From a virus (lineage: Duplodnaviria; Caudoviricetes): a stretch of DNA of 64,000 nucleotides. The notes under the pieces were generated by a model. That model was not told where the DNA came from and searched no databases. It saw nothing but the letters and a program-made list of their open reading frames with translations. Positions within the stretch are counted from its first letter, which is position 1. Each line of letters starts with the position of its first letter. The position numbers were made by a program, and so were the translations under genes. Below, piece by piece: positions 1 through 64,000 of the stretch. Where the stretch lies: IMG/VR virus record IMGVR_UViG_3300020577_007133, positions 1 to 64,000 of that record. One strand, given 5' to 3'.

Positions 1-157
1 TAAGGCAACTTGTTCAAAAGATTACAGAGTAATTTGGTTAAAAGAGGAATATCCCCCCTATTGGGATGAAGGTTTAAACTTCAAAAAAGGTCATTCATCG
101 ATTAAGTACAGAAGTTATAAAACTTGGAAGTACAACCGAAAAACTCAATGGAAATAG
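1..157 (+). CDS. 3' end of small basic hypothetical protein (partial; ...SYKTWKYNRKTQWK*)
   Basis: Open frame from position 2 to TAG at 155-157. Confidence 0.6.
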   Translation, partial: KATCSKDYRVIWLKEEYPPYWDEGLNFKKGHSSIKYRSYKTWKYNRKTQWK

Positions 158-259
158 TATTCACGGGGATTGGAGTCCGTGTTAGGTAAGTCACTTTTGG
201 GTACATCTGCAGTAGAACTCCCATAAAACTAACACCTTGTGTGAATACTAAAATTAAAA

Positions 260-439
260 TGTGTTGTTCCCGATACGGTACGCAAACCGTTATAAGATGA
301 GGGGTACTAAAAATTAGAGTATAAGTTCTCTACAACACAGAGGTGTTCTTAACCTCAAAGCCGTGTTGTTCCCGTGAGAAAGGAAAGATACAGGTGTTAT
401 GGAAAATTACGTAACCAACACAGAGGAGTTCTCAACCTC
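260..439 (+). ncRNA. Two tandem related structured RNA units
   Basis: Both start GTGTTGTTCCCG, close with CAACAC and are followed by hairpin GAGG-NGTTCTNAA-CCTC (260-356, 363-439). Confidence 0.55.
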
Positions 440-443
440 AAAA

Positions 444-492
444 TGAGGTTCAGGTTGACGTGGTCGTAAAACGGTGAAAGTTTCCAACCTCA
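444..492 (+). ncRNA. Small three-way-junction RNA motif, copy 1
   Basis: Core AGGTTGAC..GTCGTAAAACG..AGTTTCC recurs at 29402-29460 with a different closing stem. Confidence 0.55.
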
Positions 493-632
493 AAATTAAA
501 TGGGGGGTAATACCAAGAATGAGAATGTTATGGGGTAACCTATATCGATGGTGTAATTCTCGGGTCTCCCATTTAATTAAAAAAATAATCTAAAAACTAC
601 GAACTTTTTTATAAATCCGTATATTTATTATT

Positions 633-1055
633 ATGGAAACAAAAGTATGTACATCCTGTAAAATTGAAAAACCAATAGAACAATTTTTATGGAAAAATAA
701 AGAAAAAGGTATTAGACATTATCCGTGTGGTGAATGTTATAAAGAAATACGAAAAAAAAGTTACGAGAAAAATAAAGATTATTATTTGAATAAAAATCGT
801 AAACGTAAAGAAAGTATTAATGATTGGTATAATGAGTTTAAGAAAGGAAAGAAATGTCATTTTTGTGATGAATCTGAACCGGTATGCTTAGACTTTCACC
901 ATTTAGATGGTACAACAAAAGAGTATAATATTGGAAGTATGGCTTATTCAACCTACTCAATTGATACTATAATGAAAGAAGTAGATAAATGTGTTATTTT
1001 GTGTTCTAATTGTCATAGAAAAGTTCACGCTAACATATTGAAATTGTCTCCATAG
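633..1055 (+). CDS. HNH-family endonuclease with N-terminal Cys/Zn motifs
   Basis: CHFC..LDFHH..LCSNCHRKVH; stop codon lies inside downstream tRNA-Arg. Confidence 0.8.
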   Translation: METKVCTSCKIEKPIEQFLWKNKEKGIRHYPCGECYKEIRKKSYEKNKDYYLNKNRKRKESINDWYNEFKKGKKCHFCDESEPVCLDFHHLDGTTKEYNIGSMAYSTYSIDTIMKEVDKCVILCSNCHRKVHANILKLSP

Positions 1056-1118
1056 TTTAATTGGAAAAACACTTGAATACGAATCAAGAGACCGGGAGTT
1101 CGACTCTTCCTGGGGACA
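1046..1118 (+). tRNA. tRNA-Arg(ACG)
   Basis: Cloverleaf; CTTGA-ATACGAA-TCAAG; GTTCGA T-loop. Confidence 0.85.
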
Positions 1119-1197
1119 CAAAAAAATCGTCCCGGTAACACGGGTTAAGTGACAGGGTGCCCGTCACGATAGGTTAAGCGATGTCCTATCAATTTAT

Positions 1198-1269
1198 GCG
1201 GGTGAGGCTGAGGTAGCCGGTAAGACTCCAAATCTTATGTTCGAGTAGATTCGATTTCTACCATCCGCG
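1198..1269 (+). tRNA. tRNA-Trp(CCA)
   Basis: TAAGA-CTCCAAA-TCTTA anticodon arm; GCGGGTG/CATCCGC acceptor. Confidence 0.85.
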
Positions 1270-1276
1270 CTAAAAT

Positions 1277-1366
1277 GGAGAATAGTCTAATATTGGTTTG
1301 TAGTGGCATCCTGCTAAGATGTTCCGGGTAAAACCGGTGAGGGTTCGATTCCCTTGTTCTCCACCA
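1277..1366 (+). tRNA. tRNA-Ser(GCT)
   Basis: GCATC-CTGCTAA-GATGT, long variable arm, encoded CCA. Confidence 0.9.
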
Positions 1367-1379
1367 TAAACATTTTTGT

Positions 1380-1408
1380 ACTTTTACAAAAGATTGTGAT
1401 ATTTATAG
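1380..1408 (+). promoter_or_regulatory. phage late promoter ACTTT-N13-14-ATATTTAT, representative copy
   Basis: TATTTAT precedes most structural and endonuclease genes on both strands. Confidence 0.7.
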
Positions 1409-1420
1409 TAAAAGGGTAAA

Positions 1421-2068
1421 ATGGGAAGAAAAAAACCTCATATACATTACATATACAAAACAACGTGTGATGTTACAAAGAGATATTATATCGGAATGCA
1501 CAGTACTACCAATTTAGAAGATGGTTATTTGGGTAGTGGTAAAAGATTACGACATTCTATTAGAAAATATGGTAAAGAAAACCATACAAAAGAAATTTTG
1601 GAATTTTTATCGACAAGAGAAGAATTAGTTATTCGAGAATCGGAAATTGTTAATAATATTTTGTTAGAAGATGTTTTGTGTATGAATTTGAAACCTGGAG
1701 GTCAAGGTGGGTTTATTAGTGAAGAACAACAAAGACATCGTTCAATTTGTGCAAATAAAAAACTTAATGAAAAATTAAAAAACGATAATATATTCAAAAA
1801 AAATTGGGTGTCTAAATTAAAGAATGGTTTAGTTAATAGTCATAATAATAAAAAATATAATAATTTAGAAAATTATAGTTGGTTAGGTAAAACACATTCA
1901 GAAGAATCTAAAAAGAAAATGTCCGATTCATCCAAAGGACAAGGTTCCGGAGTAACAAACTCTCAATTTGGTACTTGTTGGGTAACTAATGGTGTTGATA
2001 ATAAAAAAATAAACAAAGGAAGTGTAATACCTAATGGTTGGTGGTTAGGTAGAATTATAAAAAAATGA
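1421..2068 (+). CDS. GIY-YIG homing endonuclease (Seg-like, NUMOD3)
   Basis: YIYKTT..YYIGMH..YLGSG; GKTHSEESKKKMS repeat. Confidence 0.85.
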   Translation: MGRKKPHIHYIYKTTCDVTKRYYIGMHSTTNLEDGYLGSGKRLRHSIRKYGKENHTKEILEFLSTREELVIRESEIVNNILLEDVLCMNLKPGGQGGFISEEQQRHRSICANKKLNEKLKNDNIFKKNWVSKLKNGLVNSHNNKKYNNLENYSWLGKTHSEESKKKMSDSSKGQGSGVTNSQFGTCWVTNGVDNKKINKGSVIPNGWWLGRIIKK

Positions 2069-2072
2069 AGTT

Positions 2073-2276
2073 ATGAAGGTATTTGAGACAAAAGAATTTA
2101 TTAAAGAATTGGATAGAATGGGTGTGGTTTATACAATAGATTCAAATCCAAGTCCTGAAAAAATTGAAAAAATAAAAAAGAGTATAGAAAAAAGAGACGA
2201 GAGATTACGTCAAATGAGAGAGGATTATCGTTCAGGTAAATTTGACGATGTGATTAAGTCATTAAAGAATAATTAG
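2073..2276 (+). CDS. hypothetical protein
   Basis: ORF directly after previous gene. Confidence 0.6.
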   Translation: MKVFETKEFIKELDRMGVVYTIDSNPSPEKIEKIKKSIEKRDERLRQMREDYRSGKFDDVIKSLKNN

Positions 2277-2387
2277 TTCCCTCGCTTGTTCCGTCAAAGG
2301 GTATAAATGAGACATCGATTAACGGAACCCCAAATGGAGTCCTTGCCTTAGTAGGATAAAGATGTTATAAACTCAACTAATTAAATA

Positions 2388-2459
2388 CAGGGTGTATTCT
2401 CGGGGTGAGAAGCCTGCATTGGAGGCAGGAGGCGGAGAGTTCGACCCTCTCCACCCTGA
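2388..2459 (+). tRNA. tRNA-Pro(TGG)
   Basis: CCTGC-ATTGGAG-GCAGG; CAGGGTG/CACCCTG acceptor. Confidence 0.85.
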
Positions 2460-2522
2460 CGATAGAAGACCGTTACTAATTCATAGAAGGGCTATTTGAC
2501 CAAAGCGTAGAATTAGAAAAAA

Positions 2523-2598
2523 CTAGATGTTGGGGAGCCCGGTACCCCGCTTGCTTTGGGAGCAAGAGAACTCGTAGGTTCGAATCCTACCATCTAGA
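2523..2598 (+). tRNA. tRNA-Pro(TGG)
   Basis: CTTGC-TTTGGGA-GCAAG; CTAGATG/CATCTAG. Confidence 0.9.
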
Positions 2599-2695
2599 CG
2601 AGGTTCAAAATACGTGAGGGTTTACAAAATTAGCGTATGGTGAGGTTTAGTAAAGTTTATACTCCCGGATGAGAGTCATCCAAATAATTTTGCCA

Positions 2696-2767
2696 CGGTA
2701 CGTAACTCAGCGGTAGAGTGCTGAACTGATACTTCAGTGGTCGATGGTTCGATTCCATCCGTACCGA
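2696..2767 (+). tRNA. tRNA-Ile(GAT)
   Basis: CTGAA-CTGATAC-TTCAG; CGGTACG/CGTACCG. Confidence 0.9.
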
Positions 2768-2773
2768 CAACAA

Positions 2774-2845
2774 TCCCCCGTAGCAGACAAGTGTGGGCAA
2801 TTGGCTTTTAACCAGTGAGGACAGGAGCGTTACCTGTCGGGGGAA
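2774..2845 (+). tRNA. tRNA-Lys(TTT), atypical T-loop
   Basis: ATTGG-CTTTTAA-CCAGT; TCCCCCG/CGGGGGA; T-loop AGCGTTA. Confidence 0.8.
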
Positions 2846-2881
2846 CAAATAAAAAGAATGTTTAATTAAAAATCAAAAGTC

Positions 2882-3388
2882 GTGAGTAAGTACGGAAAAA
2901 CATTGGTTTTGGATTCAAGTTTTATACCAAGGTCTATTATAAATACTGATAGGGCTTTTGTAATAAGTTATAAGGGTAATGCTGATGTCATTGCCGAACA
3001 TCCGGAATCATTCAAATTAATTAACCCTGAATTGGATATTAAAAAACCATCAATTATCAGGGTTTTTAAGTATGTGAATCAACCGATTCAAAAAGTTCCT
3101 TTATCAAGAGAAAATGTTTATCGAAGAGATGGGTACACTTGTGTTTATTGTGGGTGTGACAATCGTAAAACCCTAACTTTGGACCACGTAATACCCCAAT
3201 CTAAGGGAGGTAAAGACACTTGGGATAACTTGGTTACCGCTTGTAGAAGATGTAACAGTGAGAAGTCCAATTTGACTTTGGAAGAATACGGAAAAGAAAT
3301 TCCTCAACCTAGACGACCACATTATTTAATGTTGATGAGACAGGTTCATTACATTCCGGAAGAATGGGAACCATATTTATTATTTTAA
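2882..3388 (+). CDS. HNH endonuclease (McrA-like)
   Basis: RDGYTCVYCG..TLDHVIPQSKGG..NLVTACRRCNSEK. Confidence 0.9.
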   Translation: MSKYGKTLVLDSSFIPRSIINTDRAFVISYKGNADVIAEHPESFKLINPELDIKKPSIIRVFKYVNQPIQKVPLSRENVYRRDGYTCVYCGCDNRKTLTLDHVIPQSKGGKDTWDNLVTACRRCNSEKSNLTLEEYGKEIPQPRRPHYLMLMRQVHYIPEEWEPYLLF

Positions 3389-3395
3389 AAAAAGT

Positions 3396-3426
3396 TTTGG
3401 TAGTTTAAAATTTATCCATATCTTTG
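3396..3426 (+). promoter_or_regulatory. Bacteroidota housekeeping-sigma promoter (TTTG..TAnnTTTG), representative copy
   Basis: TTTGGTAG..TATCTTTG; similar elements near 9316, 9571, 9826, 10820, 14170, 21108, 25557, 27065, 28337, 28488, 29296, 29488 and on minus strand near 32884 and 37819. Confidence 0.8.
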
Positions 3427-3442
3427 TCAAAAATTAAGAGAT

Positions 3443-4285
3443 ATGGATAAATTAAAATTAATGTTTCAGGAGAATTGGAAATCAATATTGTTTTCTTATT
3501 CGTTATTCGCAATCAATTCAGTATTGATGGTTATGTACCCAAAAATTTTAGGTAATTCGATTGACCACTTAATCGCGAAAGACTATTCGTATATTTGGTA
3601 TTTAATTGCGACATTTGTGGCGATTATGTTTTTCGGATATATCAGTAGAATTTATGATACCAAAGTATTCTCCGGGATTTATAGACGATTCGCATCAAAT
3701 GAAACTCACAATCAAATTGAGAATGGTGTTGAAACAACAAAGGTTAATGGTAGATTAACGTTGATGCACTACATCGTTCAGTTTTTTGAACGAGATATGT
3801 TGGTTGTATTACAGACAATTATTGGTATTGTTGGTGCTATTTATTTCTTATCAATGGTGAGTTTGACAATTGTTGGATTTTTAGTTATAACAACCATTTT
3901 AATTTTGGGTGTGACGGCATATTATTCTCCGAAGATTGCAAATATCACTAGTCAATATAATGATTTATCTGAAGAACAAACTGATGTTATTGGAACGAGA
4001 AACATCTCATCAATAAATAATTTGTTAAGACGAGGTCAAAAACTCTCACTTAAAATGTCCGGATTGGACGCAAAATTCTCAATATGGATTCAGGCAATTG
4101 TGTATGGTAGTGTAACTGCGTTATTAACTTATTATGTGATGTTTAATAATGTCACGGTTGGTAGTGTGTTTTCAACGTATCGATATATGTTTGATTTCTG
4201 TAACGCTCTTCTTGGATTACCGGTAATTATTACCTCATATATCAATATTAAAGATGTTATCAATAGATTAGAAACAGAAAATTAA
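3443..4285 (+). CDS. ABC transporter six-TM domain protein (no nucleotide-binding domain)
   Basis: Six hydrophobic segments in ABC-exporter TMD spacing (..YPKILGNSIDHLI..); no Walker motifs. Confidence 0.7.
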   Translation: MDKLKLMFQENWKSILFSYSLFAINSVLMVMYPKILGNSIDHLIAKDYSYIWYLIATFVAIMFFGYISRIYDTKVFSGIYRRFASNETHNQIENGVETTKVNGRLTLMHYIVQFFERDMLVVLQTIIGIVGAIYFLSMVSLTIVGFLVITTILILGVTAYYSPKIANITSQYNDLSEEQTDVIGTRNISSINNLLRRGQKLSLKMSGLDAKFSIWIQAIVYGSVTALLTYYVMFNNVTVGSVFSTYRYMFDFCNALLGLPVIITSYINIKDVINRLETEN

Positions 4286-4289
4286 AGTT

Positions 4290-4532
4290 ATGATACCAAA
4301 GAGTGAAATGGTTGAGGGATGGTATAACGGGTTCAGTAGAAACAATCACGTCGCTTATTGGGATGGTGATAAATTTCAATATCTTCGTTATAGTTTCAAC
4401 TTTTACTTGGACACCATAGAACATTTTGAAGATGTTAAAGAAAGTGGATTTGATGGGTTTGTTCCCGTAGAAAAAATAGAAAGAATCCCAATTGATAAAC
4501 AATGGGAAATTAAAGACAAAATAGGATATTAA
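4290..4532 (+). CDS. hypothetical protein
   Basis: Tightly packed ORF. Confidence 0.7.
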   Translation: MIPKSEMVEGWYNGFSRNNHVAYWDGDKFQYLRYSFNFYLDTIEHFEDVKESGFDGFVPVEKIERIPIDKQWEIKDKIGY

Positions 4533-4533
4533 G

Positions 4534-5133
4534 ATGATAGATAACATAAAAGAAATCAAAGAATTACTGAATTTCTCGGACAAAAACGATTTCTATATGT
4601 TATACGTTTTCAAGAGAAAGAAAGACCAACCTGAAGGTGAGAGAGATAATCACCAATCGGTTAGAACAATCAAAACATATTGTATTGAGAGTATAGAACA
4701 TCTTGATAAGAGATATGATGAAATCAAACAATTATGTGAGATGTTCAAGGCAAGAGCTTACATTCACGTTCAGAAACAAAATCACGATGATGTGTCTTTG
4801 GAAATGATGATGTCGTTAGCTGAAAGAATTAAAAATGGTGTAAAAAACCAAAAGGGTTTATTTGACTCAGTTGTGGGTCAAATAAAAACACAGGAAAAAA
4901 GATGGATTGTCGATGTTGATACTACAGACCAAAAGTTTTTAATTAAAATCTTAAATGATTTAGATGACATACAACCGGTAGGTAATAAAGTTGAAAAAGT
5001 GATTCCAACAAAAAATGGTTTTCATATAATCACCGGAAAGTTTAACGTATTGGAGTTTAAGAAACTTTACCCGGACGTAGATATCCAAAAGAAAAATCCA
5101 ACACTACTTTATTTACCAAGTAGTTTAGAATAA
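4534..5133 (+). CDS. hypothetical protein, possible archaeo-eukaryotic primase (AEP)-like fold
   Basis: WIVDVD (DxD) and TKNGFHI motifs. Confidence 0.5.
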   Translation: MIDNIKEIKELLNFSDKNDFYMLYVFKRKKDQPEGERDNHQSVRTIKTYCIESIEHLDKRYDEIKQLCEMFKARAYIHVQKQNHDDVSLEMMMSLAERIKNGVKNQKGLFDSVVGQIKTQEKRWIVDVDTTDQKFLIKILNDLDDIQPVGNKVEKVIPTKNGFHIITGKFNVLEFKKLYPDVDIQKKNPTLLYLPSSLE

Positions 5134-5335
5134 TAATAAAACACATAGAAAAACAAACAAGTAAGTGCGGTATATACCCGAGACAAAATATGGAAAGTGA
5201 AAGACCCCATACCTTACAACACTCCCAAGAAGTGTTATGTTTGTTGAGTATGATAAAGTAAATAGAATGTTTCAGGGATAAGTCTTCTGCAAGTCTATGG
5301 AAATATCCCAATCTTGGTGGATGTGTTTTTTTAAT

Positions 5336-5405
5336 GGTCAGGTTGGTCGAGGAGGCCGGATGGATTGCAAACCCATCGGAGGGGGTTCGATACCCTCCCT
5401 GACCT
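5336..5405 (+). tRNA. tRNA-Cys(GCA)
   Basis: GATGG-ATTGCAAA-CCCATC region with GCA; GGTCAGG/CCTGACC; U73. Confidence 0.85.
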
Positions 5406-5444
5406 CAACAAATTTTTGAACTATTTATTAATAAATTAAAAATA

Positions 5445-5765
5445 ATGAATAAAAGTGTTTCAAAAATTAGACATATCGAAAAATCTAATGTATTATTAGA
5501 ACAACGATTTAATCCGATAGTTCCGGATGATGAGATGGACAAAACTAGTCTTTTACTATATAGAAAGATATTGGAAATGATGTCTAAATTAAAACCTAAA
5601 AAATTTAGGGATGGTGAAGAATTTATGAATGATGTCGTATTATCAACTTTAATGATGTTAAACGTTCCATTCGAAGAATTGGAAATAAAGGCCGAAAAAT
5701 TAATATCTCGATTTGGGGATATGATATTAGATTTTTATCATTCCCAAATGTCGAAAAATAAATAA
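5445..5765 (+). CDS. hypothetical late protein
   Basis: ORF preceded by TATTTAT late motif. Confidence 0.7.
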   Translation: MNKSVSKIRHIEKSNVLLEQRFNPIVPDDEMDKTSLLLYRKILEMMSKLKPKKFRDGEEFMNDVVLSTLMMLNVPFEELEIKAEKLISRFGDMILDFYHSQMSKNK

Positions 5766-5920
5766 CATAATTCTTATACCCACGAAAATGGGCTTGAACC
5801 ACCGAACGGAAAACGCGTTTCCTAATAGGGGTAATAGAGAAAATTAGATTCGGAGGCATCCGGGTTGTGTGAAAAAGTAGGGGGGTCGCCCGGCAGGGGA
5901 CCAATAAGTTTTATGTTAAA

Positions 5921-5998
5921 TGGTTAGGTGGTGCAATTGGTAGACACGTCGGTATTATAGATTAAGAGGATGTTACGGGTTCGAGTCCCGTCCTAACC
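5921..5998 (+). ncRNA. tRNA-like RNA without a canonical anticodon arm
   Basis: Perfect acceptor GGTTAGG/CCTAACC, D arm and T arm; no 5-bp stem with 7-nt loop between them. Confidence 0.65.
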
Positions 5999-6698
5999 AC
6001 AGAAGACGGAGAGTGAGCCAAGGGTTATTGACCGTTATGGTTCCTTGGGGGTCTCTCCCGAAGAAATAAAAAACAGATATATAACTTGCGTCAGTGGTAA
6101 TATGGATGTGAGGCTTGGAGTAATCAACCAAACCAAGAGACCGCCGAGGGTAGATAAGGACGTGATATCCATTATTCCCCAAGATGAGAATATCGGAAAA
6201 TCATTCTGTCTGTTTTTTTTAATTGGGTAACCTTTCCGGTGTAGCGAATCGGGCCATTCCGGTGAGAATGGTGTCATAGAATAAGGTTAATTGGAGTACA
6301 ACATATTGTAATATTTCGCGAAAAAAAGATATGTCAAGGCTCTCGGTGCGAATCCCCTGTTACCCACAAAAGTTTATCGATACGGTGAATACCGGCGATA
6401 ATCACCGTAAAAATACGGTGAAAGTAAATAAAAAGTTTAACATCTTGATGGTTGCCTATAACCAACGTATGATATAGGATAGCGTGTTGAAAGTGGTAAA
6501 CCTCGCCAATTGTAATCGATTAAGTTCAAAGGAAGATACGGCGTAGAGCATTAGGTGACGAACACGACGAAGTCCTAATCATTCCCACAAGAAGTAATTC
6601 TCAAGTAGCCCCATTACAAACCAGAGTGCGACAAAGATGTTAAATTTTTCATAAATAAATATAAAATTCCATAACAAATTGATATTTATATTATATAA

Positions 6699-6779
6699 GA
6701 GTACTGCGACCACTCAATAAAAATATTACGGAGATTTTAGAAGAACACCTTGTCGCAGAGGGTTTATTCTAACTTCTCC
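6699..6779 (+). promoter_or_regulatory. 5'-leader kissing-loop RNA of GIY-YIG gene
   Basis: Loop CTGCGAC (6704-6710) complementary to loop GTCGCAG (6752-6758). Confidence 0.55.
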
Positions 6780-6792
6780 TTTTTTATTTAAT

Positions 6793-7449
6793 ATGATAGG
6801 AATTTATAAAATAACAAGTCCTGTGGGTAGAGTTTATATCGGGCAAAGTATTGATGTTGAAAAAAGATTTAGACAATATCAAGGACTCTCACATTGTAAG
6901 AGTCAAGTAAGATTATATAACTCGTTAAAAAAACATACACCATATTCTCACATATATGAGGTATTAGAAGAATGTAGTTTTGAAGACCTTAATACCCGTG
7001 AGAGGTATTGGCAAGAACAATTTCAAGTAATGGGAAAAAAAGGATTGAATTGTAAACTAACTGCAACATCCGAACAGAAACAAGTAATGTCACAACAGGT
7101 TCGTAGTAAAATATCAAAAACTCTTACTGAGAATAATTTTTGGAAAGGTAAGTCACAATCTGAAGAACATATTAGAAAAAGAGTTGAATCACTATCAAAA
7201 CACGTTAAGACTAATGAACATAAACAAAATATATCAAAGGCTCTTAAAGGAAAACCTCTTTCTGATGAAACAAAAGTTATGATGTCCAAATCAAAAAAAG
7301 GTCAATTGAGAGACCATAACAAGCCGTTTTTTATTGACGAAATTGAATATAGAACATTGGTTGATGCTGGTCAAAAACTAAATATTCATCCTACTACTAT
7401 TAATCGTAGGTTGAAATCAGATAAATTTATTAACTATAAATATAAATAA
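6793..7449 (+). CDS. GIY-YIG homing endonuclease (NUMOD3 repeats)
   Basis: MIGIYKITSP..VYIGQS..RF; GKSQSEEH/GKPLSDETK repeats. Confidence 0.9.
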   Translation: MIGIYKITSPVGRVYIGQSIDVEKRFRQYQGLSHCKSQVRLYNSLKKHTPYSHIYEVLEECSFEDLNTRERYWQEQFQVMGKKGLNCKLTATSEQKQVMSQQVRSKISKTLTENNFWKGKSQSEEHIRKRVESLSKHVKTNEHKQNISKALKGKPLSDETKVMMSKSKKGQLRDHNKPFFIDEIEYRTLVDAGQKLNIHPTTINRRLKSDKFINYKYK

Positions 7450-7656
7450 TAAACACTCATTGTTGCCCGCTACGACCCGAGGGCGGGGTTGTTAAACTTT
7501 TTTTATTATCAATATTAATATGAATAAAATCACAATACCTCGAAGAACTTATCGTTTTCCTCTTATTATTAGGGAAATCTTTTCAATTCAAGTCCAAAAA
7601 CAACTTTACCTATCAACGAATTCGATTTGTTAGAATATTTATATTAAAAATCACAA

Positions 7657-7941
7657 ATGAAAAAATTTATTATTTCTGAAGAAGAAAAAAGAAATATTCT
7701 AAATCAATACAATATAAATGAAAATAATTTTCTAAAATTCAGATATACCGGTGACCAATATCCAACTTCCGAAATGTGTGATTGGGTTAGAAATGAAACC
7801 GAATATATGGAAGATTGGGATGAGTTAGATAGAGATTTACAAATGGATAAAATTAGAAATGATTTTTTTGATAAATTTCAAGAAGAACTAACAGATTTAA
7901 GTTATATGGAGATGTTAGATATTTTTTATAAATGTATTTAA
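7657..7941 (+). CDS. MKKFIISEEEK-family protein (putative internal head protein)
   Basis: Shared N-terminal leader; late motif upstream. Confidence 0.7.
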   Translation: MKKFIISEEEKRNILNQYNINENNFLKFRYTGDQYPTSEMCDWVRNETEYMEDWDELDRDLQMDKIRNDFFDKFQEELTDLSYMEMLDIFYKCI

Positions 7942-7943
7942 AT

Positions 7944-8339
7944 ATGAAAAAATTTATTATTTCTGAAGAAGAAAAAGACGATATATTGAATCAACATAAA
8001 GAAATTAAGGATAAACCTGAATTTCCTGAGGATAGAAGAACTTTGGATACCAATTTAAAATCATTTGATTTTACTCGTTTAAAATCTCAAGGTTTAACAC
8101 CATATTATGTTGAGACAAAATTGGGTAATAAGGTTAATATGGTTGAATTAACTAAACCAACTAAACAAGATTGGGGTACAAAACCAAAAGAAGTTTATTT
8201 ATTGACTCCGGATGAATATGAAAAAATTAAAAAATTAACGGATAATATAAATGAGATGATTGAACTCAAATTAAAACAAATTGAGTTATATAAACAATAC
8301 ATTCCGGCGGTTGCTTCAGAGATTATAAAGAAAAAATAA
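7944..8339 (+). CDS. MKKFIISEEEK-family protein
   Basis: Near-identical N-terminal DNA to 7657 gene; start at 7944. Confidence 0.7.
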   Translation: MKKFIISEEEKDDILNQHKEIKDKPEFPEDRRTLDTNLKSFDFTRLKSQGLTPYYVETKLGNKVNMVELTKPTKQDWGTKPKEVYLLTPDEYEKIKKLTDNINEMIELKLKQIELYKQYIPAVASEIIKKK

Positions 8340-8340
8340 T

Positions 8341-8757
8341 ATGAAAAAGTTAGTGATAACCGAAGAGGAAAAAAAGAATATTCTTGAACAACACTCAGAC
8401 GAACGTCAATCTAAGGAAGATAATATTATGTCTATGTTAGACCAAAATCCAAAACTTAAAGATTTAAAACAATTTGGGTTAAAATATAATGTAGGTTCAA
8501 TTAAAAATTTCTTAACTAAACAACTATCAAGAGAACATTGGAATCCGGAACATATGCCATTTCCATCAGAATTGAATATTTTGAATGTTCTTATCCAATC
8601 AAGATTAGTTAGATTTTATTTACACGAATTAATTAAAAAAAGAGGTGGTAACTATTGGTATAATTGGGAGAAAAAAATAAAAAAAGAGGATGTTGATAAC
8701 ATCCCAATCCCGGAAGCGTTATTTAACACCATAGTCCTTATTTTACAAAAGAAATAA
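8341..8757 (+). CDS. MKKLVITEEEK-family protein
   Basis: Shared N-terminal leader. Confidence 0.7.
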   Translation: MKKLVITEEEKKNILEQHSDERQSKEDNIMSMLDQNPKLKDLKQFGLKYNVGSIKNFLTKQLSREHWNPEHMPFPSELNILNVLIQSRLVRFYLHELIKKRGGNYWYNWEKKIKKEDVDNIPIPEALFNTIVLILQKK

Positions 8758-8758
8758 T

Positions 8759-9082
8759 ATGAAAAAGTTAGTTATAACTGAGGATTTAGAAAATCGAGTG
8801 ATGAATGACCAACATATTACTGATGAAATTAGTCGTAATCAAAAATTAAAAGGTCGGTCTAAATATGTTTTCAATGATAAAACACATAATTTAGAAACAT
8901 TTGGTTTAAGAAAATATAAAAGTGAATTTTACCCTCAGACAGTGTATTTTTTAACTCCGGAAGAAGTCGAATCATTCCACCAAGAAGAAATTCGAGTATA
9001 TAATTTACTTAAAAAGTTAGATAAGGCAAAAGAAACCATAATAAAATATATGGAATCTGTGGTAAGAAAAAAATTAAATTAA
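8759..9082 (+). CDS. MKKLVITE-family protein
   Basis: Shared leader; VYFLTPEE resembles VYLLTPDE of the 7944 gene. Confidence 0.7.
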   Translation: MKKLVITEDLENRVMNDQHITDEISRNQKLKGRSKYVFNDKTHNLETFGLRKYKSEFYPQTVYFLTPEEVESFHQEEIRVYNLLKKLDKAKETIIKYMESVVRKKLN

Positions 9083-9155
9083 AAAAAATCTTATCAATAC
9101 TTGACACTTTTATAAAAAGGTGTATATTTATTAGAAAATTACAATAACACAGAAA

Positions 9156-9230
9156 ATGCAAACATTAAATACAATACTATTATTAACAGGAGCGGAGGGT
9201 AGAGATACAACTCGGTCGGAGATGGTATGA
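9156..9230 (+). CDS. putative leader peptide MQTLNTILLLTGAEGRDTTRSEMV
   Basis: 24-codon ORF between late motif (about 9124) and terminator; its 3' end is complementary to the terminator 5' arm. Confidence 0.55.
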   Translation: MQTLNTILLLTGAEGRDTTRSEMV

Positions 9231-9261
9231 TGTATTGTTAAGTAAAATAATAATAACTGAT

Positions 9262-9295
9262 AAAGTCCATCTCCAAAAGAGATGGATTTTTTTTT
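9262..9295 (+). terminator. Rho-independent terminator / attenuator
   Basis: AAAGTCCATCTC-CAAAA-GAGATGGATTTT plus T run. Confidence 0.85.
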
Positions 9296-9349
9296 GAATT
9301 TTTTTTATAAAAAGTTTGGTGATTTGAAAATAAGTTATACCTTTGTCCT

Positions 9350-9589
9350 ATGGAATTTAGAACACAACATAACGGAAGAGGTAAGACCCATTTATTAGAT
9401 GACGAGTTGAATACGATATGTGGTTGTCACGGGGGTGATTTTTCACCTAGTGAAAGATTAATAATTGATGATGGTAAATTCTTTTTAAAGGGTTCTCTGA
9501 TTCAAGAAATATCCAAAGATTACTTATCAGTTGAGTATTGTAAAAAATGTGTAAAAATAATTGAAAAAAGTTTGGCAGTTTCAAAATAA
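9350..9589 (+). CDS. hypothetical protein (possible Zn-binding)
   Basis: Own promoter; H..CG..CKKC. Confidence 0.6.
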   Translation: MEFRTQHNGRGKTHLLDDELNTICGCHGGDFSPSERLIIDDGKFFLKGSLIQEISKDYLSVEYCKKCVKIIEKSLAVSK

Positions 9590-9625
9590 GTTGTATCTTT
9601 GTACCAAATTAAAAATGTAATTATT

Positions 9626-9838
9626 ATGTCGGACAAAAAAACGATGAATGAAGAATTAGTGATGGAATATTCTCCCATCTTAGGTGTGACTTACGGATTA
9701 AAAAATGTTACTCCGGAAAATGGGGATAGTGAAGAAGAACGTGATGAATTACACGACTTTGATTTAGTTATGAATCTGATAGTCGGTGATTTAGACGAAG
9801 AAGAAAAAAAAAAGATTAAAAAAAATTTGGTAGATTAA
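9626..9838 (+). CDS. hypothetical acidic protein
   Basis: Own promoter; ATG at 9626. Confidence 0.55.
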   Translation: MSDKKTMNEELVMEYSPILGVTYGLKNVTPENGDSEEERDELHDFDLVMNLIVGDLDEEEKKKIKKNLVD

Positions 9839-9877
9839 AAAAGATTTTATATCTTTGTACCGGAATTAAAAATAAAC

Positions 9878-9893
9878 GTTATTTGACATATTG
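9878..9893 (+). promoter_or_regulatory. rrn-type boxA-like antitermination element
   Basis: GTTATTTGACATATTG just after a promoter and ahead of the tRNA run; related copies at 28609 and 29543. Confidence 0.55.
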
Positions 9894-9905
9894 GTAATAT
9901 AAAAT

Positions 9906-9977
9906 GGCCCGGTCGTCTAATGGTCAGGACATTTGGTTTTCAACCAAAAAATCGGATTTCGATTATCCGTCGGGCTA
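9906..9977 (+). tRNA. tRNA-Glu(TTC)
   Basis: TTTGG-TTTTCAA-CCAAA; GGCCCGG/TCGGGCT. Confidence 0.85.
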
Positions 9978-10148
9978 CAAATGGTTAGGTAACGTAAGCC
10001 TTTACTGAATAGCTATCAGTAAGAATCACGTTATGGTCTTTGCAGAACTGAGGTGGTACTCTGACAGATTATCCGGGTTCGATTCCCGGGACGCAGGCAC
10101 GCAACTAGTTCCCTACCAAGGGGTTTTGAGAACAGAGACCTAAAATAA

Positions 10149-10218
10149 GGGCCAGATGCCAACGGCAGGTCAACTGATTTGCAATCAGATTGTTTGGGTT
10201 CGACTCCCACTGTGTCCA
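10149..10218 (+). tRNA. tRNA-Ala(TGC), imperfect acceptor stem
   Basis: CTGA-TTTGCAA-TCAG; G3:U70; T arm intact. Confidence 0.7.
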
Positions 10219-10285
10219 CGATGTAGGGTTTTACACTTTTATATTTCCTTGACGATGAATATCTGAGAAAGAAAAAGTGAATTTT

Positions 10286-10360
10286 GGTCTCGTGGGCTTC
10301 GCGGAGAGGAACTTGACTGTCACTCAAGTAAAATAGAGGGTTCGACCCCCTCCGGGACCG
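10286..10360 (+). tRNA. tRNA-Asp(GTC)
   Basis: CTTGA-CTGTCAC-TCAAG; G73. Confidence 0.85.
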
Positions 10361-10376
10361 CTAAAAATTAAAGAAG

Positions 10377-10826
10377 ATGAGTTTAGTAAAAAAAGTGAAT
10401 GCTGACTTCGTGACGGCTTTCAAAGAAAAGGACACAATTGGTAAAATGGCTTTGGGTAATTTGAAATCTAAATTATCTGACGCTGAAAAAATCAAGAAAA
10501 GTGAATTGACGGATGATGAGGCGTTAAAAGTAATTGTATCAATTGCAAAAACTCGTAATCAATCAATTCAAGAATTTACCAAGGCCGGAAGAATGGATTT
10601 GGTGGAATCAGAGAAATCTGAGTTGGAAGTTATTGAGAAATATCTTCCAAAACAAATGACGGAGGACGAAATTGAATCTGAAGTTCGTAAATTAATTGTT
10701 GAGATGGAGGTAACAACAAATCCACAAGTTCTAATCGGTAAAACGATGGGAGCGTTCAACAAGAAATTTCAAGGAAGAGCGGATGTACAATTAGTTAAAA
10801 AAATAATTGAAAAAGTTGTTGGTTAA
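10377..10826 (+). CDS. GatB/YqeY domain protein
   Basis: ..AFKEKD..RNQSIQEFTKAGRMDLVESEKSELEVIEKYLPKQMTEDEI.. Confidence 0.9.
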   Translation: MSLVKKVNADFVTAFKEKDTIGKMALGNLKSKLSDAEKIKKSELTDDEALKVIVSIAKTRNQSIQEFTKAGRMDLVESEKSELEVIEKYLPKQMTEDEIESEVRKLIVEMEVTTNPQVLIGKTMGAFNKKFQGRADVQLVKKIIEKVVG

Positions 10827-10986
10827 TTAAAAACTATTTCGTATCTTTGTCGAAGAATTAAGTAGAGGTGCTCGCAAGGTTTAGTTTAGTGTTAGTAGCA
10901 CCACCTCTACAGACTATCTGATTATTCATATCAGTCGGTCCGGAGTAATGTCCGGGGGTAGGTACCAAGTAACTCTACCAAAATTT

Positions 10987-11061
10987 GGTCTATTCGTTCA
11001 TCGGCTAGGATGCTACCCTGTCACGGTAGAGAGGAGGGTTCGACTCCCTCATAGACCGCCA
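10987..11061 (+). tRNA. tRNA-Asp(GTC)
   Basis: CTACC-CTGTCAC-GGTAG; encoded GCCA. Confidence 0.95.
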
Positions 11062-11472
11062 AACATTACAAGAGTCGTAAGCTATAATGACCCGGGCGGT
11101 TGTATCCGGACAATCAAAGTAGACAGATATCTTGTGATGGGGATAATAACCTACAACCGGCTCTGTTATCCTAAACATAAAATAGGAGTAATTAACCTAT
11201 CTTGGACGGGTTCGAAACCGTAAAGTAGTTAGAGTGTAGGCACGGCACGACCCGCTCGAGTAACTTGGAGTATTGAACGACGATAGTGTTAGTAGCACAC
11301 AATAGGGATAAAGGGCAAGTGAAAAAGGGGGTAAGTTTAAGGTTCGAGTCCTTATTAACTATCAAAAAAAAATTAGTGTAGTGTAAACGGAGAATCGACC
11401 GTTCTGTTTATTTAATCCCAATGGACGATTATGGTTTTTACCATCAGCTGGTCACTAATTTTTAACATACAT

Positions 11473-11548
11473 CGCAGGTGGGGGGTATAGAGTTTCCTCG
11501 AGTCTCATAAACTCGACGTAAGACAGGGGCGGTACCTGTACTTTGCTA
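11473..11548 (+). tRNA. tRNA-Met/Ile2(CAT), atypical
   Basis: CGAGT-CTCATAA-ACTCG; T-loop GGCGGTA; weak acceptor. Confidence 0.65.
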
Positions 11549-11564
11549 CAAAAAATAGACATTA

Positions 11565-11604
11565 TGTGTATAGGTTTTTCGGGTTGTGTATAGGATTTTC
11601 GGGT
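11565..11604 (+). repeat. 20-bp tandem duplication TGTGTATAGGWTTTTCGGGT x2
   Basis: Direct reading; between tRNA and HNH late promoter. Confidence 0.85.
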
Positions 11605-11625
11605 TTTTCGTGATATTTATATAAT

Positions 11626-12180
11626 ATGGAAGAATTAAATAGACATCAGAAAGCAGCGTTAGTAAGTAATACTAGACGTAGAGAAAAATCACTACAAGAA
11701 TATTATAGTAATCCTAATATTTGTAAGTGTTGTAATAAACCAATTCCGGTTGGTGAAAAACAAAAAGTTAGGGAAGTTAGGAGAAAGATTTTTTGTGACC
11801 ATAGTTGTTCGGCAACATTTAATAATCAATTACGAGAAATTAAAGAAAAGGTTAAGAAAATAAAAGAACCTAAACCTAAAAAAGAAAAATTTGAATTTAT
11901 ATTAAGTTTAACTAAAAAAGATTTAATAAGTAAACACGAAATTTATTATAAATTTAGAGCAGTAATTCGGAAACACGCACATTATGTGTATAATAAACAT
12001 CACGAACATCAAGAATGTAAAGTTTGTGGTTATGACACACACGTTGAAGTTTGTCATATAAAATCAGTATCATCTTTTAGTGATGATACTCTAATAAGTG
12101 AAATAAATTCTATTGATAATTTAGTTGGATTATGTCCTAATCATCATTGGGAATTTGATAATGGTAAGATAACATTATAA
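11626..12180 (+). CDS. HNH endonuclease
   Basis: CKVCG..EVCHIK..NLVGLCPNHHWEFD; FCDHSCS Zn motif. Confidence 0.9.
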   Translation: MEELNRHQKAALVSNTRRREKSLQEYYSNPNICKCCNKPIPVGEKQKVREVRRKIFCDHSCSATFNNQLREIKEKVKKIKEPKPKKEKFEFILSLTKKDLISKHEIYYKFRAVIRKHAHYVYNKHHEHQECKVCGYDTHVEVCHIKSVSSFSDDTLISEINSIDNLVGLCPNHHWEFDNGKITL

Positions 12181-12185
12181 TATAT

Positions 12186-12256
12186 TGCGGTTTGGTGTAA
12201 TTAGTAGCATAAGGGGCTCATAACCCCAAGGCGAGGTGCAAGTCCTTAATCCGCTA
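12186..12256 (+). tRNA. tRNA-fMet(CAT)
   Basis: GGGG-CTCATAA-CCCC anticodon stem and 1:72 mismatch. Confidence 0.8.
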
Positions 12257-12325
12257 GATAATCGAAGTTAATCCACCTCCACGTGGTGATTGTTGGAAAC
12301 AGGTTATGCTGGCTGAGAGATTAAC
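12257..12325 (+). ncRNA. HDV-like (theta) self-cleaving ribozyme at tRNA 3' end
   Basis: P1 GATAATC/GATTGTT with G1:U, P2 GTTAATC/GATTAAC, P3 ACC/GGT, L3 TCCACGT, P1.1 GG, P4 CAG/CTG, J4/2 CTGA (CNRA). Confidence 0.85.
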
Positions 12326-12355
12326 AAAAAATTTATTAACATTAAATACCTACGT

Positions 12356-12529
12356 ATGGCGACAGTTCAACAAAAGTCGAGACAAGCGAGAGCTTTAGAG
12401 ATGTTACAACATCAATTAAAAAGTGGTGTAAAAACCCAAAAAGGAACAAGGGACGTTAAAGTTCCACTAACCGATTTAGACAGAAAGAGGTTAGAAAAAG
12501 AGATTGGAATTTTACAATCCAAATTATAA
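12356..12529 (+). CDS. small basic hypothetical protein (57 aa)
   Basis: MATVQQKSRQARALEMLQHQL..RLEKEIGILQSKL; not in ORF track. Confidence 0.6.
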   Translation: MATVQQKSRQARALEMLQHQLKSGVKTQKGTRDVKVPLTDLDRKRLEKEIGILQSKL

Positions 12530-12618
12530 TAAAAAAATAGATGAATAGACCACATCCGGGATTAGTGATTTAATTAAAGGGTCTCATTCGGTACACAAGT
12601 CCGAAGTTCATCTTAACT

Positions 12619-12689
12619 GCGAGTATGGTATAAAGGTATTACATCATCCTGCCACGATGGAGATTCCGGTTCAATTCCGGGTACTCGCT
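12619..12689 (+). tRNA. tRNA-Gly(GCC)
   Basis: TCATC-CTGCCAC-GATGG; GCGAGTA/TACTCGC, U73. Confidence 0.9.
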
Positions 12690-12783
12690 CAAAATAGATT
12701 TGGGTGTAGGGTTATGATACGACATAACTCTTTCAATTTAATCGTAAAGATTGATAATCGCCGCAGCGAAATCTGTTTTATTT

Positions 12784-12857
12784 GCGACTTTGGTGTTCAA
12801 TGGCTAGCATATGACCCTTCCAAGGTTGAGGTACGGGTTCGAGTCCCGTAAGTCGCT
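12784..12857 (+). tRNA. tRNA-Gly(TCC)
   Basis: TGACC-CTTCCAA-GGTTG; U73. Confidence 0.9.
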
Positions 12858-13060
12858 CAAAATAGTGAAAAAGTAATTATATGAAGTAACCTTCGGGGAG
12901 ACTGCCGGAACCCTTTAACACATAGGTTGGTGAAAGTATAATGAAAGACAACGGCGCACCGGTCGTCCTCTCGGGAGTAGCTACCCGTAACGGATATGGA
13001 GATGATGTCATAGCTCCTTTAGACCGCAATGGTGAAAAATTTGGTCAAACTATTTTATTT

Positions 13061-13134
13061 GCGGGTATGGTGTTTAACGGCTAGCACGTGGGCCTTCCAA
13101 GTCTGAAGTTTCGGTTCGAATCCGAATATCCGCT
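13061..13134 (+). tRNA. tRNA-Gly(TCC)
   Basis: TGGGC-CTTCCAA-GTCTG; U73. Confidence 0.9.
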
Positions 13135-13308
13135 CAAAAAAATACGACGGAAATAGGTTAATCAGCACCTGTTATCACACATCTCAGGATACTACGTAAC
13201 TGCAGCGAATCGTAGGGAGAGATAGAAGGGAATAACCCGGGTCGGCCAACCCAAGTGGGGAAAAACTTAAAGTGGATTGTGGTGATGCTCCACAGCAGTA
13301 TTTTAATT

Positions 13309-13382
13309 GGTTCCGTAGTTCAACCGGATAGAATATCAGATTTCTAATCTGAGGGTTGGGGGTTCGAATCCCTCCGGAATCA
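13309..13382 (+). tRNA. tRNA-Arg(TCT)
   Basis: TCAGA-TTTCTAA-TCTGA. Confidence 0.95.
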
Positions 13383-13412
13383 CAAAATTTTTAATTTTAT
13401 TTGTTATTTTTT

Positions 13413-13676
13413 ATGAAAAAAATTGTTTTAAGTTTGATATTATTAGTATCTTTGGCATCTTGTACGGAGAATCAAAGAGTGAAAAGTTTTGGTGGAACCG
13501 GAACAATCAATTTACCTCAGGGTGAAAAATTGGTAAATGTAACTTGGAAAGAAGACCATCTTTGGACCATCACAAGACCAATGAGAGAAGGTGACGTTGC
13601 AGAAACTTACAAATTCCACGAGGATTCAAGTTTCGGAATTGTTCAAGGAACTTATAATATTGTTGAGACGAAGTAA
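13413..13676 (+). CDS. lipoprotein
   Basis: MKKIVLSLILLVSLASC lipobox. Confidence 0.75.
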   Translation: MKKIVLSLILLVSLASCTENQRVKSFGGTGTINLPQGEKLVNVTWKEDHLWTITRPMREGDVAETYKFHEDSSFGIVQGTYNIVETK

Positions 13677-13710
13677 TTGAAAAACGGATAGGTGAAAGTC
13701 CTATCAAACG

Positions 13711-13785
13711 CCTCCGTGGGCAAACTGGAAAAGCCGTCTGATTTAGGCTCAGAAGATTTTGTGGGTTCGACTCCCACCGGAGGTA
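13711..13785 (+). tRNA. tRNA-Leu(TAG), short variable arm
   Basis: TCTGA-TTTAGGC-TCAGA; GCCTCCG/CGGAGGT. Confidence 0.85.
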
Positions 13786-13893
13786 CAAAATACATTATCA
13801 TAACTCGGTGTGATACACCGCCAAATATCTCCTTAAACAACGTGGGAACTGCGGTTCTCCCAATGTGGCCGAAGTGATAATGTAAACTTAAAG

Positions 13894-14014
13894 ATAACTA
13901 TGTCGGAAGTGGTATACGAAGTGGTGTGTTAAATGTGGGAATAGACATAATCCCTAACCCGTAAAGGGCTAACTGCTTGTCTCTTGGTTACAGGTTCGAG
14001 TCCTGTTGGTTATC
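13894..14014 (+). ncRNA. tRNA-like RNA with about 45-nt structured insert replacing anticodon loop
   Basis: ATAACTA/TGGTTAT acceptor, D arm, AGTGGT/ACTGCT stem, ACAGG-TTCGAGT-CCTGT T arm. Confidence 0.65.
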
Positions 14015-14067
14015 AGTAGTTTAAGAGACAGAGCTGACTTCTACTTAAAAAAAATGCTCTGCGACAG

Positions 14068-14150
14068 GCCGGTGTCGCATAGAGGTTGATTGCACCTGAT
14101 TTGTAATCAGGAACTGAAAGGTCACGTTGGTTCGAATCCAATCACCGGCT
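14068..14150 (+). tRNA. tRNA-Thr(TGT), enlarged variable region
   Basis: CCTGA-TTTGTAA-TCAGG; GCCGGTG/CACCGGC. Confidence 0.85.
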
Positions 14151-14213
14151 CAAAAAAAGATAAAAAAGTTTTGATTAATTAAAATGATTATTTTATCTTT
14201 GTCGAAGAAAAAT

Positions 14214-14330
14214 GGGTAGATGGTAAATGGTAAAGCGTCCGGGGCGCCGGGAGATGAGGTTCGAGTCCTCGAAGTAGCCGGCAGGTGAAAAAGTATGGTA
14301 CTATTGTAGGTTCGAATCCTACTCTATCCA
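14214..14330 (+). ncRNA. tRNA-like RNA with two T arms and no anticodon loop
   Basis: GGGTAGA/TCTATCC acceptor; GAGG-TTCGAGT-CCTC and GTAGG-TTCGAAT-CCTAC. Confidence 0.6.
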
Positions 14331-14556
14331 CGAGTCGTTTTTTGGGGGTTCAGTTTGTGAGTCTGTTTTTTGTAGTTAAGAAAAATCAGTGGGGACAAAT
14401 AGGTAGTTAGAAGTTTCTTACCCTTAAAAGAAAGGATGGTTCGGTTTAGGACGAGATAGACAATACTTATTGGGGAAATCTCTCAAAAAAAATGGAAGAA
14501 TGGTCAAGGTTAACTCAAACCGAAGATGAATAACGTGTTCATCAGTTTTTCCGGTA

Positions 14557-14632
14557 GGTCAGGTGGAAGAGTTGGTACTTCGTTCGGTGGGAAACTGCCG
14601 AAAGGTCACGGGTTCGAGTCCCGTCCTGACTT
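14557..14632 (+). ncRNA. tRNA-like RNA with anticodon loop replaced by GAAA tetraloop
   Basis: Canonical acceptor, D and T arms; TTCGGTGG-GAAA-CTGCCGAA. Confidence 0.75.
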
Positions 14633-14857
14633 CAGGTCATCTCCTTTCGTTCTCTCCGTATGAGGGTATGGGTTCTTGGATGTAAAATGTTGAACTCGGA
14701 CGGGTGAAATAAACCAAACGATAATACGGCCTTTTTACAAATTTTTGTGCGGACAAAAAATACGGGTTCTTCGGTGGGTACCGGGTTACTTCCCTTAAAA
14801 TAACACAACTACTAAAAGTATGGGCACATATGGGGAAACCGAACCCGTGTCCTATAT

Positions 14858-14944
14858 GGTCAGGTGGCGTAATGGTAACGTAGATAGGTGATAGGGAATT
14901 TATCCTCCATCTGTCGGTCACAGGTTCGAATCCTGTCCTGACTA
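14858..14944 (+). ncRNA. tRNA-like RNA with extended anticodon-arm hairpin
   Basis: GGTCAGG/CCTGACT; GATAGGT/ATCTGTC enclosing an inner hairpin. Confidence 0.7.
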
Positions 14945-14949
14945 CAAAA

Positions 14950-15056
14950 CCTTCTGTAGTTTAACAAGAGCAAAACACAGAGACGAATACATCTCCCTAC
15001 GGTAACCATTCCAAGAATGTATTAAGAGTATGTGGGTTCGACTCCCACTGGAAGGG
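14950..15056 (+). ncRNA. tRNA-like RNA with large insert
   Basis: CCTTCTG/TGGAAGG, GTTT/AAAC D arm, AATACAT/ATGTATT stem with 24-nt loop, T arm. Confidence 0.65.
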
Positions 15057-15069
15057 CAAAAATAAAAAC

Positions 15070-15176
15070 AGTCAGGTGGCGGAATTGGTAGACGCTTTAA
15101 GGATATGTATAGGTGAAATTCCTATCACACAGGATATTGGCTGATGTCCATACAGGTTCGAATCCTGTCCTGACTA
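15070..15176 (+). ncRNA. Leu-type tRNA-like RNA with replaced anticodon arm
   Basis: AGTCAGG/CCTGACT, GCGGAATTGGTAGACGC D arm, ATAGG-TGAAATT-CCTAT insert, long variable arm. Confidence 0.7.
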
Positions 15177-15396
15177 CAATTGAGATTGAGATACTCAACA
15201 GATTTGGCATCGTTTCTTAAACAAAGATGTAGCTGACGCCTCAAACGGTTTTACAGAGGGGGTCTTCGGAAAAACGGCAAGAGAACCATCTTGACCTCCG
15301 AGTATATGGTTGACTTTTACAAGGTGTAAGAACCACAGGGTTTCAATAGGAAAACCGGAAATATCCACACCAAAGTAATCTCATTGGTGGAAAATT

Positions 15397-15477
15397 GCCC
15401 GGATGGTGTAACGGTAGCCACGCGGAGTTTAAGCCTCCGTGTCCATTGACGTGAGGGTTCGACTCCCTCTCCGGGTA
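15397..15477 (+). tRNA. tRNA-Leu(TAA)
   Basis: CGGAG-TTTAAGC-CTCCG, variable arm. Confidence 0.9.
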
Positions 15478-15555
15478 CTAAATGGTAATCGTAAATTTTT
15501 TTATAAAAAACTTAAACTTTGTGTAGGTTCGAGATATTTATAATAAAAGGATATT

Positions 15556-16377
15556 ATGAAATATAGACACACAAAAGAAGAACTTGAGGATGTAGTTAAA
15601 AAATCGTTATCAATATCACAAGTATGTAAAAATTTAGGTATTATTGCTGCGGGTGGTAATTATAAAACGATACAAAACAAAATAATTGAATTTGATATTA
15701 ATATATCACACTTTACCGGTAAAGGGTGGAATACTGGTGAAAGATATAGAAAAGTTATATTACCAATACCTTTGAATGAAATATTAGTAAAGGGGTCTGT
15801 ATATGGTAGTAGTAAATTGAAAAAAAGATTGATTGATGAAGGATTAAAAACTTCTAAGTGTGAGTGTTGTAATTTATCAGAATGGATGGGAAATCCAATT
15901 GGTTTGGAATTACATCACATCAACGGGGATTCAAATGATAATCAATTACATAATTTACAAATTTTATGTCCAAATTGTCATTCTATGACTGATAATTATA
16001 GAGGTAGAAATATTAAAACAAAAAAAACAGAACCAACTGAAGAATGGGTCAACACCACACTTAAATATGTTATAAATAAGAGTGATGATGAAACAAAACA
16101 AATAAAAAAACAAGAAATTAAACAATGTTTAACTTGTAACGGAGAATATACCGGAAAAAGTAAAAAATATTGTTCCATTGAATGTTATTACGAAGCAAAA
16201 AGAATAAATAACACAATCCCGAAAGTTCCTGAATTATTGGAAATTTTTGAAAAATATAAAACATTCACATCCGTTGGTCGTCATTACAATGTTAGTGATA
16301 ATGCGGTTAGAAAGTGGTGTAGAAATTATGGGATTATGGAAATGATACAAAATATTCAAACATTAAAGCGACAGTGA
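15556..16377 (+). CDS. HNH homing endonuclease with C-terminal HTH
   Basis: CECC..LELHHINGDSNDNQLHNLQILCPNCHS; VSDNAVRKWC. Confidence 0.9.
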   Translation: MKYRHTKEELEDVVKKSLSISQVCKNLGIIAAGGNYKTIQNKIIEFDINISHFTGKGWNTGERYRKVILPIPLNEILVKGSVYGSSKLKKRLIDEGLKTSKCECCNLSEWMGNPIGLELHHINGDSNDNQLHNLQILCPNCHSMTDNYRGRNIKTKKTEPTEEWVNTTLKYVINKSDDETKQIKKQEIKQCLTCNGEYTGKSKKYCSIECYYEAKRINNTIPKVPELLEIFEKYKTFTSVGRHYNVSDNAVRKWCRNYGIMEMIQNIQTLKRQ

Positions 16378-16480
16378 CACATAGACCACGTGGGGCACAC
16401 ATAAAATAGTATCAGTCGAAAGTCGAGGTGATAGACCACCATATGTTTGATATTTATTATTTAATGATTATATTACCGGT

Positions 16481-16990
16481 ATGAGAAAAATTAGACAAAA
16501 AAATGGTTCTTTACATAAAGGTCTCAAAAAAGTAAATATTGGAGATGATGTTTGGGTTTACGGGAGACAAAATTATGTACCCGGAAAAGGATTACATATG
16601 GTAATCTACGGACCTAACAGAAAAGAATATCACGTTTGGGGTAAGGATGTTACTGACTTAACTAAATCTGAAGATTCCGACCACTATGATAATTGGGGTT
16701 ATTGTAATCGACAAGGTAATAGAGCGATTCAATCAAAAGTTAAAATTTACATTTTAACAAATATTCTTGATAAAAAAGAAAATTGGTGTTTTGACTTGAA
16801 TAAAATTCCGGAAACGGGATATCTTAAAGTAATGTGTGAAAATGGAACAGTTAAGAATATTGATTTTAACGGTAAGTTTCTCCCACAAGAATTAGTGTCT
16901 AAAAGGTATACGTGGAAGGAAGGACAGATGTGGAATAGACCGGCTCATTCAACACAAACATTTGTAAATATAATTGGATATAGAAATTAA
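16481..16990 (+). CDS. hypothetical protein
   Basis: ORF with upstream late motif. Confidence 0.7.
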   Translation: MRKIRQKNGSLHKGLKKVNIGDDVWVYGRQNYVPGKGLHMVIYGPNRKEYHVWGKDVTDLTKSEDSDHYDNWGYCNRQGNRAIQSKVKIYILTNILDKKENWCFDLNKIPETGYLKVMCENGTVKNIDFNGKFLPQELVSKRYTWKEGQMWNRPAHSTQTFVNIIGYRN

Positions 16991-17051
16991 ATTAGTATGA
17001 AAAACCAAGACCCAAACTCCTCATAGTCCCTTATTGTTAGCAATAAGGATT

Positions 17052-17282
17052 ATGACTCAGAAATTGAGAATTTGGAGAGTAGTTCCCGTGAGATACGGTG
17101 TTCAGGCTCCCACGTTTTTCGTAGAAACTACGGAAGACGGACGTGAGAAGGCAGAAGAATCTGCAATGAGACAAGCAAGATTAAAATCAGGTTTGTCTAG
17201 GTTTAAGGAATGGAAATTCCGATTGGAGAAACTCTCTGTGAGGGTTGATAAATTTGGTAGGTATAAACCTCACCATCAGTAA
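17052..17282 (+). CDS. hypothetical basic protein
   Basis: ORF; ATG at 17052. Confidence 0.55.
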   Translation: MTQKLRIWRVVPVRYGVQAPTFFVETTEDGREKAEESAMRQARLKSGLSRFKEWKFRLEKLSVRVDKFGRYKPHHQ

Positions 17283-17372
17283 TCAATAAAAACCGCTGGG
17301 GGTTTCAAATTACTCAGTGTACTTTTTAGGTTAAAGTCGTGTAGGGTGTTTTTAACATCAAAACCTAAATTT

Positions 17373-17445
17373 CGTCCCGTAGCTTATGTGGTAGAAGCAC
17401 TTGACTCATAATCAGGAGAATTGGGTTCGACTCCCAACGGGACAA
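17373..17445 (+). tRNA. tRNA-Met/Ile2(CAT)
   Basis: CTTGA-CTCATAA-TCAGG; C1:A72. Confidence 0.85.
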
Positions 17446-17566
17446 CAATCGATATTTGAGTGTAAGCAAGGTATAATATCAGTCGTTGGACTCTTACAGG
17501 TCGCGAACGGTGGTCTGATTGTCGTTAATCAGTGTAGGTACCCGGGAACCCTACGTTTATCAGAAT

Positions 17567-17596
17567 AGACCTCCAAGGAAACTTGGGGGTTTTTTT
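17567..17596 (+). terminator. Rho-independent terminator ending tRNA island
   Basis: AGACCTCCAAG-GAAA-CTTGGGGGTTT plus T run. Confidence 0.85.
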
Positions 17597-17795
17597 ATAA
17601 TAAAGTTGTTTTTGCTCAATAAAGTTGATAGCTTTATTAAAAGATTTTTACTTTATTATTGATTAAAAACAAAATATCCTTATAATTATAAATGAAACCT
17701 TGTTGCTGAGGTTCTCGTGTCCACAGAGGCATTTGAGTTGGAATTAATACCAACGAAGAGAAGTTCAATAAACATAAAAATAAAATAAGGAAATT

Positions 17796-18635
17796 ATGTA
17801 TTACTTACAAACAAAAACAGGTACGCCTTATGCGTATATCACAAAAGACAGAAAACGTCTTAAACAATTTGGACAAAATGTCTATCTAAACAATGGGGAT
17901 GAATTCGAACTTGAATTATTTAACCCATCAACTACCACAGTATTAGCGAAAATCAAACTTGACGGAAGTTATATTTCAGGAGGAGGAATTGTTCTTAAAC
18001 CGGGACAACGAGTTTATCTTGAGAGATATCTTGATGACCCACGTAAATTCAAATTTGAAACTTATGAGGTTGACGGAACATCAAATGAGGTATTGGATGC
18101 AATCGCCGGAAATGGGGATGTTGTTATCGACTTCTTTGATGAGTATAAACAACCGGTGTGGAATAATCCAATAACATATTATGGTGGTTCATTCGGTGGG
18201 CCAATTCATACTTATAGTACCAATACTTTTTCAGGTGGTTATGCTAATACAACATTAAGTAATAATGTGTCATTTACATCATCATCTACTTCTACAAGTT
18301 TTGCCGGCCCAAACAAAAGAGATTTTTTAAGAAGTACAACATCAAGATTAAAAAAATCAAAAGGTAATTCTCGTAGTGAAGTTACTATGGATATGTTATC
18401 TATGGACTCAATCGAAACCGGTAGAGTTGAAAAAGGTGGTTCATCTGACCAATCATTCAAAACCGTAGATAAAACTTTTTTACCTTACACTTGCTCAACT
18501 TCTATATGGAAGATTCTTCCTATGTCACAAAAGGTGTATGATAAACAAGAATTAAAAGTATATTGTACTAACTGCGGAAAAAAAAGAAAAAAAGATTCCG
18601 ATAAATTTTGTTCTTCTTGTGGGAACAAATTCTAA
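17796..18635 (+). CDS. hypothetical protein with C-terminal zinc ribbon
   Basis: YCTNCG..FCSSCGNKF. Confidence 0.75.
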   Translation: MYYLQTKTGTPYAYITKDRKRLKQFGQNVYLNNGDEFELELFNPSTTTVLAKIKLDGSYISGGGIVLKPGQRVYLERYLDDPRKFKFETYEVDGTSNEVLDAIAGNGDVVIDFFDEYKQPVWNNPITYYGGSFGGPIHTYSTNTFSGGYANTTLSNNVSFTSSSTSTSFAGPNKRDFLRSTTSRLKKSKGNSRSEVTMDMLSMDSIETGRVEKGGSSDQSFKTVDKTFLPYTCSTSIWKILPMSQKVYDKQELKVYCTNCGKKRKKDSDKFCSSCGNKF

Positions 18636-18738
18636 AAAATAAACAAATAACAAGGTTTCAAAATAAATCCATCATTTTTTTAGTGATGGATTTTTTTATT
18701 TAAAAAATTTGTTTATCTTTGTAGCAAAATTAAATGTT

Positions 18739-19188
18739 ATGTACAGAATTTATTTAGACGATATTAGAACCCCAACCGGAGATAATTGGATTGTTGTAAG
18801 GAATTACGACGAATTCGTTAATAAGGTTAATGAACTTGGGCTACCTAATATTGAAATCATTTCTCTTGACCACGATTTGGGTGATACTGCAATGGATGAG
18901 TATTTCAATAATGTTTCACCAAATTATGAATTGAATTATGATAACATTAAGGAGAAGACCGGGTATGACGCTGCTAAATTCTTGGTGTCATTATTTCACA
19001 ATACAAACGAAGCTCGTTTCAATATGAGTAGAAGTGAGAGAAAAGCTGACAAATTTGTATTTCCTTTGGTGTATGTTCATTCGGCAAACCCAATTGGTAG
19101 TGCGAACATAATGGGATATTTGAACAATTTTTATATGAACGAGGGTCAAGCACAAACTTGTATAAGAGTCCAAATACCACACGTATAA
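18739..19188 (+). CDS. cyclic-phosphate-processing receiver-domain protein
   Basis: IYLDDIRTP, ISLDHDLG, KTGYD, VHSANPIG motifs. Confidence 0.8.
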   Translation: MYRIYLDDIRTPTGDNWIVVRNYDEFVNKVNELGLPNIEIISLDHDLGDTAMDEYFNNVSPNYELNYDNIKEKTGYDAAKFLVSLFHNTNEARFNMSRSERKADKFVFPLVYVHSANPIGSANIMGYLNNFYMNEGQAQTCIRVQIPHV

Positions 19189-19679
19189 TGAATATATTTT
19201 TCTTGGATGAGAATCCAAAACTATCGGCACAATACCACGTAGATAAACACGTAGTAAAAATGATTTTAGAAACGGCTCAGTTATTATGTTCGGTTCATCA
19301 CGTAACCGGTCAAAATACCGACCAAGTTCCGTACAAGTTATCACATAAGAATCATCCTTGTGCGGTATGGGCTCGTGAGAGTTTATCGAATTATTTGTAT
19401 TTGTGTGAGTTAGGATTAGAATTGGGTGTTGAATATACTCATAGGTACGGTAAAAGACACAAATCAATAGATGTGATTAATTGGTGTATAATTAATAAAC
19501 CAAACATCCCGGATATTGGTTTTACTACTCCGGCAATGGCGATGCCGGATGAGTTCAAAACAGATTCTGTTGTGGAATCTTATAGAAATTATTATATGGG
19601 TGCTAAAGATAATTTGGCATCTTGGAAAAACCGAGAGAAACCATTTTGGTTTGGAAAAAAAGAATTACAATATGATTAA
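19188..19679 (+). CDS. pyrimidine-dimer DNA glycosylase / DenV-related family protein
   Basis: MNIFFLD..DKHVVKMILETAQLL..HKNHPCAVWAR. Confidence 0.8.
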   Translation: MNIFFLDENPKLSAQYHVDKHVVKMILETAQLLCSVHHVTGQNTDQVPYKLSHKNHPCAVWARESLSNYLYLCELGLELGVEYTHRYGKRHKSIDVINWCIINKPNIPDIGFTTPAMAMPDEFKTDSVVESYRNYYMGAKDNLASWKNREKPFWFGKKELQYD

Positions 19680-20334
19680 AATAGATAAAGAAAGAAAAGT
19701 TTTTGTAACATCCGATACACATTACGGACACAAAAACATTTGCCGTGGAGTAACGGCTTGGAGATTACCGGATGGTAGTATTCCAATATCTCAAACTAGA
19801 GATTTTCAAACAATCGAACAAATGAACGAAGCCATTATTAGTGGAATCAATAATGTTGTAGGGGAAGACGATGTGTTAATTCACTTGGGAGATTGGTCTT
19901 TTGGTGGATTTGAAAATATCCAAAAGTTCAGAGATAGAATTGTGTGTAAAGAGATTCACCTTATATTAGGTAATCACGACCATCACATAAAAAATAACCG
20001 GGAAGGTTGTCAGGAACTATTTGCTAGTGTTTCTCGTTCAGATATTATGACCTACAAATTCAAAACATTTGAATTGTTTCACTTTCCAATTGCTTCTTGG
20101 GAAAATCTAAATAGAGGTGTTATTCACCTTCACGGACACGTTCACTTACCTACAAACCTAAGATTTGGTAAAGGTAAAAAGATGGATGTTGGTATAGATG
20201 GTCACCCAACGTTTGGTGTATATGATATGGATGATATCATACGAATGATGGATAAACGTGAGATTATGTCAGATATGTTATTTGACCACCACACGGATGA
20301 GGTTGAAACTGAAGATGGAAAAAGACGTAAATAA
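19672..20334 (+). CDS. calcineurin-like metallophosphoesterase
   Basis: SDTH, LGD, GNHD, HGHVH. Confidence 0.9.
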   Translation: MIKIDKERKVFVTSDTHYGHKNICRGVTAWRLPDGSIPISQTRDFQTIEQMNEAIISGINNVVGEDDVLIHLGDWSFGGFENIQKFRDRIVCKEIHLILGNHDHHIKNNREGCQELFASVSRSDIMTYKFKTFELFHFPIASWENLNRGVIHLHGHVHLPTNLRFGKGKKMDVGIDGHPTFGVYDMDDIIRMMDKREIMSDMLFDHHTDEVETEDGKRRK

Positions 20335-20335
20335 T

Positions 20336-20614
20336 ATGAACGAATTAATTTGGAAATTTGAAATACCTGCTCAGACAAACTCTCAGGTAGAATTACCTCA
20401 CGGATGTGAGATATTAAGTGTTGGTTCTCAAGGGGATTTTGTTTTTATGTGGGGTAAGTTCCCGGAAGAATATAAAGACAGATTAGAGCCCCGAGAGTTT
20501 GAAGTTTACGGAACCGGTCATCCGATTCCGGGTGATGTTAAAAGAAAGTTTATTGGAACCGTACATATGTATGGAGGTTCATTAGTGTTTCACATATTTG
20601 AAAAATTAAGTTAA
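20336..20614 (+). CDS. hypothetical protein
   Basis: IWKF..GTGHP..IGTV..VFHIFE conserved phage pattern. Confidence 0.7.
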   Translation: MNELIWKFEIPAQTNSQVELPHGCEILSVGSQGDFVFMWGKFPEEYKDRLEPREFEVYGTGHPIPGDVKRKFIGTVHMYGGSLVFHIFEKLS

Positions 20615-20615
20615 T

Positions 20616-20891
20616 ATGGAAAAAGAAAGAGATTTAGTTATTTGTGCTTGTCATAGCACGGAACATCAGATGGTAATTTTGTATAGTGAAGATATTCTTG
20701 ATGGTGAGAGATATCCGGAAGTATATCTTCACATATTACTAAATAAACGACCTTTTTGGCAAAGGGTTAAGTATGGTCTTAAATATATTTTTGGATATCA
20801 ATCTCGTTATGGTGCATTTGAAGAAATAATTATTGATAAAAAAGATGTGGGTAAATTTAAGAAAGTTGTTGAACATTTAGAAAGTTTATAA
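20616..20891 (+). CDS. hypothetical protein
   Basis: Operonic ORF. Confidence 0.7.
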   Translation: MEKERDLVICACHSTEHQMVILYSEDILDGERYPEVYLHILLNKRPFWQRVKYGLKYIFGYQSRYGAFEEIIIDKKDVGKFKKVVEHLESL

Positions 20892-21103
20892 TGAAACAAT
20901 TTTTGATATTAATCACATTCATTATCTTAACTTCTTGCGGTGTTGAACAACGAATTAAAGATTATTCTTATACTGATAAGTGGTATTATGAAAATAATAT
21001 CCGGTATCAAGTTTATAAAACTAAACGTGGAACTCCTTATATTATCGTGTTAAATAAGAAAGAAACAAAGTTTAAAAGAAAATATATTAAAATTTCTTTA
21101 TAA
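20891..21103 (+). CDS. small lipoprotein
   Basis: MKQFLILITFIILTSC lipobox. Confidence 0.65.
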   Translation: MKQFLILITFIILTSCGVEQRIKDYSYTDKWYYENNIRYQVYKTKRGTPYIIVLNKKETKFKRKYIKISL

Positions 21104-21160
21104 AAAATTTGGCAGTTAATTTTATTAGTTATACTTTTGTCTCATCAAATAATAATAATT

Positions 21161-21532
21161 ATGGCAACACGTAGCAAAACTTTAGGATTACACGAATGGA
21201 CAAAAGAAGATAACATCTTAGCATTCTATTACACAAAATACGGAACTTATGGTTTGTATTTGAAAGATGAAAATTCATTGGCAAAATGGATTGGTTCTTC
21301 ATTAGGTTCTTTAAAAATGCAATCAGCCAACTTCCGTGGTCTTATGGGTGAATCTGAGAGAGCTTTGAGTGATTACTCAAAATTACAAGCGGAGGTGTAT
21401 AACGAGTATGGTGATATGTCTAAAATGGAATTGATGAAAGTTGCAAAACGTATCATCGACCAAGACACATACGAGAGAAATGAAATTTTGAAAAAAATGG
21501 GTAAAGACCCTAAAAAAATGGTAAGAGTATAA
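21161..21532 (+). CDS. hypothetical protein
   Basis: ORF after promoter. Confidence 0.7.
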   Translation: MATRSKTLGLHEWTKEDNILAFYYTKYGTYGLYLKDENSLAKWIGSSLGSLKMQSANFRGLMGESERALSDYSKLQAEVYNEYGDMSKMELMKVAKRIIDQDTYERNEILKKMGKDPKKMVRV

Positions 21533-22620
21533 TGGAAAGAAAATTAGCGTCGATTAGACGAATTAGTGACATCCAAGAAATCCCGGGAGCCGACTTAATT
21601 GAGTTGGCTCTTGTTGATGGATGGAAAGTTGTTGTGGCAAAAGATGTTGGTCACAAAGTTGGTAATTTGGTTGTATATTGTGAGATTGACTCATTTTTAC
21701 CAATCAAAGAAGAATTTGAATTCTTACGTAAGAGTTCGTATAAGAAAATGGGAGACCAAGAGGGTTTCCGATTAAGAACCGTTAAATTAAGAGGTCAGGT
21801 ATCTCAAGGGTTGATTTTACCAATATCAGTTTTTGGTGCATATGGTTATAGAATGTCCGAAGATTTACTTAACGAAAATCCGGCACTGGAACCTAACAAA
21901 AGTGTTATATCACCATCTGAAATGATTGAATTGGTTGTTGGTAATGATGTGACAGAAGTATTGGGTATTGTTAAATACGAACCACCAATCCCGGCAGAAC
22001 TAGCCGGAAAGGTTAAAGGATTATTTCCATCTTTCATCCGTAAAACCGATGAGGAAAGGATTCAGAACTTGGCTTCTGAGTATGAAGAAATGAAAAAACA
22101 CACTTACTACGAAACTGAAAAGTTGGATGGTTCTTCCGCGACATTCTTCTACAATAATGGTGAATTTGGTGTATGTTCTCGTAATTTAGAATTACTTGAA
22201 ACTGAAGGAAACACATTTTGGAAAGTTGCCCGTGAATTAGATTTGGAGAACAAAATGAGAGAGTATGGTATGAACATATCTTTTCAGGGGGAGCTCATAG
22301 GTGAAGGGGTGCAGGGAAATCCATATAAAATCAAAGGTCAAACCGTAAGATTCTTCAACTTGTTTGATATTGATTTACAGGTATACCATTCATTACCTGT
22401 CTTCAAAGAAACTATGAAAGAATTAGGGTTAGAAACAGTACCGGTGTTAAATACGAATTTCAAATTACCGGATACTATTGATGAACTATTGAAGATGGCT
22501 GATGGTAAATCAGAATTAAATCCGAACTTTGATAGAGAGGGTATTGTGATTAGAAGTTTGGATAGAAAAATCTCATTCAAAGTAATATCAAATAAATTTT
22601 TATTAAAACACGAAAAATAA
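21532..22620 (+). CDS. RNA ligase, DRB0094/Rnl2-like with N-terminal OB domain
   Basis: RKLASIRRI..VYCEIDS..SQGLILP; EKLDGSS, QGELIG, REGIV, FKVIS. Confidence 0.9.
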   Translation: MERKLASIRRISDIQEIPGADLIELALVDGWKVVVAKDVGHKVGNLVVYCEIDSFLPIKEEFEFLRKSSYKKMGDQEGFRLRTVKLRGQVSQGLILPISVFGAYGYRMSEDLLNENPALEPNKSVISPSEMIELVVGNDVTEVLGIVKYEPPIPAELAGKVKGLFPSFIRKTDEERIQNLASEYEEMKKHTYYETEKLDGSSATFFYNNGEFGVCSRNLELLETEGNTFWKVARELDLENKMREYGMNISFQGELIGEGVQGNPYKIKGQTVRFFNLFDIDLQVYHSLPVFKETMKELGLETVPVLNTNFKLPDTIDELLKMADGKSELNPNFDREGIVIRSLDRKISFKVISNKFLLKHEK

Positions 22621-22623
22621 GAG

Positions 22624-22950
22624 ATGAGTGGAGGTGCATTTGAATACCAGCAATATAATATTGGTCGTATCGCAGACCAAATAGAACAAACAATTATTAA
22701 GAATGGGGTTAAGAAGACCCCGGAAGAGATAAAAGATGATTGGCATAATGATGAGTGGTATGAAAAATACCCTGAAGATAAATTCCATTACAAATATCCG
22801 GATGAGGTTATTGAGAAGATGAAAGAGGCGGTTAAGGCTCTTAAGATAGCTCAAGAATATGCTCAACGAGTGGATTGGCTATTATCAGGTGACGATGGTG
22901 AGGAATCATTTTTGAGTAGATTGGACGAAAACTTAAAAAAAATAGAATAA
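22624..22950 (+). CDS. hypothetical protein
   Basis: MSGGAFEY..RVDWLLSGDDGEESF. Confidence 0.75.
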   Translation: MSGGAFEYQQYNIGRIADQIEQTIIKNGVKKTPEEIKDDWHNDEWYEKYPEDKFHYKYPDEVIEKMKEAVKALKIAQEYAQRVDWLLSGDDGEESFLSRLDENLKKIE

Positions 22951-22951
22951 G

Positions 22952-23977
22952 ATGTTAGAAAAACTAAATCAATATTACGAAGACGGATTACTTTACAAAC
23001 AAGTACATCCAACACTTCCATTAACCATATGGAACTACACAGAAACCGTGCAGTTTGAAGGAAAGTGGGACGAAATAACTTTGATGTGCCGTGGGTTGGT
23101 AACGGATGATAAAGGAAATATTGTTGCAAGACCTTTTACCAAATTTTTTAATATAGAGGAAGGAAAATACACTCCAACTGAAAACTTTGAGGTATTTGAA
23201 AAAATGGATGGTTCATTAGGTATCGTATTTTGGTACGAAGGACAATGGATACTTGCAACCCGTGGTTCATTCACCTCAGACCAAGCAGTCAAAGGAACCG
23301 AAATCTTAAAGAGATACAACACCGACATATTGTTTAGACATATGACTTTTTGTTTTGAAATTATCTATCCGGAGAACAGAATTGTTTTGGATTATGGTGA
23401 TGATGAAAAACTTGTTATGTTGGGAGCGTTTGACCGGTGGGGTAAAGATTATGATATCTCAGATTGGGATGAATGGGGATTTGACGTGGTTAAAAAATAC
23501 GATGGAATTAAGGACTTCAAAGAACTTAAAGCTATGGTAAAAGATGACCAAGAAGGGTTCGTGGTGAAATTCACCAATGGAGATAGAGTTAAAATCAAAG
23601 GGGTAGAATATCTACGTCTTCACAAAATTATGACCAATATGTCAACCACTGCCGTTTGGGAGTGTCTGAAAAATGGTGATGATATTGAAACTCTATTGAA
23701 AGATGTTCCGGATGAGTTCTATAAAAAAATCAAAGATTATGTTAGAGATTTGAGATACGCTCATTTCCAAATATCTGAGAGAGCGGGAAAACTTCACGAT
23801 GGATTCCGATATGGGAAATATGGTGATGTTGACCCGGAACCATCCAAAAAAGAATTTGCTGAGTTCGTATTCAAACAACAAAAAGTGTTACAACCTGTAA
23901 TGTTTGCGATGTGGGATAAAAAGAACTACGATGAAATTATATGGAGGATTATCCGTCCGGAATTTAAGAAACTTTAA
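22952..23977 (+). CDS. T4 Rnl1-like RNA ligase
   Basis: CRGL, ARPFTKFFN, EKMDGSLG, EGFVV, RVKIKGVEY. Confidence 0.9.
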   Translation: MLEKLNQYYEDGLLYKQVHPTLPLTIWNYTETVQFEGKWDEITLMCRGLVTDDKGNIVARPFTKFFNIEEGKYTPTENFEVFEKMDGSLGIVFWYEGQWILATRGSFTSDQAVKGTEILKRYNTDILFRHMTFCFEIIYPENRIVLDYGDDEKLVMLGAFDRWGKDYDISDWDEWGFDVVKKYDGIKDFKELKAMVKDDQEGFVVKFTNGDRVKIKGVEYLRLHKIMTNMSTTAVWECLKNGDDIETLLKDVPDEFYKKIKDYVRDLRYAHFQISERAGKLHDGFRYGKYGDVDPEPSKKEFAEFVFKQQKVLQPVMFAMWDKKNYDEIIWRIIRPEFKKL

Positions 23978-24052
23978 AAAAGTGGGACTTTTGTTCCACT
24001 TTTTTTTGTTTATTAGGTATTTATTTAGTATATAAAAAATATTATTTAAAAT

Positions 24053-24658
24053 ATGAGTGCATCAATTATTGTGGCGTTTATTACAGGAGTCTTAGGACCT
24101 GTTTTACTTTTATTTATTAAGAATAAATTAGAGAAAAAACCTGAAAAACCTGATATGGTTAAAGACGCTCTTAGAATTAGCGAATTAGTTAATAATAAAA
24201 TTGAGGATATACGTGAGGAATTAAGAGCTGATAGAGTTTGGATTGCACAATTTCACAATGGGGGTCATTTTTATCCAACAGGTAAATCTATGACCAAGTT
24301 TAGTATTATTTATGAAGTTGTGAATGGTAGTGTAACATCCATTCAAAGTAATTTCCAAGGAATTCCCGTAAATTTATTTAGCCGTTCAATAAACCAATTA
24401 TTAGATAATTGTATTATTGAAGTACCTGATTTCAAAGATGAAACTATAGCGACATTTGGTTTGAAATACGTCGCGGAGGAATCAGGATGTAAATCAGCCT
24501 ATCTATTCGCTATAAAAACTATTGACGAGAAATTTATAGGTATTTTAGGTATCGATTTTACAAAAAGAAAAACCAAATTAGATGAAAAATCAATAACTCA
24601 ATTAAAAGTTAGTGCAACATCCTTGGGTGGAGTATTGATGGATAATCTATCTCAGTAA
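24053..24658 (+). CDS. N-terminal TM plus GAF-like domain protein (T4 gpT-like holin candidate)
   Basis: One TM helix, then ADRVWIAQFHNG..IGILGIDF; late motif; next to peptidase. Confidence 0.6.
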   Translation: MSASIIVAFITGVLGPVLLLFIKNKLEKKPEKPDMVKDALRISELVNNKIEDIREELRADRVWIAQFHNGGHFYPTGKSMTKFSIIYEVVNGSVTSIQSNFQGIPVNLFSRSINQLLDNCIIEVPDFKDETIATFGLKYVAEESGCKSAYLFAIKTIDEKFIGILGIDFTKRKTKLDEKSITQLKVSATSLGGVLMDNLSQ

Positions 24659-24659
24659 T

Positions 24660-25226
24660 ATGAAAACATTATTAGAAACCTTTTCCACTATATCATCATT
24701 AGATTTATCTAATGTGACTACCGATAATGATAATACTAAATATGATACGGTATCAGACGCGTTAGTTAAGGATATTAATACCGCAGCCAAAAGAGCGGGT
24801 TTAAATGTTACTATCACAACCGCAAAGTCAGGACATAGTGAAATGACTAAATCAGGAAATAAAAGTAGACACACTACCGGGGAAGCTGTTGATATTTCAA
24901 TAATCAATGGTAAAAAAATCACAAAAGAACTTGGTGATAAATTGGTTGATGAATTAGAAAAATTAGGTTACGATACTAGTGGGTCTGAATATGGAAAAAG
25001 TAAATCTATTCTTTGGCAAGTTCAAGACCATTATAATCACATTCACGTTTCAAACACTTCAGATGTTGAATCATCAGAAATTGAGGATGAAAATAATGAT
25101 GAGTCTAATAGTGAAAACGAGTCAAAAAAATACGTCACAAAAATTCTTTCAAAAATGTTTGGATTAAATGAAAATAAACAAACTAAGGTTATTAATAATA
25201 TTGACCGAATAAAAAAATTACTTTAA
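24660..25226 (+). CDS. M15-like zinc peptidase (endolysin / virion peptidoglycan hydrolase)
   Basis: SRHTTGEAVDI and HYNHIHVS. Confidence 0.75.
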   Translation: MKTLLETFSTISSLDLSNVTTDNDNTKYDTVSDALVKDINTAAKRAGLNVTITTAKSGHSEMTKSGNKSRHTTGEAVDISIINGKKITKELGDKLVDELEKLGYDTSGSEYGKSKSILWQVQDHYNHIHVSNTSDVESSEIEDENNDESNSENESKKYVTKILSKMFGLNENKQTKVINNIDRIKKLL

Positions 25227-25253
25227 AAAAAAACCTCCAATCGGAGGTTTTTT

Positions 25254-25433
25254 TTATTTTACTTGAGTAGTATCTACTTGTGTTGTATCAATACTTGTAG
25301 AATCTACTGATGTAGTATCCACTGTTGTTGAATCACAACATACCTCAGTTGTTTCTTCCGGTTTATTTACTTTGTTACAAGAAGTTAATGATAATGTTGC
25401 AATCAATGTAAGTGCTAATAATACTTTTTTCAT
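25254..25433 (-). CDS. 59-aa lipoprotein with D-(S/T)-T pentapeptide repeats
   Basis: MKKVLLALTLIATLSLTSC..DSTTVDTTSVDSTSIDTTQVDTTQVK; not in ORF track. Confidence 0.75.
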   Translation of the reverse strand: MKKVLLALTLIATLSLTSCNKVNKPEETTEVCCDSTTVDTTSVDSTSIDTTQVDTTQVK

Positions 25434-25781
25434 AATAAGTTTTTTAAGTTAATTTTTAAGTTCGTTAAATAAATAGTTAATTTATTTTGTTAAGTCAAAT
25501 ATAATACCAAAAAAAATTTACGTAATCGTTTTAGTAAAAAATATTGTTAAAAAAATTTTGCCAATTGGAAAAATAGATTTACATTTGTCCCAAAATAATA
25601 AAGTATGGGTTATTACATTCCAATTATCGCTATATTCAAGTATTTAAAATCATTTGGTCCTAGTGGGGTTAAAAATGGTCTTAACGAATCTTTGTTTGGT
25701 TTTTGGATGGCATTTTATCACGCGACGTGGATTGGTGTCCCGGTTGGTTTGTTACTTTCGTTAATTATAAATAAATAATAT

Positions 25782-26735
25782 ATGGAAATTTTTAAGAAAT
25801 TATTTGGTGGTTCTGAAACATTAGTTATGGAACCGGTACAACCTCAAAAAACAGAAGAAGAGTTAATTGAGGAAATTCATAATGAGTTTGATACTGCCCC
25901 GGAGAGAATTCTCCAACAAGCATTATCGATTATTGGTGAACAACAAGCATCTAAAGTTTCATTGGAAAGTGAGATTGAGGATAAAGCACTTCGTTTAAGA
26001 AATCTTGGGTTTGTTAAAAATGGTATTGTTGATAAATTGGAAAAGATTGAGGAGAGAAATCGTCAGAAAGATTTAATCATTAATATGGAGATGAAAATGG
26101 CTAACGAGATTAGGTATTACGCTCGTACTTACCCATTCCTAAAATTCTTACCCGTTAGTGAATTGGATAGAATCTGTGATAAATACGGATTGGTTTATGC
26201 TCCGGTGAAACACTATAAGATGCCGGTTCCGGACAAGAATCTTAAAGAGATTGAAAATGCTCAACCATTAAAATCAACCGATGTTCAACCGGATGTTGTT
26301 ACCCGAACATATTATGATGATTCACATTATCGTAAAGGTGGTTACAATTATATTAAACAACTTCTTGGTGGTAATAGTTTTACTGATGATGAGATTCGTG
26401 AATTGGCTAAGAAACACGGAATTTCATTACGATGGAATAATACAAGTGATTTCTTTTGGCAAGTTGGTCGTGTGAAATTATCCGATGATGATATGTGTGT
26501 TACAAAAGAAGTTGTTGAAACTAGTTCTCGTTCAGGGTTGTTTATAGCGGCACCAAAGGACCATTTTGATTTAACCGGATTGACCTTTGATAAGAAAAAA
26601 GGATATTTCCAAACGACCATCCAAATCAAAAAAGACCCAATCGTATTTAGATATGTTAAGGGAGGTATTCAAGTATTATCAAAGTGGGGTCTTGAAGCTG
26701 ATGACCCAGCGTTACAGATTGAAATTTTGAACTAA
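25782..26735 (+). CDS. hypothetical protein
   Basis: 317-aa ORF, C-terminal KDPIV..SKWG. Confidence 0.75.
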   Translation: MEIFKKLFGGSETLVMEPVQPQKTEEELIEEIHNEFDTAPERILQQALSIIGEQQASKVSLESEIEDKALRLRNLGFVKNGIVDKLEKIEERNRQKDLIINMEMKMANEIRYYARTYPFLKFLPVSELDRICDKYGLVYAPVKHYKMPVPDKNLKEIENAQPLKSTDVQPDVVTRTYYDDSHYRKGGYNYIKQLLGGNSFTDDEIRELAKKHGISLRWNNTSDFFWQVGRVKLSDDDMCVTKEVVETSSRSGLFIAAPKDHFDLTGLTFDKKKGYFQTTIQIKKDPIVFRYVKGGIQVLSKWGLEADDPALQIEILN

Positions 26736-26736
26736 T

Positions 26737-27048
26737 ATGAAGTATAGAGTTGAAATCCGTCGAAATAATTTACGTGAAGAACCATACGTTGTTCAGGAAC
26801 GATGGTACATAACACCAAAACAAAGATTAAAATTAAAATCTTTGAGAGTTATCATCTCTGAAGAGAATGAGTTACCAAAAAACCTTCGTAATTATGAACT
26901 AATTTCAACTCTTGAATCCAAGTGTCTTGAAATTACTAACGGGTACGACGAAAAGTACGAGATATTCAGCGATGGAGGTATATACTTTGAATGTATCGGG
27001 AAATATAAAAAAATCCCGGACGGTTGGATGATAACAAAAAAAATATAA
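26737..27048 (+). CDS. hypothetical protein
   Basis: Operonic ORF. Confidence 0.65.
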   Translation: MKYRVEIRRNNLREEPYVVQERWYITPKQRLKLKSLRVIISEENELPKNLRNYELISTLESKCLEITNGYDEKYEIFSDGGIYFECIGKYKKIPDGWMITKKI

Positions 27049-27118
27049 AAATTTTCAAAATAAATTTGGCAGGTTAAAAAATAGTTGTATCTTTGTACCG
27101 AATTAAAAAAATAAACTT

Positions 27119-27304
27119 ATGGAAAGTAAATTATTATGGTGGGGTTATAAACACACCTCCGGAACTTATCAAGCTAAAAGATATTTTGATAGGTTGGATA
27201 TTCAAGAAGCGATGGAGAGTCCATTCTGTGAAACTGTGGTAGGTCCATTTGAAGCACAAAGTCGTGATGAGGCTTTACAGATTGTTGAACAAAAAACAAA
27301 TTAA
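27119..27304 (+). CDS. hypothetical protein
   Basis: ORF after promoter. Confidence 0.65.
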   Translation: MESKLLWWGYKHTSGTYQAKRYFDRLDIQEAMESPFCETVVGPFEAQSRDEALQIVEQKTN

Positions 27305-27305
27305 A

Positions 27306-27647
27306 ATGGGTTTTGAAGTTAAAAAAAACGATAATAATGAATATCAATTAATCTGTACGATTAGTGATGAATCATATCATCCGGAGAAAGAATGGATTTC
27401 TGAAGATGAATGTAAAAAAATATTAATCGAACAAGCTTGTTGGAAGTTCGTTGAAAAAACTCTTGAGATTGATAGTTGTTTCCCAAAAGATTATTATATT
27501 AACGGAGTAAAAGATTATTCAATTAATCCTAAATCAGATTTTTTAAGATGGTGGTTGGATAATGCTTATGGTGAAAACTCCGATAAAATAATCACAGAAA
27601 GATTTGAAGAAATTAGTAACCGTCTAAAATTAGACATCAAATTATAA
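27306..27647 (+). CDS. hypothetical protein
   Basis: ATG at 27306. Confidence 0.65.
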   Translation: MGFEVKKNDNNEYQLICTISDESYHPEKEWISEDECKKILIEQACWKFVEKTLEIDSCFPKDYYINGVKDYSINPKSDFLRWWLDNAYGENSDKIITERFEEISNRLKLDIKL

Positions 27648-27807
27648 AAACTATGTTATTATTAATATTACAATTCGGATTAATGGGTTTAAACCTTTAT
27701 TTCGCAAAAGAACAAACTAAACAAGGTAGAAACCCTGGATTTCAATATTTCGTTGCCGGAATGTGTTTTTTAGGCGGAATTCACGCACTAATCAATTTAT
27801 TATCGTA

Positions 27808-28314
27808 ATGAAAAGAGTTTTTATCACACTATTATTATTGATATCATTCCACACCACGTATTCTCAAAATAGAAAAGTGGTAATTGATAGGTGTATCAAT
27901 AAATCCGAGATTTTAGGTCCGATTGGTGTGATATGTTCAAACGATACCAAAACAAAATGGTTCACATTAACACCTACCTATAGATTAGATGGAACTCGTC
28001 TAACTTGTGATGGATTTAATGTTATAAGAATGGGTATTGGTAGTTTAAGTAAAGAAGACCAATTATTCTTCTCATTTAAAGATGGTAATAAATTACGATT
28101 AGAATCCGGAGGTGAATTATCATCAGACCATACGGTTTATTTTAAATTAACTGAATTGGAATTTACTATTTTGAAAACTAAAGAAATTGATACCGTTAGA
28201 TATATAAATGGAAACGATTTCAGCTCATTTCAGTATAAAATGGTTGATGATGAGAAAAGATTTTTTATAGATTTATTTACTAATTATTACATCCGAGATG
28301 TATATTGTGAATAA
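27808..28314 (+). CDS. secreted hypothetical protein
   Basis: Signal peptide MKRVFITLLLLISFHTTYS-Q. Confidence 0.7.
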   Translation: MKRVFITLLLLISFHTTYSQNRKVVIDRCINKSEILGPIGVICSNDTKTKWFTLTPTYRLDGTRLTCDGFNVIRMGIGSLSKEDQLFFSFKDGNKLRLESGGELSSDHTVYFKLTELEFTILKTKEIDTVRYINGNDFSSFQYKMVDDEKRFFIDLFTNYYIRDVYCE

Positions 28315-28643
28315 ATAAAAAAAAATAAAAAAAAAGTTTGGCAGTTACAAAAATATGTCTTACTTTTGTCCAAGAATTACACATCATACTAAAAATATAA
28401 TTCGGGGGTACCATAAATATGAGTACAGTAGTCAATCATCCCGGTGAGACAGATGATAAGTAATTCTCAAAAAAAAATGTTAAAATGTTTGACAGATTAA
28501 AATAAATGTCTTACCTTTGTACAACAAATCACGGGTGGCTCCCTTAATAGTTAAGGCTGACCTTAAACATCCGACGAATGTCTATACAGGGGGCGAAAGT
28601 GATTTTAAGTTCTTAAAAATATTGAAAAAATATTGAAAAAATA

Positions 28644-28728
28644 GGTGAGTGTTGTGTCGCCGGTTCGATTCCGTCCTTGTGTATCTTGATGAAAAGCAAG
28701 TAGCTCAGTGTTAGAGCATACACTCACT
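28644..28728 (+). ncRNA. circularly permuted tRNA mimic (YrlA/Y-RNA-like)
   Basis: Terminal stem GGTGAGTGT/ACACTCACT, then T arm, loop-closed acceptor CTTG/CAAG, then D arm GCTC-AGTGTTA-GAGC. Confidence 0.75.
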
Positions 28729-28889
28729 AAAACATATTCTAACTAAAAGTCTAGGTCCGTAGGGCTGTGATGGTATGTGAGGAAAGTGACTACGGGACAA
28801 ACATACAACTGTACGAAATAAAGCAGAGGTCCTTCGCATTTAATGTGTTACTGAAAAATGTAACCGCCATAACAAGTTAGAATTAAATA

Positions 28890-28980
28890 GGTATTGTAGC
28901 TCAGTGGAAGATTTATCTCCCTTGGTAGAGCAGGAGTTTTGAAAGGCTCTGTGCCGCAGGTTCGAATCCCGCCGATACCA
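28890..28980 (+). tRNA. atypical tRNA-Phe-like (8-nt anticodon loop, expanded D loop)
   Basis: GGTATTG/CGATACC; GGAGT-TTTGAAAG-GCTCT; extra hairpin within D loop. Confidence 0.6.
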
Positions 28981-29401
28981 CAAAATGTGTTGACCCGTAA
29001 GGGTTAGTGATGAAATCCCGATTGGTTCTTAACCGAACCTTTAAGTCGTTAAAGTAGTCGAATTCTATTAGGAATAGTGGGAAATCCACGGCAATACCGG
29101 TAATGCCATTGGTCTTTTAGAACAACACAAAATGTGAATACCTCCCAAAACATTCTAAGTTATATTTGAAGGAGAGAGATGAACTTAGAGTATTCACATA
29201 ATTTATTAGTTAATAGGGTTAATCAGGCAAAAATGGTTAACAAAAAAAAGGAGTGATGCTCGACACCTAAAGACTAATAAAAAAAAATAAAAAAAGTTTG
29301 GCAGATTAAAATATTTGTTTTACCTTTGTCGAACAATTCAGGAGTAGCAGACACTACATAAAAATTGGCCGAATGTCATCGATACCAAAACCTGAATTAA
29401 A

Positions 29402-29460
29402 TTTTGAGAAATAGGTTGACCGGAGTCGTAAAACGTTGTATAGTTTTCCTCTTCTCAAAA
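29402..29460 (+). ncRNA. Small three-way-junction RNA motif, copy 2
   Basis: Same core as 444-492. Confidence 0.55.
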
Positions 29461-29554
29461 AAAATAAAAAAAGTTACACAAAGTGCTTGACAAATGAAAA
29501 AAATGTCGTATCTTTGTACAACAATTGAGGATTACCTCAGACGTTCTTAAAAAT

Positions 29555-30450
29555 TTTGGATTATCCATCAGGAAGTTGATGATGAGACCCTCGGGTTGAT
29601 TCTGAGATAACTGAAAAACGATAATTGGCGGTATATCGTCATTAAATAAACCGGGAAACCGGGATTAAAGTGGAACCATCAGTGTTATTGGTTCTGCGGC
29701 TTCTGAAAAGGAGCTCGAGTATACAAGTCGGATATCACCTGACCTTCAGTATTGAGGGCAACGCTTTAGAGAAAGTGGTTGGGTGACCGGGCGATGTGGG
29801 TCGTCAGGTTGAGATGGGAACATCAATAAGAATAACCGATAGGAATCAAGTAAGAAATAGGGTCATCCAACCTTATAATTGCGGGTTCCAATATCAGAGG
29901 GGACTTAAAACCGAAAGGTATGATAGAGAACGAGTGGTGTCGCTACTATCCTTACGAAACATCTACCAAGGTGTCAGTTTGAAGTAATCTTAAAATATGA
30001 GAGTGGGGACACTCTACCGAGTAGATTAGTATTTTGTTGTTCAAAAGATAACGAAGCTTATGACAGACCTCTACTTGGACACATCCACAACACAGACATT
30101 TTATAACTTTACACAGGAAAATGTAAAAATTATACTAAATATAGATATAAAAGCAAAAGTGTCTGTCAGGTATCATCGACAAGGTGACTACATAGTAACG
30201 AGCTGTTCGTTGCACAGGATGACCGCAAGTCTGAATGTATTCTTACGAAAAACCTCTAAGGAGTCGAATCCCGAGTCAGTCCGCAAGATTGAAGAGAGTT
30301 GAATAATAAGAGAGTAGATGATATCTCAAGGAGTAATTGGTCTAACCAATTGTCACTGAGGATTACCACTCAAAAGGTGGTGGAAACGAAGGGAACAAAT
30401 AATCCTTCTAAAGATTCTCAATAAGACGAGTATTCTCATCGTATTAAGCC
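29555..30450 (+). ncRNA. large structured ncRNA of about 900 nt (GOLLD-like)
   Basis: No credible ORF, GC-richer, many GNRA-type hairpins, own promoter plus boxA and terminator; family name not verified. Confidence 0.6.
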
Positions 30451-30483
30451 AAAAGGTGTTACAGAAATGTAACACCTTTTTTT
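30451..30483. terminator. bidirectional terminator
   Basis: AAAAGGTGTTACA-GAAA-TGTAACACCTTTT. Confidence 0.85.
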
Positions 30484-30485
30484 GT

Positions 30486-31070
30486 TTATAATATTTTATT
30501 TGATTTTTTCAAATTATCTTCAGACCATAATGGTTGTAAGTTTGTATAATGACAAAGTTTAATAATTTCATCTTTATTTTTACCTAATGATAATGGTATT
30601 TTATGGTCAATATGCCATCCAAAAACACCATAATTTTCCCAAGTCATACCATTAGTAAATAATGTTTCGATATGGTTTTTTAATTCTTCCGGAGTACATC
30701 CAATAATTTCAAATGTTGTATTTTCTGATAATAAGTATTGTTTAGTTCGAACTCTCATATTTTGTCTTAATTTATATAAGATGTCATTATTTCTTTTTAC
30801 TTTTTTATAATTGGTGTCTCGATTTCTAATTTTTTCAATATTATCTTGTCTATAGTCTTTATGAGTTTTAAGTATATGTTCTTTATTTTCAATGTAGTAT
30901 ATTTTTTTTTCTTCTAAAATTTTATCACGTTTTAATTGATAATTTTTTTTAGAATAATTTCTATTACATTTTTTACAAATACTTTTCAATCCGGATAAGT
31001 ATCTATCATCTTTTCCAAACTCACAAACTTCTTTTTCTTCTTTACATTTACTACAAACCTTTTTTTCCAT
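30486..31070 (-). CDS. HNH-type endonuclease
   Basis: CSKC..CKKC; MTWENYG..WHIDHKIP..HYTNLQPLW..N. Confidence 0.85.
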   Translation of the reverse strand: MEKKVCSKCKEEKEVCEFGKDDRYLSGLKSICKKCNRNYSKKNYQLKRDKILEEKKIYYIENKEHILKTHKDYRQDNIEKIRNRDTNYKKVKRNNDILYKLRQNMRVRTKQYLLSENTTFEIIGCTPEELKNHIETLFTNGMTWENYGVFGWHIDHKIPLSLGKNKDEIIKLCHYTNLQPLWSEDNLKKSNKIL

Positions 31071-31203
31071 AATGTTCTTTTAATAATGTTTCAATCAGGC
31101 GAGATTTGTTAATCATCTCATCTTCCATTTTTTTGTAAATAACCGGGTCAACACAGATTCCAAATTTTACTTTTTTATCTTCTTCTTTTTTTCTTGGGTT
31201 CAT
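31051..31203 (-). CDS. small ribbon-helix-helix-like protein (50 aa)
   Basis: MNPRKKEEDKKVKFGICVDPVIYKKM..INKSRLIETLLKEH; late motif upstream. Confidence 0.6.
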   Translation of the reverse strand: MNPRKKEEDKKVKFGICVDPVIYKKMEDEMINKSRLIETLLKEHYGKKGL

Positions 31204-31297
31204 AATATCTCTTTATTATAAATATCTCAAAAAATCTAAAAAGTCAGAATATTTGAAAATATTTTGTAAATTAAAATTAATGTTATATCTTTGTCCT

Positions 31298-31573
31298 ATG
31301 AAAGTAAAAATGTCAGATAGTTGGGAAAGAAAATTCACGAATAAGTTTCGTGAAAGAAAAGTGTTGTCCATATTACCATTTATTGTTGTAAGTGGTTTGA
31401 AGGGTGATTTCCATTGGACAGGTAAATGGTTTAAGTATGCAACAATACTTGAAGAAAAAGTCAAAGACCGTTATTTGGAGTTTGACGATGGATGGTCGTA
31501 CTGTCATTATTGGGGTCGATGGAGAACTAGTTGGGTAATGTTAAAATTTGTGGAAGATGAAAAAATCAGTTAG
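31298..31573 (+). CDS. hypothetical protein
   Basis: ORF after promoter. Confidence 0.55.
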   Translation: MKVKMSDSWERKFTNKFRERKVLSILPFIVVSGLKGDFHWTGKWFKYATILEEKVKDRYLEFDDGWSYCHYWGRWRTSWVMLKFVEDEKIS

Positions 31574-31991
31574 TATAGTAAATAAGAAAGCCAAGTTTGA
31601 GTACGAGTTTCTCCAAACAGAAACTTGTGGAATCCAACTAGTAGGTTCTGAAGTTAAGTCAATCAGGGGTGGTAAGGCATCCATCTCCGAGGGTTATTGT
31701 TATTTCAATAATGGTGAGTTATTTGTTAAAGGAATGAACATCTCAGATTATGGGTTTGGTTCTTCTCACGATACAACTCGGGACCGAAAACTGTTACTTA
31801 AACGAAAAGAGTTAAACAACTTGGAGAATCAACTCACAAACGGTTTAACCATCATCCCATACCGATTATTCCTGAACGATAAAGGATTGATTAAAATGGA
31901 GATTGCTTTAGCACGTGGTAAAAAACTCTACGATAAAAGAGAGACGATTAAGAACCGGGACATTGACCGGGATATGAAAAGAGGTATTTAA
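31557..31991 (+). CDS. smpB: SsrA-binding protein SmpB
   Basis: NKKAKFEYEF..GSEVKSIR..RKLLL..ARGKKLYDKRE. Confidence 0.95.
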   Translation: MKKSVSIVNKKAKFEYEFLQTETCGIQLVGSEVKSIRGGKASISEGYCYFNNGELFVKGMNISDYGFGSSHDTTRDRKLLLKRKELNNLENQLTNGLTIIPYRLFLNDKGLIKMEIALARGKKLYDKRETIKNRDIDRDMKRGI

Positions 31992-32057
31992 TTACCTCTT
32001 TTTTTGTTTATATTTATACCATCAGTTCAAATAAACAAATTAAAAAACACAGAAATT

Positions 32058-32417
32058 ATGGTAGATTTAACATCGTTCATTATGGGTATAGTTTTGGTTC
32101 TCGGGGTACTGGGAGTTGGGGTTGTGGTTATGATGTACATTCAAATTAACAGATTAAAAAGAAAATGTGCTCAATTGGAACAAGTTCAGGGACATATTTT
32201 TACAGAAATAAATAGAACAGGTGATGACCTACATCGTCGTATTGATGGTGAGATTGGTAGAACTGATAAAATGTATGAAGAAACTAATCGATACGTCAAT
32301 GGAAGAATTGATAGTGTATACAAAGATATTGAAGAGGTATATAGAAATATGGATTCTAGATTAGATAGATTAACAAATAAATTAAATCCGGCAAAAAAGG
32401 ATTTATTACAAGATTAA
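32058..32417 (+). CDS. membrane-anchored coiled-coil protein
   Basis: N-terminal TM then heptad-rich tail. Confidence 0.65.
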   Translation: MVDLTSFIMGIVLVLGVLGVGVVVMMYIQINRLKRKCAQLEQVQGHIFTEINRTGDDLHRRIDGEIGRTDKMYEETNRYVNGRIDSVYKDIEEVYRNMDSRLDRLTNKLNPAKKDLLQD

Positions 32418-32473
32418 AAAATAAACATTGAACTGATAACAAAAAAACCCATCGTAATGATGGGTTTTTCTTT

Positions 32474-32868
32474 TGGTGGAGATGAGGGGAATCGAACCCC
32501 TTTCTTGCATACCTTAAAAATTAAGGACTACACGCTTAGGACATTGTTTAGCTAACAATCCGAAATTTCACAATTCCCTTATTTTTTAAGTGGTTCGGTT
32601 TACTGAGAACTAATCTTCCACTCGTACCTTTTCGGGTAGGTACCACACCTTTGTAGAGACTTCTGTTGCAAGGTTATATGTCCATCGACCCCGTGTTGTG
32701 TTTCCGCTTAGGCTACTACAACTTCCTCAGCACGGATTAAACCGATAGCTGACATTTTGTCTAAAATGTTGCCATTTATAGTTTTGTTACTCATAGATTT
32801 AAGTGATAGAGAACATCTCACTGCGTGCCCCGAATGATTAACAATACCAATCAATACCGGTCATCCCC
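32474..32868 (-). ncRNA. ssrA: tmRNA; tag (A)GNILDKMSAIGLIRAEEVVVA at 32773-32708
   Basis: 5' GGGGATGACCGG..; 3' GGGGTTCGATTCCCCTCATCTCCACCA with G3:U70; ATAAAT-GGC resume codon; next to smpB. Confidence 0.92.
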
Positions 32869-32945
32869 TTATTATTATGGTACAAAGATAATACAAAAAA
32901 TTGAAAAACCAAATTTTTTTTATATTTATTTAAAAATAAATATCT

Positions 32946-34328
32946 ATGCCTAACGAAAACGACAACCACGGAGAATCAAGAATCATTTTCGAAGATTATG
33001 ATTGGTTAATTGTGAACCCTTTAGATTACGAATCTTACGTATATCACGCTCCGGAAAATATGAAATCAAGGTTTGGTGAATTTAGAGATGGGTATATTTA
33101 TTTTATCGTGGATAAAAATAATAATGCAACATATGCGGGTGGATTCAAAACCTATATGATGTATTTGGATGATGACGTTACGCAATATTATAATTGGAAT
33201 GGTAAAGATATAAAAAACAAAAAAACATTCGTTGAAGATTTTCCCGATGAGATAATTAAACAAATAAATAATATTCTTGGTAATAGTGAATTATATGAGT
33301 TATTGGTAAAAATAGTTTCAGGTCGTACAGTCGGTCCGTATGAAATGAAAAACTCCGATGACCTAATTACTAAGTTCACATATAACGAATCAAATCCGGG
33401 TAAAAGTTTAATTCGATTAACCTTTTATGATACTGATGACTTCTTTAAGATTTTCAACATAGATGAAAATGATAAATGGTTTGTTGATAGAATGTTTAGT
33501 AGTTATGATAGTTATGATTTTTATGATAGTCACCACGCATATGAAGAATGGAAACAAGGATATATTATTGATGGTTTTAATGATGAAAATCTTCAAAAGT
33601 TTAAAGAAATTGTTAGTTTAGTTGCACCCCAATATAGTAATTTAAATGACGAGGATACCAAAGTAAAAGCGGCAGAATTAATGGATGAGATGTTTAGTGA
33701 AATTAGTGATATATATGATGATTGGGTAACTGAGTACAACTATTGTTTAAATCGTGGTGGTGTTGAATGGATTCAATCTGATTTATGTGGTATTTTTAGT
33801 AATTATGGTTTAGTGGAAAAAGAATGTATGAAAGAATATCTAACCACCGCACGTATTTTATTATCATTATATAATCAGGTTAAAGATAGTACTTTAACGT
33901 TAACCGAATTGTTAAGTGAGTTAGTTAAAGATAAAGACATTGGAGGGTGGGATGAACATATGTTTGAAGTTGATTGTGTTGATTTTGATGATGATTCGTT
34001 TCAAACATACGTAACAAACAGATTGGAAAAAATTTATGATAGATTGGAAGATGATGAGAACTTTGTTAACGTTTCAGAATATTCTAGATTATATCAAGGA
34101 ATAACTTCAAAATATAAGATAGATACTAACTATAAAACTAAATACGGAAAATCTTTTAAAATTATAAAAATAAACCCGGTGGATAATAAAATTCACGTTG
34201 CGGTTGATATGGGAGGTGGTAAAGGACAAGAAAGAAGTTATACCGAAGATGAATTTAATAACTTTTTAGTTTCTCCGGAATTATTTGAAAATAAAAAAAT
34301 TCGTAAAAAAACATTAACATTCAAATAA
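32946..34328 (+). CDS. acidic hypothetical late protein
   Basis: 460-aa ORF; late motif upstream. Confidence 0.75.
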   Translation: MPNENDNHGESRIIFEDYDWLIVNPLDYESYVYHAPENMKSRFGEFRDGYIYFIVDKNNNATYAGGFKTYMMYLDDDVTQYYNWNGKDIKNKKTFVEDFPDEIIKQINNILGNSELYELLVKIVSGRTVGPYEMKNSDDLITKFTYNESNPGKSLIRLTFYDTDDFFKIFNIDENDKWFVDRMFSSYDSYDFYDSHHAYEEWKQGYIIDGFNDENLQKFKEIVSLVAPQYSNLNDEDTKVKAAELMDEMFSEISDIYDDWVTEYNYCLNRGGVEWIQSDLCGIFSNYGLVEKECMKEYLTTARILLSLYNQVKDSTLTLTELLSELVKDKDIGGWDEHMFEVDCVDFDDDSFQTYVTNRLEKIYDRLEDDENFVNVSEYSRLYQGITSKYKIDTNYKTKYGKSFKIIKINPVDNKIHVAVDMGGGKGQERSYTEDEFNNFLVSPELFENKKIRKKTLTFK

Positions 34329-34347
34329 TTTGTTGTATCTTTGCCTA

Positions 34348-35166
34348 ATGGAAAGAGCTTATCAATTATTAAAAGATGTTTTGTCGGTTCCGACTAAAAC
34401 ATATCAAGAAACCTTTATGGTTGAATTTCTAATCAATTGGTTAGAGGAAAATGGGATTCCTTTTAATGTGGATGAACATCAAAATATTTACGCAATAAAA
34501 CAAACCGATGAGTTTGTGGATTACTTCCCTTGTGTAATTGCTCATACGGACACGGTACATTCAATAGATAATATTATCGTAAAAGAAGAGACATTACCAA
34601 ATGAACAGGGTGTGATTAAACCATCCTTAAAAGCGTATAATCATTTAGGTAACCCAACCGGAATTGGTGGTGATGATAAATGTGGTATTTATGCTTGTTT
34701 AGAATTACTGAAAGAATTACCTAATCTAAAAGCCGCTTTTTTTGTGTCTGAAGAAACCGGATGTCACGGTTCTAAAAAGGCTGACCCAAATTTCTTCATC
34801 AATGTTGGATATGGAATTCAATTTGACGCTCCCGGGAATACTATGGTAACCGAATACTGTATGGGTACTAAATTGTTCGATAGAGATAGTGATTTCTTCA
34901 AAACTTGTGATGAGATATTAAATGAATGTTTCATTAGTACTCCGGTATATCATTCCAATCCATATACCGATGTATATGCGTTAAAAAATAGTTTTGATTT
35001 TGCTTGTATAAATTTTGCAATCGGATATTATAACTATCACACTCCACGAGAATATGTTGTAGTTGAAGACGTTTATAATGGAATCAAAACCGGTAAAAAA
35101 ATGATTGAGAAATTAGGTAATAAAAAATATCATTATATCGCGGAAACAAAATATAGATTGTTTTAA
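34348..35166 (+). CDS. M20/M28-family zinc peptidase
   Basis: HTDTVH, GGDDKCG, EETG, D, YH ligands. Confidence 0.85.
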   Translation: MERAYQLLKDVLSVPTKTYQETFMVEFLINWLEENGIPFNVDEHQNIYAIKQTDEFVDYFPCVIAHTDTVHSIDNIIVKEETLPNEQGVIKPSLKAYNHLGNPTGIGGDDKCGIYACLELLKELPNLKAAFFVSEETGCHGSKKADPNFFINVGYGIQFDAPGNTMVTEYCMGTKLFDRDSDFFKTCDEILNECFISTPVYHSNPYTDVYALKNSFDFACINFAIGYYNYHTPREYVVVEDVYNGIKTGKKMIEKLGNKKYHYIAETKYRLF

Positions 35167-35218
35167 AGAGACTTCGGTCTCTTTTTTTATTATAAGATAT
35201 TTATAAATAAAATATTTT

Positions 35219-35737
35219 ATGAAAAACTTATTTATTATATCCGAAGAAGAAAAGGAAAGAATTTTAAATATTCACGAAAGTGCAACAAAACGCCAATATC
35301 TAAAGGAAGAGGTAGTGACGATAACTGATAACGATAAAAATTATGATTATCAAAAAAATGGTCAGACATATTTTTTTAGAGTTAAACCTACAGCAACAGA
35401 TAAAAGAGCATTAAAATATAAAGATGGTAATTGGCACCAAGCAACCTTTGGTGCGATTAATGCAATTAAAGCCCTTTTTGATAAAAAACCAATGGGGACT
35501 CAAAAACAAGCTCAACCACAACAAAAACAAGTTCAACCACAACAGAAACAAGTTCAACCACAACAGAAACCAGTAACACCGACAACACCATCAGACGCAG
35601 CGGTTAAAACGGCCACAACAAGTCAACAAACAATACCACAAACTATTAAATCACCGGATAATACTCAAACTCAAAATAAAGAACAATCAGGAGGTAGTAG
35701 TTTTTCAGAAACAGATTTAAATAATATAATAGCATAA
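35219..35737 (+). CDS. MKNLFIISEEEK-family protein with Q/P/T-rich tail
   Basis: Same leader as the 7657-9082 paralogs. Confidence 0.7.
   Translation: MKNLFIISEEEKERILNIHESATKRQYLKEEVVTITDNDKNYDYQKNGQTYFFRVKPTATDKRALKYKDGNWHQATFGAINAIKALFDKKPMGTQKQAQPQQKQVQPQQKQVQPQQKPVTPTTPSDAAVKTATTSQQTIPQTIKSPDNTQTQNKEQSGGSSFSETDLNNIIA
35501..35563 (+). repeat. 21-bp coding tandem repeat (QKQVQPQ x3)
   Basis: Direct reading. Confidence 0.8.
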
Positions 35738-35748
35738 AAAAAGGGGGA

Positions 35749-37788
35749 TTATTTATCCCCCTTTTTTGTTTTACTACTTTTTACTTCTTGAAATTTCACT
35801 TCCTTATCCACAACACACAATGAGTAAGGTGTGTCTTCGGTAACATTCCCTTTAATAATTTCTTCGGATACATAATCCTCAATTTTATCTTGGATTGCTC
35901 GTTTGATTGGTCTAGCACCATAGGTTTCATCAAAACCAACTTCCGAGATTAAATCTAAAATAGTATCATCAAAAGTGATGTTATATTTTAGTCCGATTAA
36001 TCGTTTAGACAATTTATCTAATTCTAATTTAACTATCTTCTTAACTTCATCTTTACCTAATGAATTAAAGATGATAACTTCATCAATTCTATTTAAGAAT
36101 TCCGGGGTGAAAAATTTTTTAAGTTCTTTTTTCAATGTTTCTCGTTTGTATTCTTCCTCCGCGTATGAACTATTACCGGTTTTAAAACCAACACCGGAAC
36201 CGAAGTCTTGTAATTTTTTAACCCCCACGTTTGATGTCATAATGATAACACAATTTTTGAAGTTAATTTTTCTACCCATACCATCGGTAAGGTGACCATC
36301 GTCTAATACCTGAAGTAGTGAACCAAAGATGTCTTTGTTTGCTTTCTCAATCTCATCAAAAAGGATAACTGAGTAAGGTTTGTTTTTTACTTGTTCGGTA
36401 AGTTGTCCTCCTTCATCATATCCTACGTATCCCGGAGGTGCTCCGATTAAACGTGAGATAGAATGTTTCTCTTGGTATTCGGACATATCAACACGAATCA
36501 TATTGTCTTCACTACCGAACATTTGTTTGGCTAGTTGTTTTGCCAAATATGTTTTTCCTACACCGGTTGAACCAAGGAAGATGAAAGAACCAATTGGTTT
36601 ATTTGGGTCTTTAATACCAACTCTGTTTCTTCTAATTGATTTAACAATTTTTGAAACCGCGTCAGATTGTCCAATAACTTTATCAGAAAGAATGTTTTCC
36701 ATTTCAGATAATGTTTTGGTTTCATCTGAATTAATTTTGGTTACCGGAATTTTGGTCATATTGGAAACCACTTCATAAACCAAATCTAAGGTAATTTCTT
36801 TTTTATTGTTTAAGGATTCTTCCTCAAACTTTTTCTTTTCCGCTTCAAGTTTGTTAAGGATTCGTTTTTCCTTATCTCGAAGATTGGCTGCTTCTTCATA
36901 ACGTTGTTGTTTAACAACATCAATCTTTTCTTGTTTGATATCCGCGGCTTGTTGTTTAAGTTTTTCGATGGATTCCGGTAGTTTAACTTCAACCTGACTT
37001 CTCGCTCCTACCTCATCAATAATATCAAAAGCTTTATCCGGGAATTCTCTGTCGGTGATATATCTGTCCGCCAAATCAACACAAGTTGATAGTACCTCAT
37101 CAGAATAAGTTACCTTATGGTAATCTTCATATTTTGATTTAACATTTTGAAGAATAATTAAGGTTTCTTCTTTGGTTGCAGCATCCACAATTACTTTTTG
37201 GAAACGTCTCTCTAACGCTCCGTCTTTCTCAAAGTTTTTACGATATTCGTCTAATGTTGTTGCTCCGACACATTGAATTTCTCCACGGGCAAGTGCAGGT
37301 TTGAAAATATTTGATGCGTCCATTGAACCGGATGAATTTCCCGCTCCAACGATTGTATGAATTTCGTCGATGAATACAATTATGTTTGGGGCGTTTTGAA
37401 GTTCCTCAATAATTACTTTCATCCTTTCTTCAAATTGACCTCGATATTTGGTACCGGCAACAATTGAAGTCATATCTAATGATACAATACGTTTATCCAT
37501 TAAATTCCTTGGACAATCTCCTTCAAAAATCTTAATGGCTAATCCCTCAACAATCGCTGTCTTACCACATCCGGGCTCACCAATAATAATTGGGTTATTT
37601 TTCTTTCTACGAGAAAGAATTTGAGCAATTCGAGTAATTTCACGCTCTCGACCAACAACCGGGTCAAGTTTTCCTTCTTGGGCTAATTTAATAAGGTCTC
37701 TACTAAAATTATCTAATACAGGTGTAGAAGAGTCTGTTTTGACTGCTTTATTACCACCGTTTGCTCCACCATCTAATGAATCTGTCAT
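35749..37788 (-). CDS. clpC: ClpC-like AAA+ chaperone lacking the N-terminal Clp repeats
   Basis: Two AAA modules (GEPGCGKT, GSTGVGKT), UVR middle domain, VGF loop. Confidence 0.85.
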   Translation of the reverse strand: MTDSLDGGANGGNKAVKTDSSTPVLDNFSRDLIKLAQEGKLDPVVGREREITRIAQILSRRKKNNPIIIGEPGCGKTAIVEGLAIKIFEGDCPRNLMDKRIVSLDMTSIVAGTKYRGQFEERMKVIIEELQNAPNIIVFIDEIHTIVGAGNSSGSMDASNIFKPALARGEIQCVGATTLDEYRKNFEKDGALERRFQKVIVDAATKEETLIILQNVKSKYEDYHKVTYSDEVLSTCVDLADRYITDREFPDKAFDIIDEVGARSQVEVKLPESIEKLKQQAADIKQEKIDVVKQQRYEEAANLRDKEKRILNKLEAEKKKFEEESLNNKKEITLDLVYEVVSNMTKIPVTKINSDETKTLSEMENILSDKVIGQSDAVSKIVKSIRRNRVGIKDPNKPIGSFIFLGSTGVGKTYLAKQLAKQMFGSEDNMIRVDMSEYQEKHSISRLIGAPPGYVGYDEGGQLTEQVKNKPYSVILFDEIEKANKDIFGSLLQVLDDGHLTDGMGRKINFKNCVIIMTSNVGVKKLQDFGSGVGFKTGNSSYAEEEYKRETLKKELKKFFTPEFLNRIDEVIIFNSLGKDEVKKIVKLELDKLSKRLIGLKYNITFDDTILDLISEVGFDETYGARPIKRAIQDKIEDYVSEEIIKGNVTEDTPYSLCVVDKEVKFQEVKSSKTKKGDK

Positions 37789-37860
37789 AATTTTTTACTT
37801 AATTAATAATTTATGATGCAAAGATAAACATATTTTTTTTAAATCCAAATATTTATTGAT

Positions 37861-38202
37861 ATGAAATTACAAAGCGGTTGGAAAAAATATTTGGAAGTAA
37901 TCGATGAGTTGAAAGAATTGGAATCAATTTATCGTGAATTACGTCACGCATTTAGACGTGAGGGTTGGACTGAAAAGGATTTAGAGAAACCACCATACTA
38001 CCCGACAGATATAATGAGAAATTTTCAAAGATATTCCGATGAGCAAACCAGAGTTTTTCATTTATTAAAAGATTATTTTGATATAAAAGATTTTAATGAA
38101 TACACTGATTACTTAAAAGAAAGACTTCGTATTATTGATTTAGAAATACCTTTAAAAGATGGCGATACTAAAAGAAACAATTCAAGGGACGAAGATAATT
38201 AA
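37861..38202 (+). CDS. hypothetical protein
   Basis: Late motif upstream. Confidence 0.65.
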   Translation: MKLQSGWKKYLEVIDELKELESIYRELRHAFRREGWTEKDLEKPPYYPTDIMRNFQRYSDEQTRVFHLLKDYFDIKDFNEYTDYLKERLRIIDLEIPLKDGDTKRNNSRDEDN

Positions 38203-38401
38203 TGAAATTAAATCTTCAAACGTAAAAAAAACCGAATACGACACTGAAACAAAAAAATTAGTTGTGGAATTTAACAACGGATTAAAGTACGAGTATGATG
38301 ATGTTCCTCATCAAATATATACTCAATTCAGAATGGCAGAATCTCAAGGAAAATTCTTCTCTTCAAAAATAGTTAAAACTTACAAACACAAAAAATTGTA
38401 A
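38159..38401 (+). CDS. KTSC domain protein
   Basis: SSNV..YD..LVVEF..YEYDDVP..AESQGKFF. Confidence 0.85.
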   Translation: MAILKETIQGTKIINEIKSSNVKKTEYDTETKKLVVEFNNGLKYEYDDVPHQIYTQFRMAESQGKFFSSKIVKTYKHKKL

Positions 38402-38431
38402 CAATTATACTTTTTAAAGTATTTATGGATA

Positions 38432-39205
38432 ATGAGTAATTTAAAAAGTATTTTATCAAGTTTTCATTTAAAGGATAAACTAAATCCTAAGATTTGGGTT
38501 TTACCTAATGAAAGAGCTATGTCCGACCCAAAAGGACAGATGGAGACTATGAGACCTAAAGTCAGAGAAAGATTAATTGATATCGCTGACGAATTTATAG
38601 ATTTCTTAGGTGTAGATGTGATAGTATCAGATGTAATGATGACCGGGTCATTAGCTAATTATAATTGGTCTCAATTTTCAGATATTGATTTACATATAAT
38701 CGTTGATTTTGAACAATTCTCAGATAGAGAATTACCATTATATGAAGAACTTTTCAAATTAAAAAAAACTTTATTTAACGATAAGCACAATATCACCATT
38801 TTTGGTTACGATGTTGAGTTATACGTTCAAAATGAATCAGAATCACATTTTAGTAGCGGTGAATACTCAGTATTATATGATGAATGGATAACGAAACCTA
38901 AAATAGATAATACTGAAGTTGATACTGAACTAATCAAGAAGAAGTCACAACAATGGATGAACCAAATTGATATGGTTATTGAAAACGCGAAAAAAGAACC
39001 ATTGGATGTTGCAATAGATTTAATTGATAAGTATAAAGATAAGATTAAGAAATATAGAACTGCCGGGTTAGAAAAAGGTGGTGAAATGTCTGATGAAAAT
39101 TTAGTTTTTAAAGTTTTAAGACGAAACGGTTATATCCAAAAACTTTTTGATTTTCAAACTGAATATAAAGATGAAAAACTTTCTTTAGCCGAAAAAACAA
39201 TATAA
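38432..39205 (+). CDS. Pol-beta-superfamily nucleotidyltransferase
   Basis: GSLANYNW..SDIDLH..DVELYVQ. Confidence 0.75.
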   Translation: MSNLKSILSSFHLKDKLNPKIWVLPNERAMSDPKGQMETMRPKVRERLIDIADEFIDFLGVDVIVSDVMMTGSLANYNWSQFSDIDLHIIVDFEQFSDRELPLYEELFKLKKTLFNDKHNITIFGYDVELYVQNESESHFSSGEYSVLYDEWITKPKIDNTEVDTELIKKKSQQWMNQIDMVIENAKKEPLDVAIDLIDKYKDKIKKYRTAGLEKGGEMSDENLVFKVLRRNGYIQKLFDFQTEYKDEKLSLAEKTI

Positions 39206-39289
39206 TTAATAATAAACCTAATGGAATTATAACATTTTTAATTCCGAATATATTTATATATAAAATAATTCCGAAAAAAACACTATAAA

Positions 39290-40633
39290 ATGGGAAACAA
39301 TTTAAAACCGATTGGTAGCGAAAAACTTGAAGGTTTGGAAAAAATCCAACGTATTATGGAAATCGCTAGATACAAAGAAAATATTCCTACGCCTATAAAT
39401 GAAGACAAATCAACTGAATATACAAAAGTTTTAGCTGATGGTAAAACTTATAGAATCGATAAGGAAAAAAATGGTTACGTTATCAAAAGAAGTTTAACTG
39501 AATCAACTGATGAATTTGATTATATGGAACCAATGAAAAATAGAAAATATTATTCATCATATTCTCAAGCGTTCAAACGTTTAAATTTAGTTGCAAAAGA
39601 GGTTAACATTAATGAAGGTAACGATAAAAATGTTAATTTATTTTATGAGAGTCCTGAAGAAGCCACTAAATACATTTTAAAAATGGGTGGTGGTGAAACA
39701 TCAGAACAAGCCGCTCCGGCACCTGCACCCGCTCCGGCACCTGCACCCGCTCCGGCACCTGCTCCATCTCCTGAACCATCACCGGCTCCTGAGGAACCGA
39801 TTGATGATGTTGACGTTGATGTAGATGTTGATATGGAAGAGGATAATGAACCGGTAAGTCTTAAACTTATTCAAAAAATCACAGGTAGGTTAGCTCAAAG
39901 AATTAGAGAATATCGTGAAACTGAGGAAGGACAACAAATGAGTTCAAATGATATTAAATATGTTATTAATTCTGTATTATCTTCATTAGATTTAGATTCA
40001 TTAGATGAAGAGGATAAGGAAGAAATTATGAACAAATTTGAAGGTGTTGAAGATGAAGGTGATATGGGAGGATTTAATCCTGATGAAATGGGTGGTGAAG
40101 AACCAACACCTGAGGGAGAACCAACTCCAACACCGGATTTAGAAGGTGAGATGGCGGAAGGTTTTGATGATTTTGAAGTTAAATCCAAATTCAGTGATTA
40201 TGACGATGATGATTTTAAAGAAATTGATTTTGAGAAAGATTTTGATTTTGAACCAAGACACCCGAAACATAGAAATTTAAGACATCCTGATATTAAGGAT
40301 GATGAGGCAGGTCATTTAGAAGATATGATTGAAGGTATCTTTACTGAGTCAAAAGTTGATAAAATTATCGAAGGGTATTTTAAAATTGACGAAAAAGAAA
40401 AACAATTAATCGAATCAAAACAAAGAAATGAAAAATTGTTAAAAGAGGAGAGAAAACAAAAAATATCAAAAATTAAAAAATTATCTGAAAGTATTTCTCA
40501 AGAAGTAGGTTCGACTAAATTTTTAAATTCAAATCCTAAAGCTAAATTAGTTGGTAAAACCAATAAGAAAAATTTAGTATTTGAAATGGATGGAAAACAA
40601 TATAGAGTAAATACTAAAGGTCAGGTGATATAA
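39290..40633 (+). CDS. putative head/virion protein with PA linker
   Basis: Late cluster; acidic; many (I/L)xE sites. Confidence 0.6.
   Translation: MGNNLKPIGSEKLEGLEKIQRIMEIARYKENIPTPINEDKSTEYTKVLADGKTYRIDKEKNGYVIKRSLTESTDEFDYMEPMKNRKYYSSYSQAFKRLNLVAKEVNINEGNDKNVNLFYESPEEATKYILKMGGGETSEQAAPAPAPAPAPAPAPAPAPSPEPSPAPEEPIDDVDVDVDVDMEEDNEPVSLKLIQKITGRLAQRIREYRETEEGQQMSSNDIKYVINSVLSSLDLDSLDEEDKEEIMNKFEGVEDEGDMGGFNPDEMGGEEPTPEGEPTPTPDLEGEMAEGFDDFEVKSKFSDYDDDDFKEIDFEKDFDFEPRHPKHRNLRHPDIKDDEAGHLEDMIEGIFTESKVDKIIEGYFKIDEKEKQLIESKQRNEKLLKEERKQKISKIKKLSESISQEVGSTKFLNSNPKAKLVGKTNKKNLVFEMDGKQYRVNTKGQVI
39711..39762 (+). repeat. 18-bp coding tandem repeat (APAPAP)
   Basis: CCGCTCCGGCACCTGCAC about x3. 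Confidence 0.85.
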
Positions 40634-41043
40634 TGAATTATTTAATATATGTTAATGAATTAGGACCGAACTATAAAGGAGATAACATATACGAATTTAT
40701 TTTTTCGGATGATTTGGAAGATGTATGGGGAGAAAATTGGGAGTCATCTCCAGCAAATGAAAACCCACTTCCACCGGATTTAGAACACATAAAAAAAGTA
40801 GGAGTTTTGAAGAATGACCAAATCACATTGTCAGTAATTCAAAACTCTGACTATTTTACGATGTTAGATTCGATTGACGGTATTATTGCTTTAGCATACG
40901 AAAACGATAGTAGTGATATCGATTTTGCTAAACAAAAACGATTGGTTTTTAAATACGGTGAAACCGAAGAATCAGTCAAAGATAAATTATATGAACGAGA
41001 TTTCGTTTTAGAATTTGAAAAAACATTAAAATATGAACACTAA
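40633..41043 (+). CDS. hypothetical protein
   Basis: Operonic ORF. Confidence 0.75.
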   Translation: MNYLIYVNELGPNYKGDNIYEFIFSDDLEDVWGENWESSPANENPLPPDLEHIKKVGVLKNDQITLSVIQNSDYFTMLDSIDGIIALAYENDSSDIDFAKQKRLVFKYGETEESVKDKLYERDFVLEFEKTLKYEH

Positions 41044-41992
41044 TAAGAAAAAATTAAAATTAGTTAAAGAAGGTATCAAAGCTTCTACTTTAAATAAAAT
41101 GTCTGATAAACAAGTCGACATTTTATTTAATCGATTATTGGAATCTAAGAAAGAAACTGACGAGGCTGTGACTCAAAATGTTCAAAAAACAACGTATAGT
41201 AATAGTGAGGCGAAAGGTAAAAGTTTTGCCGGAACGACTACTATTAATACGGATGGGTCTGTAACAGTTACCAAAGAAGGTGAAGTTAAAGAAGATGATG
41301 ATATTGATTTAGTCCAAGACCCGGACGCAAGTGCTGATGGTATGGGTATGTTTGAGGAAAAAGAAATTGACGAAAAATTTGAATCAAAAAAACAACAAAA
41401 ATATTTCTTCGCTAAATGTGGTGATGGAAAAACAACAGAACAAAAAAAATGGTGTAAAATGGCGGATGAATTCGCAAAAAAAACTAACTTTGCAAAACTT
41501 CCTGAAAAGAAAAAGAAAGAAACCAATGAAGGTTATAAAGATATGGTAGGTGGTGCGTTTAATAAAGTTATGAAAAGTAAACTTAATCAAATGGGTCCGA
41601 AACCAACTTTTGGGGAAAGCGAAATTGAAAAACAAATTTTAAGATTAGTGGAAAAACACATTACACCAAAGATGACGAAAAAAGAACTAGTTAATTTAAT
41701 TGAAGGTGATACTAAAACCGCACCTGCAAAACCAAAAGAAAAAGAAAGAGTAAAACCAAAACATCCTTTTAAACCTGACCCGGATAAGAAAGGGGCTCCA
41801 AAGGCTAAAAAAACTGAAATGGATGAGGACACTAAAACTGCACCGGTCAAACCTAAAGTTAAACCCGGTACAACTCCAAGACCTAAACACCCATTTCAAC
41901 CTAATCCGGATAAAAAAGGTGCTCCAAAAGCCCAAAAGAAAGAATTACCAAGTTTTTTAACATTTAACGCAATAGGTCTTAATAACAAATAA
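41033..41992 (+). CDS. putative virion protein, K/P-rich duplicated motif
   Basis: DTKTAP..PKHPF.P.PDKKGAPKA twice. Confidence 0.65.
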   Translation: MNTNKKKLKLVKEGIKASTLNKMSDKQVDILFNRLLESKKETDEAVTQNVQKTTYSNSEAKGKSFAGTTTINTDGSVTVTKEGEVKEDDDIDLVQDPDASADGMGMFEEKEIDEKFESKKQQKYFFAKCGDGKTTEQKKWCKMADEFAKKTNFAKLPEKKKKETNEGYKDMVGGAFNKVMKSKLNQMGPKPTFGESEIEKQILRLVEKHITPKMTKKELVNLIEGDTKTAPAKPKEKERVKPKHPFKPDPDKKGAPKAKKTEMDEDTKTAPVKPKVKPGTTPRPKHPFQPNPDKKGAPKAQKKELPSFLTFNAIGLNNK

Positions 41993-41993
41993 T

Positions 41994-43367
41994 ATGAGTG
42001 CAAATTTAAAAATGGATAACGTTTTAAAAGTCAAAAGTGACTTAGATAAAAAATTAATCAGTGAAGGATTGACCGAAAACGAAACTAAGATGTTAAATGA
42101 GATTAATCGTAGATTAAGTGAGGCACCTATTGATTATGAAGGACCTGAAAGAATGGAACCCGGGATTGAGAGACAAATAACTCAAAAACGAACACCATAT
42201 CACGAACATCCGGCATTACCAACTGATGGTGATAGAGATTATATTGAATTAATTTCTTCTCAACGATTTAAAGATTCTGTTGAGAAAGTTAGACAATTTT
42301 TAGGTGATACTAGACCAATCCAAGGTAATAACGCCTTTATGGGATTAATTTCTTCCATTATGGGTAGTTTAGGACAAATTGTTATGATTCAATCACAACA
42401 TAAAGAATATCTTGAAAATTTAGCCGTCGATTTAGTTAAAAAAGAATTAGGTATCCCTGAAGGTCAATTACAATTTGACGTTGAATTAGTTGGTGGAGGT
42501 ATGAGTGCCGCAGAAGGAATGCAAACACAACCTCAACAACCGGACGAAGAAGATGTTGAAGAAGCATTTAAGGAAGGTGAAGAACATCAGGAAGAGATGG
42601 AAGACTTTATGGATGCTATGGAAAAATTCAACTTAGAAAAAGCTAAGAGAAGAATGATTAATTCATTAGTTCAAGGTGCGGCTTTTAAAGGTGGGCATAT
42701 GTACGTATTAGTGAGTGATGAAATCAATAGATTAAATCCTCAATTATTAAACTTATATGGTGTTACCCAATCATTAATGGAACATTTATATTGGTTATAT
42801 CCTGATATGGAAGGAATGGCTGGTTCAGGTGGTGGTCAATTAGGACAATCAGAATCAGACCCTGAGACTGACCCACCAACAATTAAAGCAAAGGCGGTTA
42901 CTTTCCCATTATTAGTTCACGAAATTGTTAAAGGTATTTATTCTTTATATGGTGACCAAGGATTACCTAACGACCCGGTTCAAAGAAATATGGTTGTTAG
43001 TGCTGAGGATTCTTTACCATCGGAAATTTGGGATTCAAGGTTAGGTCCTATTTTTTGGGAGAAATTTAGAGACGCTTGGCCTGACAAATTATATGAAGAC
43101 GACCAAAGACATCTTCAACAATATTTATTTATGAGATTGTCTCAATTAGACGCGAGACAATTCCTAAACTTGGCTAACGCTATTTTAGCCGATAAACCAG
43201 AAGCAAAACAGGTAATTGATAGAATGGTTAATGAAATCGTCGATATTCTTAAAAAACACGAATACGAGACAAAAATGTATGACGATGAAAACGATGATGA
43301 TTATGGTGATGACGATGATGATTTTGACGATTTAGATGATATCGATTTGTCTTCATTAGGATTCTAA
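41994..43367 (+). CDS. conserved hypothetical protein upstream of terminase
   Basis: 457-aa ORF. Confidence 0.75.
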   Translation: MSANLKMDNVLKVKSDLDKKLISEGLTENETKMLNEINRRLSEAPIDYEGPERMEPGIERQITQKRTPYHEHPALPTDGDRDYIELISSQRFKDSVEKVRQFLGDTRPIQGNNAFMGLISSIMGSLGQIVMIQSQHKEYLENLAVDLVKKELGIPEGQLQFDVELVGGGMSAAEGMQTQPQQPDEEDVEEAFKEGEEHQEEMEDFMDAMEKFNLEKAKRRMINSLVQGAAFKGGHMYVLVSDEINRLNPQLLNLYGVTQSLMEHLYWLYPDMEGMAGSGGGQLGQSESDPETDPPTIKAKAVTFPLLVHEIVKGIYSLYGDQGLPNDPVQRNMVVSAEDSLPSEIWDSRLGPIFWEKFRDAWPDKLYEDDQRHLQQYLFMRLSQLDARQFLNLANAILADKPEAKQVIDRMVNEIVDILKKHEYETKMYDDENDDDYGDDDDDFDDLDDIDLSSLGF

Positions 43368-43389
43368 AAAAATTACCGACAACGTATGT

Positions 43390-45159
43390 ATGTCGAATTT
43401 AACTAAAGAACAAGTATTAATTGAATACGTAAAATGTAATAGAGATACTGAATACGCATTAAGAACTTACTTAGAAACGTATGATAACACGGTAAAAAAA
43501 TATGTTCCATTAGAACTTTTTCCGGACCAAATTACTCTATTAGATGATTATGAAAACTACAATGAAAACATAGCATTAAAATACAGACAAGCCGGGGTAT
43601 CAACAGTTACCGCGGCTTGGATGTCTAAAAGACTGGTTTTCGCAAGAAAAGAAACTCCTGAAAAAATATTAATTATTGCGAATAAGTTGGATACCTCATT
43701 AGAGATGGCCAATAAAATTCGTTCATTTGTTGGTCAATGGCCATCTTGGACCGGTGTAGGTTTTGATAAAGCCAAAAATTCCCAAAAACATTATAAATTA
43801 ACAAATGGTTGTGAGGTTAAAGCCGTTGCGACATCTAAGGATGCGTTACGTGGTTTTACACCTACAATACTTGTATTTGATGAGGCCGCGTTTATCGAAG
43901 CAGACAGTGACTTTTGGTCTGCGTGTATGGCATCCCTATCTACAGGGGGTAAAGTAATTGTTGTTTCTACACCGAATGGTTATGACGCAATTTACTATGA
44001 GATATATGACCAAGCGTTACGTAATATGAATGATTTCAAAATTACGGAAATGTTTTGGTATAGAGACCCAAGATATACTAAAGATTTATTTTTTGTTAAA
44101 ACAGATAATATTATTCATTATTTATTAAATAAAGAAGAGTATGACCCTAATACGTTTATTGATTGGGGTGTTAAATCTTATGACTCGAGGAATTTTGATG
44201 AGGTCAAAATATTAATGGCTGACGGTTACAAACCTTGTTCTTCTTGGTTTGAGGCGATGGTTAAGAAATTAAAATACGATAAACGTAAAGTATCTCAGGA
44301 GTTAGAATGTAACTTCTTAGGTTCCGGGGATAACGTATTTGATTCATTAATGATGCAAGATATTCGTGAGAATATGATTTTGGAACCAATACAAAAACTT
44401 ATGGGTAATGCTCTTTGGATTTGGAAGGAACCGGTTGTTGGTCATAAATATATAATGGGTGTCGATGTTTCCCGCGGGGATTCTGAAGATTTTAGTTCGT
44501 TCCAAATTATAGATTTTGACGAAAGAGAACAAGTTGCGGAATACGTTGGTAAATTACCTCCTGATACTATGGCGGAAATTTGTTTTAAATGGGCTAAAAT
44601 ATATTCGGCATATGTTGTTATTGATATTACCGGAGGTATGGGTGTTGCAACATCAAGAAAATTACAAGAAATGAATTATAAGGATTTATATGTTGACGGT
44701 GTTGAATTAGGTAATCAATGGAAATATGACCCTAAGGCAGCAGAAAAAATCCCGGGAATTAACTTTAATAATAAACGTGTTCAAATCATCGCCTCGTTTG
44801 AGGAAGCGATGAGACACAAATTTAGAATTTATAGTTCTCGTTTATATAACGAGATGAATACATTTGTTTATATTAATGGTCGTCCTGACCACCAAAAAGG
44901 TCATCACGATGATATGATTATGTCTATTTCGATGGCAACATACGTGGGGGAATCATCCTTTGCTAAACTAACTAAAGTTACAGAACAAACTAAGGCTATG
45001 TTAGAGTCTTGGTCTGTTAGTAATAATGAAACGGTTAAAGAGCATATTCATTTTGACCCAGTAATTCCACATTATCAAGATAGAATTAACCAATTTAACG
45101 GACAACAACTTAGTCGAGAAGATTATCAAAGATATGGTTGGTTATTTGGTATGAGATAA
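43390..45159 (+). CDS. terL: terminase large subunit (T4 gp17-like)
   Basis: LKYRQAGVST, VFDEAAF, STPNG, QELECNFLGS, GVDVSRG, HDD. Confidence 0.95.
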   Translation: MSNLTKEQVLIEYVKCNRDTEYALRTYLETYDNTVKKYVPLELFPDQITLLDDYENYNENIALKYRQAGVSTVTAAWMSKRLVFARKETPEKILIIANKLDTSLEMANKIRSFVGQWPSWTGVGFDKAKNSQKHYKLTNGCEVKAVATSKDALRGFTPTILVFDEAAFIEADSDFWSACMASLSTGGKVIVVSTPNGYDAIYYEIYDQALRNMNDFKITEMFWYRDPRYTKDLFFVKTDNIIHYLLNKEEYDPNTFIDWGVKSYDSRNFDEVKILMADGYKPCSSWFEAMVKKLKYDKRKVSQELECNFLGSGDNVFDSLMMQDIRENMILEPIQKLMGNALWIWKEPVVGHKYIMGVDVSRGDSEDFSSFQIIDFDEREQVAEYVGKLPPDTMAEICFKWAKIYSAYVVIDITGGMGVATSRKLQEMNYKDLYVDGVELGNQWKYDPKAAEKIPGINFNNKRVQIIASFEEAMRHKFRIYSSRLYNEMNTFVYINGRPDHQKGHHDDMIMSISMATYVGESSFAKLTKVTEQTKAMLESWSVSNNETVKEHIHFDPVIPHYQDRINQFNGQQLSREDYQRYGWLFGMR

Positions 45160-45179
45160 TATTTATCTAAAAAGAATAA

Positions 45180-46961
45180 ATGGGATTTAGTGATAGAAAA
45201 CGAAGTATTGATGTTTCCGTTAACATTAACTTAGATTTAAACCAAGAAATAAAACCTAATCAATTTTTAGTTGATAACAACATTAAAAGTGGGGATTTTG
45301 TTACTCGAAAAAAATCAGGTAATATTTTAGCGGGGTCTAAACTTAATGTTGAAGGTCAAGGAATTTATAATGTTAAAGTAATAAAAGGTCTTACTAAGGT
45401 ATTACCTAAACCAATTGAGGTAAATGGGGGGATTCCTCCAACACCAACATTAACTCCAACACCATCTGTAACCCCAACATTAACACCAACACCAACAATA
45501 ACTCCTACTTCAAGTTGTAATTGTACTTATCTTGATGTTACTATTACAGAAAGTGATTTAATATTATCGGTGGGTAATACTGACTTATCACTAAATAATG
45601 CGGTTTTTGTTAAATACCGAAACTGTGGTACAAATACAGTTATAACTAAAAAATACACTTCGGAAGGGACATTCCTTAATGATATTTGTGCGGTTTCAAG
45701 TACTACACCTGGAACTTCTTATTATGCAAATAATTCTCAAGAATTTGGTAGCAGTACCGCGAATAATAATGGTATATGTTGTGTACCTCCAACACCTACA
45801 CCAACCCCAACACCTTCAATAACACCAACAAATACAATAACTCCGACAACAACCCCAACCACAACTCCAACTCCAACACCAACTCCAATATTCCAATTTA
45901 CTAGTCAAAACTTATCGGGTATTGGTGGTCCTAATTATTTTTATTTAACAGACCAAGTAGACAATACTACTTCGTCCTACTTATATGGATTCTTTACCGG
46001 TTACACTTATAATAACACATCTGTGAATTACATAATTAAATTAAATCAAGATTTAACTGTTGATTATAGTTTTACAGGTGGTACTCAATTTAATATTAGT
46101 CCTTGGCCGTTCTTATATAATTCATTGACACAACAACCTGATGGAAAATTAATTGCAACAGGTACTTTTACTCAGTATAGTGGCGTATCCAGAAATAGAA
46201 TTATTAGATTAAATACTGATGGGTCAATTGATAATACATTTAATATTGGTACAGGATTTAATAGTATTACAGAAGGAACGGCAATAGATTCGTTAGGTCG
46301 AATAGTTGTTGTTGGTTTCTTTAGTTCGTATAGTGGAACTTCAAGTTCAAGAATTGCAAGATTAAATAGTAATGGTTCTTATGATTCAACATTTGTAGTT
46401 GGTACAGGATTAGATAATACCGGAGTTGAAGTTTTAATGAATTCAGATGATTCTATGTTTATATCAGGATACTTTAGTTCTTATAATGGAACGTCAACTC
46501 CGAACCATATCACAAAATTATTATCTAATGGTACTATTGACACATCTTTTAGTGGTGGAACAGGTTTTAATACAATTATTTATCAACCAAATGGATTAAT
46601 GAGAATATCCGGGGAAACGTCGTTCTACGCCTTTGGATTCTTTACAACATATAGTGGAGTGTCGGCAAATAGAATTATTAAATTAAATATAAATGGTACT
46701 ATTGACAACACATTTAATAGTGGTACCGGATTTGATAATGTAGTTTCTTTTGGTAGTGTTATATGGGTAAATAAATTATTATTTAATGGTGCGTTCACTT
46801 CATATAACGGGGTATCTTCTAATGGTACTATTATTCTTAATTCTGATGGAACAATATACCAAACATTTACAACTTCATATACGTCAGTATTTACAATTGG
46901 TAGTAAATTATATGGACAACCATTAAATCAACCAATTGAATTACTAACAACATACCCTTAA
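45180..46961 (+). CDS. virion surface protein with TP linkers and delta-60-type beta-propeller repeats
   Basis: PTPTPT tracts; repeats QPDGKLI..RIIRLNTDGSIDNTFNIGTGF. Confidence 0.7.
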   Translation: MGFSDRKRSIDVSVNINLDLNQEIKPNQFLVDNNIKSGDFVTRKKSGNILAGSKLNVEGQGIYNVKVIKGLTKVLPKPIEVNGGIPPTPTLTPTPSVTPTLTPTPTITPTSSCNCTYLDVTITESDLILSVGNTDLSLNNAVFVKYRNCGTNTVITKKYTSEGTFLNDICAVSSTTPGTSYYANNSQEFGSSTANNNGICCVPPTPTPTPTPSITPTNTITPTTTPTTTPTPTPTPIFQFTSQNLSGIGGPNYFYLTDQVDNTTSSYLYGFFTGYTYNNTSVNYIIKLNQDLTVDYSFTGGTQFNISPWPFLYNSLTQQPDGKLIATGTFTQYSGVSRNRIIRLNTDGSIDNTFNIGTGFNSITEGTAIDSLGRIVVVGFFSSYSGTSSSRIARLNSNGSYDSTFVVGTGLDNTGVEVLMNSDDSMFISGYFSSYNGTSTPNHITKLLSNGTIDTSFSGGTGFNTIIYQPNGLMRISGETSFYAFGFFTTYSGVSANRIIKLNINGTIDNTFNSGTGFDNVVSFGSVIWVNKLLFNGAFTSYNGVSSNGTIILNSDGTIYQTFTTSYTSVFTIGSKLYGQPLNQPIELLTTYP

Positions 46962-47010
46962 CATATTATACAACTATTTATATAGGAAAAAAAATATTTA
47001 AATTTAAATT

Positions 47011-48927
47011 ATGGAAAATAATCAAAATACAGATTTAACAGTTTGGCAGAGGTTATCTAGAGCCTTTGGTCCAAATTCGTTATTAAATCAAGATTACCCA
47101 ACATATTCATTAGATAAAAAGGAGTTATTAAAAACAACTTCTAAAGCCGAATATGAAAGGGAAAAATTACAAGCACAACAAACTTATTACTTAGCCAACC
47201 AATGGACTAAAATTGAGAGTAATCTGTATACTCAAGCGGTTTATTATGAGCCAACACGTTTAGCGTCATTTTATGATTATGAATCTATGGAGTATACTCC
47301 GGAAATTTCCGCAGCTTTAGACATTTATGGTGAAGAATCTACCACAGTAGATGAAACCGGTCATATGTTACGTATTTATTCCGAGTCAAAAAGGGTTAAA
47401 TCAATCTTGGATGATTTGTTTAATAATGTTTTAGATATTAATACAAATTTAACTATGTGGACAAGAAATACTTGTAAATATGGTGATAATTTTGTATATC
47501 TTAAATTAGATTCTGATAAAGGTGTTATTGGATGTATGCAATTACCTAACATAGAAATCGAACGTTTGGAACGAGGTATGGCTGCGAAATCAGCAAATAT
47601 TGAGGAACCTATTGAAAACAAAGGTCTCCGTTTCAAATGGAAGGCTAAAGATATGGAATTTAACTCTTGGGAAATCGCCCACTTTAGATTATTAGGTGAT
47701 GATAGAAAACTCCCTTATGGTACTTCTATGTTGGAAAAAGCGAGACGTATTTGGAAGCAATTATTATTATCTGAGGATGCAATGTTAATTTATAGAACAT
47801 CAAGGGCACCGGAGAGACGTGTATTCAAGGTATTCGTTGGTAATATGGATGATAAGGATGTTGAAGCTTACGTACAACGTGTGGCTAACAAATTTAAACG
47901 AGACCAAGTTGTAGATGCTAAGACAGGTAATGTTGATATGAGATTTAATCAGATGGCTGTTGACCAAGATTATTTTATCCCGGTACGTGACCCGGCACAA
48001 ACAATGCCGATTGAAACTTTACAAGGAGCTCAAAACTTATCAGAAATTGCTGATATCGAATATATCCAAAAGAAATTACTTACAGCACTCCGTGTTCCAA
48101 AATCATTCTTAGGGTTTGAAGAAACTGTTGGTGATGGTAAAAATTTATCTTTACAGGATATTCGTTTTGCAAGAACGATTAATAAAATACAAAAATCTAT
48201 GGTTGCCGAATTAAATAAAATCGCAATTATACATTTATTTTTATTAGGTTTTGAAGATGAGTTATCAAACTTTACTTTAACATTAATCAACCCATCAACA
48301 CAAGCGGATTTATTGAAAGTTGAGGTATGGAAAGAAAAAATTAATTTGTATCAACAAGCGGTTGCTGCAATTGATGGTATTGCACCTGTGTCAGTTTCTT
48401 GGGCTAAGAAAAATATTTTAGGTTTCTCCGACGAAGAAATTAAACTAGATTTACAACAACAACGTATTGAAAAAGCGGTTGGTGCTGAATTAACAAACAC
48501 TGCGACAATTATTACTCATACCGGTATTTTTGATAATATCGATAAATTATATGGTAACCCATCAGGGTCAACAAGTGGAGGTGGTGTAGAACCATCATCA
48601 CCGGCACCACCGGGAGGTGGAGGAGGTTTTGGAGGTGGAGACTTCGGAGGAGGTCCTGAACCTGATTTAGGTGGTGAATTAGGTGGTACACCTGAAACAC
48701 CAGGAGGTACACCTGAAACACCGGAAGGTGCTCCTGAAACACCGGGGGCAGAAACACCACCGGAAGGAGAAGAAGAATTAACTCCGGAATCATTTAATAG
48801 AGATAACCTTAAAATCTTATTAGAAAATGATAGTCTGATTGAAGAATCCTCTTATATTGATTTATCCAAGGGTAAAAATTCTTTAGGTGAAATTGAGTCT
48901 CAATTAGGAAAACTTCTAAAAGATTGA
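47011..48927 (+). CDS. portal protein (T4 gp20-like)
   Basis: EDAMLIYRTSRAPERRVFKVFVGN, DYFIPVR, ALRVPK. Confidence 0.95.
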   Translation: MENNQNTDLTVWQRLSRAFGPNSLLNQDYPTYSLDKKELLKTTSKAEYEREKLQAQQTYYLANQWTKIESNLYTQAVYYEPTRLASFYDYESMEYTPEISAALDIYGEESTTVDETGHMLRIYSESKRVKSILDDLFNNVLDINTNLTMWTRNTCKYGDNFVYLKLDSDKGVIGCMQLPNIEIERLERGMAAKSANIEEPIENKGLRFKWKAKDMEFNSWEIAHFRLLGDDRKLPYGTSMLEKARRIWKQLLLSEDAMLIYRTSRAPERRVFKVFVGNMDDKDVEAYVQRVANKFKRDQVVDAKTGNVDMRFNQMAVDQDYFIPVRDPAQTMPIETLQGAQNLSEIADIEYIQKKLLTALRVPKSFLGFEETVGDGKNLSLQDIRFARTINKIQKSMVAELNKIAIIHLFLLGFEDELSNFTLTLINPSTQADLLKVEVWKEKINLYQQAVAAIDGIAPVSVSWAKKNILGFSDEEIKLDLQQQRIEKAVGAELTNTATIITHTGIFDNIDKLYGNPSGSTSGGGVEPSSPAPPGGGGGFGGGDFGGGPEPDLGGELGGTPETPGGTPETPEGAPETPGAETPPEGEEELTPESFNRDNLKILLENDSLIEESSYIDLSKGKNSLGEIESQLGKLLKD

Positions 48928-48948
48928 TATTTATAATAAAAACATATT

Positions 48949-49665
48949 ATGAAATTCGGAATATTAAAATCAAAAATAGAGAACGTATTATTAGAATCAT
49001 ACGCCAACGATACATTTAAAGATGAAATTAAAAATTTCAAAAAATTAGTTTTGGAGAATAAAAATGTAAGTAAATTATTTTACTTGTATGATGAATTAAA
49101 TTCCCCAAAATCATTAAGTGAGTCGTATGCAAGAGAATACATCAATGAATGTATTAAGATGTATGAGAACACAATTAATAAAGTAAAACCTTCAGATTTA
49201 GATAAAATTAAATCTTGGGTTGGTAATAAACAGGTAGAAAATCTTTATGAAAATATTGATACATTATTTTCTACGGATGTATTAACGATTGAATCAAAAA
49301 TTAAAAGTCGTAATATTATTGTTGAGTCATTAAAAAAATTACCGGTTAAAGAAACTACGGGTATTGAATTACCATTAAGTACTATGGTAAGTGTTGCTAA
49401 TAAAACTATTAAATCTTATATCGAAACTCTTAATGAGTCAGAAAGAGAAGAGTTAAAAAAATTATTAAGTGAAGATGATTCAAAATTAAGTTCAGAATTT
49501 GAGGTTATCAAAGAAGACGTGGTTTCAAAATTAACAGAAATGAAAAATGCTAGCACTGATACCACAATGCAAAATAGAATAGATGAAACTTTAACTAAAG
49601 TATTATCTGAAAAATATGACAAATTAACTTATTTCAAACTTAAAGGACTAAAAGAAAATCTTTAA
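48949..49665 (+). CDS. hypothetical head-cluster protein
   Basis: Late motif; after portal. Confidence 0.7.
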   Translation: MKFGILKSKIENVLLESYANDTFKDEIKNFKKLVLENKNVSKLFYLYDELNSPKSLSESYAREYINECIKMYENTINKVKPSDLDKIKSWVGNKQVENLYENIDTLFSTDVLTIESKIKSRNIIVESLKKLPVKETTGIELPLSTMVSVANKTIKSYIETLNESEREELKKLLSEDDSKLSSEFEVIKEDVVSKLTEMKNASTDTTMQNRIDETLTKVLSEKYDKLTYFKLKGLKENL

Positions 49666-49856
49666 TTATTGTTTGATTTAAATTTTTTCTGAACATATTT
49701 AGCTTTATTAAGACCGTCACGTTTAATTACTGACGGTTTTTTAAATTCTTTTCTTTTTGCTAATTCAGAACTCTGTCTTGTTTTGATTACTTTACTTTTG
49801 TAAATTTTCAAAGCTTTCTCAATTGTTATATTATTTTCTAATTTAACTATAATCAT
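49662..49856 (-). CDS. rpsU: ribosomal protein bS21
   Basis: IEKALKIYKSK..RKEFKKPSVIKR..KAKY. Confidence 0.9.
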   Translation of the reverse strand: MIIVKLENNITIEKALKIYKSKVIKTRQSSELAKRKEFKKPSVIKRDGLNKAKYVQKKFKSNNN

Positions 49857-49953
49857 ATACTACATATATCACAAAATTCGGTAAAATTTGACTCCGGGGG
49901 TAAAAATACTTATTTTTTTATTATAATCAATAAACATTATAATATGAAAAAGA

Positions 49954-50412
49954 ATGAAGAAGGGGAAAACCTCTCAACTAAAGGGTTTTAAAACCGCAAA
50001 AGTGTTATACGGAACAGTAGATTCGGTAACATTAAAATCACTTTACTTAAATATTCAAACTTGGGTGGAGCCAATAATTGAGTGTGAAAATTGGAACAGA
50101 ATTGTTCTTAATATGAGTAGAAATGTAAAACACTCAGTCTATAAGACGATAAACAAAAAAATCTTCGACGAAAAATTTATAGTTGATTTAGACCTACGGT
50201 CAAGTGGTTTAAACGTTGATAAAAAATCATTTATGAATCTTGAAATTAATTTTTATCTAATCGATAATACTATAGATTTTAAATCCCTAACAATTAAAGA
50301 AACGTTAAATGATATTACAAATCAAATTTTTATGGATAACTTTTTGAACAATGAAATATTCAAATTTTATCTAACAAAAAAAGATAAATTGTTACAAAGT
50401 GATAATGTTTAA
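49954..50412 (+). CDS. hypothetical protein
   Basis: ORF between bS21 and protease. Confidence 0.75.
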   Translation: MKKGKTSQLKGFKTAKVLYGTVDSVTLKSLYLNIQTWVEPIIECENWNRIVLNMSRNVKHSVYKTINKKIFDEKFIVDLDLRSSGLNVDKKSFMNLEINFYLIDNTIDFKSLTIKETLNDITNQIFMDNFLNNEIFKFYLTKKDKLLQSDNV

Positions 50413-50435
50413 TATTTATTATTAAAACATTGAAT

Positions 50436-51161
50436 ATGAATTTAAAAATATTACAACCAAATGAATCAGGAAGAGGTATTCTTATCGAATATGATGCGGG
50501 TTATATTTCACCAACAGAAACAAGAAATATTGAAATAATCCGTGAATCTAGAGAAATGTTAGACCATTCAAAACCATTTGAGTTTTATGCTGTATTACAA
50601 AAATATAATACACCAAATAGAAATGGTCGTGTTTATCCTGAAAAAATATTAAAAAGAGAAGCAGAAAATTATAAAAAGATGATTAATAAGGGAATTGCTC
50701 TTTCAGAGTTAAATCACCCTGAATCATCTTTAATTGACTTGGATAGAGTTTCTCACGCTATCACAGATGTTTGGTGGGAGGGTAATGTGTTAATGGGTAA
50801 AATTAAATTACTTACCTCTCCGGGATTTCACGAAAGTGGGATTTGTTCTACTAAAGGTGATTTGGCCGCGAACTATCTAAGACAAGGTGTAACTTTAGGT
50901 ATATCATCAAGAGGTGTTGGGTCATTAAAAAAAGTAGGAGAACAAAACGAAGTTCAGGATGATTTTGAACTAATTTGTTTTGACTTAGTATCTTCACCTT
51001 CAACTCCGGGGGCTTATTTATTTTTAAATAAAGAAGACAAACATCTTTATGATGAAAATCTTGAAGAAGAGAAAAAAATGAGTGTTGAAAGACACGTTGG
51101 GGATTCTGGTAATAAATCTCTTGACTTAATGAAAAAATTAAACGATTATTTAGGGTATTAA
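50436..51161 (+). CDS. prohead core protease (T4 gp21-like)
   Basis: NRNGRVYP, ELNHP, VSH, GISSRGVGS, DLVSSPS. Confidence 0.95.
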   Translation: MNLKILQPNESGRGILIEYDAGYISPTETRNIEIIRESREMLDHSKPFEFYAVLQKYNTPNRNGRVYPEKILKREAENYKKMINKGIALSELNHPESSLIDLDRVSHAITDVWWEGNVLMGKIKLLTSPGFHESGICSTKGDLAANYLRQGVTLGISSRGVGSLKKVGEQNEVQDDFELICFDLVSSPSTPGAYLFLNKEDKHLYDENLEEEKKMSVERHVGDSGNKSLDLMKKLNDYLGY

Positions 51162-51178
51162 ACTAAATAGAAAAAAAT

Positions 51179-51388
51179 ATGGACGAAAAGTATTTCATTG
51201 CAAAAATTGCGTTAGAGACCGTGGATAATGAATCCGGTAAAGTAAAAATTAAAAGAGAAGAAAAATTAGTGAGTGGGTACAACCCTACAGATGTGGAGGC
51301 AAAAGTTACTAAAGTTTTTGAAAACTACACAATGGATTGGAGAATCACTGCAATTGTTGAAAGTAAAATTGATGAAGTGATAGAGTAA
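51179..51388 (+). CDS. hypothetical protein (DUF4494-like)
   Basis: GKVKIKREEKLV..TDVEAKV..ITAIVESKIDEV. Confidence 0.6.
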   Translation: MDEKYFIAKIALETVDNESGKVKIKREEKLVSGYNPTDVEAKVTKVFENYTMDWRITAIVESKIDEVIE

Positions 51389-51557
51389 TAATTTTATTCA
51401 ATAATTTAATAAAGAGGACATATCGTCCTCTTTTTTTATGCTTTTTAATTTTTTGATAATATTTATAGAAATATAAAAACCTGTTATGAATTTAGTAAAA
51501 ATTGAACTTTTTTCATAATGGGAGATATTTATATATTAAAATAACATTAAAACAAAA

Positions 51558-53126
51558 ATGGCAAACGAAAAATCTTTAGTTGAAGAGGCTATCATTCAAA
51601 TGAAAAATTTGGAAGAAGCTGTCGCTGAGAATGCAAAAGGAATACTTGCGTCAACAATGTCGCGAGAAATCAAAGAATTAGTAAAAGAATCTCTTACTGA
51701 ACAAGACGAGGATGAGATTGAAACTGACATTGATGTAGAAGAACCTTCAGGTTCTGAGGATATTGCTGACATTGAAATGGATAGTGATGAATTAGATGAT
51801 GAGGATGATGATACAGATATGGATAATATAGATATCGATATGGATATTGATGACGAAGATATGGACGACGAAGATATTGAGGATATGGACGACGAAGATA
51901 TGGACGACGAAGATACCATAGATTTAACTGACGCAGACGATGAAGAAGTTTTAAGAGTGTTTCAATTAATGGGACCGGATGATAATATTGTTGTTACTAA
52001 AGACGACAAAGGAAACACCCACCTAAAAGATGAAGAAACAGGTAAAGAGTATATGATTGTTGGCGAAAGTGAAGAAGAAGAAATGGACGAGTCTTGGGAT
52101 GAGGAAATGGACGAAGAGTGGGGCGGAAACAAAGATGATTTTAAAAGACGTGATGGTCATAAAATTGGTGATGTTGACGGACACTATAAAGATTATGAAT
52201 CAGACGAAGAAGAAATGGACGAGTCAATTGAATCTATCGTAGAAAGAATGTTTAATTCTGATGACGAAGATGATGAGGAAATGGATGAAGAAATGTATGA
52301 ATCTGACGACGAGGAAATGGACGAAGAAATCGTCTATGAAATTGAAATGGATGAAGAAATTGAAGAATCTATTTATGAGTCAAAATCAACAATCAAACCT
52401 AAAGGTGTTGGTATGGGAAAACCTAAGTTCTCATATGATTCAAAACCAAATCAAGGTGAAGGTTTTAAAACTAAAATGAAAGAGGGACCAAAAACTATGG
52501 GTACCGGAAAAGCTAAATTTACTTATAAAGATGGTGAAAACGCCGGAAGTAAATTAAGTAAAAATAAAATGGTGAAAAAATCTGAAACTAAAGAAGGTTC
52601 AACTGTTAAAAAAACAGAAACTAAAGAAGCTTCAAGAACATTAGGTAATGGGTCAGCATTTAGAAAAGGAGGTTTACCAAAACCAAGAGCACATTCTAAA
52701 GTAAATTCATCAATTAAAGAAAATACTTCAAATACCGAATTACAAGTTTTAAGAGAAAAGAATGAAGAATACAGAAAAGCTTTAGATATTTTTAGAAATA
52801 AATTAAATGAAGTTGCGGTATTTAATTCAAACTTAGCTTACGCTACTCGTTTATTTACAGAACATTCTACTTCAAAACAAGAAAAAATAAACATTTTAAG
52901 AAGATTTGATAGTGTTGAAACAATCAAAGAATCTAAAAATTTATATCAGACAATTAAAAATGAATTATCAGAAGTTGGAATTAAAACTCAGTCTGTTAAT
53001 GAATCACTTGAAAGAAAAATTGCTAAAGCACCTTCAACAGGTTCAGCGGTTAACTTAATTGAATCAAAAACATACGAGAATCCACAATTCTTGAGAATGA
53101 AAGATTTAATGTCAAAAATTAAATAA
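51558..53126 (+). CDS. prohead scaffold/core protein
   Basis: Very acidic, coiled-coil C-terminus, directly before capsid. Confidence 0.75.
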   Translation: MANEKSLVEEAIIQMKNLEEAVAENAKGILASTMSREIKELVKESLTEQDEDEIETDIDVEEPSGSEDIADIEMDSDELDDEDDDTDMDNIDIDMDIDDEDMDDEDIEDMDDEDMDDEDTIDLTDADDEEVLRVFQLMGPDDNIVVTKDDKGNTHLKDEETGKEYMIVGESEEEEMDESWDEEMDEEWGGNKDDFKRRDGHKIGDVDGHYKDYESDEEEMDESIESIVERMFNSDDEDDEEMDEEMYESDDEEMDEEIVYEIEMDEEIEESIYESKSTIKPKGVGMGKPKFSYDSKPNQGEGFKTKMKEGPKTMGTGKAKFTYKDGENAGSKLSKNKMVKKSETKEGSTVKKTETKEASRTLGNGSAFRKGGLPKPRAHSKVNSSIKENTSNTELQVLREKNEEYRKALDIFRNKLNEVAVFNSNLAYATRLFTEHSTSKQEKINILRRFDSVETIKESKNLYQTIKNELSEVGIKTQSVNESLERKIAKAPSTGSAVNLIESKTYENPQFLRMKDLMSKIK

Positions 53127-53161
53127 TAAATAAACTAAAAAAACAAATAAAAACCAAAAAA

Positions 53162-54979
53162 ATGGGAGCATTATTAGAATCAGGTCTAGTTGGTAATATT
53201 GGGTTAAAACACCTTAAAGTTATCAAAGAAGATACTATCAACAAATGGGATAAATTAGGATTCCTAGAAGGTCTTAAAGGACACTTAAAAGAAAACGTAG
53301 CTCAGTTATATGAGAACCAAGCGTCTTTCTTAATTAACGAGGCAACAGGTGAAGGTTCAAACGGTTCATTCGAAACGGTTGTATTCCCTATTGTAAGAAG
53401 AGTTTTCTCTAAATTATTAGCGAACGAAATCGTATCAGTACAAGCAATGAACTTACCAATCGGTAAATTATTCTACTTTGTACCTAAAATTCAAGGTTTC
53501 TCAGGTGGAACTATTAGTCAATCAGGTGACCACTACTCACCGGTAGGTTCTCCGGGTAATTACCCTGGTAATCCAACTAATGGTTATACAGGTGCAGGAG
53601 CATACCAAAAAAACCTTTATGATTTATTCTACGAAGGTACTGAACCAGGTTTAGACCCTGAAGGATTATTCGACTATTCAAAAGGTAGATGGTCGGCTAT
53701 TACGGCTAACTGTCAAACTGTTGCGTGGTCTAATGGTGATTTAGTAACATCAGCATATACTGCGGGAGAATTTAGAAAAATTTTAGTTGCTATGTCAGGT
53801 TTCTCATCTACGGGTGATGGAAAATTAATCGGACCTAACGGTCAAGAAATGGATACTGAAGAGTTTTTATCAGGTCTTAGATTATTCACTTCTGACTCAA
53901 CTGTGGCAACACAATTAGGTACATCAACTTATAGTAATTTATTATTTAGAGTTGTAACTCAAAAATACGGTAAAGGTATTGCACAATATGGAACTACAAC
54001 AACTACTACTTGGCCTACTGATGGTAATGGTGGTTCATTTAAAAACATTTGTGACGCTACAGGTGTTATCTATTTAGAAATTGATACTCAAGTACCGGTT
54101 TGTGTTTCTTGTGGTCAATCAACACCTGATGGTTATTCAGGAGCTACTATTACAACAGCAGCTTGGTCAGGTACAGGTGCTAGCTCACCAATTAAAGCGG
54201 CTTTCAGACGTTACGAAGAGTTAGAGTTTGAAGATAAAATCGGTGAAGTTTCTTTCGATTTAGAATCTGTTACAGTTTCTGTTACTGAAAGAAAATTAAG
54301 AGCACAATGGTCTCCTGAGTTAGCTCAAGACGTTGCGGCTTTCCACAACATCGATGCTGAAGCTGAATTAACAGCTTTATTATCTGAACAAGTTGCAGCA
54401 GAAATTGACCGTGAAATCTTACGTGATTTACGTAAAGGTGCAGCTTGGACATTACGTTGGGATTACAACGGATGGAGAAGATTATCAGCAACAACTTCTT
54501 ATACTCAAAAAGATTGGAACCAAACGTTAATCACTGCGATTAACCAATTATCAGCACAAATCCACAAATCTACATTAAGAGGTGGTGCTAACTGGATTGT
54601 AGTTTCATCTGAGGTTTCAGCTATCTTTGACGATTTAGAATACTTCCACGTATCTAACGCGTCTCCTGAGCAAGACCAATACAATATGGGTATTGAAAGA
54701 GTTGGTACATTAGCAGGTCGTTACCAAGTATACCGTGACCCTTACTTCCCAGCAAACACTGTGTTAATCGGTCACAAAGGTACATCGTTACTTGATACAG
54801 GTTACATCTACGCTCCGTACGTACCGTTACAATTAACACCAACAATGTACAACCCATTCAACTTTACACCTATTAAAGGTATAATGACACGTTACGCTAA
54901 GAAAATGGTTAACGACCGTTTCTATGGTAAAATCACAGTTGATGGTGTTAGAACATTCGATTTAAGAGAATTGAGATAA
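53162..54979 (+). CDS. major capsid protein (T4 gp23-like)
   Basis: VSVQAMNLP, RKLRAQWSPELAQD, EIDREI, YAPYVPL, GIMTRYA. Confidence 0.95.
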   Translation: MGALLESGLVGNIGLKHLKVIKEDTINKWDKLGFLEGLKGHLKENVAQLYENQASFLINEATGEGSNGSFETVVFPIVRRVFSKLLANEIVSVQAMNLPIGKLFYFVPKIQGFSGGTISQSGDHYSPVGSPGNYPGNPTNGYTGAGAYQKNLYDLFYEGTEPGLDPEGLFDYSKGRWSAITANCQTVAWSNGDLVTSAYTAGEFRKILVAMSGFSSTGDGKLIGPNGQEMDTEEFLSGLRLFTSDSTVATQLGTSTYSNLLFRVVTQKYGKGIAQYGTTTTTTWPTDGNGGSFKNICDATGVIYLEIDTQVPVCVSCGQSTPDGYSGATITTAAWSGTGASSPIKAAFRRYEELEFEDKIGEVSFDLESVTVSVTERKLRAQWSPELAQDVAAFHNIDAEAELTALLSEQVAAEIDREILRDLRKGAAWTLRWDYNGWRRLSATTSYTQKDWNQTLITAINQLSAQIHKSTLRGGANWIVVSSEVSAIFDDLEYFHVSNASPEQDQYNMGIERVGTLAGRYQVYRDPYFPANTVLIGHKGTSLLDTGYIYAPYVPLQLTPTMYNPFNFTPIKGIMTRYAKKMVNDRFYGKITVDGVRTFDLRELR

Positions 54980-55008
54980 TCAAAATCTTAAAATATAAAA
55001 AAAGAGGA

Positions 55009-55227
55009 CTATATGTCCTCTTTTTTATTTGTTACCCTAATCGCTTTGGATAAGACCTCACATTCACCCAATGAATATATTCCGGATTGATATGCGTATT
55101 TAACGGCTTGTGTTAAATAATAAATTCCGTGTTCTTTTGTCATAGTTGATATGATAGCATCCAAATGTTGTTCTGTTTGTATTGGGATAGATTCAAATAA
55201 TTTTCCGAATAAAGATTGTTCTTCCAT
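55009..55227 (-). CDS. hypothetical protein
   Basis: ORF. Confidence 0.65.
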   Translation of the reverse strand: MEEQSLFGKLFESIPIQTEQHLDAIISTMTKEHGIYYLTQAVKYAYQSGIYSLGECEVLSKAIRVTNKKEDI

Positions 55228-55255
55228 TTTAGTATTTTTAGATATTTATAATTAT

Positions 55256-55639
55256 ATGAAAAAAAATAACAAAATACAGATTACAGAAGCAACCGGTGAT
55301 AGTTCCGGGGGAAGAGGTTCTTATGTCGCACCAATGCAATTGGGTATTAGACAATTTAAAAAATCTCAGATGGGGCCGTTTACCATTCCGGTATCCAAAT
55401 ACGATAGTCCGGAATTAGAGTACGATAGTTATGATGGTTCGATGGATGAAACAAATAAACAGATTAAGAAAATAGAATCCAAAGCAAAAAAAGTAACTAA
55501 TTATATTAAAAAACACCCAAATTCAACATTTAGTGATGATGAAGGTAATAATATAAATCAAACTCCCGGTAAAAATAAAACCATTGTCCCAATTATTGGA
55601 GAATGGATTGAGATAACCCAAGATACTATTATAGAATAA
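55256..55639 (+). CDS. hypothetical late protein
   Basis: Late motif at about 55242; ITEA site. Confidence 0.65.
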   Translation: MKKNNKIQITEATGDSSGGRGSYVAPMQLGIRQFKKSQMGPFTIPVSKYDSPELEYDSYDGSMDETNKQIKKIESKAKKVTNYIKKHPNSTFSDDEGNNINQTPGKNKTIVPIIGEWIEITQDTIIE

Positions 55640-55646
55640 AAAACCC

Positions 55647-56090
55647 CTACTCTAAAGAGGGGTTTTTTGTTTTAATCAAAATTTTATTTTTTAGTTTTGA
55701 TAATGAATATTCAACCTGTGATTTCATTTGGTCAATTCTCTTCATTCTATTTTCTTGTACTTTATTGTCGTACATATTAATCATTTTTTTCCATTCTCTA
55801 TCACTTAATGGTATATTACTATAATAACATACGTGATTAATTATTGTTATTTTTTTATCATCAAGTATTATAAAAATGCCCAATTTTTTATTCTCAACTA
55901 TTCTGTGTGATGATAAAGGTGCAATCTCGTAAATTGAGTTAATATGTCTAAGTACGTTCCGGAAAATGAATTTACAATCATTAATATCGGCTAATCTTCC
56001 CGGGTCAACAATATCATAAAAGTTTTTTAACTCTAAAAGTTTTTTCTTAACTCTTCTTCGTTTTATTTTACGTTTTAAAAATTTTATCAT
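55647..56090 (-). CDS. hypothetical basic protein
   Basis: ATG at 56090 after a host-type promoter. Confidence 0.6.
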   Translation of the reverse strand: MIKFLKRKIKRRRVKKKLLELKNFYDIVDPGRLADINDCKFIFRNVLRHINSIYEIAPLSSHRIVENKKLGIFIILDDKKITIINHVCYYSNIPLSDREWKKMINMYDNKVQENRMKRIDQMKSQVEYSLSKLKNKILIKTKNPSLE

Positions 56091-56195
56091 AACTTTAAAA
56101 TTATTGGACAAATATACGAATAAAAAAATAAACACCAAAAAAAAATGGAAAAAAATTAATTTTTCCATTTTAAATAATTTTTTTCCTATAACTTT

Positions 56196-56582
56196 TTAAT
56201 TATTTAAACCATTAAAACCTCCAATACTCACCGTATTATTTTGGGAAATTGCACGATTTTGAGAATTAACATATATTGCGTGAGGAACAGTTGTTGCAGT
56301 AACTGATTCAACTGAATCGCAACTTGTACAATTTATTGACGTAATACCTGCACTATTGGCCGGTGTTATACATTGTGTACAAGAAGTGTATGGTCCATAT
56401 GCTAATGTTAGTGTAGAATCATTTGTTGTTGTTACACCTGATGATGATATTGTGATACATCTACCATCATTAACTTGATAAATTCTGTTAATCGGGTTTG
56501 CAGTTATAATTAAATCATCCGTAATGAAAGTTATTGAGGTACTATCATTACAAGTTGTTGCTGTAAAATATCTATTTGCCAT
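56196..56582 (-). CDS. Cys/Thr-rich virion-associated protein
   Basis: Late motif; CxxC pairs. Confidence 0.6.
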   Translation of the reverse strand: MANRYFTATTCNDSTSITFITDDLIITANPINRIYQVNDGRCITISSSGVTTTNDSTLTLAYGPYTSCTQCITPANSAGITSINCTSCDSVESVTATTVPHAIYVNSQNRAISQNNTVSIGGFNGLNN

Positions 56583-56608
56583 AATGTTTTTTATTTATAA
56601 ATATCTAA

Positions 56609-58069
56609 TTATTCCAAATACTTTAAATTTACTATTTGGAATTTAATTTGTTTTTTATATGTATTTATTTCACCACTACTTATCACTTTTAAATCAATAT
56701 AATATTCATTAGGTATTTTGTCTCTAGTGTCAAATATAAAGTAATATTCGTTTGGTGTTCTATTTATTTTAGTCCAATCCTGAACTTCAACCTCGGTTTG
56801 ACCTTCACGTACATATACCCGATAATAAGCCTCTACGTTTGGTAATAATTTTTGAGTGGTATATGCTTGTTTAATAACAACTCCGACTTTTCTAATATCA
56901 GTATTATATATTTTTTCATCCTGTTTAATTCCGTAAAAATCAAAACCATACACTTTGGGTTCTTGTGTTGTGGTACCAATTTGAATCGATTTTTTCAATG
57001 GATGAATTGTAAATGAATTTGTAACATTTGGTAATGAAAAACCATTTAAAGTTAATCCCGACCAAATATCATAAAAAGAACAAGGGGTTTGATATCCAAT
57101 CAGAGGGGGAATTGTTACTTCATAGACACCTTTGGTTCTTTGGCACACATCTAAATAAGGGGTTGATAATCCTAATATTGGTGTTCCATTTGCATCGGAT
57201 ATAGAAACTGAAGGTAATGAGTCTAAGTTAATAGGGTTACCATCTTCATAAAGATATAGATACAACTTATTAACTTTACCTAATGAGAATGAATTTCTAT
57301 CATCTTCAATTAAGTCATCATAGTTAGTTTCTAAGAATGGTTCGTAGAATGTTTGAGTATGTCTAGTAAAGAATTGTACTTCGTAGTTCTCAGTTAATCC
57401 TGTTAGGTTTTCCACTTGTGGTAGATAAGCAATTCCCCACCCGGTAACATTAGTTAATTGACCGGTTAAAATACTGTTAATTTCATTCGTCATATCAAAT
57501 GAAATATTTTCATTACCAAATTGGAAATGTTGAGTATCCACGATTGTTAATGCACTATAAGGGAACATTCCGGTATTCTTATTGTTATAGATACCCGGTT
57601 CAGTCCAACCACCGATTGTTGTTGTTTGAATCCAATTGGAAGGTCTTGTAGAGAAGTTTTTATCTGAATTACTATAATCGTAAATTAAGTCGGCAAAATC
57701 ATAACCAACACCTTCATCCCATATTTGGTTATCCGGTATTCTAAATAGAATTAAGTCAAATGATGTTGCACGTAATCTACCTTGGGAAGTACTCGTATTT
57801 AATGTTTCAAGATTAAATGTTGAAGTATTAACCATTCTTAATGTGTGGGTCATACCATCAGTACAAGTTGTAGATATTGTTCCATCGGCAACCTTTTCTT
57901 GAAGAAGTGTAAGGTCTAAATCAAATATGAAACGACTATAACCATTTGGGTACTGTGATGTCGCCAACGAACCATAAAATAGTTCAGTCACCGGGTTTCT
58001 TCCGGTGTTGGTTAAACTATTTGATATGATTGTATTGTTTTTACTAAAATAGGAATTGTTAATTGACAT
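56609..58069 (-). CDS. putative tail/baseplate structural protein
   Basis: Beta-rich; late motif; structural context. Confidence 0.6.
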   Translation of the reverse strand: MSINNSYFSKNNTIISNSLTNTGRNPVTELFYGSLATSQYPNGYSRFIFDLDLTLLQEKVADGTISTTCTDGMTHTLRMVNTSTFNLETLNTSTSQGRLRATSFDLILFRIPDNQIWDEGVGYDFADLIYDYSNSDKNFSTRPSNWIQTTTIGGWTEPGIYNNKNTGMFPYSALTIVDTQHFQFGNENISFDMTNEINSILTGQLTNVTGWGIAYLPQVENLTGLTENYEVQFFTRHTQTFYEPFLETNYDDLIEDDRNSFSLGKVNKLYLYLYEDGNPINLDSLPSVSISDANGTPILGLSTPYLDVCQRTKGVYEVTIPPLIGYQTPCSFYDIWSGLTLNGFSLPNVTNSFTIHPLKKSIQIGTTTQEPKVYGFDFYGIKQDEKIYNTDIRKVGVVIKQAYTTQKLLPNVEAYYRVYVREGQTEVEVQDWTKINRTPNEYYFIFDTRDKIPNEYYIDLKVISSGEINTYKKQIKFQIVNLKYLE

Positions 58070-58149
58070 AAAATGTTTTAACAATAAATATCTTCTAACT
58101 TAAAAACTTTTTTTATATTTTTTTTTTAGATAAAATTAATAAAAAATCT

Positions 58150-59388
58150 AAACTTTTACTAAATTTGTGATATTTATATATAAGATGATTTATAAATCGT
58201 ATAAATATAGAATTTATCCTAACAAACAACAAGAAGAACTTATATTAAAACATATGGGTTGTTCTCGTTGGATTTATAATTATGGGTTGTCTCGAAAAAT
58301 ACATCATTACCAACAAGTCGGGAAAGGGTTATCCAAATTTGATTTAAAAAAAGACCTACCCGAACTTAAAAAAAATGAAGAAACATCTTGGTTAAAAGAG
58401 GTTAATTCTCAAACCCTACAAGCGTCATTAGAAAATTTAGATAAAGCCTTTACCAAGTTTTTTAAAGATAAAAAAGGATTTCCAAAATTTAAGTCAAAAA
58501 AAGATAACAGACAAAGTTTTAATATACCACAAAACACAATAATTGATTTTGAATCCGGAAAAATAAATTTACCAAAATTTAAAACGGATATTAAAGTTAA
58601 GATTGATAGAGTTTTTGATGGAACAATTAAAACCAGTACAATAAGTAAAACACCAACCGGAAAATATTTTATTTCTGTTTTGGTTGAGTCGCAACAAGAA
58701 TTACCAAAGAAAAAACCATTGAGTGAAAAACAAGCCATAGGAATTGATTTAGGTGTTAAAACTTTTGCAACATTATCAAACGGAATGGAAATAGAAAATC
58801 CAAAACATTTAAAAAAATCATTAAAAAAATTAAAGAAATTACAACGTAAAGTCTCTAAAAAACAAAAAGGAAGTAATAACAGACTAAAATCCGTTAAAAA
58901 ACTAGCAATACTTCACGAGAAAATAACCAATAAAAGAATGGATTTCTTACATAAAACATCACATTATTTGGTTACAAATTTTGATACTTTATGTTTGGAA
59001 ACATTAAAATCCGGTAATATGATGAAAAATCATACATTGGCTCAAGCTCTTAGTGATATATCTATTAGTAAATTTAATGAGATGATTGATTATAAATCCG
59101 AATGGTATGGATGTAATATTTTGAGGATAGGACAATTTGAACCTAGTTCTAAAATGTGTTCTTGTGGTGTTATAAATAAAGAATTAAAATTAAATCAAAG
59201 AGTTTGGACTTGTAATAGTTGTGGAACAACACATAATAGAGATATTCTAGCGGCAAACAATATTAAACACTTTGCTTTTACAAAAAATAATACTGCTGGA
59301 ACGGCAGAAATTTACGCTTGTGGAGATATGAAAGACAATAGTCGGTCAGCCCAAGAAACCCTACAATAATTAATTGTAAGGTGGTTCA
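58150..59388 (+). mobile_element. solo tnpB (IS1341-like) element; right end ..GGTGGTTCA
   Basis: No tnpA; hairpin TACAAT-AATTA-ATTGTA before TTCA end; left boundary uncertain. Confidence 0.65.
58185..59369 (+). CDS. tnpB: IS200/IS605-family TnpB RNA-guided nuclease
   Basis: YKYRIYP HTH, GIDLG (D), CLE (E), Zn finger, NRDILAANNI (D). Confidence 0.92.
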   Translation: MIYKSYKYRIYPNKQQEELILKHMGCSRWIYNYGLSRKIHHYQQVGKGLSKFDLKKDLPELKKNEETSWLKEVNSQTLQASLENLDKAFTKFFKDKKGFPKFKSKKDNRQSFNIPQNTIIDFESGKINLPKFKTDIKVKIDRVFDGTIKTSTISKTPTGKYFISVLVESQQELPKKKPLSEKQAIGIDLGVKTFATLSNGMEIENPKHLKKSLKKLKKLQRKVSKKQKGSNNRLKSVKKLAILHEKITNKRMDFLHKTSHYLVTNFDTLCLETLKSGNMMKNHTLAQALSDISISKFNEMIDYKSEWYGCNILRIGQFEPSSKMCSCGVINKELKLNQRVWTCNSCGTTHNRDILAANNIKHFAFTKNNTAGTAEIYACGDMKDNSRSAQETLQ

Positions 59389-60954
59389 ATTTATACGAAT
59401 ATTTTGATTTAGAACAGTATTATTTACATCGGCTAATAATTGGTTAATACTGGTTTTGGTTGTTTTGGAACCTTGGGTCGCTTCATCCGGTACCATATTA
59501 GAGTGAGGGTGAACGTGATTGTTCATAAAATCAACAATTTTTTCAATTAACTTGATTAATTCTTCACCCCTAACAGAAGAGTACGTTTTTTCAAATAAAG
59601 TATCTCCAACACCAACAAATCTATCTTGAGGAATACCATAAAGGGTATCAGATAAATTAATAATACCTTTTGGACTACCTGAGTTTTGAGATAATAAATA
59701 AACTTTTTGAGCCCCTAATACCCCATAACTAATATCTTCACTTTGTATTTTTGAAGGGGTTATACTTTCTTCTTTTAAATCAGACTGAGGTCCAAATAAT
59801 GGTTTTCCTCCTTTATTTCCGGAAACTAAAAACCAACCTTCCTCTTTTGAGTTATTAAGTTTTATATTGTTGTAGAAACGACGATAATTGATATATTCCA
59901 ACACATCAGGTAATGCGGTTGATGGTGAGAATTTTTTACCGGTTTCGTAGGTTTGTTTTGATGGGGTTACAATAAATGGAAATGCGTTTCTTAAATTCTG
60001 AATGTTATTAACGGTTATACCGGTAAATAAAATGTTTGGTGAATATATTAGTGATATGAAATCATTAATAATTTTCACACATTCAGTAAAAGGTTTACCC
60101 ATAAAAGAAACTGATTCCAATTCGGCACCATAATCCTCACCACTAGTTAAATCTAATATTGTATCAAACTTAAAATTTTGAGTATTAACTTTTGAACTTG
60201 GTTTTAGATTATATAGTTTAACAGAACCGGTAAATGAATCGGCACTCGAGTTTAGTGTAGTAATATCCCAAACAATCATTTTTTGAACCATTTGGATATT
60301 CTCAACTAATCTATATTTTGTTTCTTTTGGTAAATTTGTTTTTGTTTGAGTGAATCTTGTTAATTGTAAAAACGCTCTATTTTGATTTCCAACCGGGAAT
60401 TTATCTTTTGATAATTCTTTTGTTTTTCCGGCACGAATTAAAACTTCATTTTCTTTAACAATAACATCGGCAGTTCCACGACCCAATAAAGCATTATCTC
60501 CCGGTTCCGGAAATACCCCTTTACTTTTATCATTACGATATTCCCCGTCTTGGTTTTTCAAACTCATACCTTGTTTGATTCTATCACCGGTTGCCAAGAA
60601 TTTTTTAGCCCCTTGGTAATATTCAAATGGTGAAGTCATTGGGGATGAAAACGGACCTTGAAGATAAAATTGATTTTTATATGGGTATTTTTTATTCATA
60701 TAAATAATATGAACGTACTCATCTATTTTAGGTGTTTGACTAATATAGAAAGGTAATAAAGGTAAAAAGATTAACGGGTCTTTAGATGTCCATTTATCCG
60801 TCTCTTCATTCCAATCAGGAACTGACGCAATAATATCTTGATAGTTCTTCGTTTCAGGTATAATACGAAGTCTACCTAACATCATCGGGTCTTGGTTGTC
60901 ATAAACATACCCCGGAAATAATATTTGATATTTATTTTCGTTATCTATTGTCAT
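59386..60954 (-). CDS. baseplate hub/spike protein (gp5/VgrG-like)
   Basis: VYDNQDPMMLGRLR OB-fold start; RGEEL..HVHPH apex motif. Confidence 0.7.
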   Translation of the reverse strand: MTIDNENKYQILFPGYVYDNQDPMMLGRLRIIPETKNYQDIIASVPDWNEETDKWTSKDPLIFLPLLPFYISQTPKIDEYVHIIYMNKKYPYKNQFYLQGPFSSPMTSPFEYYQGAKKFLATGDRIKQGMSLKNQDGEYRNDKSKGVFPEPGDNALLGRGTADVIVKENEVLIRAGKTKELSKDKFPVGNQNRAFLQLTRFTQTKTNLPKETKYRLVENIQMVQKMIVWDITTLNSSADSFTGSVKLYNLKPSSKVNTQNFKFDTILDLTSGEDYGAELESVSFMGKPFTECVKIINDFISLIYSPNILFTGITVNNIQNLRNAFPFIVTPSKQTYETGKKFSPSTALPDVLEYINYRRFYNNIKLNNSKEEGWFLVSGNKGGKPLFGPQSDLKEESITPSKIQSEDISYGVLGAQKVYLLSQNSGSPKGIINLSDTLYGIPQDRFVGVGDTLFEKTYSSVRGEELIKLIEKIVDFMNNHVHPHSNMVPDEATQGSKTTKTSINQLLADVNNTVLNQNIRIN

Positions 60955-61165
60955 TTGGATTCATTCGTTTTTGATATTCTTTTAATATCATATTATATGT
61001 TGTCTCAATTCTATCAATTTGTTCGGTACCTTTTAATACCATATTTTTGGTAAATTCAAAATCTTCTTGAAGATGGTCCATAACCATCACCAAATCTTTA
61101 TTTGATGAATTTTTATAATCATTGATTATACTTAATATTTTTGCTGATTTCTCTTTTCTATCCAT
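60941..61165 (-). CDS. hypothetical protein
   Basis: Operonic ORF. Confidence 0.7.
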   Translation of the reverse strand: MDRKEKSAKILSIINDYKNSSNKDLVMVMDHLQEDFEFTKNMVLKGTEQIDRIETTYNMILKEYQKRMNPNDNR

Positions 61166-61167
61166 AA

Positions 61168-63072
61168 TTAGAATTTTTTACCGTAAGCATTTGCCGGAAC
61201 CGTTAACATAGCCGGTGTAATTGTTAATGGTCCGATGGCGATTTGTACTTTATTATTTTCAGCATCTTCAGTTGCCATTGCTTTCATTTGTCCGAATTTT
61301 CCTAAAATATCTAAATTAGGGGCTCCACTTGGCATTGCACCGGTTGGAATACCCAAACTTTGCATTTCCTCAATAACACCAATAAATGCTCTTGATTCTG
61401 AATAACCATCCAATAATTGGGATGCAAATAACAATGGTAAAGGAATACCTCCACCACCAAGTCCCGGAAGATTAATTAAATTAAGAATCGCGAATATCTC
61501 ATCAACCAAACTTTTACATTTCCTATAATCACTTATTATTGAAACGATAGCTAATAACAACGCGATTAATTTTAATATCATTGCGTATTTTTTAAACACT
61601 TTTTCTTTAACAATATCGTTAATAATTTGTTGTATCAATTTTAAAATATCTTCCTTGATTAATTTAAACAATTCCTCAACAAATATCGCCCCGACTTTAG
61701 AAACAAGATTAATGAAGAATTTTTTAAATATTTTAGCAAAGTCAGTAAATGTTGTAATACTATCCGCCAAAATATTACCTAAGGCTTTATACATCACAAT
61801 TATAGGTAATATCATTTTTGGAGTGATTAATGCACTAATCATCCCGTGGGTGATTAACTTAATAAAATTAGTATCAACCACAACTTGTGGGTTTACGTTA
61901 ATACCAGCACCAATCCAAGCAGGATTATTAGCTAATACATCAGTAATGTTATCGGCAGCATTTTCAAATTCGGTTCCTTCATAAAAATTTAATGTTCCTA
62001 ATGCCGATACTATTTCATCAAAATTAACCGGTAATAATATATTATCACAATCTTCAAATTGGATTACCCCATTTTTAATATTCTGTACTCGAGTTTCAAT
62101 ATTACGTAAATCAATTTCTGTGAACTCAAAAAAAGCATCATCAATAGCTCCATCTAATTCAGGTACCTTAGCTATTCCACTAGTATCAATTTCGTTTCCT
62201 CTATTATCAAAACACAATCCTAATATTCTTGCAAGGATTAATTCAAACTTACTAGCGTTTTCCACCTGTGAAATACCCGCATCAATTTTCATTGAGATTA
62301 CACCTGATAATGATTCCATAATCGATGCAATAATATCAGTATCCTCTGCCATTCTTATGGTATCATAATAATCAACCATAAATTCACCAACTTTTAAAGG
62401 ATTACTTCTATTTTTTAATGTTACCTCAAACCAAGGACCAGTCGTACCTAAAACAGGGTGTAATTCATAATATTTAATATCAAATAAATCTTGACCTGAT
62501 TTACCAACGTGAGAATAGGTTGTCGTAGGATTCATCGTTAATTGATGTAACTCACGATTCATTGAGAATGGAACTTGACCTATTTGAATTGATTTTTTTT
62601 CGTAAATAATAACTCCAACCTCGTCTTGGGGGTCAATAAGTAATCTATTAAATAAATCAATAGAACTTACTTTAACATAAACAGGACCCGGGTTATATGT
62701 TTGTTGTTGGTCACAACCTAACGCAGTTAAACAATCTTTGATAACGATTGTTCGTAATCTTGGTTGAACATTTTTAATGGTTCTTAGTAATAATCTTTTA
62801 ATATATTTTGGAGAACCACTACCATTTCCACCTGTAGTATTGGATAAATCCAAAAGTTGCTCAAATTGATTTTTAACTTGTCTTTGATAACGCTTGGTTT
62901 GTTCTTTAACACTTGTTAATGATTCTGAAACATTTGATTTAGTTTTCTCAAATGATTCACCGGCTTTTTTAGTTGCGTCATTATATTGAGATTTAACATC
63001 ACCAAATGATTTTGTTGCGTTAACTCTTTTTTGAATTTTATTATAATCAAAGTTAATATCTAATGACGGCAT
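61168..63072 (-). CDS. putative baseplate/tail structural protein
   Basis: 634-aa ORF upstream of spike gene. Confidence 0.6.
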   Translation of the reverse strand: MPSLDINFDYNKIQKRVNATKSFGDVKSQYNDATKKAGESFEKTKSNVSESLTSVKEQTKRYQRQVKNQFEQLLDLSNTTGGNGSGSPKYIKRLLLRTIKNVQPRLRTIVIKDCLTALGCDQQQTYNPGPVYVKVSSIDLFNRLLIDPQDEVGVIIYEKKSIQIGQVPFSMNRELHQLTMNPTTTYSHVGKSGQDLFDIKYYELHPVLGTTGPWFEVTLKNRSNPLKVGEFMVDYYDTIRMAEDTDIIASIMESLSGVISMKIDAGISQVENASKFELILARILGLCFDNRGNEIDTSGIAKVPELDGAIDDAFFEFTEIDLRNIETRVQNIKNGVIQFEDCDNILLPVNFDEIVSALGTLNFYEGTEFENAADNITDVLANNPAWIGAGINVNPQVVVDTNFIKLITHGMISALITPKMILPIIVMYKALGNILADSITTFTDFAKIFKKFFINLVSKVGAIFVEELFKLIKEDILKLIQQIINDIVKEKVFKKYAMILKLIALLLAIVSIISDYRKCKSLVDEIFAILNLINLPGLGGGGIPLPLLFASQLLDGYSESRAFIGVIEEMQSLGIPTGAMPSGAPNLDILGKFGQMKAMATEDAENNKVQIAIGPLTITPAMLTVPANAYGKKF

Positions 63073-63078
63073 ACGGTA

Positions 63079-63459
63079 TTATTTTTTCAATTTATATGAA
63101 TCCATATCTTTGGAAATATCTTTTTCCATTAAAGTTCGTAATAATTCATCATCACCTAAATCTGTAATTGAAAAACTACCACCCCCATCATTACTGTTAA
63201 CCGTTTTTTCCCATATTGAGGATTGTAATTTTGAAAGAGTTAATTTTTTCTCAACGCAATCATTGATTATTTTTTGTTGTTTTTCGATAACCGGACCTAT
63301 GACTGTCATATCTTCCGGGTCTTTCATCATAGTAAGCATTTTATTTTGGATTCTAATAGCGGTACTTCTTTGTTCCACAAGTTCATTGTAGATTTCTTGC
63401 ATCAACGCTAACATTGATTCCTTACTAAGATTGATTTCTTTTTTTGTCGGTCTTGCCAT
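63079..63459 (-). CDS. hypothetical coiled-coil protein
   Basis: Late motif upstream. Confidence 0.7.
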   Translation of the reverse strand: MARPTKKEINLSKESMLALMQEIYNELVEQRSTAIRIQNKMLTMMKDPEDMTVIGPVIEKQQKIINDCVEKKLTLSKLQSSIWEKTVNSNDGGGSFSITDLGDDELLRTLMEKDISKDMDSYKLKK

Positions 63460-63484
63460 ATTAATAAATATTAAAAATCATATT

Positions 63485-64000
63485 TTATTTAACCATACTC
63501 TGAACTAAGTCAAAATACATATTCTTATATTTTTTCATAGAACCTCGAATTTCTTTTGTTGAAAGATTAGTCATTTCTCGTAATGAGAGTAAAATGATAT
63601 TTTTATTGAATTTATTATTATCGTTACCAACAAAAATATTTTCATAATTGTCGAATAAATCATACAACGCTTGACCAAGTTTTATTTCGTTTTCATTCAA
63701 GTTTTCTGATTTAATAAATATTTCTAGTTTAATTAAAAAATGATGTATAACTTTTTCAGAATCTAAATTATCATTTTCAATATAATAGGAATACTCTTCA
63801 TTATTCTCCAAATTAGTTGAAATATCTTCGTAAGATATTTTTCTATTGATGTCTTTTTGGTCTTTAATAATTTGACCCATCAAATAGTTTTTACATATGG
63901 TACCAAAATAAGAGTAAGCCTTCTTTTCTTTAGAAGGCTTAAACTTATCAATTTTTGTCATTAAAAATGAGTGAGTGTCTATATGGATTTCCTCGAAGTC
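63485..64000 (-). CDS. phage late sigma factor (gp55-like), 5'-partial
   Basis: Frame open to window edge: DFEEIHIDTHSFLMTKIDKF..KAYSYFGTICKNYL. Confidence 0.65.
   Translation of the reverse strand, partial: DFEEIHIDTHSFLMTKIDKFKPSKEKKAYSYFGTICKNYLMGQIIKDQKDINRKISYEDISTNLENNEEYSYYIENDNLDSEKVIHHFLIKLEIFIKSENLNENEIKLGQALYDLFDNYENIFVGNDNNKFNKNIILLSLREMTNLSTKEIRGSMKKYKNMYFDLVQSMVK

Follow-up and report, generated by a model that had tools for sequence, protein, structure and literature searches.

The tRNA island that spans 17 kb of this Bacteroidota-type phage genome (~35% complete) holds genuine structured RNAs that are not tRNAs. At least five non-tRNA units in the window (the whole 64,000-nt stretch analysed) covary, are unmatched in Rfam 15 and are mutually unrelated, as a first-pass annotation of “distinct small structured RNAs” had proposed; not every unit that it listed is supported. 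Judged from sequence, at least four RNA families of the island appear to be new and phage-restricted. The explanation that we favour, to which we give an even chance, is that the cassettes are passenger RNAs in tRNA operons, freed by tRNA-end processing and acting in trans.

All 14 listed units were found where they had been placed, on the same strand as the tRNAs (the plus strand, to which all features below belong), and they are GC-richer (0.35-0.49) than the window (~0.32). Each has the proposed closing helix in its MFE fold, but the boundaries had been picked to give one. Searched against Rfam 15, the cassettes yield no match, even at E<=10. Only three of the 14 fold better than dinucleotide shuffles (12538-12614, z -2.7; 12696-12774, z -2.8; 13791-13884, z -2.0), and the other eleven have z of +0.4 to -1.2. 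Comparative support is strong for 15180-15384, 12538-12614 and 13791-13884, which passed covariance-model tests, and moderate for 13140-13303 and 6436-6644, as well as for 17449-17560, which was absent from the earlier list. Six further units (2273-2380, 5139-5330, 5772-5909, 12696-12774, 12859-13057 and 14338-14490) are conserved at 72-100% identity with little variation among homologues, and three have no informative homologue. Cassettes with homologues differ from them by 1-2-nt indels, and cassettes are gained and lost between relatives, some natural variants lacking whole cassette-plus-tRNA-Gly units.

The R1 family has a sole copy in the window (15179-15392; 161.6 bits), a multi-pseudoknot RNA of ~210 nt defined by covariance model and covariation and flanked by a tRNA-like unit (15071-15177) and tRNA-Leu(UAA) (15397-15478). 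Across 68 distinct homologues both sides change in 33 of 37 pairs, which 0 of 500 shuffles match, and 87.5% of cells pair, against 67% when shuffled and 39-51% with slid partners. The “terminal helix” assigned to 15180-15384 was rejected, being a loop-loop pairing (GAGAU/AUCUC) of the first and last hairpins. R1 was found in more than 100 IMG/VR viral contigs, across which it keeps ~40 invariant or near-invariant positions, and is effectively absent from 185,579 prokaryote genomes, with one tiny MAG contig only. It starts 2-3 nt 3' of the upstream tRNA in 41/46 cases and ends 5-7 nt 5' of the downstream tRNA in 47/53, and the tRNAs on both sides vary in identity. The spacing is that of the tRNA-tRNA junctions in a related array (L004; 5-9 nt); R1 sits in a tRNA-like slot. 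No co-occurring protein family could be linked to R1, the commonest neighbour being present in 12/72 loci.

In the R2 family (13791-13884; 93 nt) an H-type pseudoknot caps a long closing stem (P1+P2), and 94.9% of cells are paired, with two-sided changes in 6/18 pairs. It falls into five sequence types (A-E), through which three compensatory changes preserve the pseudoknot (ACCGC/GCGGU, GCCGC/GCGGC, GACGC/GCGUC, GCUGC/GCAGC). R2 lies 3' of tRNA-Leu(UAG) in 27/40 contexts, usually by 2-4 nt. The R3 family (12537-12617), an 81-nt three-way junction, lies 1-4 nt upstream of tRNA-Gly(GCC); here 98.6% of cells pair, and both sides change in 11/20 pairs, a count reached by none of 500 shuffles. Within the close clade it is 5' of tRNA-Gly in 14/14 contexts; distant members occur in L133, L169, L115 and L004 (15921-16004), the last abutting tRNA-Leu.

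Directly 3' of tRNA-Met (17373-17446) lies a pseudoknotted RNA of ~110 nt (17449-17560), the final RNA ahead of the terminator, for which 96.5% of cells pair over 30 pairs including the pseudoknot, with seven two-sided changes (1/500 shuffles). A homologue in the distant contig L004 is 85% identical, and the RNA is 3' of tRNA-Met in 15/22 contexts. The 164-nt unit at 13140-13303, between tRNA-Gly(UCC) and tRNA-Arg(UCU), comprises four sequence types, and at least three of its helices carry compensatory changes in an alignment judged by eye; a script counted 5/25 covarying pairs, not clearly above coding controls. The unit at 6436-6644, with both sides changing in 7/27 predicted pairs, is the 5' portion of a ~190-nt structured RNA, whose 3' end and terminator lie at 7462-7509 (100% identical to relatives; 7472-7492 in a terminator scan). 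A GIY-YIG endonuclease gene (6793-7449) parts the two; in relatives the RNA continues directly into the terminator, the equivalents of window positions 6611 and 7462 being joined in L003, L010 and L011.

The remaining cassettes are less informative. The one between two tRNA-Gly genes (12696-12774) has only 2-3 near-identical homologues, and natural variants without it also lack the following tRNA-Gly (joint 12684->12853). The unit at 12859-13057 follows tRNA-Gly(UCC) in 10/10 contexts, is 84-100% identical in six sequences with one covarying pair, and is itself missing in natural variants (joint 12860->13136). For 14338-14490 (77-100% identity in nine representative sequences) the 2/35 covarying pairs equal the shuffle mean. 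Upstream of tRNA-Ile(UAU), 5772-5909 shows 80-99% identity and one covarying pair; upstream of tRNA-Cys, 5139-5330 is weakly conserved (homologues 75-78% identical; 3/27 pairs covary); and upstream of tRNA-Pro, 2273-2380 has copies at 94-100% identity only (z +0.4). A single 98% copy was found for 156-249 (z -1.2), no homologue among 88 loci for 499-573 (z -1.1), and none in the relatives' loci for 11371-11461 (z -1.2). The stretch at 6001-6226, comprising a long hairpin immediately 3' of tRNA-Ile(UAU) and, after it, another conserved unit with a terminal U-run, is 78-98% identical in 14 loci, with 8/32 pairs scored as covarying and 7% incompatible cells.

That most gaps hold cassettes was an overstatement, as several contain tRNA-like units, an HDV-like ribozyme, or homing endonuclease and other ORFs. 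Unrecognised tRNA or tRNA-like units fill 11462-11555, 14490-14556, 14214-14331, 14949-15057 and 15071-15177, some of them degenerate or insertion-bearing, and abnormal anticodon arms occur in the island. Covariation identifies the first as a divergent tRNA with anticodon loop CUCAUAA (CAU), missed by both ARAGORN and Rfam: both sides change in 10/21 pairs, no cells are incompatible, and one homologue has a canonical T-loop. The second, a three-way junction of 62 nt, looks like a tRNA lacking the D-arm (both sides change in 5/17 pairs; 0.7% incompatible cells); it accompanies a downstream tRNA, itself with an odd anticodon loop, in 16/17 contexts. At 12257-12325 RF02682 detects a candidate theta-type HDV-like self-cleaving ribozyme (30.5 bits, E=3.9e-4 for 251 nt searched), with predicted cleavage 5' of G12257, 1-2 nt past tRNA-Met (12187-12255). 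Its putative P2 (GUUAAUC/GAUUAAC) forms a perfect 7-bp pseudoknot that the RF02682 model leaves unscored, and no homologue was found in relatives. The island also contains four endonuclease genes of the HNH and GIY-YIG types, and small minus-strand ORFs overlap some cassettes.

The island was proposed to be polycistronic, and the signals fit. A Bacteroidota-type promoter (TTTG-N-TAnnTTTG; 22 in the window against 3.8 expected) leads the main RNA block (9826-9857) and a second one, likewise host-type, lies inside the island (14170-14201), and the terminator scan found no strong plus-strand terminator ahead of the intrinsic one closing the island (17567-17592; 11-bp stem, then U-run); cassettes and tRNAs would thus be co-transcribed. 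Beyond it lies an RNA end-healing and sealing cluster (18709-23977; Pfam, with a PF09414 search of the genome), encoding a cREC domain protein (18709-19188), a metallophosphoesterase (19516-20334), a DRB0094-type RNA ligase (21532-22620) and an Rnl1-like ligase (22952-23977).

We picture long operons of RNA genes, ordinary tRNAs alternating with unrelated, independently folding passenger RNAs of 80-210 nt, each filling an array slot with the few-nt spacers of a tRNA. Because the spacers are the same, the host enzymes trimming the neighbouring tRNAs would free the passenger as well, with RNase Z (or a different 3' nuclease) cutting past the upstream discriminator and RNase P cutting at +1 of the downstream tRNA. 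The product would be a discrete, compact and stable RNA. In one slot, the HDV-like ribozyme would cut the trailer of its own tRNA. Two observations weigh against passengers: 13791, 17449 and 12537 are each tied to one tRNA on one side, which also fits a cis role, and single-sequence fold energies are unexceptional, with 9/14 listed units orphan or showing little variation.

Such a cis role is the foremost alternative, though an unlikely one: the cassettes would be tRNA maturation devices, new self-cleaving ribozymes or nuclease-directing structures that set the 5' or 3' end of the attached tRNA. The theta-type candidate in the same island sets a precedent, and the principle would then extend to other folds. 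What defines a theta ribozyme is cleavage <=5 nt from a tRNA 3' end; Bacteroidota make up ~90% of the predicted hosts, and DRB0094-family RNA ligase is over-represented in the genomes that carry these ribozymes (Kienbeck et al., 2024, PMC10879173); like them the cassettes abut phage tRNA ends, 12257-12325 fits the class, and a DRB0094-type ligase is encoded here. Side-specific linkage at fixed spacing (13791, 2-4 nt past tRNA-Leu; 17449, past tRNA-Met; R1, 5-7 nt ahead of a tRNA), highly conserved junctions, folds pseudoknotted like small ribozymes, and the adjoining end-healing and ligase genes all suit such devices. However, no Rfam ribozyme family matches any cassette even at E<=10, and the other cassettes have neither an HDV fold nor an HDV-like family match; 13791 pairs its 5'-most with its 3'-most strand, unlike the HDV fold, and several cassettes are found 5' of tRNAs, a position in which an HDV-type ribozyme would serve no purpose. 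R1 has many different tRNAs as neighbours on either side and is not tied to any single one, and host RNase P and RNase Z are enough for ordinary phage tRNAs.

We consider it improbable that the cassettes serve in anti-defence, as decoys or sponges for host tRNA-targeting nucleases or for other defences that sense RNA or are guided by it, or as antitoxin-like RNAs. In T4 a comparable RNA-repair module counters anticodon nucleases, and the surroundings here combine tRNA supply with RNA repair (Rnl1-like and DRB0094-type ligases, a cyclic-phosphate-processing domain, a phosphoesterase); tRNA-like units with abnormal anticodon arms share the island. The validated cassettes, however, are unlike tRNA anticodon arms, and only 18/39 large R1-carrying contigs have an RNA ligase, with a hit that passes the family cut-off in 7 of these. 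The first-pass suggestion of decoys or antitoxin-like RNAs found no support, the cassettes having no ToxI-like tandem repeats and no linked toxin gene, and the widespread R1 no co-occurring protein family. Slightly less likely still, in our view, is that the cassettes represent tRNA genes in decay or structured but neutral spacers, kept as tRNA separators or hitchhikers. Degenerate or insertion-bearing tRNA-like units in some gaps, the three orphans, the several cassettes with no structural signal, and the coming and going of cassettes with adjacent tRNAs would suit it, but for the validated families it is already contradicted: compensatory changes keep non-tRNA folds in R1, R2, R3 and the 17449 family, R1 holds its near-invariant positions, and 13791 is 95-98% identical between phages that share just 70-90% identity in the neighbouring protein. 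A DNA-level or artefactual signal (homing-endonuclease targets, recombination scars or small ORFs), to which the endonuclease genes, one of them splitting the 6436 RNA from its terminator, and the overlapping minus-strand ORFs might point, is very improbable and largely contradicted by strand-specific covariation with G-U pairs, which points to RNA helices, by the 1-2-nt indels, and by the placement of all units on the tRNA strand.

Non-tRNA small stable RNAs among phage tRNA genes have a precedent in species 1 and species 2 (RNA C and RNA D) of T4, which share a transcript with tRNAs, depend on the host's tRNA-processing machinery for maturation and, to our knowledge, have no assigned function. 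A GIY-YIG homing endonuclease gene, segB, is likewise part of the T4 tRNA cluster (PMC2330249), as this island holds GIY-YIG genes; the likeness is one of description, T4 having two such RNAs and a host of another phylum, and this island a dozen candidates, several pseudoknotted. GOLLD and ROOL (RF02032, RF03087), structured RNAs that also come from phages, are “often near tRNA islands” (PMC12286853), and a GOLLD copy lies in the same window (30017-30442). Like the cassettes they are phage or prophage RNAs with multiple pseudoknots and without dedicated protein partner (PMC12286853), but they are 4-10x larger and share neither sequence nor fold with the cassettes, on none of which Rfam gives a hit; GOLLD and ROOL are known to assemble into nanocages, and they lie beside arrays, whereas R1 is embedded in one (2-3-nt and 5-7-nt spacers). 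A catalogue from the same viral collection, IMG/VR, holds 8,495 unnamed covarying RNA motifs, tRNA-like ones included, without an account of tRNA-array passengers or fixed tRNA spacing (Fremin and Bhatt, 2023, PMC10690425); some families of this island may already be among them. If the cassettes are passengers of tRNA operons, they would most likely act in trans during infection, as RNA-only or protein-binding particles, in keeping with what has been proposed for GOLLD and ROOL and with the stable RNAs of T4.

The first 17.5 kb of the window contain 21 tRNAs, all on the + strand (ARAGORN), as well as four further tRNAs detected by Rfam, and the non-coding units interspersed among them include at least four RNA families that have covariation support and no counterpart in Rfam 15, the collection against which novelty is judged here; 8,495 unnamed RNA motifs from IMG/VR have also been catalogued (PMC10690425). 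The window was taken from one 104,772-bp viral contig, of which it is the first 64 kb; CheckV puts the completeness of this contig at about 35%, which makes a jumbo phage the probable source. Copies of the Bacteroidota promoter motif TTTG-N17-21-TAnnTTTG number 22 against 3.8 expected, with motif matches at the heads of RNA blocks (9826-9857 and 14170-14201), and a terminator scan placed strong + strand terminators only at 7472-7492, 9262-9290 and 17567-17592. Most ORFs of the island encode homing endonucleases (HNH and GIY-YIG), a YqeY-like protein or small proteins of unknown kind. Four tandem paralogous small ORFs with a common start region lie at 7657-9082 (repeat families D4, D11 and D12). 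Searches of this incomplete genome turned up neither a CCA-adding enzyme nor RtcB, and with the island as a blastn query, matches to GenBank phages were limited to tRNAs and endonuclease genes.

Further downstream, Rfam identifies a GOLLD RNA (30017-30442, the sole GOLLD match found) and a tmRNA (32474-32868). A second RNA island lies 5' of GOLLD at 28880-30020 and includes a 92-nt tRNA-Pro call, one unit closed by TGTGTTG/CAACACA, and another closed by GTGAATAC/GTATTCAC, which are the arms of the unit at 156-249 in reversed order; it also has in common with 444-492 a motif of about 50 nt. Two neighbouring units at 259-442 likewise have common ends, GTGTTGTTCCCG and CAACACAGAGG-GTTCT-AACCTCAAA, and differ in their interiors.

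The first-pass annotation had marked 14 cassettes in the gaps between the island tRNAs, and all 14 were confirmed in position and are GC-richer than their surroundings. Folding against dinucleotide shuffles distinguished three of them (MFE z < -2) and not the remainder. Because folding alone does not set the cassettes apart, relatives were collected from IMG/VR (approximately 250 loci, using three island proteins and DNA patterns as anchors), among which conservation of the cassettes ranged from none up to 95-98% identity; six of the listed units are conserved without being informative on structure, and for three there is no homologue. In a first script-level covariation screen (column-shuffle alifold z-scores) many units seemed positive; coding controls from the same loci gave z-scores between -2.5 and -22, with as many as eight "covarying" pairs at n=4. 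The column-shuffle z-scores were dropped as evidence of structure, given that coding segments score equally negative, and since these controls match both the z-scores and the low-depth counts of the screen, only analyses with pair-level controls were trusted: the accepted evidence consists of pair counts on model-based alignments, with slid and shuffled controls. The stretch is contained in 24 sequencing runs, eight of them labelled RNA; the four examined are assembled contigs, from which expression, ends and strand are unreadable and in which a stretch without coverage carries no meaning. A short contig (~13145-13248) with an adapter at 13248 has very high depth, a per-contig value that cannot rank genes.

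The annotation recognised none of the cassettes as a known family, and Rfam 15 matched none of them in the window and three relatives: at gathering and permissive thresholds alike the only matches were tRNAs, tmRNA, GOLLD and a weak HDV match. Models for hammerhead, twister, twister-sister, pistol, hatchet and HDV ribozymes matched none of the listed cassettes at E<=1 over 18.5 kb, nor any at E<=10 over 12500-15500, and the relatives were likewise negative. None of the 14 was called as a tRNA cloverleaf (RF00005) by ARAGORN or Rfam, even with introns allowed and the threshold relaxed; it is unlisted units neighbouring the cassettes that are tRNA-like. The annotation had not separated out a divergent tRNA at 11462-11555, whose anticodon is CAU, or a tRNA-like unit without a D-arm (14490-14556), and further gaps hold T-arm-bearing units with insertions. 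At 14557-14633 ARAGORN calls a tRNA whose "anticodon" has four bases, gaaa; in relatives the tRNA at this place has taat or tagt instead, and the 14490-14556 unit always comes before it.

The family and the covariance model of the RNA at 15179-15392 are referred to here as R1. Its three invariant blocks were combined into a loose search pattern, which matched 115 stretches of viral contigs; after removal of about seven chance matches, the covariance model scored 98 instances at 108-204 bits, the single window copy among them. In 68 distinct sequences, 33 of the 37 modelled pairs are changed on both sides, and 87.5% of cells pair, compared with 67% for shuffled and 39-51% for slid partners; none of 500 shuffles reaches the observed value. 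The RNA has several pseudoknots and around 40 near-invariant positions. In the fold as read here, the first hairpin, with GAGAUA in its loop, is followed by an H-type pseudoknot with the conserved strand UAAACAAU, then by two more stems, the loop of one pairing downstream of an invariant AGUA, by a small hairpin whose GUAAGA loop is invariant, by a U/A stem, and by a last hairpin with UAAUCUCA in its loop, complementary to the loop of the first. What the annotation took for the terminal helix of 15180-15384 is this loop-loop interaction between the first and last hairpins.

R1 occupies tRNA slots at fixed spacing: in 41 of 46 cases it starts 2-3 nt 3' of a tRNA that precedes it, and in 47 of 53 it ends 5-7 nt 5' of a downstream tRNA. 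The identity of the flanking tRNAs varies (Leu, Asp, Ser, Gly, Thr, Glu and others), and at loci with no downstream tRNA called by ARAGORN, an insertion-bearing tRNA-like unit is often next. One viral contig, L203, has two copies of the family (3853-4115 and 5837-6053), with an insertion of about 50 nt in one. More than 100 contigs of uncultured phages carry R1, and some of these are complete genomes, 170-318 kb in size. A scan of 185,579 prokaryote genomes with the R1 pattern found 30 matches, about the number expected by chance in a hand estimate (22 fixed bases, 596 Gb), and the one that the model supports as real is on a 711-bp MAG contig. Two R1 members used as blastn queries had no match in GenBank phages, and no protein family is present in the fetched flanks of more than 12 of 72 loci. 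R1 may well represent a new class of large RNA, for which it is a strong candidate. The more specific proposal, that it is a functional class of large RNA specific to big phages, acting as a ribozyme at the ends of its flanking tRNAs or as a self-assembling RNA-only particle, we consider improbable; as a particle it could be a smaller RNA akin to the GOLLD and ROOL cages, in which case the invariant loops GAGAU of the first hairpin and AUCUC of the last, which are complementary, would pair between molecules and not within one.

Across some 40 contigs the RNA at 13791-13884 (R2) keeps 95-98% identity, compared with 70-90% for the neighbouring protein. Model and pattern searches extended it to five sequence types, which covary in the closing stems, in an internal hairpin and in a pseudoknot, where ACCGC/GCGGU is replaced by GCCGC/GCGGC, GACGC/GCGUC or GCUGC/GCAGC. 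It is located 2-4 nt 3' of tRNA-Leu(UAG) in 27 of 40 contexts, and elsewhere follows other tRNAs or a terminator-like U-run.

The third RNA (R3, 12537-12617) is nearly invariant in close relatives, and its model identified distant members in four other contigs, of which the one in L004 abuts a tRNA-Leu. With the distant members included, the fraction of cells that pair is 98.6%, and both sides have changed in 11 of 20 pairs, a result reached by none of 500 shuffles. The fold is a three-way junction whose 8-bp closing helix is stacked directly on a 5-bp 3' hairpin, resembling the stacking of acceptor and T-arm in tRNA. A 3-bp triloop mini-hairpin at 12555-12563 covaries (AUC/GAU, ACC/GGU, CAC/GUG), and because its centre alternates between CCGG and CUAG, both self-complementary, the sequences hint that it may pair between molecules.

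Evidence of structure extends to other gaps. The unit at 17449-17560, absent from the first-pass list, is directly 3' of tRNA-Met and 85% identical in a distant contig, with 30 pairs kept, including a pseudoknot, and seven covarying; a wider search recovered only its own clade (18 contigs). Several helices of the units at 13140-13303 and 6436-6644 have compensatory changes, although the sequence types are few. In relatives the latter RNA is continuous into the terminator at 7472-7492, and in the window an I-TevI-like GIY-YIG gene (6793-7449) intervenes; L003, L010 and L011 do not have the gene, 6611 being joined to 7462. A group I intron made up of 6436-6644 and this gene was rejected: there is no Intron_gpI match in the window or in relatives with the uninterrupted RNA, no gene is interrupted, and the flanks are complete tRNAs. 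The TTG-start 82-aa "ORF" at 17034-17282 also behaves like an RNA. Its counterpart in the distant contig L004, flanked by yqeY and a tRNA-Met, is 81% identical; it has four covarying pairs and no incompatible cells, and is the sole "coding control" to behave in this way.

At 12257-12325 there is an HDV-like ribozyme candidate with every HDV element present in a nested double pseudoknot. P1 (7 bp), P3 and P4 come from the Rfam alignment to RF02682, and two elements were read from the sequence: P2 (GUUAAUC/GAUUAAC, a perfect 7 bp unscored by the model) and P1.1 (CC of L3 with the GG after P1). In the theta class J4/2 opens with the catalytic cytosine (PMC10879173), and here GCUGAGA aligns with GCUAAGA of the model and retains this cytosine. 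With the tRNA-Met model match ending at 12255 and the candidate starting at G12257, the predicted cleavage lies 1-2 nt after the tRNA, within the 5 nt of a tRNA 3' end that the class allows. The RF02682 score is 30.5 bits, below the gathering threshold of 44, so the element is HDV-like in fold and not filed under RF02682; as judged from its sequence, the candidate matches the published theta class. Together with an HNH gene and tRNA-Met it forms one block (11552-12330), which is missing in the closest relatives, L001 and L002, and partly present in L003 and L004, as if mobile.

The comparison of relatives shows that whole cassettes are present in some and missing in others. In contigs from other samples, joints of 12684 to 12853 and of 12860 to 13136 mean that a cassette is missing together with its tRNA-Gly. 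Directly 3' of the island is a four-gene cluster for RNA end-healing and sealing (18709-23977), encoding a cREC cyclic-phosphate-processing domain protein, a calcineurin-like metallophosphoesterase, a DRB0094-type RNA ligase with a PHA02142 OB domain, and a T4 Rnl1-like ligase. The DRB0094-type ligase is enriched among phages bearing theta ribozymes (PMC10879173). It is found in 18 of 39 large R1-carrying contigs at E<=0.001, seven of these above the family cut-off; the ligase thus accompanies R1 often but not always.

The usual reading of phage tRNA islands is codon supply or a countermeasure to nucleases. To our knowledge their well-known non-tRNA residents are only GOLLD, ROOL, theta ribozymes and the two T4 stable RNAs, species 1 and 2; most such residents are still without a function. 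The cassettes belong to this known kind, the structured RNAs of phage tRNA islands. Like GOLLD and ROOL, which are "often near tRNA islands" (PMC12286853), they are phage-encoded and beside tRNA islands, but at 75-215 nt they fall short of the >400 nt of those RNAs and have no match to the RF02032 or ROOL models.

The best-supported interpretation is that the cassettes are passenger RNA genes filling tRNA-like slots within long RNA operons, with precedents in GOLLD and ROOL and in the T4 species 1 and 2 RNAs. In L004 the tRNA-tRNA spacers are 5-9 nt and the cassette spacers equal these; when the flanking tRNAs are trimmed, the passenger RNAs would therefore be freed as well, with their ends close together. 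T4-type stable RNAs are co-transcribed with tRNAs and matured by RNase P and 3' processing; for the cassettes, what was observed in this regard is the layout of promoters, terminator and spacing. The first half of what the annotation proposed, structured RNAs released by tRNA processing, agrees with the passenger-RNA reading; release, stability and action in trans are inferred. The main rival is a role in cis, in the maturation of the tRNAs themselves, which is suggested by the theta-type ribozyme resident in the island and by the linkage of some cassettes to a tRNA on one specific side. The other half of the proposal, that they may be anti-defence or antitoxin RNAs, lacks the expected marks: there are no ToxI-like tandem repeats, the direct repeats of the island being tRNA arms, promoters and paralogous ORF starts, and no toxin family is found among the neighbouring proteins. 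Our search of the literature on the conserved cassette motifs found nothing relevant. The new families are defined and compact candidates for biochemical and structural work, and they suggest that tRNA arrays are a general platform for the expression and processing of phage RNAs.

Follow-up and report, generated by a model that had tools for sequence, protein, structure and literature searches.

Anticodon-less tRNA-shaped elements in a phage tRNA array

The window, a 64,000-nt stretch of a 104.8-kb viral record, carries the ordinary tRNA genes of a large phage, and interspersed with them on the same (+) strand lie elements that retain much of the tRNA body. The window contains 26 copies of the T-arm motif GGTTCRANTCC, where 0.23 would be expected. 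Seven main elements, named here by their start positions (5922, 13894, 14214, 14557, 14858, 14950, and 15070), combine a 7-bp acceptor stem with a canonical T arm. In all seven, a 5-bp T stem closing a GTTCRA-type loop is followed by a 7-nt strand, which pairs at 7 of 7 positions with a strand 75-121 nt upstream. The initial annotation had described at least seven RNAs that keep acceptor, D, and T arms and lack an anticodon arm. The acceptor and T arms are present throughout, whereas the D arm, found in most, is deficient in 14950 and 14214. No element has a proper anticodon arm; the loss is clear in six, and 5922 is borderline because a weak stem in it carries a 7-nt loop that includes U33 and R37. 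ARAGORN called none of the seven a normal tRNA, as had been anticipated, with two partial exceptions: 14557 was returned as '???' with a 4-base 'gaaa', and 5922 was labelled Ile(tat). The Rfam tRNA model (RF00005) aligned the elements only with large insertions at the anticodon region (46.1 bits for 14858, 37.7 for 15070, and 31.2 for 14214).

Elements 5922, 14557, 14858, and 15070 share the acceptor RGTYAGG/CCTRACY, as the initial annotation had noticed, and this RGUYAGG acceptor together with a tRNA-Leu-like D arm constitutes their common chassis. The textbook case is 15070 (15070..15176), with an AGUCAGG acceptor, a tRNA-Leu-type D arm, A15-U48, A73, and a 52-55-nt insert. Element 14858 (14858..14944) combines a GGUCAGG acceptor with a nested-hairpin insert of 32-37 nt, the hairpin being taken from the MFE fold; the Rfam alignment places a 25-nt insertion there, and the element is missing from the sister genome L146. 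The minimal element 14557 (14557..14632) keeps a full tRNA frame with a G15-C48 pair and a U discriminator, and the 8-bp GAAA-capped helix proposed for it occupies the place of the anticodon arm (14583-14602). It is 100% identical in L146 and in L147. Element 5922 (5922..5999) is a chassis variant with the acceptor GGUUAGG/CCUAACC, A73, and a Leu-like D arm; the stem of its pseudo-anticodon has two Watson-Crick pairs, two G-U pairs, and one mismatch. Its orthologue in L146 differs at three positions, including two that pair in the T stem and have changed in a compensatory way.

Element 13894 (13894..14014, 121 nt) has an AU-rich acceptor, C73, and a 66-nt insert. In L146 its chassis bears a different insert of about 100 nt, and its own insert also sits on an AGUCAGG chassis in contigs L185 and L203. 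Element 14950 (14950..15056, 107 nt) has an acceptor of its own with two G-U pairs, G73, and a D arm and loop without GG; the entire element recurs at 97% identity in L191, where the flanks are unrelated. Element 14214 (14214..14330) belongs to a 'double T arm' class with 14 distinct relatives across 25 contigs. It has a G3.U70 acceptor, A73, and a D stem of only 2 bp. A hairpin at 14239-14250 is capped by a tetraloop, and an inner hairpin at 14256-14270 is T-like and corresponds to the second T arm reported for this element.

Three weaker candidates had also been put forward. The one placed at 11282 exists, although its true start is 11226 (11226..11362); it spans 137 nt, includes an acceptor, a T arm, and a D-like arm, and is 98.5% identical in L146. 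At 9982 only a T arm could be recovered (10073-10089), an orphan without a pairing acceptor, and the candidate at 6226 was not confirmed. The orphan T arm abuts the 5' end of another weaker, closed element of 130 nt (10089..10218), with base 10089 common to both; the 3' part of this element scores as tRNA at 31.6 bits. A possible further element lies at 28584..28683, beyond the stretch covered by the initial annotation, with a T stem paired at 4 of 5 positions and an acceptor at 7 of 7, including two G-U pairs. All elements listed here are on the + strand.

Genomic setting of the elements

Elements lie within a long unit between terminators at 9262-9290 and 17567-17592. Spacers of 220-226 nt between elements are fully conserved in L146 and have no notable structure (z about -0.5). 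Homing endonuclease genes are found within the element island, and an RNA repair cluster encoding RNA ligases and a phosphoesterase adjoins the elements. SegB has been reported to cleave T-loop DNA and to drive exchange in tRNA regions (PMC13096335, PMC2330249). A true tmRNA, the sole tmRNA match, is located at 32474-32868, with SmpB at 31578-31985. When 1,360 ORFs from 120 loci were clustered in search of a linked partner protein, no family occurred in more than 14 of the 120 loci; the most frequent neighbours were DUF932, terminase, SegE-like GIY-YIG, T5orf172, and metallophosphatase families. At the gathering threshold, Rfam searches of 15 loci matched nothing beyond tRNA, tmRNA, and a single group I intron.

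One chassis is widespread and carries many inserts

Using a search pattern that fixed the 3' half of the chassis (21 nt), we found matches in at least 120 IMG/VR contigs, amounting to 167 copies of 53-190 nt; because of this pattern, the uniformity of the chassis is partly built into the sample. Nearly all of the 167 copies carry different inserts. Among 185,579 species genomes, the same 3' half occurred in only 20 MAG contigs, and none of the matches was a decoding tRNA. Its absence from every isolate genome in that set led us to reject mimicry of host tRNAs at the sequence level. BLAST searches for close cultured relatives found none, and matches in Enterococcus phages turned out to be true tRNA-Gln genes with a similar T arm and acceptor. 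The D arm of the chassis is nearest to that of tRNA-Leu (0.72, against at most 0.63 for other isotypes), and the best explanation is that the chassis descends mostly from tRNA-Leu. The family was absent from every RNA catalogue searched, and a literature search by sequence string and topic, with coverage stopping short of subscription journals, returned no description of it.

About 150 different inserts are borne by one chassis. Insert and chassis recombine independently. Sister genomes that are otherwise near-identical can bear different inserts on one chassis, the insert of 13894 recurs on another chassis, and whole elements transfer as cassettes, as 14950 does. In conserved classes, that is, inserts with relatives, helices covary and loop sequences are kept. 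The earlier description of the elements as tRNA scaffolds displaying variable RNA payloads therefore suits them well. As a group, the inserts had a mean z of -0.50 against mononucleotide shuffles, with 10% below -2; they fold only slightly better than these controls, and constraint may therefore be loose in many of them. Cargo-free minimal members such as 14557 suggest that the chassis alone is functional. An antisense role was also considered and rejected, because the longest complements of eight window inserts in their own 104.8-kb record did not exceed those of shuffled controls.

The tRNA body is under selection and does not decode

Of 75 helices at the anticodon position in the family, 6 have a 7-nt loop, compared with 105 of 145 in true tRNAs from the same arrays. 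ARAGORN labelled 34 of 151 family elements, assigning 24 different 'anticodons', and a conserved acceptor/D/T body in the family does not go with one anticodon or isotype.

The rest of the body is preserved. U8 is kept in 177 of 188 family elements and the D-loop GG in 149 of 157; the tertiary pair 15-48 is A15-U48 in 120 and G15-C48 in 8. D-stem pairs have changed on both sides. In the 14214 class, 100% of acceptor cells are paired and double changes occur at 6 of 7 pairs; pairing reaches at most 55% when the partner strand is slid, versus 100% in register. The acceptor covariation score was 0.495, against 0.222 for shuffled data, and none of 500 shuffles reached 0.495. The flanks also resemble those of true tRNAs, with C74 in 97% of elements (100% of true tRNAs) and U-1 in 80% (70%), while CCA is seldom encoded. 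Compensatory changes in the chassis, conserved tertiary-core bases, and true-tRNA flanks bear out the original suspicion of selection rather than decay. Taken with insert covariation and modularity, they indicate that the RNAs are modular, under selection, and non-decoding, as opposed to tRNAs that have decayed or bear introns.

Proposed function and alternative explanations

We consider it moderately probable that the elements are non-decoding, tRNA-shaped small RNA genes in which a chassis holds exchangeable modules, and that they are related to conflict. As a best guess, these modules depend on the tRNA chassis for processing, stability, and tRNA-body recognition, and probably serve in conflict between phage and host. 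The elements would be transcribed inside the tRNA operon, probably excised by RNase P and the tRNA 3'-end pathway, completed with CCA, and folded into an L shape, as we infer. Through the constant chassis, the RNA would be matured, stabilised, and recognised by proteins that hold the tRNA body, with the anticodon and variable region swapped for either a blunt capped helix or an exchangeable structured module. Recombination at the conserved chassis ends would shuffle modules and whole elements between phages, probably helped by the Seg/HNH homing endonucleases of these islands. The number of inserts and their fast turnover between near-identical genomes point to conflict biology, suggesting a role in phage-host or phage-phage conflict, and one candidate mechanism, offered as a guess, is that the RNAs act as uncleavable ligands of tRNA-binding enzymes. 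Counting against the model are the weak average folding of the inserts, the cargo-free minimal members, and the failure of the ORF clustering to link a partner protein. A bolder version is possible though doubtful: an RNA cassette system in which a tRNA-Leu-derived universal adaptor, serving processing, stability, and delivery, presents a huge, fast-turning library of aptamer-like modules, each aimed at a different protein of the host or a rival phage and shuffled between genomes by homing endonucleases. If true, it would be the RNA counterpart of protein anti-defence islands.

The elements might instead be pure tRNA-body decoys, a tentative reading in which the chassis is the active part, the anticodon arm is blunted, and the inserts are largely tolerated variation. 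A decoy of this kind would bind tRNA-targeting nucleases, toxins, or other host factors and be uncuttable, without disturbing decoding. The tetraloops that replace the anticodon loop in minimal members (GAAA in 14557, GGCA/GGCG in the 14214 class), the weak average structure of the inserts, and the adjoining RNA repair cluster agree with it, as does the known action of phage tRNAs against tRNA-cleaving defences (PMC11555353, PMC13096335). However, insert classes maintain their helices through compensatory changes and keep their loop sequences, one insert is conserved on two different chassis, no target is known, and no sequence feature singles out a role against PrrC, RloC, or PARIS. It is unlikely, though deserving of mention, that the RNAs are aminoacylated carriers used outside decoding, or ligands that titrate charging factors such as synthetases or EF-Tu, with the chassis charged with Leu and the 14214 subclade with Ala. 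LeuRS requires A73, U8-A14, A15-U48, and the G18G19 core, the anticodon arm being dispensable (PMC2377443). The chassis keeps all of these features (A73 in 125 of 144 chassis elements), and 8 of the 14 sequences in the 14214 class combine G3.U70 with A73, in three acceptor variants. Yet many tRNAs share A73 and the core bases, identity is mixed within the class (G3.U70 is missing from 6 of 14), position 73 is C, G, or U in some elements, and no transferase is linked.

Three further readings are less probable. Elements serving only as processing punctuation, that is, RNase P/Z marks that free neighbouring RNAs or mRNAs like plant mitochondrial t-elements, would fit the tRNA-like flanks, the long unit between terminators, and the conserved spacers. 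We regard this as improbable, since three elements lie 5 and 13 nt apart with nothing between to free, true tRNAs would do equally, the spacers are not notably structured, and covariation of the inserts would have no explanation. Decaying tRNA pseudogenes or chimeras, produced by endonuclease recombination and kept as DNA target sites, would be in line with the homing endonuclease genes, the rapid turnover, and the identity of the SegB cleavage motif with T-loop DNA (PMC13096335). Such debris is disfavoured and very improbable, because acceptor halves always pair, tertiary pairs and inserts covary, and the same design extends across at least 120 contigs and to phages T5 and SPP1. Least credible of all are intron-bearing genes spliced to normal tRNAs, despite the nearby RNA ligases and phosphoesterase and the group I intron in a related locus. 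The initial annotation had named spliced-out inserts as evidence that would overturn its reading; the inserts measure 20-120 nt, the window contains no Rfam intron match, no anticodon-stem halves flank the inserts, and there is no consistent anticodon.

Comparison with known systems

In the tRNA-like domain of tmRNA, too, the acceptor and the T arm are kept and a large insertion stands where the anticodon arm would be; the G3.U70 alanine identity of this domain recurs in 14214. The window elements differ from tmRNA (RF00023) in that they lack a reading frame and pseudoknots and do not match the Rfam tmRNA model. The YrlA module of bacterial Y RNAs (RF02553) also places a tRNA shape on a non-coding RNA and occurs in phages, but it is circularly permuted and has its ends within the Ro-binding stem. 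We rejected a YrlA identity: the best Rfam score was 22.2 bits against a cut-off of 69, and the match spans two adjacent elements, an artefact of a T arm adjoining the D arm of the next element. No match to a Ro60/TROVE gene was found in the 104.8-kb record. Ponchon and Dardel are said to have engineered, in 2007, a 'tRNA scaffold' for recombinant RNA expression. There, cargo replaces the anticodon arm and the tRNA body gives processing and nuclease resistance; as this is a laboratory design, the likeness is a functional analogy only.

The closest counterparts are in phages T4 and T5. T4 RNAC (species 1 RNA) and RNAD come from the tRNA region beside segB and are small, stable, late RNAs, with their function listed as unknown in reviews up to 2022 (PMC3014915, PMC9697503). 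The 3' end of RNAC forms a canonical T arm and an acceptor-like stem, as in the window elements; it differs in that a clear D arm is missing and the closing stem contains two U.U mismatches, and RNAD showed no tRNA features in the fold made here. T5 RNA1, RNA2, and RNA3 (misc_RNA T5s03, T5s06, and T5s07 of NC_005859) are annotated as 'tRNA-like stable RNA with unknown functions', and they too lie in a phage tRNA cluster, on the tRNA strand, beside HNH endonuclease genes. RNA1 is closed by an acceptor and contains a D arm of the tRNA-Leu type, a long insert, and a T arm, and RNA2 has an inner second T-like hairpin like that of 14214. Acceptor sequences and inserts differ from those of the window, and the likeness seen is one of shared design only; the T5 RNAs are annotated as stable, whereas those of the window are predictions. 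A T arm with a closing acceptor-like stem and no anticodon arm within 70-170 nt, the design of the T5 and T4 RNAs, is also that of the window elements, which are of the same kind as T5 RNA1/RNA2 and T4 RNAC. Phage SPP1 carries an unannotated element of this kind at 6646-6754. RNAs of this kind from T5 and T4 are already annotated, and what is uncatalogued is the large phage family with swappable inserts. The small stable RNAs known for decades from the T4 and T5 tRNA regions are not oddities: in anatomy, selection, modularity, and spread, the window and its relatives form a very large, selected, modular family with one dominant chassis and hundreds of inserts, for which T5 RNA1/RNA2, T4 RNAC, and SPP1 6646-6754 offer experimental handles in tractable phages.

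Anatomy of the elements in the window

The window takes in the opening 64 kb of a phage record of 104.8 kb, for which completeness is estimated at 35%. ARAGORN called 22 tRNAs and one tmRNA in the window. The T-arm motif GGTTCRANTCC occurs there 26 times, against 0.23 expected, and 11 copies lie outside the ARAGORN tRNA/tmRNA calls, with a "???" call at 14557 counted among the 11. The Rfam tRNA model covers three of these, at 10150 and 14858 at gathering score and at 14214 in a whole-region E-value scan. Each of seven main sites (starts 5922, 13894, 14214, 14557, 14858, 14950, and 15070) has a 5-bp T stem, and the 7 nt after it pair in full (7/7) with a strand located 75-121 nt upstream. The initial annotation described these as tRNA mimics lacking an anticodon arm, and indeed a sound 5-bp stem bearing a 7-nt loop is missing between the D and T arms in all seven; 5922 is a borderline case, its weak stem lying beneath a loop containing U33 and R37. 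The arm is replaced by a GAAA-capped 8-bp helix in 14557, as annotated, and by three hairpins in 14214, one of them tetraloop-capped and another a second T-like hairpin. The other main elements carry 27-70-nt inserts. Three weaker sites had also been listed: the analysis did not confirm 6226, 9982 proved to be an orphan T arm, and "11282" is a 137-nt element truly starting at 11226.

Part of the 11226 insert is repeated exactly over 15 nt about 370 nt upstream, ahead of tRNA-Asp 10987 (10886 and the 11260 region, + strand). A small hairpin (5-bp stem, 7-nt UGAAAKU loop) occurs twice on the + strand (2 matches against 0.1 expected), at 13689-13703, just upstream of tRNA-Leu(tag), and at 15110-15124, within the 15070 insert; a similar hairpin is found in the insert of contig L080. 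Three ORF-poor + strand spacers of 220-226 nt separate elements (14331-14556, 14633-14857, and 15177-15396). They are not notably structured overall (z about -0.5), and two are 100% identical in the sister genome L146.

On the strand that carries the tRNAs, the window elements fall between two strong terminators (9262-9290 and 17567-17592). Across the phage arrays (all loci L001-L120 and the window), C74 is present in 100% of true tRNAs (174/174 genes) and 97% of tRNA-like elements, and U at -1 in 70% and 80%, respectively. Both have an A-rich trailer, and CCA is rarely encoded (12/174 true tRNAs). From these common flanks we infer that the elements are probably matured like tRNAs. Universal C74 with rarely encoded CCA in array tRNAs suggests an unusual common 3'-end rule.

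A phage family with a conserved tRNA body

The 21-nt T-arm-plus-3'-acceptor sequence common to 14557, 14858, and 15070 was used as the family query. It matched at least 120 IMG/VR contigs, with 167 copies among the matches listed and up to 7 within 5 kb. Among those matches, a 5' strand is recognisable in 150 copies, 146 of which are distinct; elements measure 53-190 nt, with 26 near-constant nt at the 5' end and a middle that almost always differs. ARAGORN labels just 34 of 151 elements, with 24 different "anticodons", many of types rarely used by bacteria. Across 185,579 prokaryote species, represented by one genome apiece, the query found only 20 stretches; every one is in a MAG contig (most from freshwater Bacteroidota bins) and is likewise anticodon-less. 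The constant part, or chassis (RGUYAGG acceptor, tRNA-Leu-like D arm, and T arm), is therefore a phage property, not a copied host tRNA.

Selection rather than decay had been proposed initially, and comparison of 188 elements bears this out: the tRNA core is kept and pairs change in compensation. U8 is retained in 177 of 188, the D-loop GG in 149 of 157, and position 15-48 is A-U in 120 and G-C in 8. In the D stem, both partners of pairs 11:24 and 12:23 switch, and 13:22 is mostly G.A, like tRNA-Leu. The D arm is nearest to true tRNA-Leu genes of the same arrays (mean identity 0.72, against at most 0.63 for every other isotype). Between the window and the sister genome, 5922 shows three base differences, two of which make one compensatory T-stem pair.

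Covariation, the check proposed at the outset, was found in the acceptor of the 14214 class, elements with an inner second T-like hairpin (14 distinct sequences from 25 contigs). Here, 224 of 224 pair cells are standard pairs, and in six of seven acceptor pairs both members change. The covariation score was 0.495 versus 0.222 in shuffles (reached by 0/500), and with slid partners no more than 55% of cells pair. One caveat is that the 5' strands were located by demanding complementarity, although their register is independently fixed by the conserved D region immediately following.

Inserts behave as exchangeable modules

BLAST groups the 188 inserts into 18 small classes, leaving the remainder as singletons. 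Within classes, helices change in compensation while loops are unchanged; between contigs L012 and L054, three base pairs differ in one 6-bp helix beneath an identical 9-nt loop. Overall, inserts fold just slightly better than shuffles (mean z -0.50), and about a dozen minimal members have the anticodon stem capped by a 3-5-nt loop, some being tetraloops. The chassis itself must therefore matter, and the inserts are heterogeneous.

The sister-genome comparison was anchored on the protein at 15556-16377, which is 100% identical in L146 and L147. Both genomes are also 100% identical to the window over tRNA-Leu, tRNA-Thr, 14214, 14557, and two 225-nt spacers. Despite that identity, two sites differ. 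At 13894 the acceptor and T arm are the same and the insert is unrelated; the 14858/14950/15070 trio is swapped for one 77-nt element that starts at the 14858 start and ends at the 15070 end. A further contig, L148, carries a different insert again, in two copies, which is present in L025 as well. The 13894 insert recurs in six contigs on an AGUCAGG chassis with its helix compensated, and the whole 14950 element is 97% identical in L191 between unrelated flanks. It follows that chassis can be separated from insert and that the elements move as cassettes.

Four homing-endonuclease-like genes lie on the + strand amid the tRNA genes (1421-2068, 2882-3388, 6793-7449, and 11626-12180; two GIY-YIG/NUMOD3 and two HNH). 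SegB of T4/T6 cleaves T-loop-encoding DNA, and in tRNA regions it drives both exchange and amplification (PMC13096335, PMC2330249). Action of this kind is probably the engine of the shuffling.

Possible roles

We give a little better than an even chance to a chassis-plus-module function, in which the tRNA body would supply maturation and stability and give tRNA-binding proteins something to grip, and the replaced arm would be either blunted or bear a specific module. The fast turnover of these cassettes points to conflict, either with hosts or with rival phages. The elements could instead carry an aminoacyl group: of the LeuRS determinants given in PMC2377443 the chassis retains all, and in 14214 G3.U70 occurs together with A73. 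We consider this carrier role improbable, and likewise a role as mere processing punctuation; a pure decoy function is somewhat less unlikely, and debris or intron-bearing tRNAs are the least likely readings. Searches for a linked protein, an antisense target, or a known RNA family in the inserts found none.

Other RNA-related features and comparison with known RNAs

A full-length GOLLD RNA (30017-30442, + strand; Rfam 304.8 bits, cut-off 150) shares its RNA-rich region with the tRNA island. The phage has its own SmpB (31578-31985, + strand; 167.5 bits) and tmRNA (32474-32868, - strand; 84.5 bits, tag ending VVVA). An RNA repair-like cluster (19516-23977, + strand) comprises a phosphoesterase (phrog_547) and two RNA ligases (phrog_968, and phrog_562 of the T4 Rnl1 type), and a YqeY/GatB-like gene lies at 10377-10826 (+ strand). 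A match to the HDV-like (F. prausnitzii type) ribozyme at 12257-12325 (+ strand; 30.5 bits, under the threshold of 44) begins right after tRNA-Met 12185-12257 and resembles a theta-type ribozyme.

Of the defining features looked for from tmRNA, YrlA, and intron-bearing tRNAs, the elements show none. SPP1 contains an unannotated chassis element at 6646-6754, and another is present in a Leuconostoc phage. Right after the SPP1 element, at about 6765-6810 (+ strand), lies a much smaller second hairpin with a T-loop-like cap and a closing stem. T4 RNAC, whose role is listed as unknown in reviews (PMC3014915, PMC9697503), ends in a canonical T arm and acceptor-like stem. In the T5 record, RNA1, RNA2, and RNA3 of the tRNA region are annotated as stable, tRNA-like, and of unknown function; RNA1 combines the Leu-type D arm of the window elements with an insert, and a second T hairpin lies inside RNA2.

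What the first reader, a model, noticed from the sequence alone, without database searches (positions are those of the whole stretch)
9100..9295. Leader-peptide attenuator upstream of the main tRNA block
Seen: late motif, then a 24-codon ORF, then a terminator. GGAGATGG in the last codons (9218-9225) is the exact complement of CCATCTCC in the terminator 5' arm (9267-9274). The ORF's second half uses G-ending codons that look rare in this AT-rich genome (GCG, GAG, CGG, TCG). Inference: a ribosome reaching the stop masks the antiterminator; a stalled or absent ribosome allows read-through, so translation failure would switch on phage tRNAs. Caveat: three host-type promoters lie downstream, so this could only gate the late transcript.
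Basis: partly seen in the sequence, partly recalled or inferred. Interest (0 to 1): 0.8.

Follow-up and report, generated by a model that had tools for sequence, protein, structure and literature searches.

The report
Leader-peptide attenuator before phage tRNA genes
A 24-codon mini-gene wired to a switchable transcription stop sits in front of this giant phage's main tRNA gene block and is written largely in the codons those tRNAs read, so it probably lets the phage's own promoter transcribe the tRNA genes only when ribosomes run short of those tRNAs; I found no published case of this trp-operon-style control applied to tRNA genes.

Summary

The unit is conserved in about 40 related contigs of uncultured ~310-kb T4-like phages, always upstream of the block that starts with tRNA-Glu. 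The ORF keeps its start, stop and length, and the terminator shows compensatory changes.

Four further short-ORF-plus-terminator units occur in more distant relatives (three in L006, one in L007). A second type ('leader B') occurs in the window's own phage family. All precede tRNA sub-blocks:
- **Pairing.** In five of the six unit types the last codons of the ORF pair significantly with the terminator's 5' arm, using a different helix sequence each time (combined p 3.5e-5).
- **Codons.** Each leader is enriched in codons read by the tRNAs just downstream (window 15/23, P=0.01; combined p 6e-8).

Best reading: a ribosome-mediated attenuator (confidence 0.65).

Caveats:
- There is no experimental evidence.
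- Nine of 22 close relatives have a weakened antiterminator.
- In the window three host-type promoters lie downstream, so only the phage-promoter transcript is gated.

This scan has already reported the same design in other phages. I found no publication on it.

The parts
9101..9131 (+). Phage-type promoter: TTGACA (9101-9106) overlapping an ACTTTT box (9106-9111), then TATATTTAT with the late-type motif ATATTTAT (9124-9131).
   Evidence: 11 of 12 matches, best in 20 kb; an AACTTTT box 12-13 nt upstream of ATATTTAT recurs before other genes; invariant in relatives.
9132..9155 (+). A-rich 5' leader without a Shine-Dalgarno sequence. The transcription start is inferred, not mapped.
   Evidence: Indels that are not multiples of three occur here but not in the ORF.
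9156..9230 (+). Leader ORF of 24 codons, MQTLNTILLLTGAEGRDTTRSEMV, stop TGA at 9228-9230.
   Evidence: the frame is open in all 22 distinct relatives while the other two frames carry 1-3 stops, and the only indel is in frame; 15 of 23 codons are read by the downstream tRNA block (P=0.01).
9167..9182 (+). Candidate region 1 (codons 4-9), able to pair with 9220-9236.
   Evidence: one search gives p=0.038. Not significant in the other unit types, so inconclusive.
9218..9225 (+). Region 2: GGAGATGG, the antiterminator strand, covering the last base of codon 21 through the first base of codon 24.
   Evidence: The inner GATGG is invariant in 22 relatives.
9262..9274 (+). Region 3: 5' arm of the terminator (core TCCATCTC 9266-9273). 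C9274 lies in the terminator loop but pairs in the antiterminator.
9279..9295 (+). Region 4: 3' arm of the terminator (GAGATGGA 9279-9286) and a run of nine T (9287-9295).
   Evidence: two compensatory base-pair changes across relatives.
9315..9345 (+). Host-type (Bacteroidota-like) promoter motif TTTG-N19-TACCTTTG. One such motif follows the terminator in every close relative.
9350..9838 (+). Two small ORFs (9350-9589 and 9626-9838) without known families, the second with its own host-type promoter (9571-9601). They are absent at this place in most relatives.
   Evidence: Spacing to tRNA-Glu in relatives.
9826..9856 (+). Third host-type promoter motif, directly before tRNA-Glu.
9906..17446 (+). 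tRNA block A, the presumed regulated genes: Glu, probable Ala(TGC) at 10150-10218, Asp, Asp, Met, Gly(GCC), Gly, Gly, Arg(TCT), Leu(TAG), Thr(TGT), atypical tRNA-like genes, Leu(TAA), Met.

Best explanation
The unit is a ribosome-mediated (leader-peptide) transcription attenuator.

**Proposed mechanism**
1. A phage-specific promoter (9101-9131) starts a transcript whose first 24 codons are translated.
2. As RNA polymerase proceeds, the last codons of the leader (GGAGAUGG, region 2) can pair with the 5' arm of the terminator (CCAUCUCC, region 3). That pairing prevents the terminator hairpin (regions 3:4).
3. If the ribosome translates smoothly to the stop codon, it covers region 2. The terminator then forms and transcription ends at the T run (9295).
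4. If the ribosome stalls within about codons 3-16, or does not translate at all, region 2 stays free. The antiterminator forms and transcription reads on towards the tRNA block.
5. Codons 3-16 are mostly Thr, Leu, Gly, Glu and Arg codons read by the tRNAs encoded downstream. The circuit would therefore be a negative feedback that raises phage tRNA synthesis when exactly those tRNAs are limiting.

**Scope in this window.** Host-type promoters lie behind the terminator, so the attenuator can gate only the share of tRNA transcription that comes from the phage promoter. That share presumably matters once host-type promoters are no longer used.

**Shown versus inferred.** Shown by computation: the parts, their conservation, the alternative pairings, and the codon-to-tRNA match. 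Inferred: translation of the ORF, coupling to transcription, stalling, and the timing of promoter use.
For: **1. Conservation.**
- The unit occurs in about 40 related viral contigs, always upstream of the tRNA-Glu-led block.
- The ORF keeps its start, stop and 23-24 codons although up to about half of its middle bases differ. Its only indel is 3 nt. The other two frames carry 1-3 stops.

**2. Terminator.** Two compensatory pairs, CG<->UA and UA<->CG.

**3. Antiterminator.**
- In the nascent RNA, folded before the 3' arm exists, the minimum-energy fold pairs the 5' arm with the GAUGG region in 19 of 21 relatives. The full-length fold is always the terminator.
- The duplex reaches -11.9 to -16.8 kcal/mol with p<=0.022 in 13 of 22 distinct relatives.

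**4. Genome-wide control.** I scanned about 105 terminator-like hairpins in G000, L006, L049, L050, L007 and L136-L138. Significant complementarity of the 5' arm to the upstream 110 nt (p<=0.027) was found at only six hairpins:
- this unit and three other leader units, in L006 (two) and L007;
- two others: L136 minus strand at 498 (p=0.010, a 14-codon ORF upstream, no tRNA downstream) and L137 at 11903 (p=0.027, no short ORF).

Two such hits are about what chance predicts.

**5. Independent unit types with different helix sequences**:

| Unit | Pairing |
|---|---|
| L006-1 | GAUUCGGA : UCUGAAUC |
| L006-2 | CAGG-UUUU : AAAA-G-CCUG |
| L006-3 | UACCGA : UCGGU, not significant |
| L007 | GGGUGUGUU : AACACACCC |
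| Leader B (same phage family) | AGUUCAG..GAUUU : AAAUC-CUGAACU |

In all of them region 2 lies in the last 2-12 codons of the ORF. Fisher-combined p=3.5e-5.

**6. Leader codons mirror the downstream tRNAs.**

| Leader | Codons read by own block | P |
|---|---|---|
| Window | 15/23 (null 7.9 +/- 2.4) | 0.010 |
| L006-1 | 23/31 | 0.013 |
| L006-2 | 8/30 | 0.049 |
| L006-3 | 15/23 | <0.0005 |
| L007 | 19/34 | <0.002 |
| Leader B | 24/39 | 0.048 |

- The window's leader matches the upstream tRNA block at only 2 of 23 codons.
- Cross-pairing leaders with the wrong blocks gives lower matches in most cases.
- Leader A/B against block A/B gives Fisher p=0.006, 0.05 and 0.002.
- The combined p over the six unit types is 6e-8.

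**7. Modularity.** The order of cassettes A and B differs between relatives, but each leader stays with its block.

**8. No bypass in L006.** The terminators lie 10-16 nt before the first tRNA with no room for another promoter.
Against: - There are no expression or ribosome data. The RNA-library data available were assembled contigs only.
- Within the close family the antiterminator shows no column-wise covariation. Its inner 5 bp never vary, and its outer 3 bp decay in one clade. When the 5' arm changed C to T, the 3' arm compensated but region 2 did not.
- In 9 of 22 distinct relatives the duplex is weak (-7.4 to -8.2 kcal/mol, p 0.25-0.45), and the terminator is favoured by 5-11 kcal/mol.
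- Substitutions in the ORF show no third-position excess (23/21/23 variable states), so the peptide sequence itself is hardly constrained. This is expected for a leader peptide but does not prove translation.
- The 1:2 'protector' helix is supported weakly in the window (p=0.038) and not in the other units.
- In the window and its close relatives a host-type promoter follows the terminator, so the tRNA block can be transcribed without passing the attenuator.
- The window's codon match is moderate (P=0.01) and vanishes if only the first five tRNAs are counted (5/23, P=0.43).
Confidence: 0.65

Rival explanations
1. A free-standing micro-gene. The promoter, 24-codon ORF and terminator make a small peptide, or a peptide plus a short RNA, with its own function. 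Its position before the tRNA block is inherited synteny, and the complementarity to the terminator arm has no regulatory role.
For: - The unit has its own promoter and a strong terminator.
- A host-type promoter follows the unit in all close relatives, so the tRNAs do not depend on it.
- The N-terminus M(Q/K)TL and the C-terminus MV are conserved.
- Nine of 22 relatives have a weak antiterminator.
Against: - There is no third-position bias, and the middle of the peptide changes freely.
- Codon usage in the second half is among the worst 1% of the genome.
- The reading does not explain why five other unit types with unrelated peptides sit before other tRNA sub-blocks, each mirroring its block's anticodons, with four of the five pairing significantly with their own terminator arm.
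- No protein family can be tested at 24 residues.
Confidence: 0.12
2. An insulator. The terminator simply ends upstream late transcription (the MKKLVITEE genes at 7657-9082 and the short transcript) so that the host-type promoter and tRNA block behind it are shielded. The ORF and the 8-bp match are by-products.
For: - A terminator followed by a host-type promoter is a common arrangement in this genome, for example 18665-18693 followed by a promoter before 18739.
- The terminator is the best-supported helix.
Against: - A dedicated, invariant promoter sits only 25 nt before the ORF.
- The ORF is kept open over 22 distinct sequences.
- Among the roughly 53 terminator-like hairpins of the window's own genome (G000), only this one has significant upstream complementarity.
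- In L006 the equivalent terminators lie directly before tRNAs with no promoter after them. A pure insulator there would silence the tRNAs.
Confidence: 0.1
3. A small regulatory RNA of about 165 nt, transcribed from 9131 to 9295 and acting in trans. The ORF is incidental or secondary, as with rnTrpL, the sRNA released by the trp attenuator of Sinorhizobium (PMC7968998).
For: - It is a discrete promoter-to-terminator unit.
- The fold is more stable than shuffles (z = -3.0).
- The GC-rich core is conserved at the nucleotide level in the close family.
Against: - No Rfam family matches.
- Apart from the terminator, no consensus structure with covariation emerges.
- The core diverges by about 50% in L016 and L004 while the reading frame is kept.
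- This reading is compatible with the attenuator reading rather than a true alternative to it.
Confidence: 0.05

Closest known systems
Leader-peptide (ribosome-mediated) transcription attenuators of amino-acid biosynthetic operons: trpL, hisL, leuL, pheL and the multivalent thrL and ilvL of enterobacteria (textbook knowledge; mechanism summarised in PMC3082878)
   Same: - A short translated ORF lies in the transcript leader.
- An intrinsic terminator follows it.
- A segment at the end of the ORF can pair with the terminator's 5' arm.
- The ORF is enriched in codons whose decoding reports on the product of the regulated genes.
- The distance from the stop codon to the terminator (about 65 nt) is similar to that in trpL.
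- It is multivalent, with several amino acids sampled, like thrL and ilvL.
   Different: - The regulated genes are tRNA genes, not amino-acid biosynthesis genes.
- The signal would be the tRNA supply itself.
- The leader samples 6-12 different codon families rather than a run of one.
- The element is phage-encoded and driven by a phage-specific promoter.
- The 1:2 pause/protector hairpin is not demonstrable.
- In this window an independent promoter follows the terminator.
- There is no sequence similarity to any Rfam leader family.
T-box riboswitches of Gram-positive bacteria (established knowledge)
   Same: Both couple the state of the tRNA pool to a terminator/antiterminator decision in a transcript leader.
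   Different: - A T-box binds uncharged tRNA directly through a specifier codon and needs no ribosome or ORF.
- It controls synthetase and amino-acid genes.
- No T-box match was found here, and the element contains a conserved ORF.
The silent long tRNA array (trn operon) of Anabaena sp. PCC 7120, induced under translational stress (PMC8421152) through the repressor TrcR (PMC10272220)
   Same: An accessory tRNA gene array is switched on when translation is impaired.
   Different: - Control there is by a DNA-binding repressor protein, not by a leader peptide and terminator.
- It is bacterial and plasmid-borne, not phage-borne.
Units of the same design noted earlier by this scan in other phage genomes (e1-5618024, e1-3258323, e1-3450868, e1-4038560, e1-3412744; AI notes, unpublished, not checked by me)
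   Same: A mini-ORF whose codons mirror the tRNA array behind it, coupled to a terminator/antiterminator.
   Different: - Those are other phage lineages with other sequences.
- New here are a phage-type promoter, a host-type promoter behind the terminator, and two complementary leader types (A and B) that divide the tRNA repertoire within one phage family.

Membership tests
Leader-peptide transcription attenuator (functional class) | A short ORF in the 5' leader, conserved as an ORF. | tested here: met
   23-24 codons with the same start and stop in 22 distinct relatives. The only indel is in frame. The other frames carry 1-3 stops.
Leader-peptide transcription attenuator (functional class) | The ORF is translated. 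| not testable with these tools
   No ribosome profiling exists. The public RNA libraries were available only as assembled contigs.
Leader-peptide transcription attenuator (functional class) | An intrinsic terminator lies between the leader ORF and the regulated genes. | tested here: met
   12-bp stem plus nine T. Two compensatory pair changes.
Leader-peptide transcription attenuator (functional class) | An antiterminator helix that excludes the terminator, with its 5' strand at or next to the end of the leader ORF. | tested here: met
   Window: 8 bp, -15.7 kcal/mol, p=0.012-0.017, at codons 21-24. Also met in 13 of 22 relatives and in four of five other unit types. Weak in 9 of 22 relatives, with no column-wise covariation.
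Leader-peptide transcription attenuator (functional class) | Regulatory codons in the leader that match the regulated product. | tested here: met
   15 of 23 codons are read by the downstream tRNA block (P=0.010), against 2 of 23 for the upstream block. Combined over six unit types, p=6e-8.
Leader-peptide transcription attenuator (functional class) | A 1:2 protector/pause hairpin. | tested here: inconclusive
   A helix joining codons 4-9 to the stop-codon region is predicted in every lineage, but in different registers. Fold z-scores range from -0.7 to -4.1. The duplex test gives p=0.038 for the window and is not significant elsewhere.
Leader-peptide transcription attenuator (functional class) | The regulated genes depend on read-through, with no independent promoter behind the terminator. 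| tested here: not met
   Three host-type promoter motifs lie at 9315, 9571 and 9826, and one follows the terminator in every close relative. The feature is met in L006, where tRNAs start 10-16 nt after the terminators.
Leader-peptide transcription attenuator (functional class) | Read-through responds to the supply of charged tRNA. | not testable with these tools
   This needs reporters or 3'-end mapping.
Rfam leader and T-box families (Thr_leader, His_leader, Leu_leader, Trp_leader, Bacteroid-trp, T-box) | A match to the covariance model. | tested here: not met
   No match at E<=1 within 9100-9300 in a permissive scan of 8000-18000.

The most novel reading that the evidence does not exclude
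These ~300-kb phages may run a modular tRNA-supply controller. Each tRNA sub-block would sit behind its own leader peptide that spells out the codons read by that block. In the window's family, leader A covers Thr, Leu, Gly, Ala, Glu, Arg and Asp, and leader B covers Lys, Asn, His, Val, Ser, Ile, Trp, Gln, Phe, Cys, Tyr, Pro and Arg. The phage would then measure decoding speed codon set by codon set and transcribe only the tRNA genes that are limiting, for instance when its AT-rich codon demand outruns the host pool or when host anticodon nucleases cleave particular tRNAs. This would be the first case of tRNA genes regulated by leader-peptide attenuation.
Probability: 0.5. Interest if true: 0.9.

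Novelty: new variant of a known kind. Interest (0 to 1): 0.8.

Why it matters
Leader-peptide attenuation is a textbook mechanism, but it is known for amino-acid biosynthesis and a few other protein-coding operons, not for tRNA genes.

If these units work as proposed:
- Phage tRNA arrays are demand-regulated by a direct readout of decoding speed, not constitutive 'codon-usage patches'. That bears on the long-running question of why large phages carry many tRNAs.
- It suggests a built-in response to tRNA depletion, including host defences that cleave tRNA.
- It provides compact, modular parts that report on specific tRNA pools.
- The hypothesis is directly testable with reporters, because each unit is under 200 nt.

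Tried and rejected
- **Rfam.** A permissive scan of 8000-18000 gave nothing in 9100-9300.
- **GenBank phages.**
  - There is no DNA relative of the region; the only hit was a 79-nt tRNA match.
  - The closest portal proteins are 36-39% identical.
  - tblastn with leader B found nothing.
- **Flanking small proteins as anchors.** The 79-aa and 107-aa ORFs have no relatives in viral contigs.
- **YqeY-like protein as anchor.**
  - It gave the first relatives.
  - Searched as an alignment it added only L137.
  - L137 and L138 hold no comparable unit.
- **Consensus folding.** RNAalifold on the close family returns only the terminator.
- **Column-wise covariation of the antiterminator.** None was found.
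- **1:2 protector helix.** Inconclusive.
- **Sequencing runs.**
  - Sixteen runs from wastewater, sludge and river samples hold half or more of the stretch's sampled words, but only as Logan contigs.
  - Contigs from three RNA libraries bridge the terminator and show no variants inside 9100-9295. That says nothing about transcription, because DNA may be present in those libraries.
- **A mis-specified promoter pattern for L006.** It found almost nothing.
- **Overlapping mini-ORF (ATGATG... after the stop) and GGAG as a Shine-Dalgarno site.** Rejected, because neither is kept in L016 or in the clade where codon 22 varies.
- **Rare codons 20-22 as sensors.** Rejected on geometry, because a ribosome stalled there covers region 2.
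- **Portal-based search for more distant genomes.** It returned only relatives at 70% identity or more, mostly short contigs, and I did not pursue it.
Full report
**Source and setting**

The window is the first 64 kb of a 104,772-bp IMG/VR viral contig estimated at 35% complete. It is AT-rich, about 32% G+C. It carries 22 tRNA genes plus a tmRNA called by ARAGORN, a few more tRNA-like genes seen by Rfam, and a T4-type portal gene. Complete relatives are about 310-320 kb. The nearest cultured phages are distant, with portal proteins 36-39% identical to those of Microcystis phage Mel-JY01 and Flavobacterium phage immuto.

Many genes are preceded by TTTG-N19-TAnnTTTG. From general knowledge this is the Bacteroidota housekeeping promoter type, so I call these 'host-type' promoters. 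That the host is a Bacteroidota member is an inference.

**The observation**

- The 'late motif' is ATATTTAT at 9124-9131. It recurs immediately upstream of many ORFs, including the portal gene.
- Here it belongs to a subclass with an AACTTTT box 12-13 nt upstream. That subclass also precedes HNH, GIY-YIG and TnpB genes.
- With the upstream TTGACA it is the best sigma-70-like match in the first 20 kb.
- The ORF at 9156-9230 encodes MQTLNTILLLTGAEGRDTTRSEMV.
- The terminator at 9262-9290, with nine T, is the second strongest in 20 kb.
- GGAGATGG (9218-9225) is the exact complement of CCATCTCC (9267-9274). The duplex energy between the arm and the upstream transcript is reached by only 1.2-1.7% of dinucleotide shuffles.
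- The rare-codon remark is correct. CGG is 1.2% of Arg codons, TCG 6% of Ser, CTA 6% of Leu. The second half of the ORF is in the lowest 1% for codon adaptation.
- Three host-type promoter motifs follow at 9315, 9571 and 9826.

**Conservation in close relatives**

I found relatives through a YqeY-like gene 1.1 kb downstream and through two DNA-pattern scans. About 40 viral contigs hold the unit, giving 22 distinct sequences, aligned as A2. In all of them the unit lies upstream of a tRNA block that starts with tRNA-Glu(UUC). In several relatives only about 60-95 nt and one host-type promoter separate the two.

- **Promoter.** Invariant.
- **ORF.**
  - It always has 23-24 codons with the same start and stop, even though the middle differs by up to about half of its bases in L016 and L004.
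  - The only indel inside it is 3 nt. The 5' leader and the spacer behind the stop carry indels that are not multiples of three.
  - The other two frames carry 1-3 stops in every sequence.
  - Substitutions are spread evenly over the codon positions (23/21/23 variable states). What is conserved is therefore the frame, not the peptide sequence, as expected for a leader peptide.
- **Terminator helix.** Two compensatory pair changes.

**The antiterminator in the close family**

The inner five pairs (GATGG:CCATC) never vary, so they are uninformative. The outer three pairs decay in one clade. There the arm became CCATCTTC and the 3' arm compensated (G to A). Region 2 did not compensate. Codon 22 became CAG, TCG, ACG or GTG.

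- Thirteen of 22 distinct sequences keep a strong duplex (-11.9 to -16.8 kcal/mol, p<=0.022).
- Nine have a weak one (-7.4 to -8.2 kcal/mol, p 0.25-0.45).

Codons 21 and 22 change their amino acid (S/K/T/M and E/Q/S/T/V), yet codon 22 always ends in G and codon 21 does so in all but one sequence (ACA in L022), although G-ending codons are rare in this genome. GAG is never replaced by the preferred GAA. This points to an RNA-level constraint on the segment.

Folding the nascent RNA up to the terminator loop pairs the 5' arm with this segment in 19 of 21 sequences. The full-length minimum-energy fold is always the terminator, favoured by 1.7-10.7 kcal/mol.

**More distant relatives**

This was the decisive step. 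L006 is a 294-kb contig whose YqeY protein is 57% identical to the window's. It carries three short-ORF-plus-terminator units. Each has a similar promoter (TTGAAACTTTTT ... TATATATAA), and each ends 10-16 nt before the first tRNA of a sub-block, with no room for another promoter. L007 (41% YqeY identity) has one unit whose peptide starts MKTINT, like the window's M(Q/K)TLN.

In the window's own phage family a second unit, 'leader B' (MKNTNKHMNVSIWNQQFSNCSYPRISHTSS..., 36-40 codons), precedes the other tRNA block. The window's contig begins inside that block, so leader B is not in the window.

**Test 1: pairing between ORF end and terminator arm**

I scanned about 105 terminator-like hairpins in the window's genome, 50 kb of the L006 genome, and the loci L007 and L136-L138. 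For each I tested complementarity of the 5' arm to the 110 nt upstream, using RNAduplex against 300 dinucleotide shuffles. Hairpins with p<=0.027:

| Hairpin | p | Context |
|---|---|---|
| This unit | 0.017 | Leader unit before tRNA block A |
| L006-1 | 0.023 | Leader unit before tRNAs |
| L006-2 | 0.01-0.02 | Leader unit before tRNAs |
| L007 | 0.013-0.023 | Leader unit before tRNAs |
| L136 minus strand, 498 | 0.010 | 14-codon ORF upstream, no tRNA downstream |
| L137, 11903 | 0.027 | No short ORF, no tRNA downstream |

Two hits outside the leader units are about what chance predicts. Leader B, tested separately on the tRNA-proximal terminators of nine relatives, gives p=0.013-0.05. L006-3 is not significant (p=0.34).

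The helices have unrelated sequences, which amounts to covariation at the level of the whole helix:

| Unit | Region 2 : region 3 |
|---|---|
| Window | GGAGAUGG : CCAUCUCC |
| L006-1 | GAUUCGGA : UCUGAAUC |
| L006-2 | CAGG-UUUU : AAAA-G-CCUG |
| L007 | GGGUGUGUU : AACACACCC |
| Leader B | AGUUCAG..GAUUU : AAAUC-CUGAACU |

In all six unit types the nascent-RNA fold pairs the arm with the last codons of the ORF, and the full-length fold is the terminator. The codons involved are 22-24 of 24, 29-33 of 40, 30-33 of 32, 26-30 of 31, 21-24 of 24, and 26-27 of 35. Fisher's combination over the six types gives p=3.5e-5.

**Test 2: leader codons against downstream tRNAs**

For each leader I counted the codons that the tRNAs between its terminator and the next unit can read, using conservative wobble rules. 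The null was windows of equal length from long ORFs of the same genome.

| Leader | Downstream tRNA block | Codons read | P |
|---|---|---|---|
| Window | Glu, Asp, Asp, Met, Gly x3, Arg(UCU), Leu(UAG), Thr(UGU), Leu(UAA), Met | 15/23 (null 7.9 +/- 2.4) | 0.010 |
| L006-1 (MIPTTNININMNFDWAIKFAGNDYVDSNVIRM) | Phe, Trp, Ile, Val, Ala, Asn, Asp, Asp, Lys, Tyr, Met, Met, Lys, Asn, Gly, Gly | 23/31 | 0.013 |
| L006-2 (...ECPRPEACENGM...) | Pro, Pro, Arg(ACG), Cys, Met, Glu, Glu, Met | 8/30 | 0.049 |
| L006-3 (MRTSSTLSLTSLQHLTRSENSTEV) | His, Ser(UGA), Ser(GCU), Arg(UCU), Gln, Gln, Thr, Leu, Leu, Leu | 15/23 | <0.0005 |
| L007 | Pro, Lys, Ala, Tyr, Gly, Trp, Ile, Arg, Thr, Cys | 19/34 | <0.002 |
| Leader B | Ser, Gln, Cys, Val, Tyr, Phe, Asn, His, Arg(ACG), Pro, Ile, Lys | 24/39 | 0.048 |

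- At the amino-acid level the window's leader scores 17/23 (P=0.006). Against the upstream tRNA block it scores only 2/23.
- For leader B, the first 27 codons score 21/27 (P=0.0016), but that cut was chosen after seeing the data.
- Pairing leaders with the wrong blocks gives lower scores in most cases.
- In three genomes that hold both leader A and leader B, the two-by-two test of leader against block gives p=0.006, 0.05 and 0.002.
- The order of the two cassettes is inverted in L011 relative to L017 and L029, yet each leader stays with its block.
- The combined p over the six unit types is 6e-8.
- The window's match is only moderate. It depends on counting at least the first ten tRNAs, since the first five alone give 5/23.
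- A probable tRNA-Ala(UGC) at 10150-10218, at the position where relatives have tRNA-Ala, would also make the GCG codon cognate.

**Mechanism**

The parts and their geometry match the classical attenuator. Region 2 lies at the last codons, region 3 is the terminator's 5' arm, and the stop codon lies about 65 nt before the end of the T run.

- A ribosome with its A site at or beyond about codon 17 would cover region 2, taking a footprint of about 12 nt downstream of the A-site codon (general knowledge).
- One stalled at codons 3-16 would leave region 2 free. Eleven of the 15 codons at positions 2-16 are read by tRNAs of the downstream block.
- Without any ribosome the nascent fold predicts antitermination.
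- A helix between codons 4-9 and the stop-codon region, the equivalent of 1:2, is predicted in every lineage but in different registers. It is significant only in the window (p=0.038). I leave it open.

They look constrained as RNA rather than chosen as sensors.

**Limits**

- Nothing here is experimental. The public RNA libraries that hold this phage were available only as assembled contigs, which cannot show transcript ends.
- In the window and its close relatives a host-type promoter follows the terminator. In the window two small ORFs with further copies of that promoter have been inserted before tRNA-Glu. The attenuator can therefore gate only transcription from the phage-type promoter.
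- A plausible but untested division of labour is unconditional tRNA expression from host-type promoters early in infection, and demand-controlled expression from the phage promoter later.
- The clade with the weakened antiterminator may terminate constitutively or may have a different set point.

**Comparison with what is known**

- **Leader-peptide attenuators (closest).** The unit works like the multivalent thr and ilv leaders. It differs in what it regulates, tRNA genes, and therefore in what it senses.
- **Rfam.** It matches no leader or T-box family.
- **T-box riboswitches.** These sense tRNA without a ribosome.
- **The Anabaena tRNA array.** It is induced by translational stress but controlled by the repressor TrcR (PMC8421152, PMC10272220).
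- **Literature.** Six full-text searches found no report of tRNA genes under leader-peptide attenuation, in phages or cells. From memory I cannot exclude older subscription-journal notes on attenuator-like leaders of bacterial tRNA genes.
- **Earlier notes of this scan.** Other agents have described the same design in other phage genomes. Those notes are unchecked AI reports. I reached the reading from my own data before consulting them, and they agree with it.

**Verdict**

- The best explanation is a ribosome-mediated attenuator of a phage tRNA block, with confidence 0.65.
- It is a new variant of a known kind of regulation and of high interest.

Noticed in passing
L017 minus strand 5446-5568 (ORF) and 5392-5422 (terminator); also L029 and L011: A second leader type occurs in the window's own phage family. 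'Leader B' (MKNTNKHMNVSIWNQQFSNCSYPRISHTSS..., 36-40 codons) with a terminator (AAAATCCTGAACTC..GTTCAGGATTTT) precedes the block Ser, Gln, Cys, Val, Tyr, Phe, Asn, His, Arg, Pro, Ile, Lys and is driven by a host-type promoter. The window's contig starts inside this block, so its leader B is missing.
   Followed up: yes
L006 3797-3952, 7147-7297, 9713-9853; L007 2748-2916: Three leader-plus-terminator units occur in a 294-kb relative and one in another relative. Each lies directly before a tRNA sub-block whose anticodons the leader mirrors. In L006 no promoter lies between terminator and tRNA.
   Followed up: yes
window 9219-9221 (codon 22) and the equivalent positions in L018-L046: In one clade of near-identical elements the first two bases of codon 22 vary widely (GAG, CAG, TCG, ACG, GTG) while the third base G and the following ATGGTATGA never change. 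This may be tuning of antiterminator strength or relaxed selection.
   Followed up: partly
window 9310-9345, 9566-9601, 9826-9856: There are three host-type promoter motifs. The first two are near-identical in sequence (AAAAAGTTTGG..TTT.AAAATAAGTT.TA.CTTTGT) and head two small ORFs of unknown family (9350-9589, 9626-9838). These look like insertions between the attenuator and tRNA-Glu, because most relatives have 60-310 nt there.
   Followed up: partly
window 621-628, 1399-1406, 15534-15541, 58170-58177 and upstream boxes: The promoter subclass AACTTTT-N12/13-ATATTTAT, shared by the leader, also precedes two HNH endonuclease genes (633-1055, 15556-16377), a SegE-like GIY-YIG gene (1421-2068) and a TnpB/IS605 OrfB gene (58185-59369).
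   Followed up: partly
window 10150-10218: A tRNA-like gene was not called by ARAGORN but scores 31.6 bits in Rfam. It has a TTTGCAA anticodon loop (Ala, UGC) and sits where relatives have tRNA-Ala.
   Followed up: partly
window 14214-14330, 14557-14633, 14858-14944, 15070-15177: Several atypical tRNA-like genes. One has a four-base anticodon call (gaaa). Others have acceptor and T arms but odd anticodon regions. 15070-15177 matches both ends of the tRNA-Arg(UCG) of relative L014 but has a different middle.
   Followed up: no
window 12257-12325: A weak Rfam match to an HDV-like ribozyme (30.5 bits, below the gathering score of 44) lies directly after tRNA-Met.
   Followed up: no
window 32474-32868 (minus strand): A phage-encoded tmRNA with the tag peptide GNILDKMSAIGLIRAEEVVVA.
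   Followed up: no
window 7657-9082: Four tandem small ORFs start with MKK(F/L)(I/V)I(S/T)EE and then diverge. The last ends 18 nt before the leader's promoter. No family was found for the last one.
   Followed up: no
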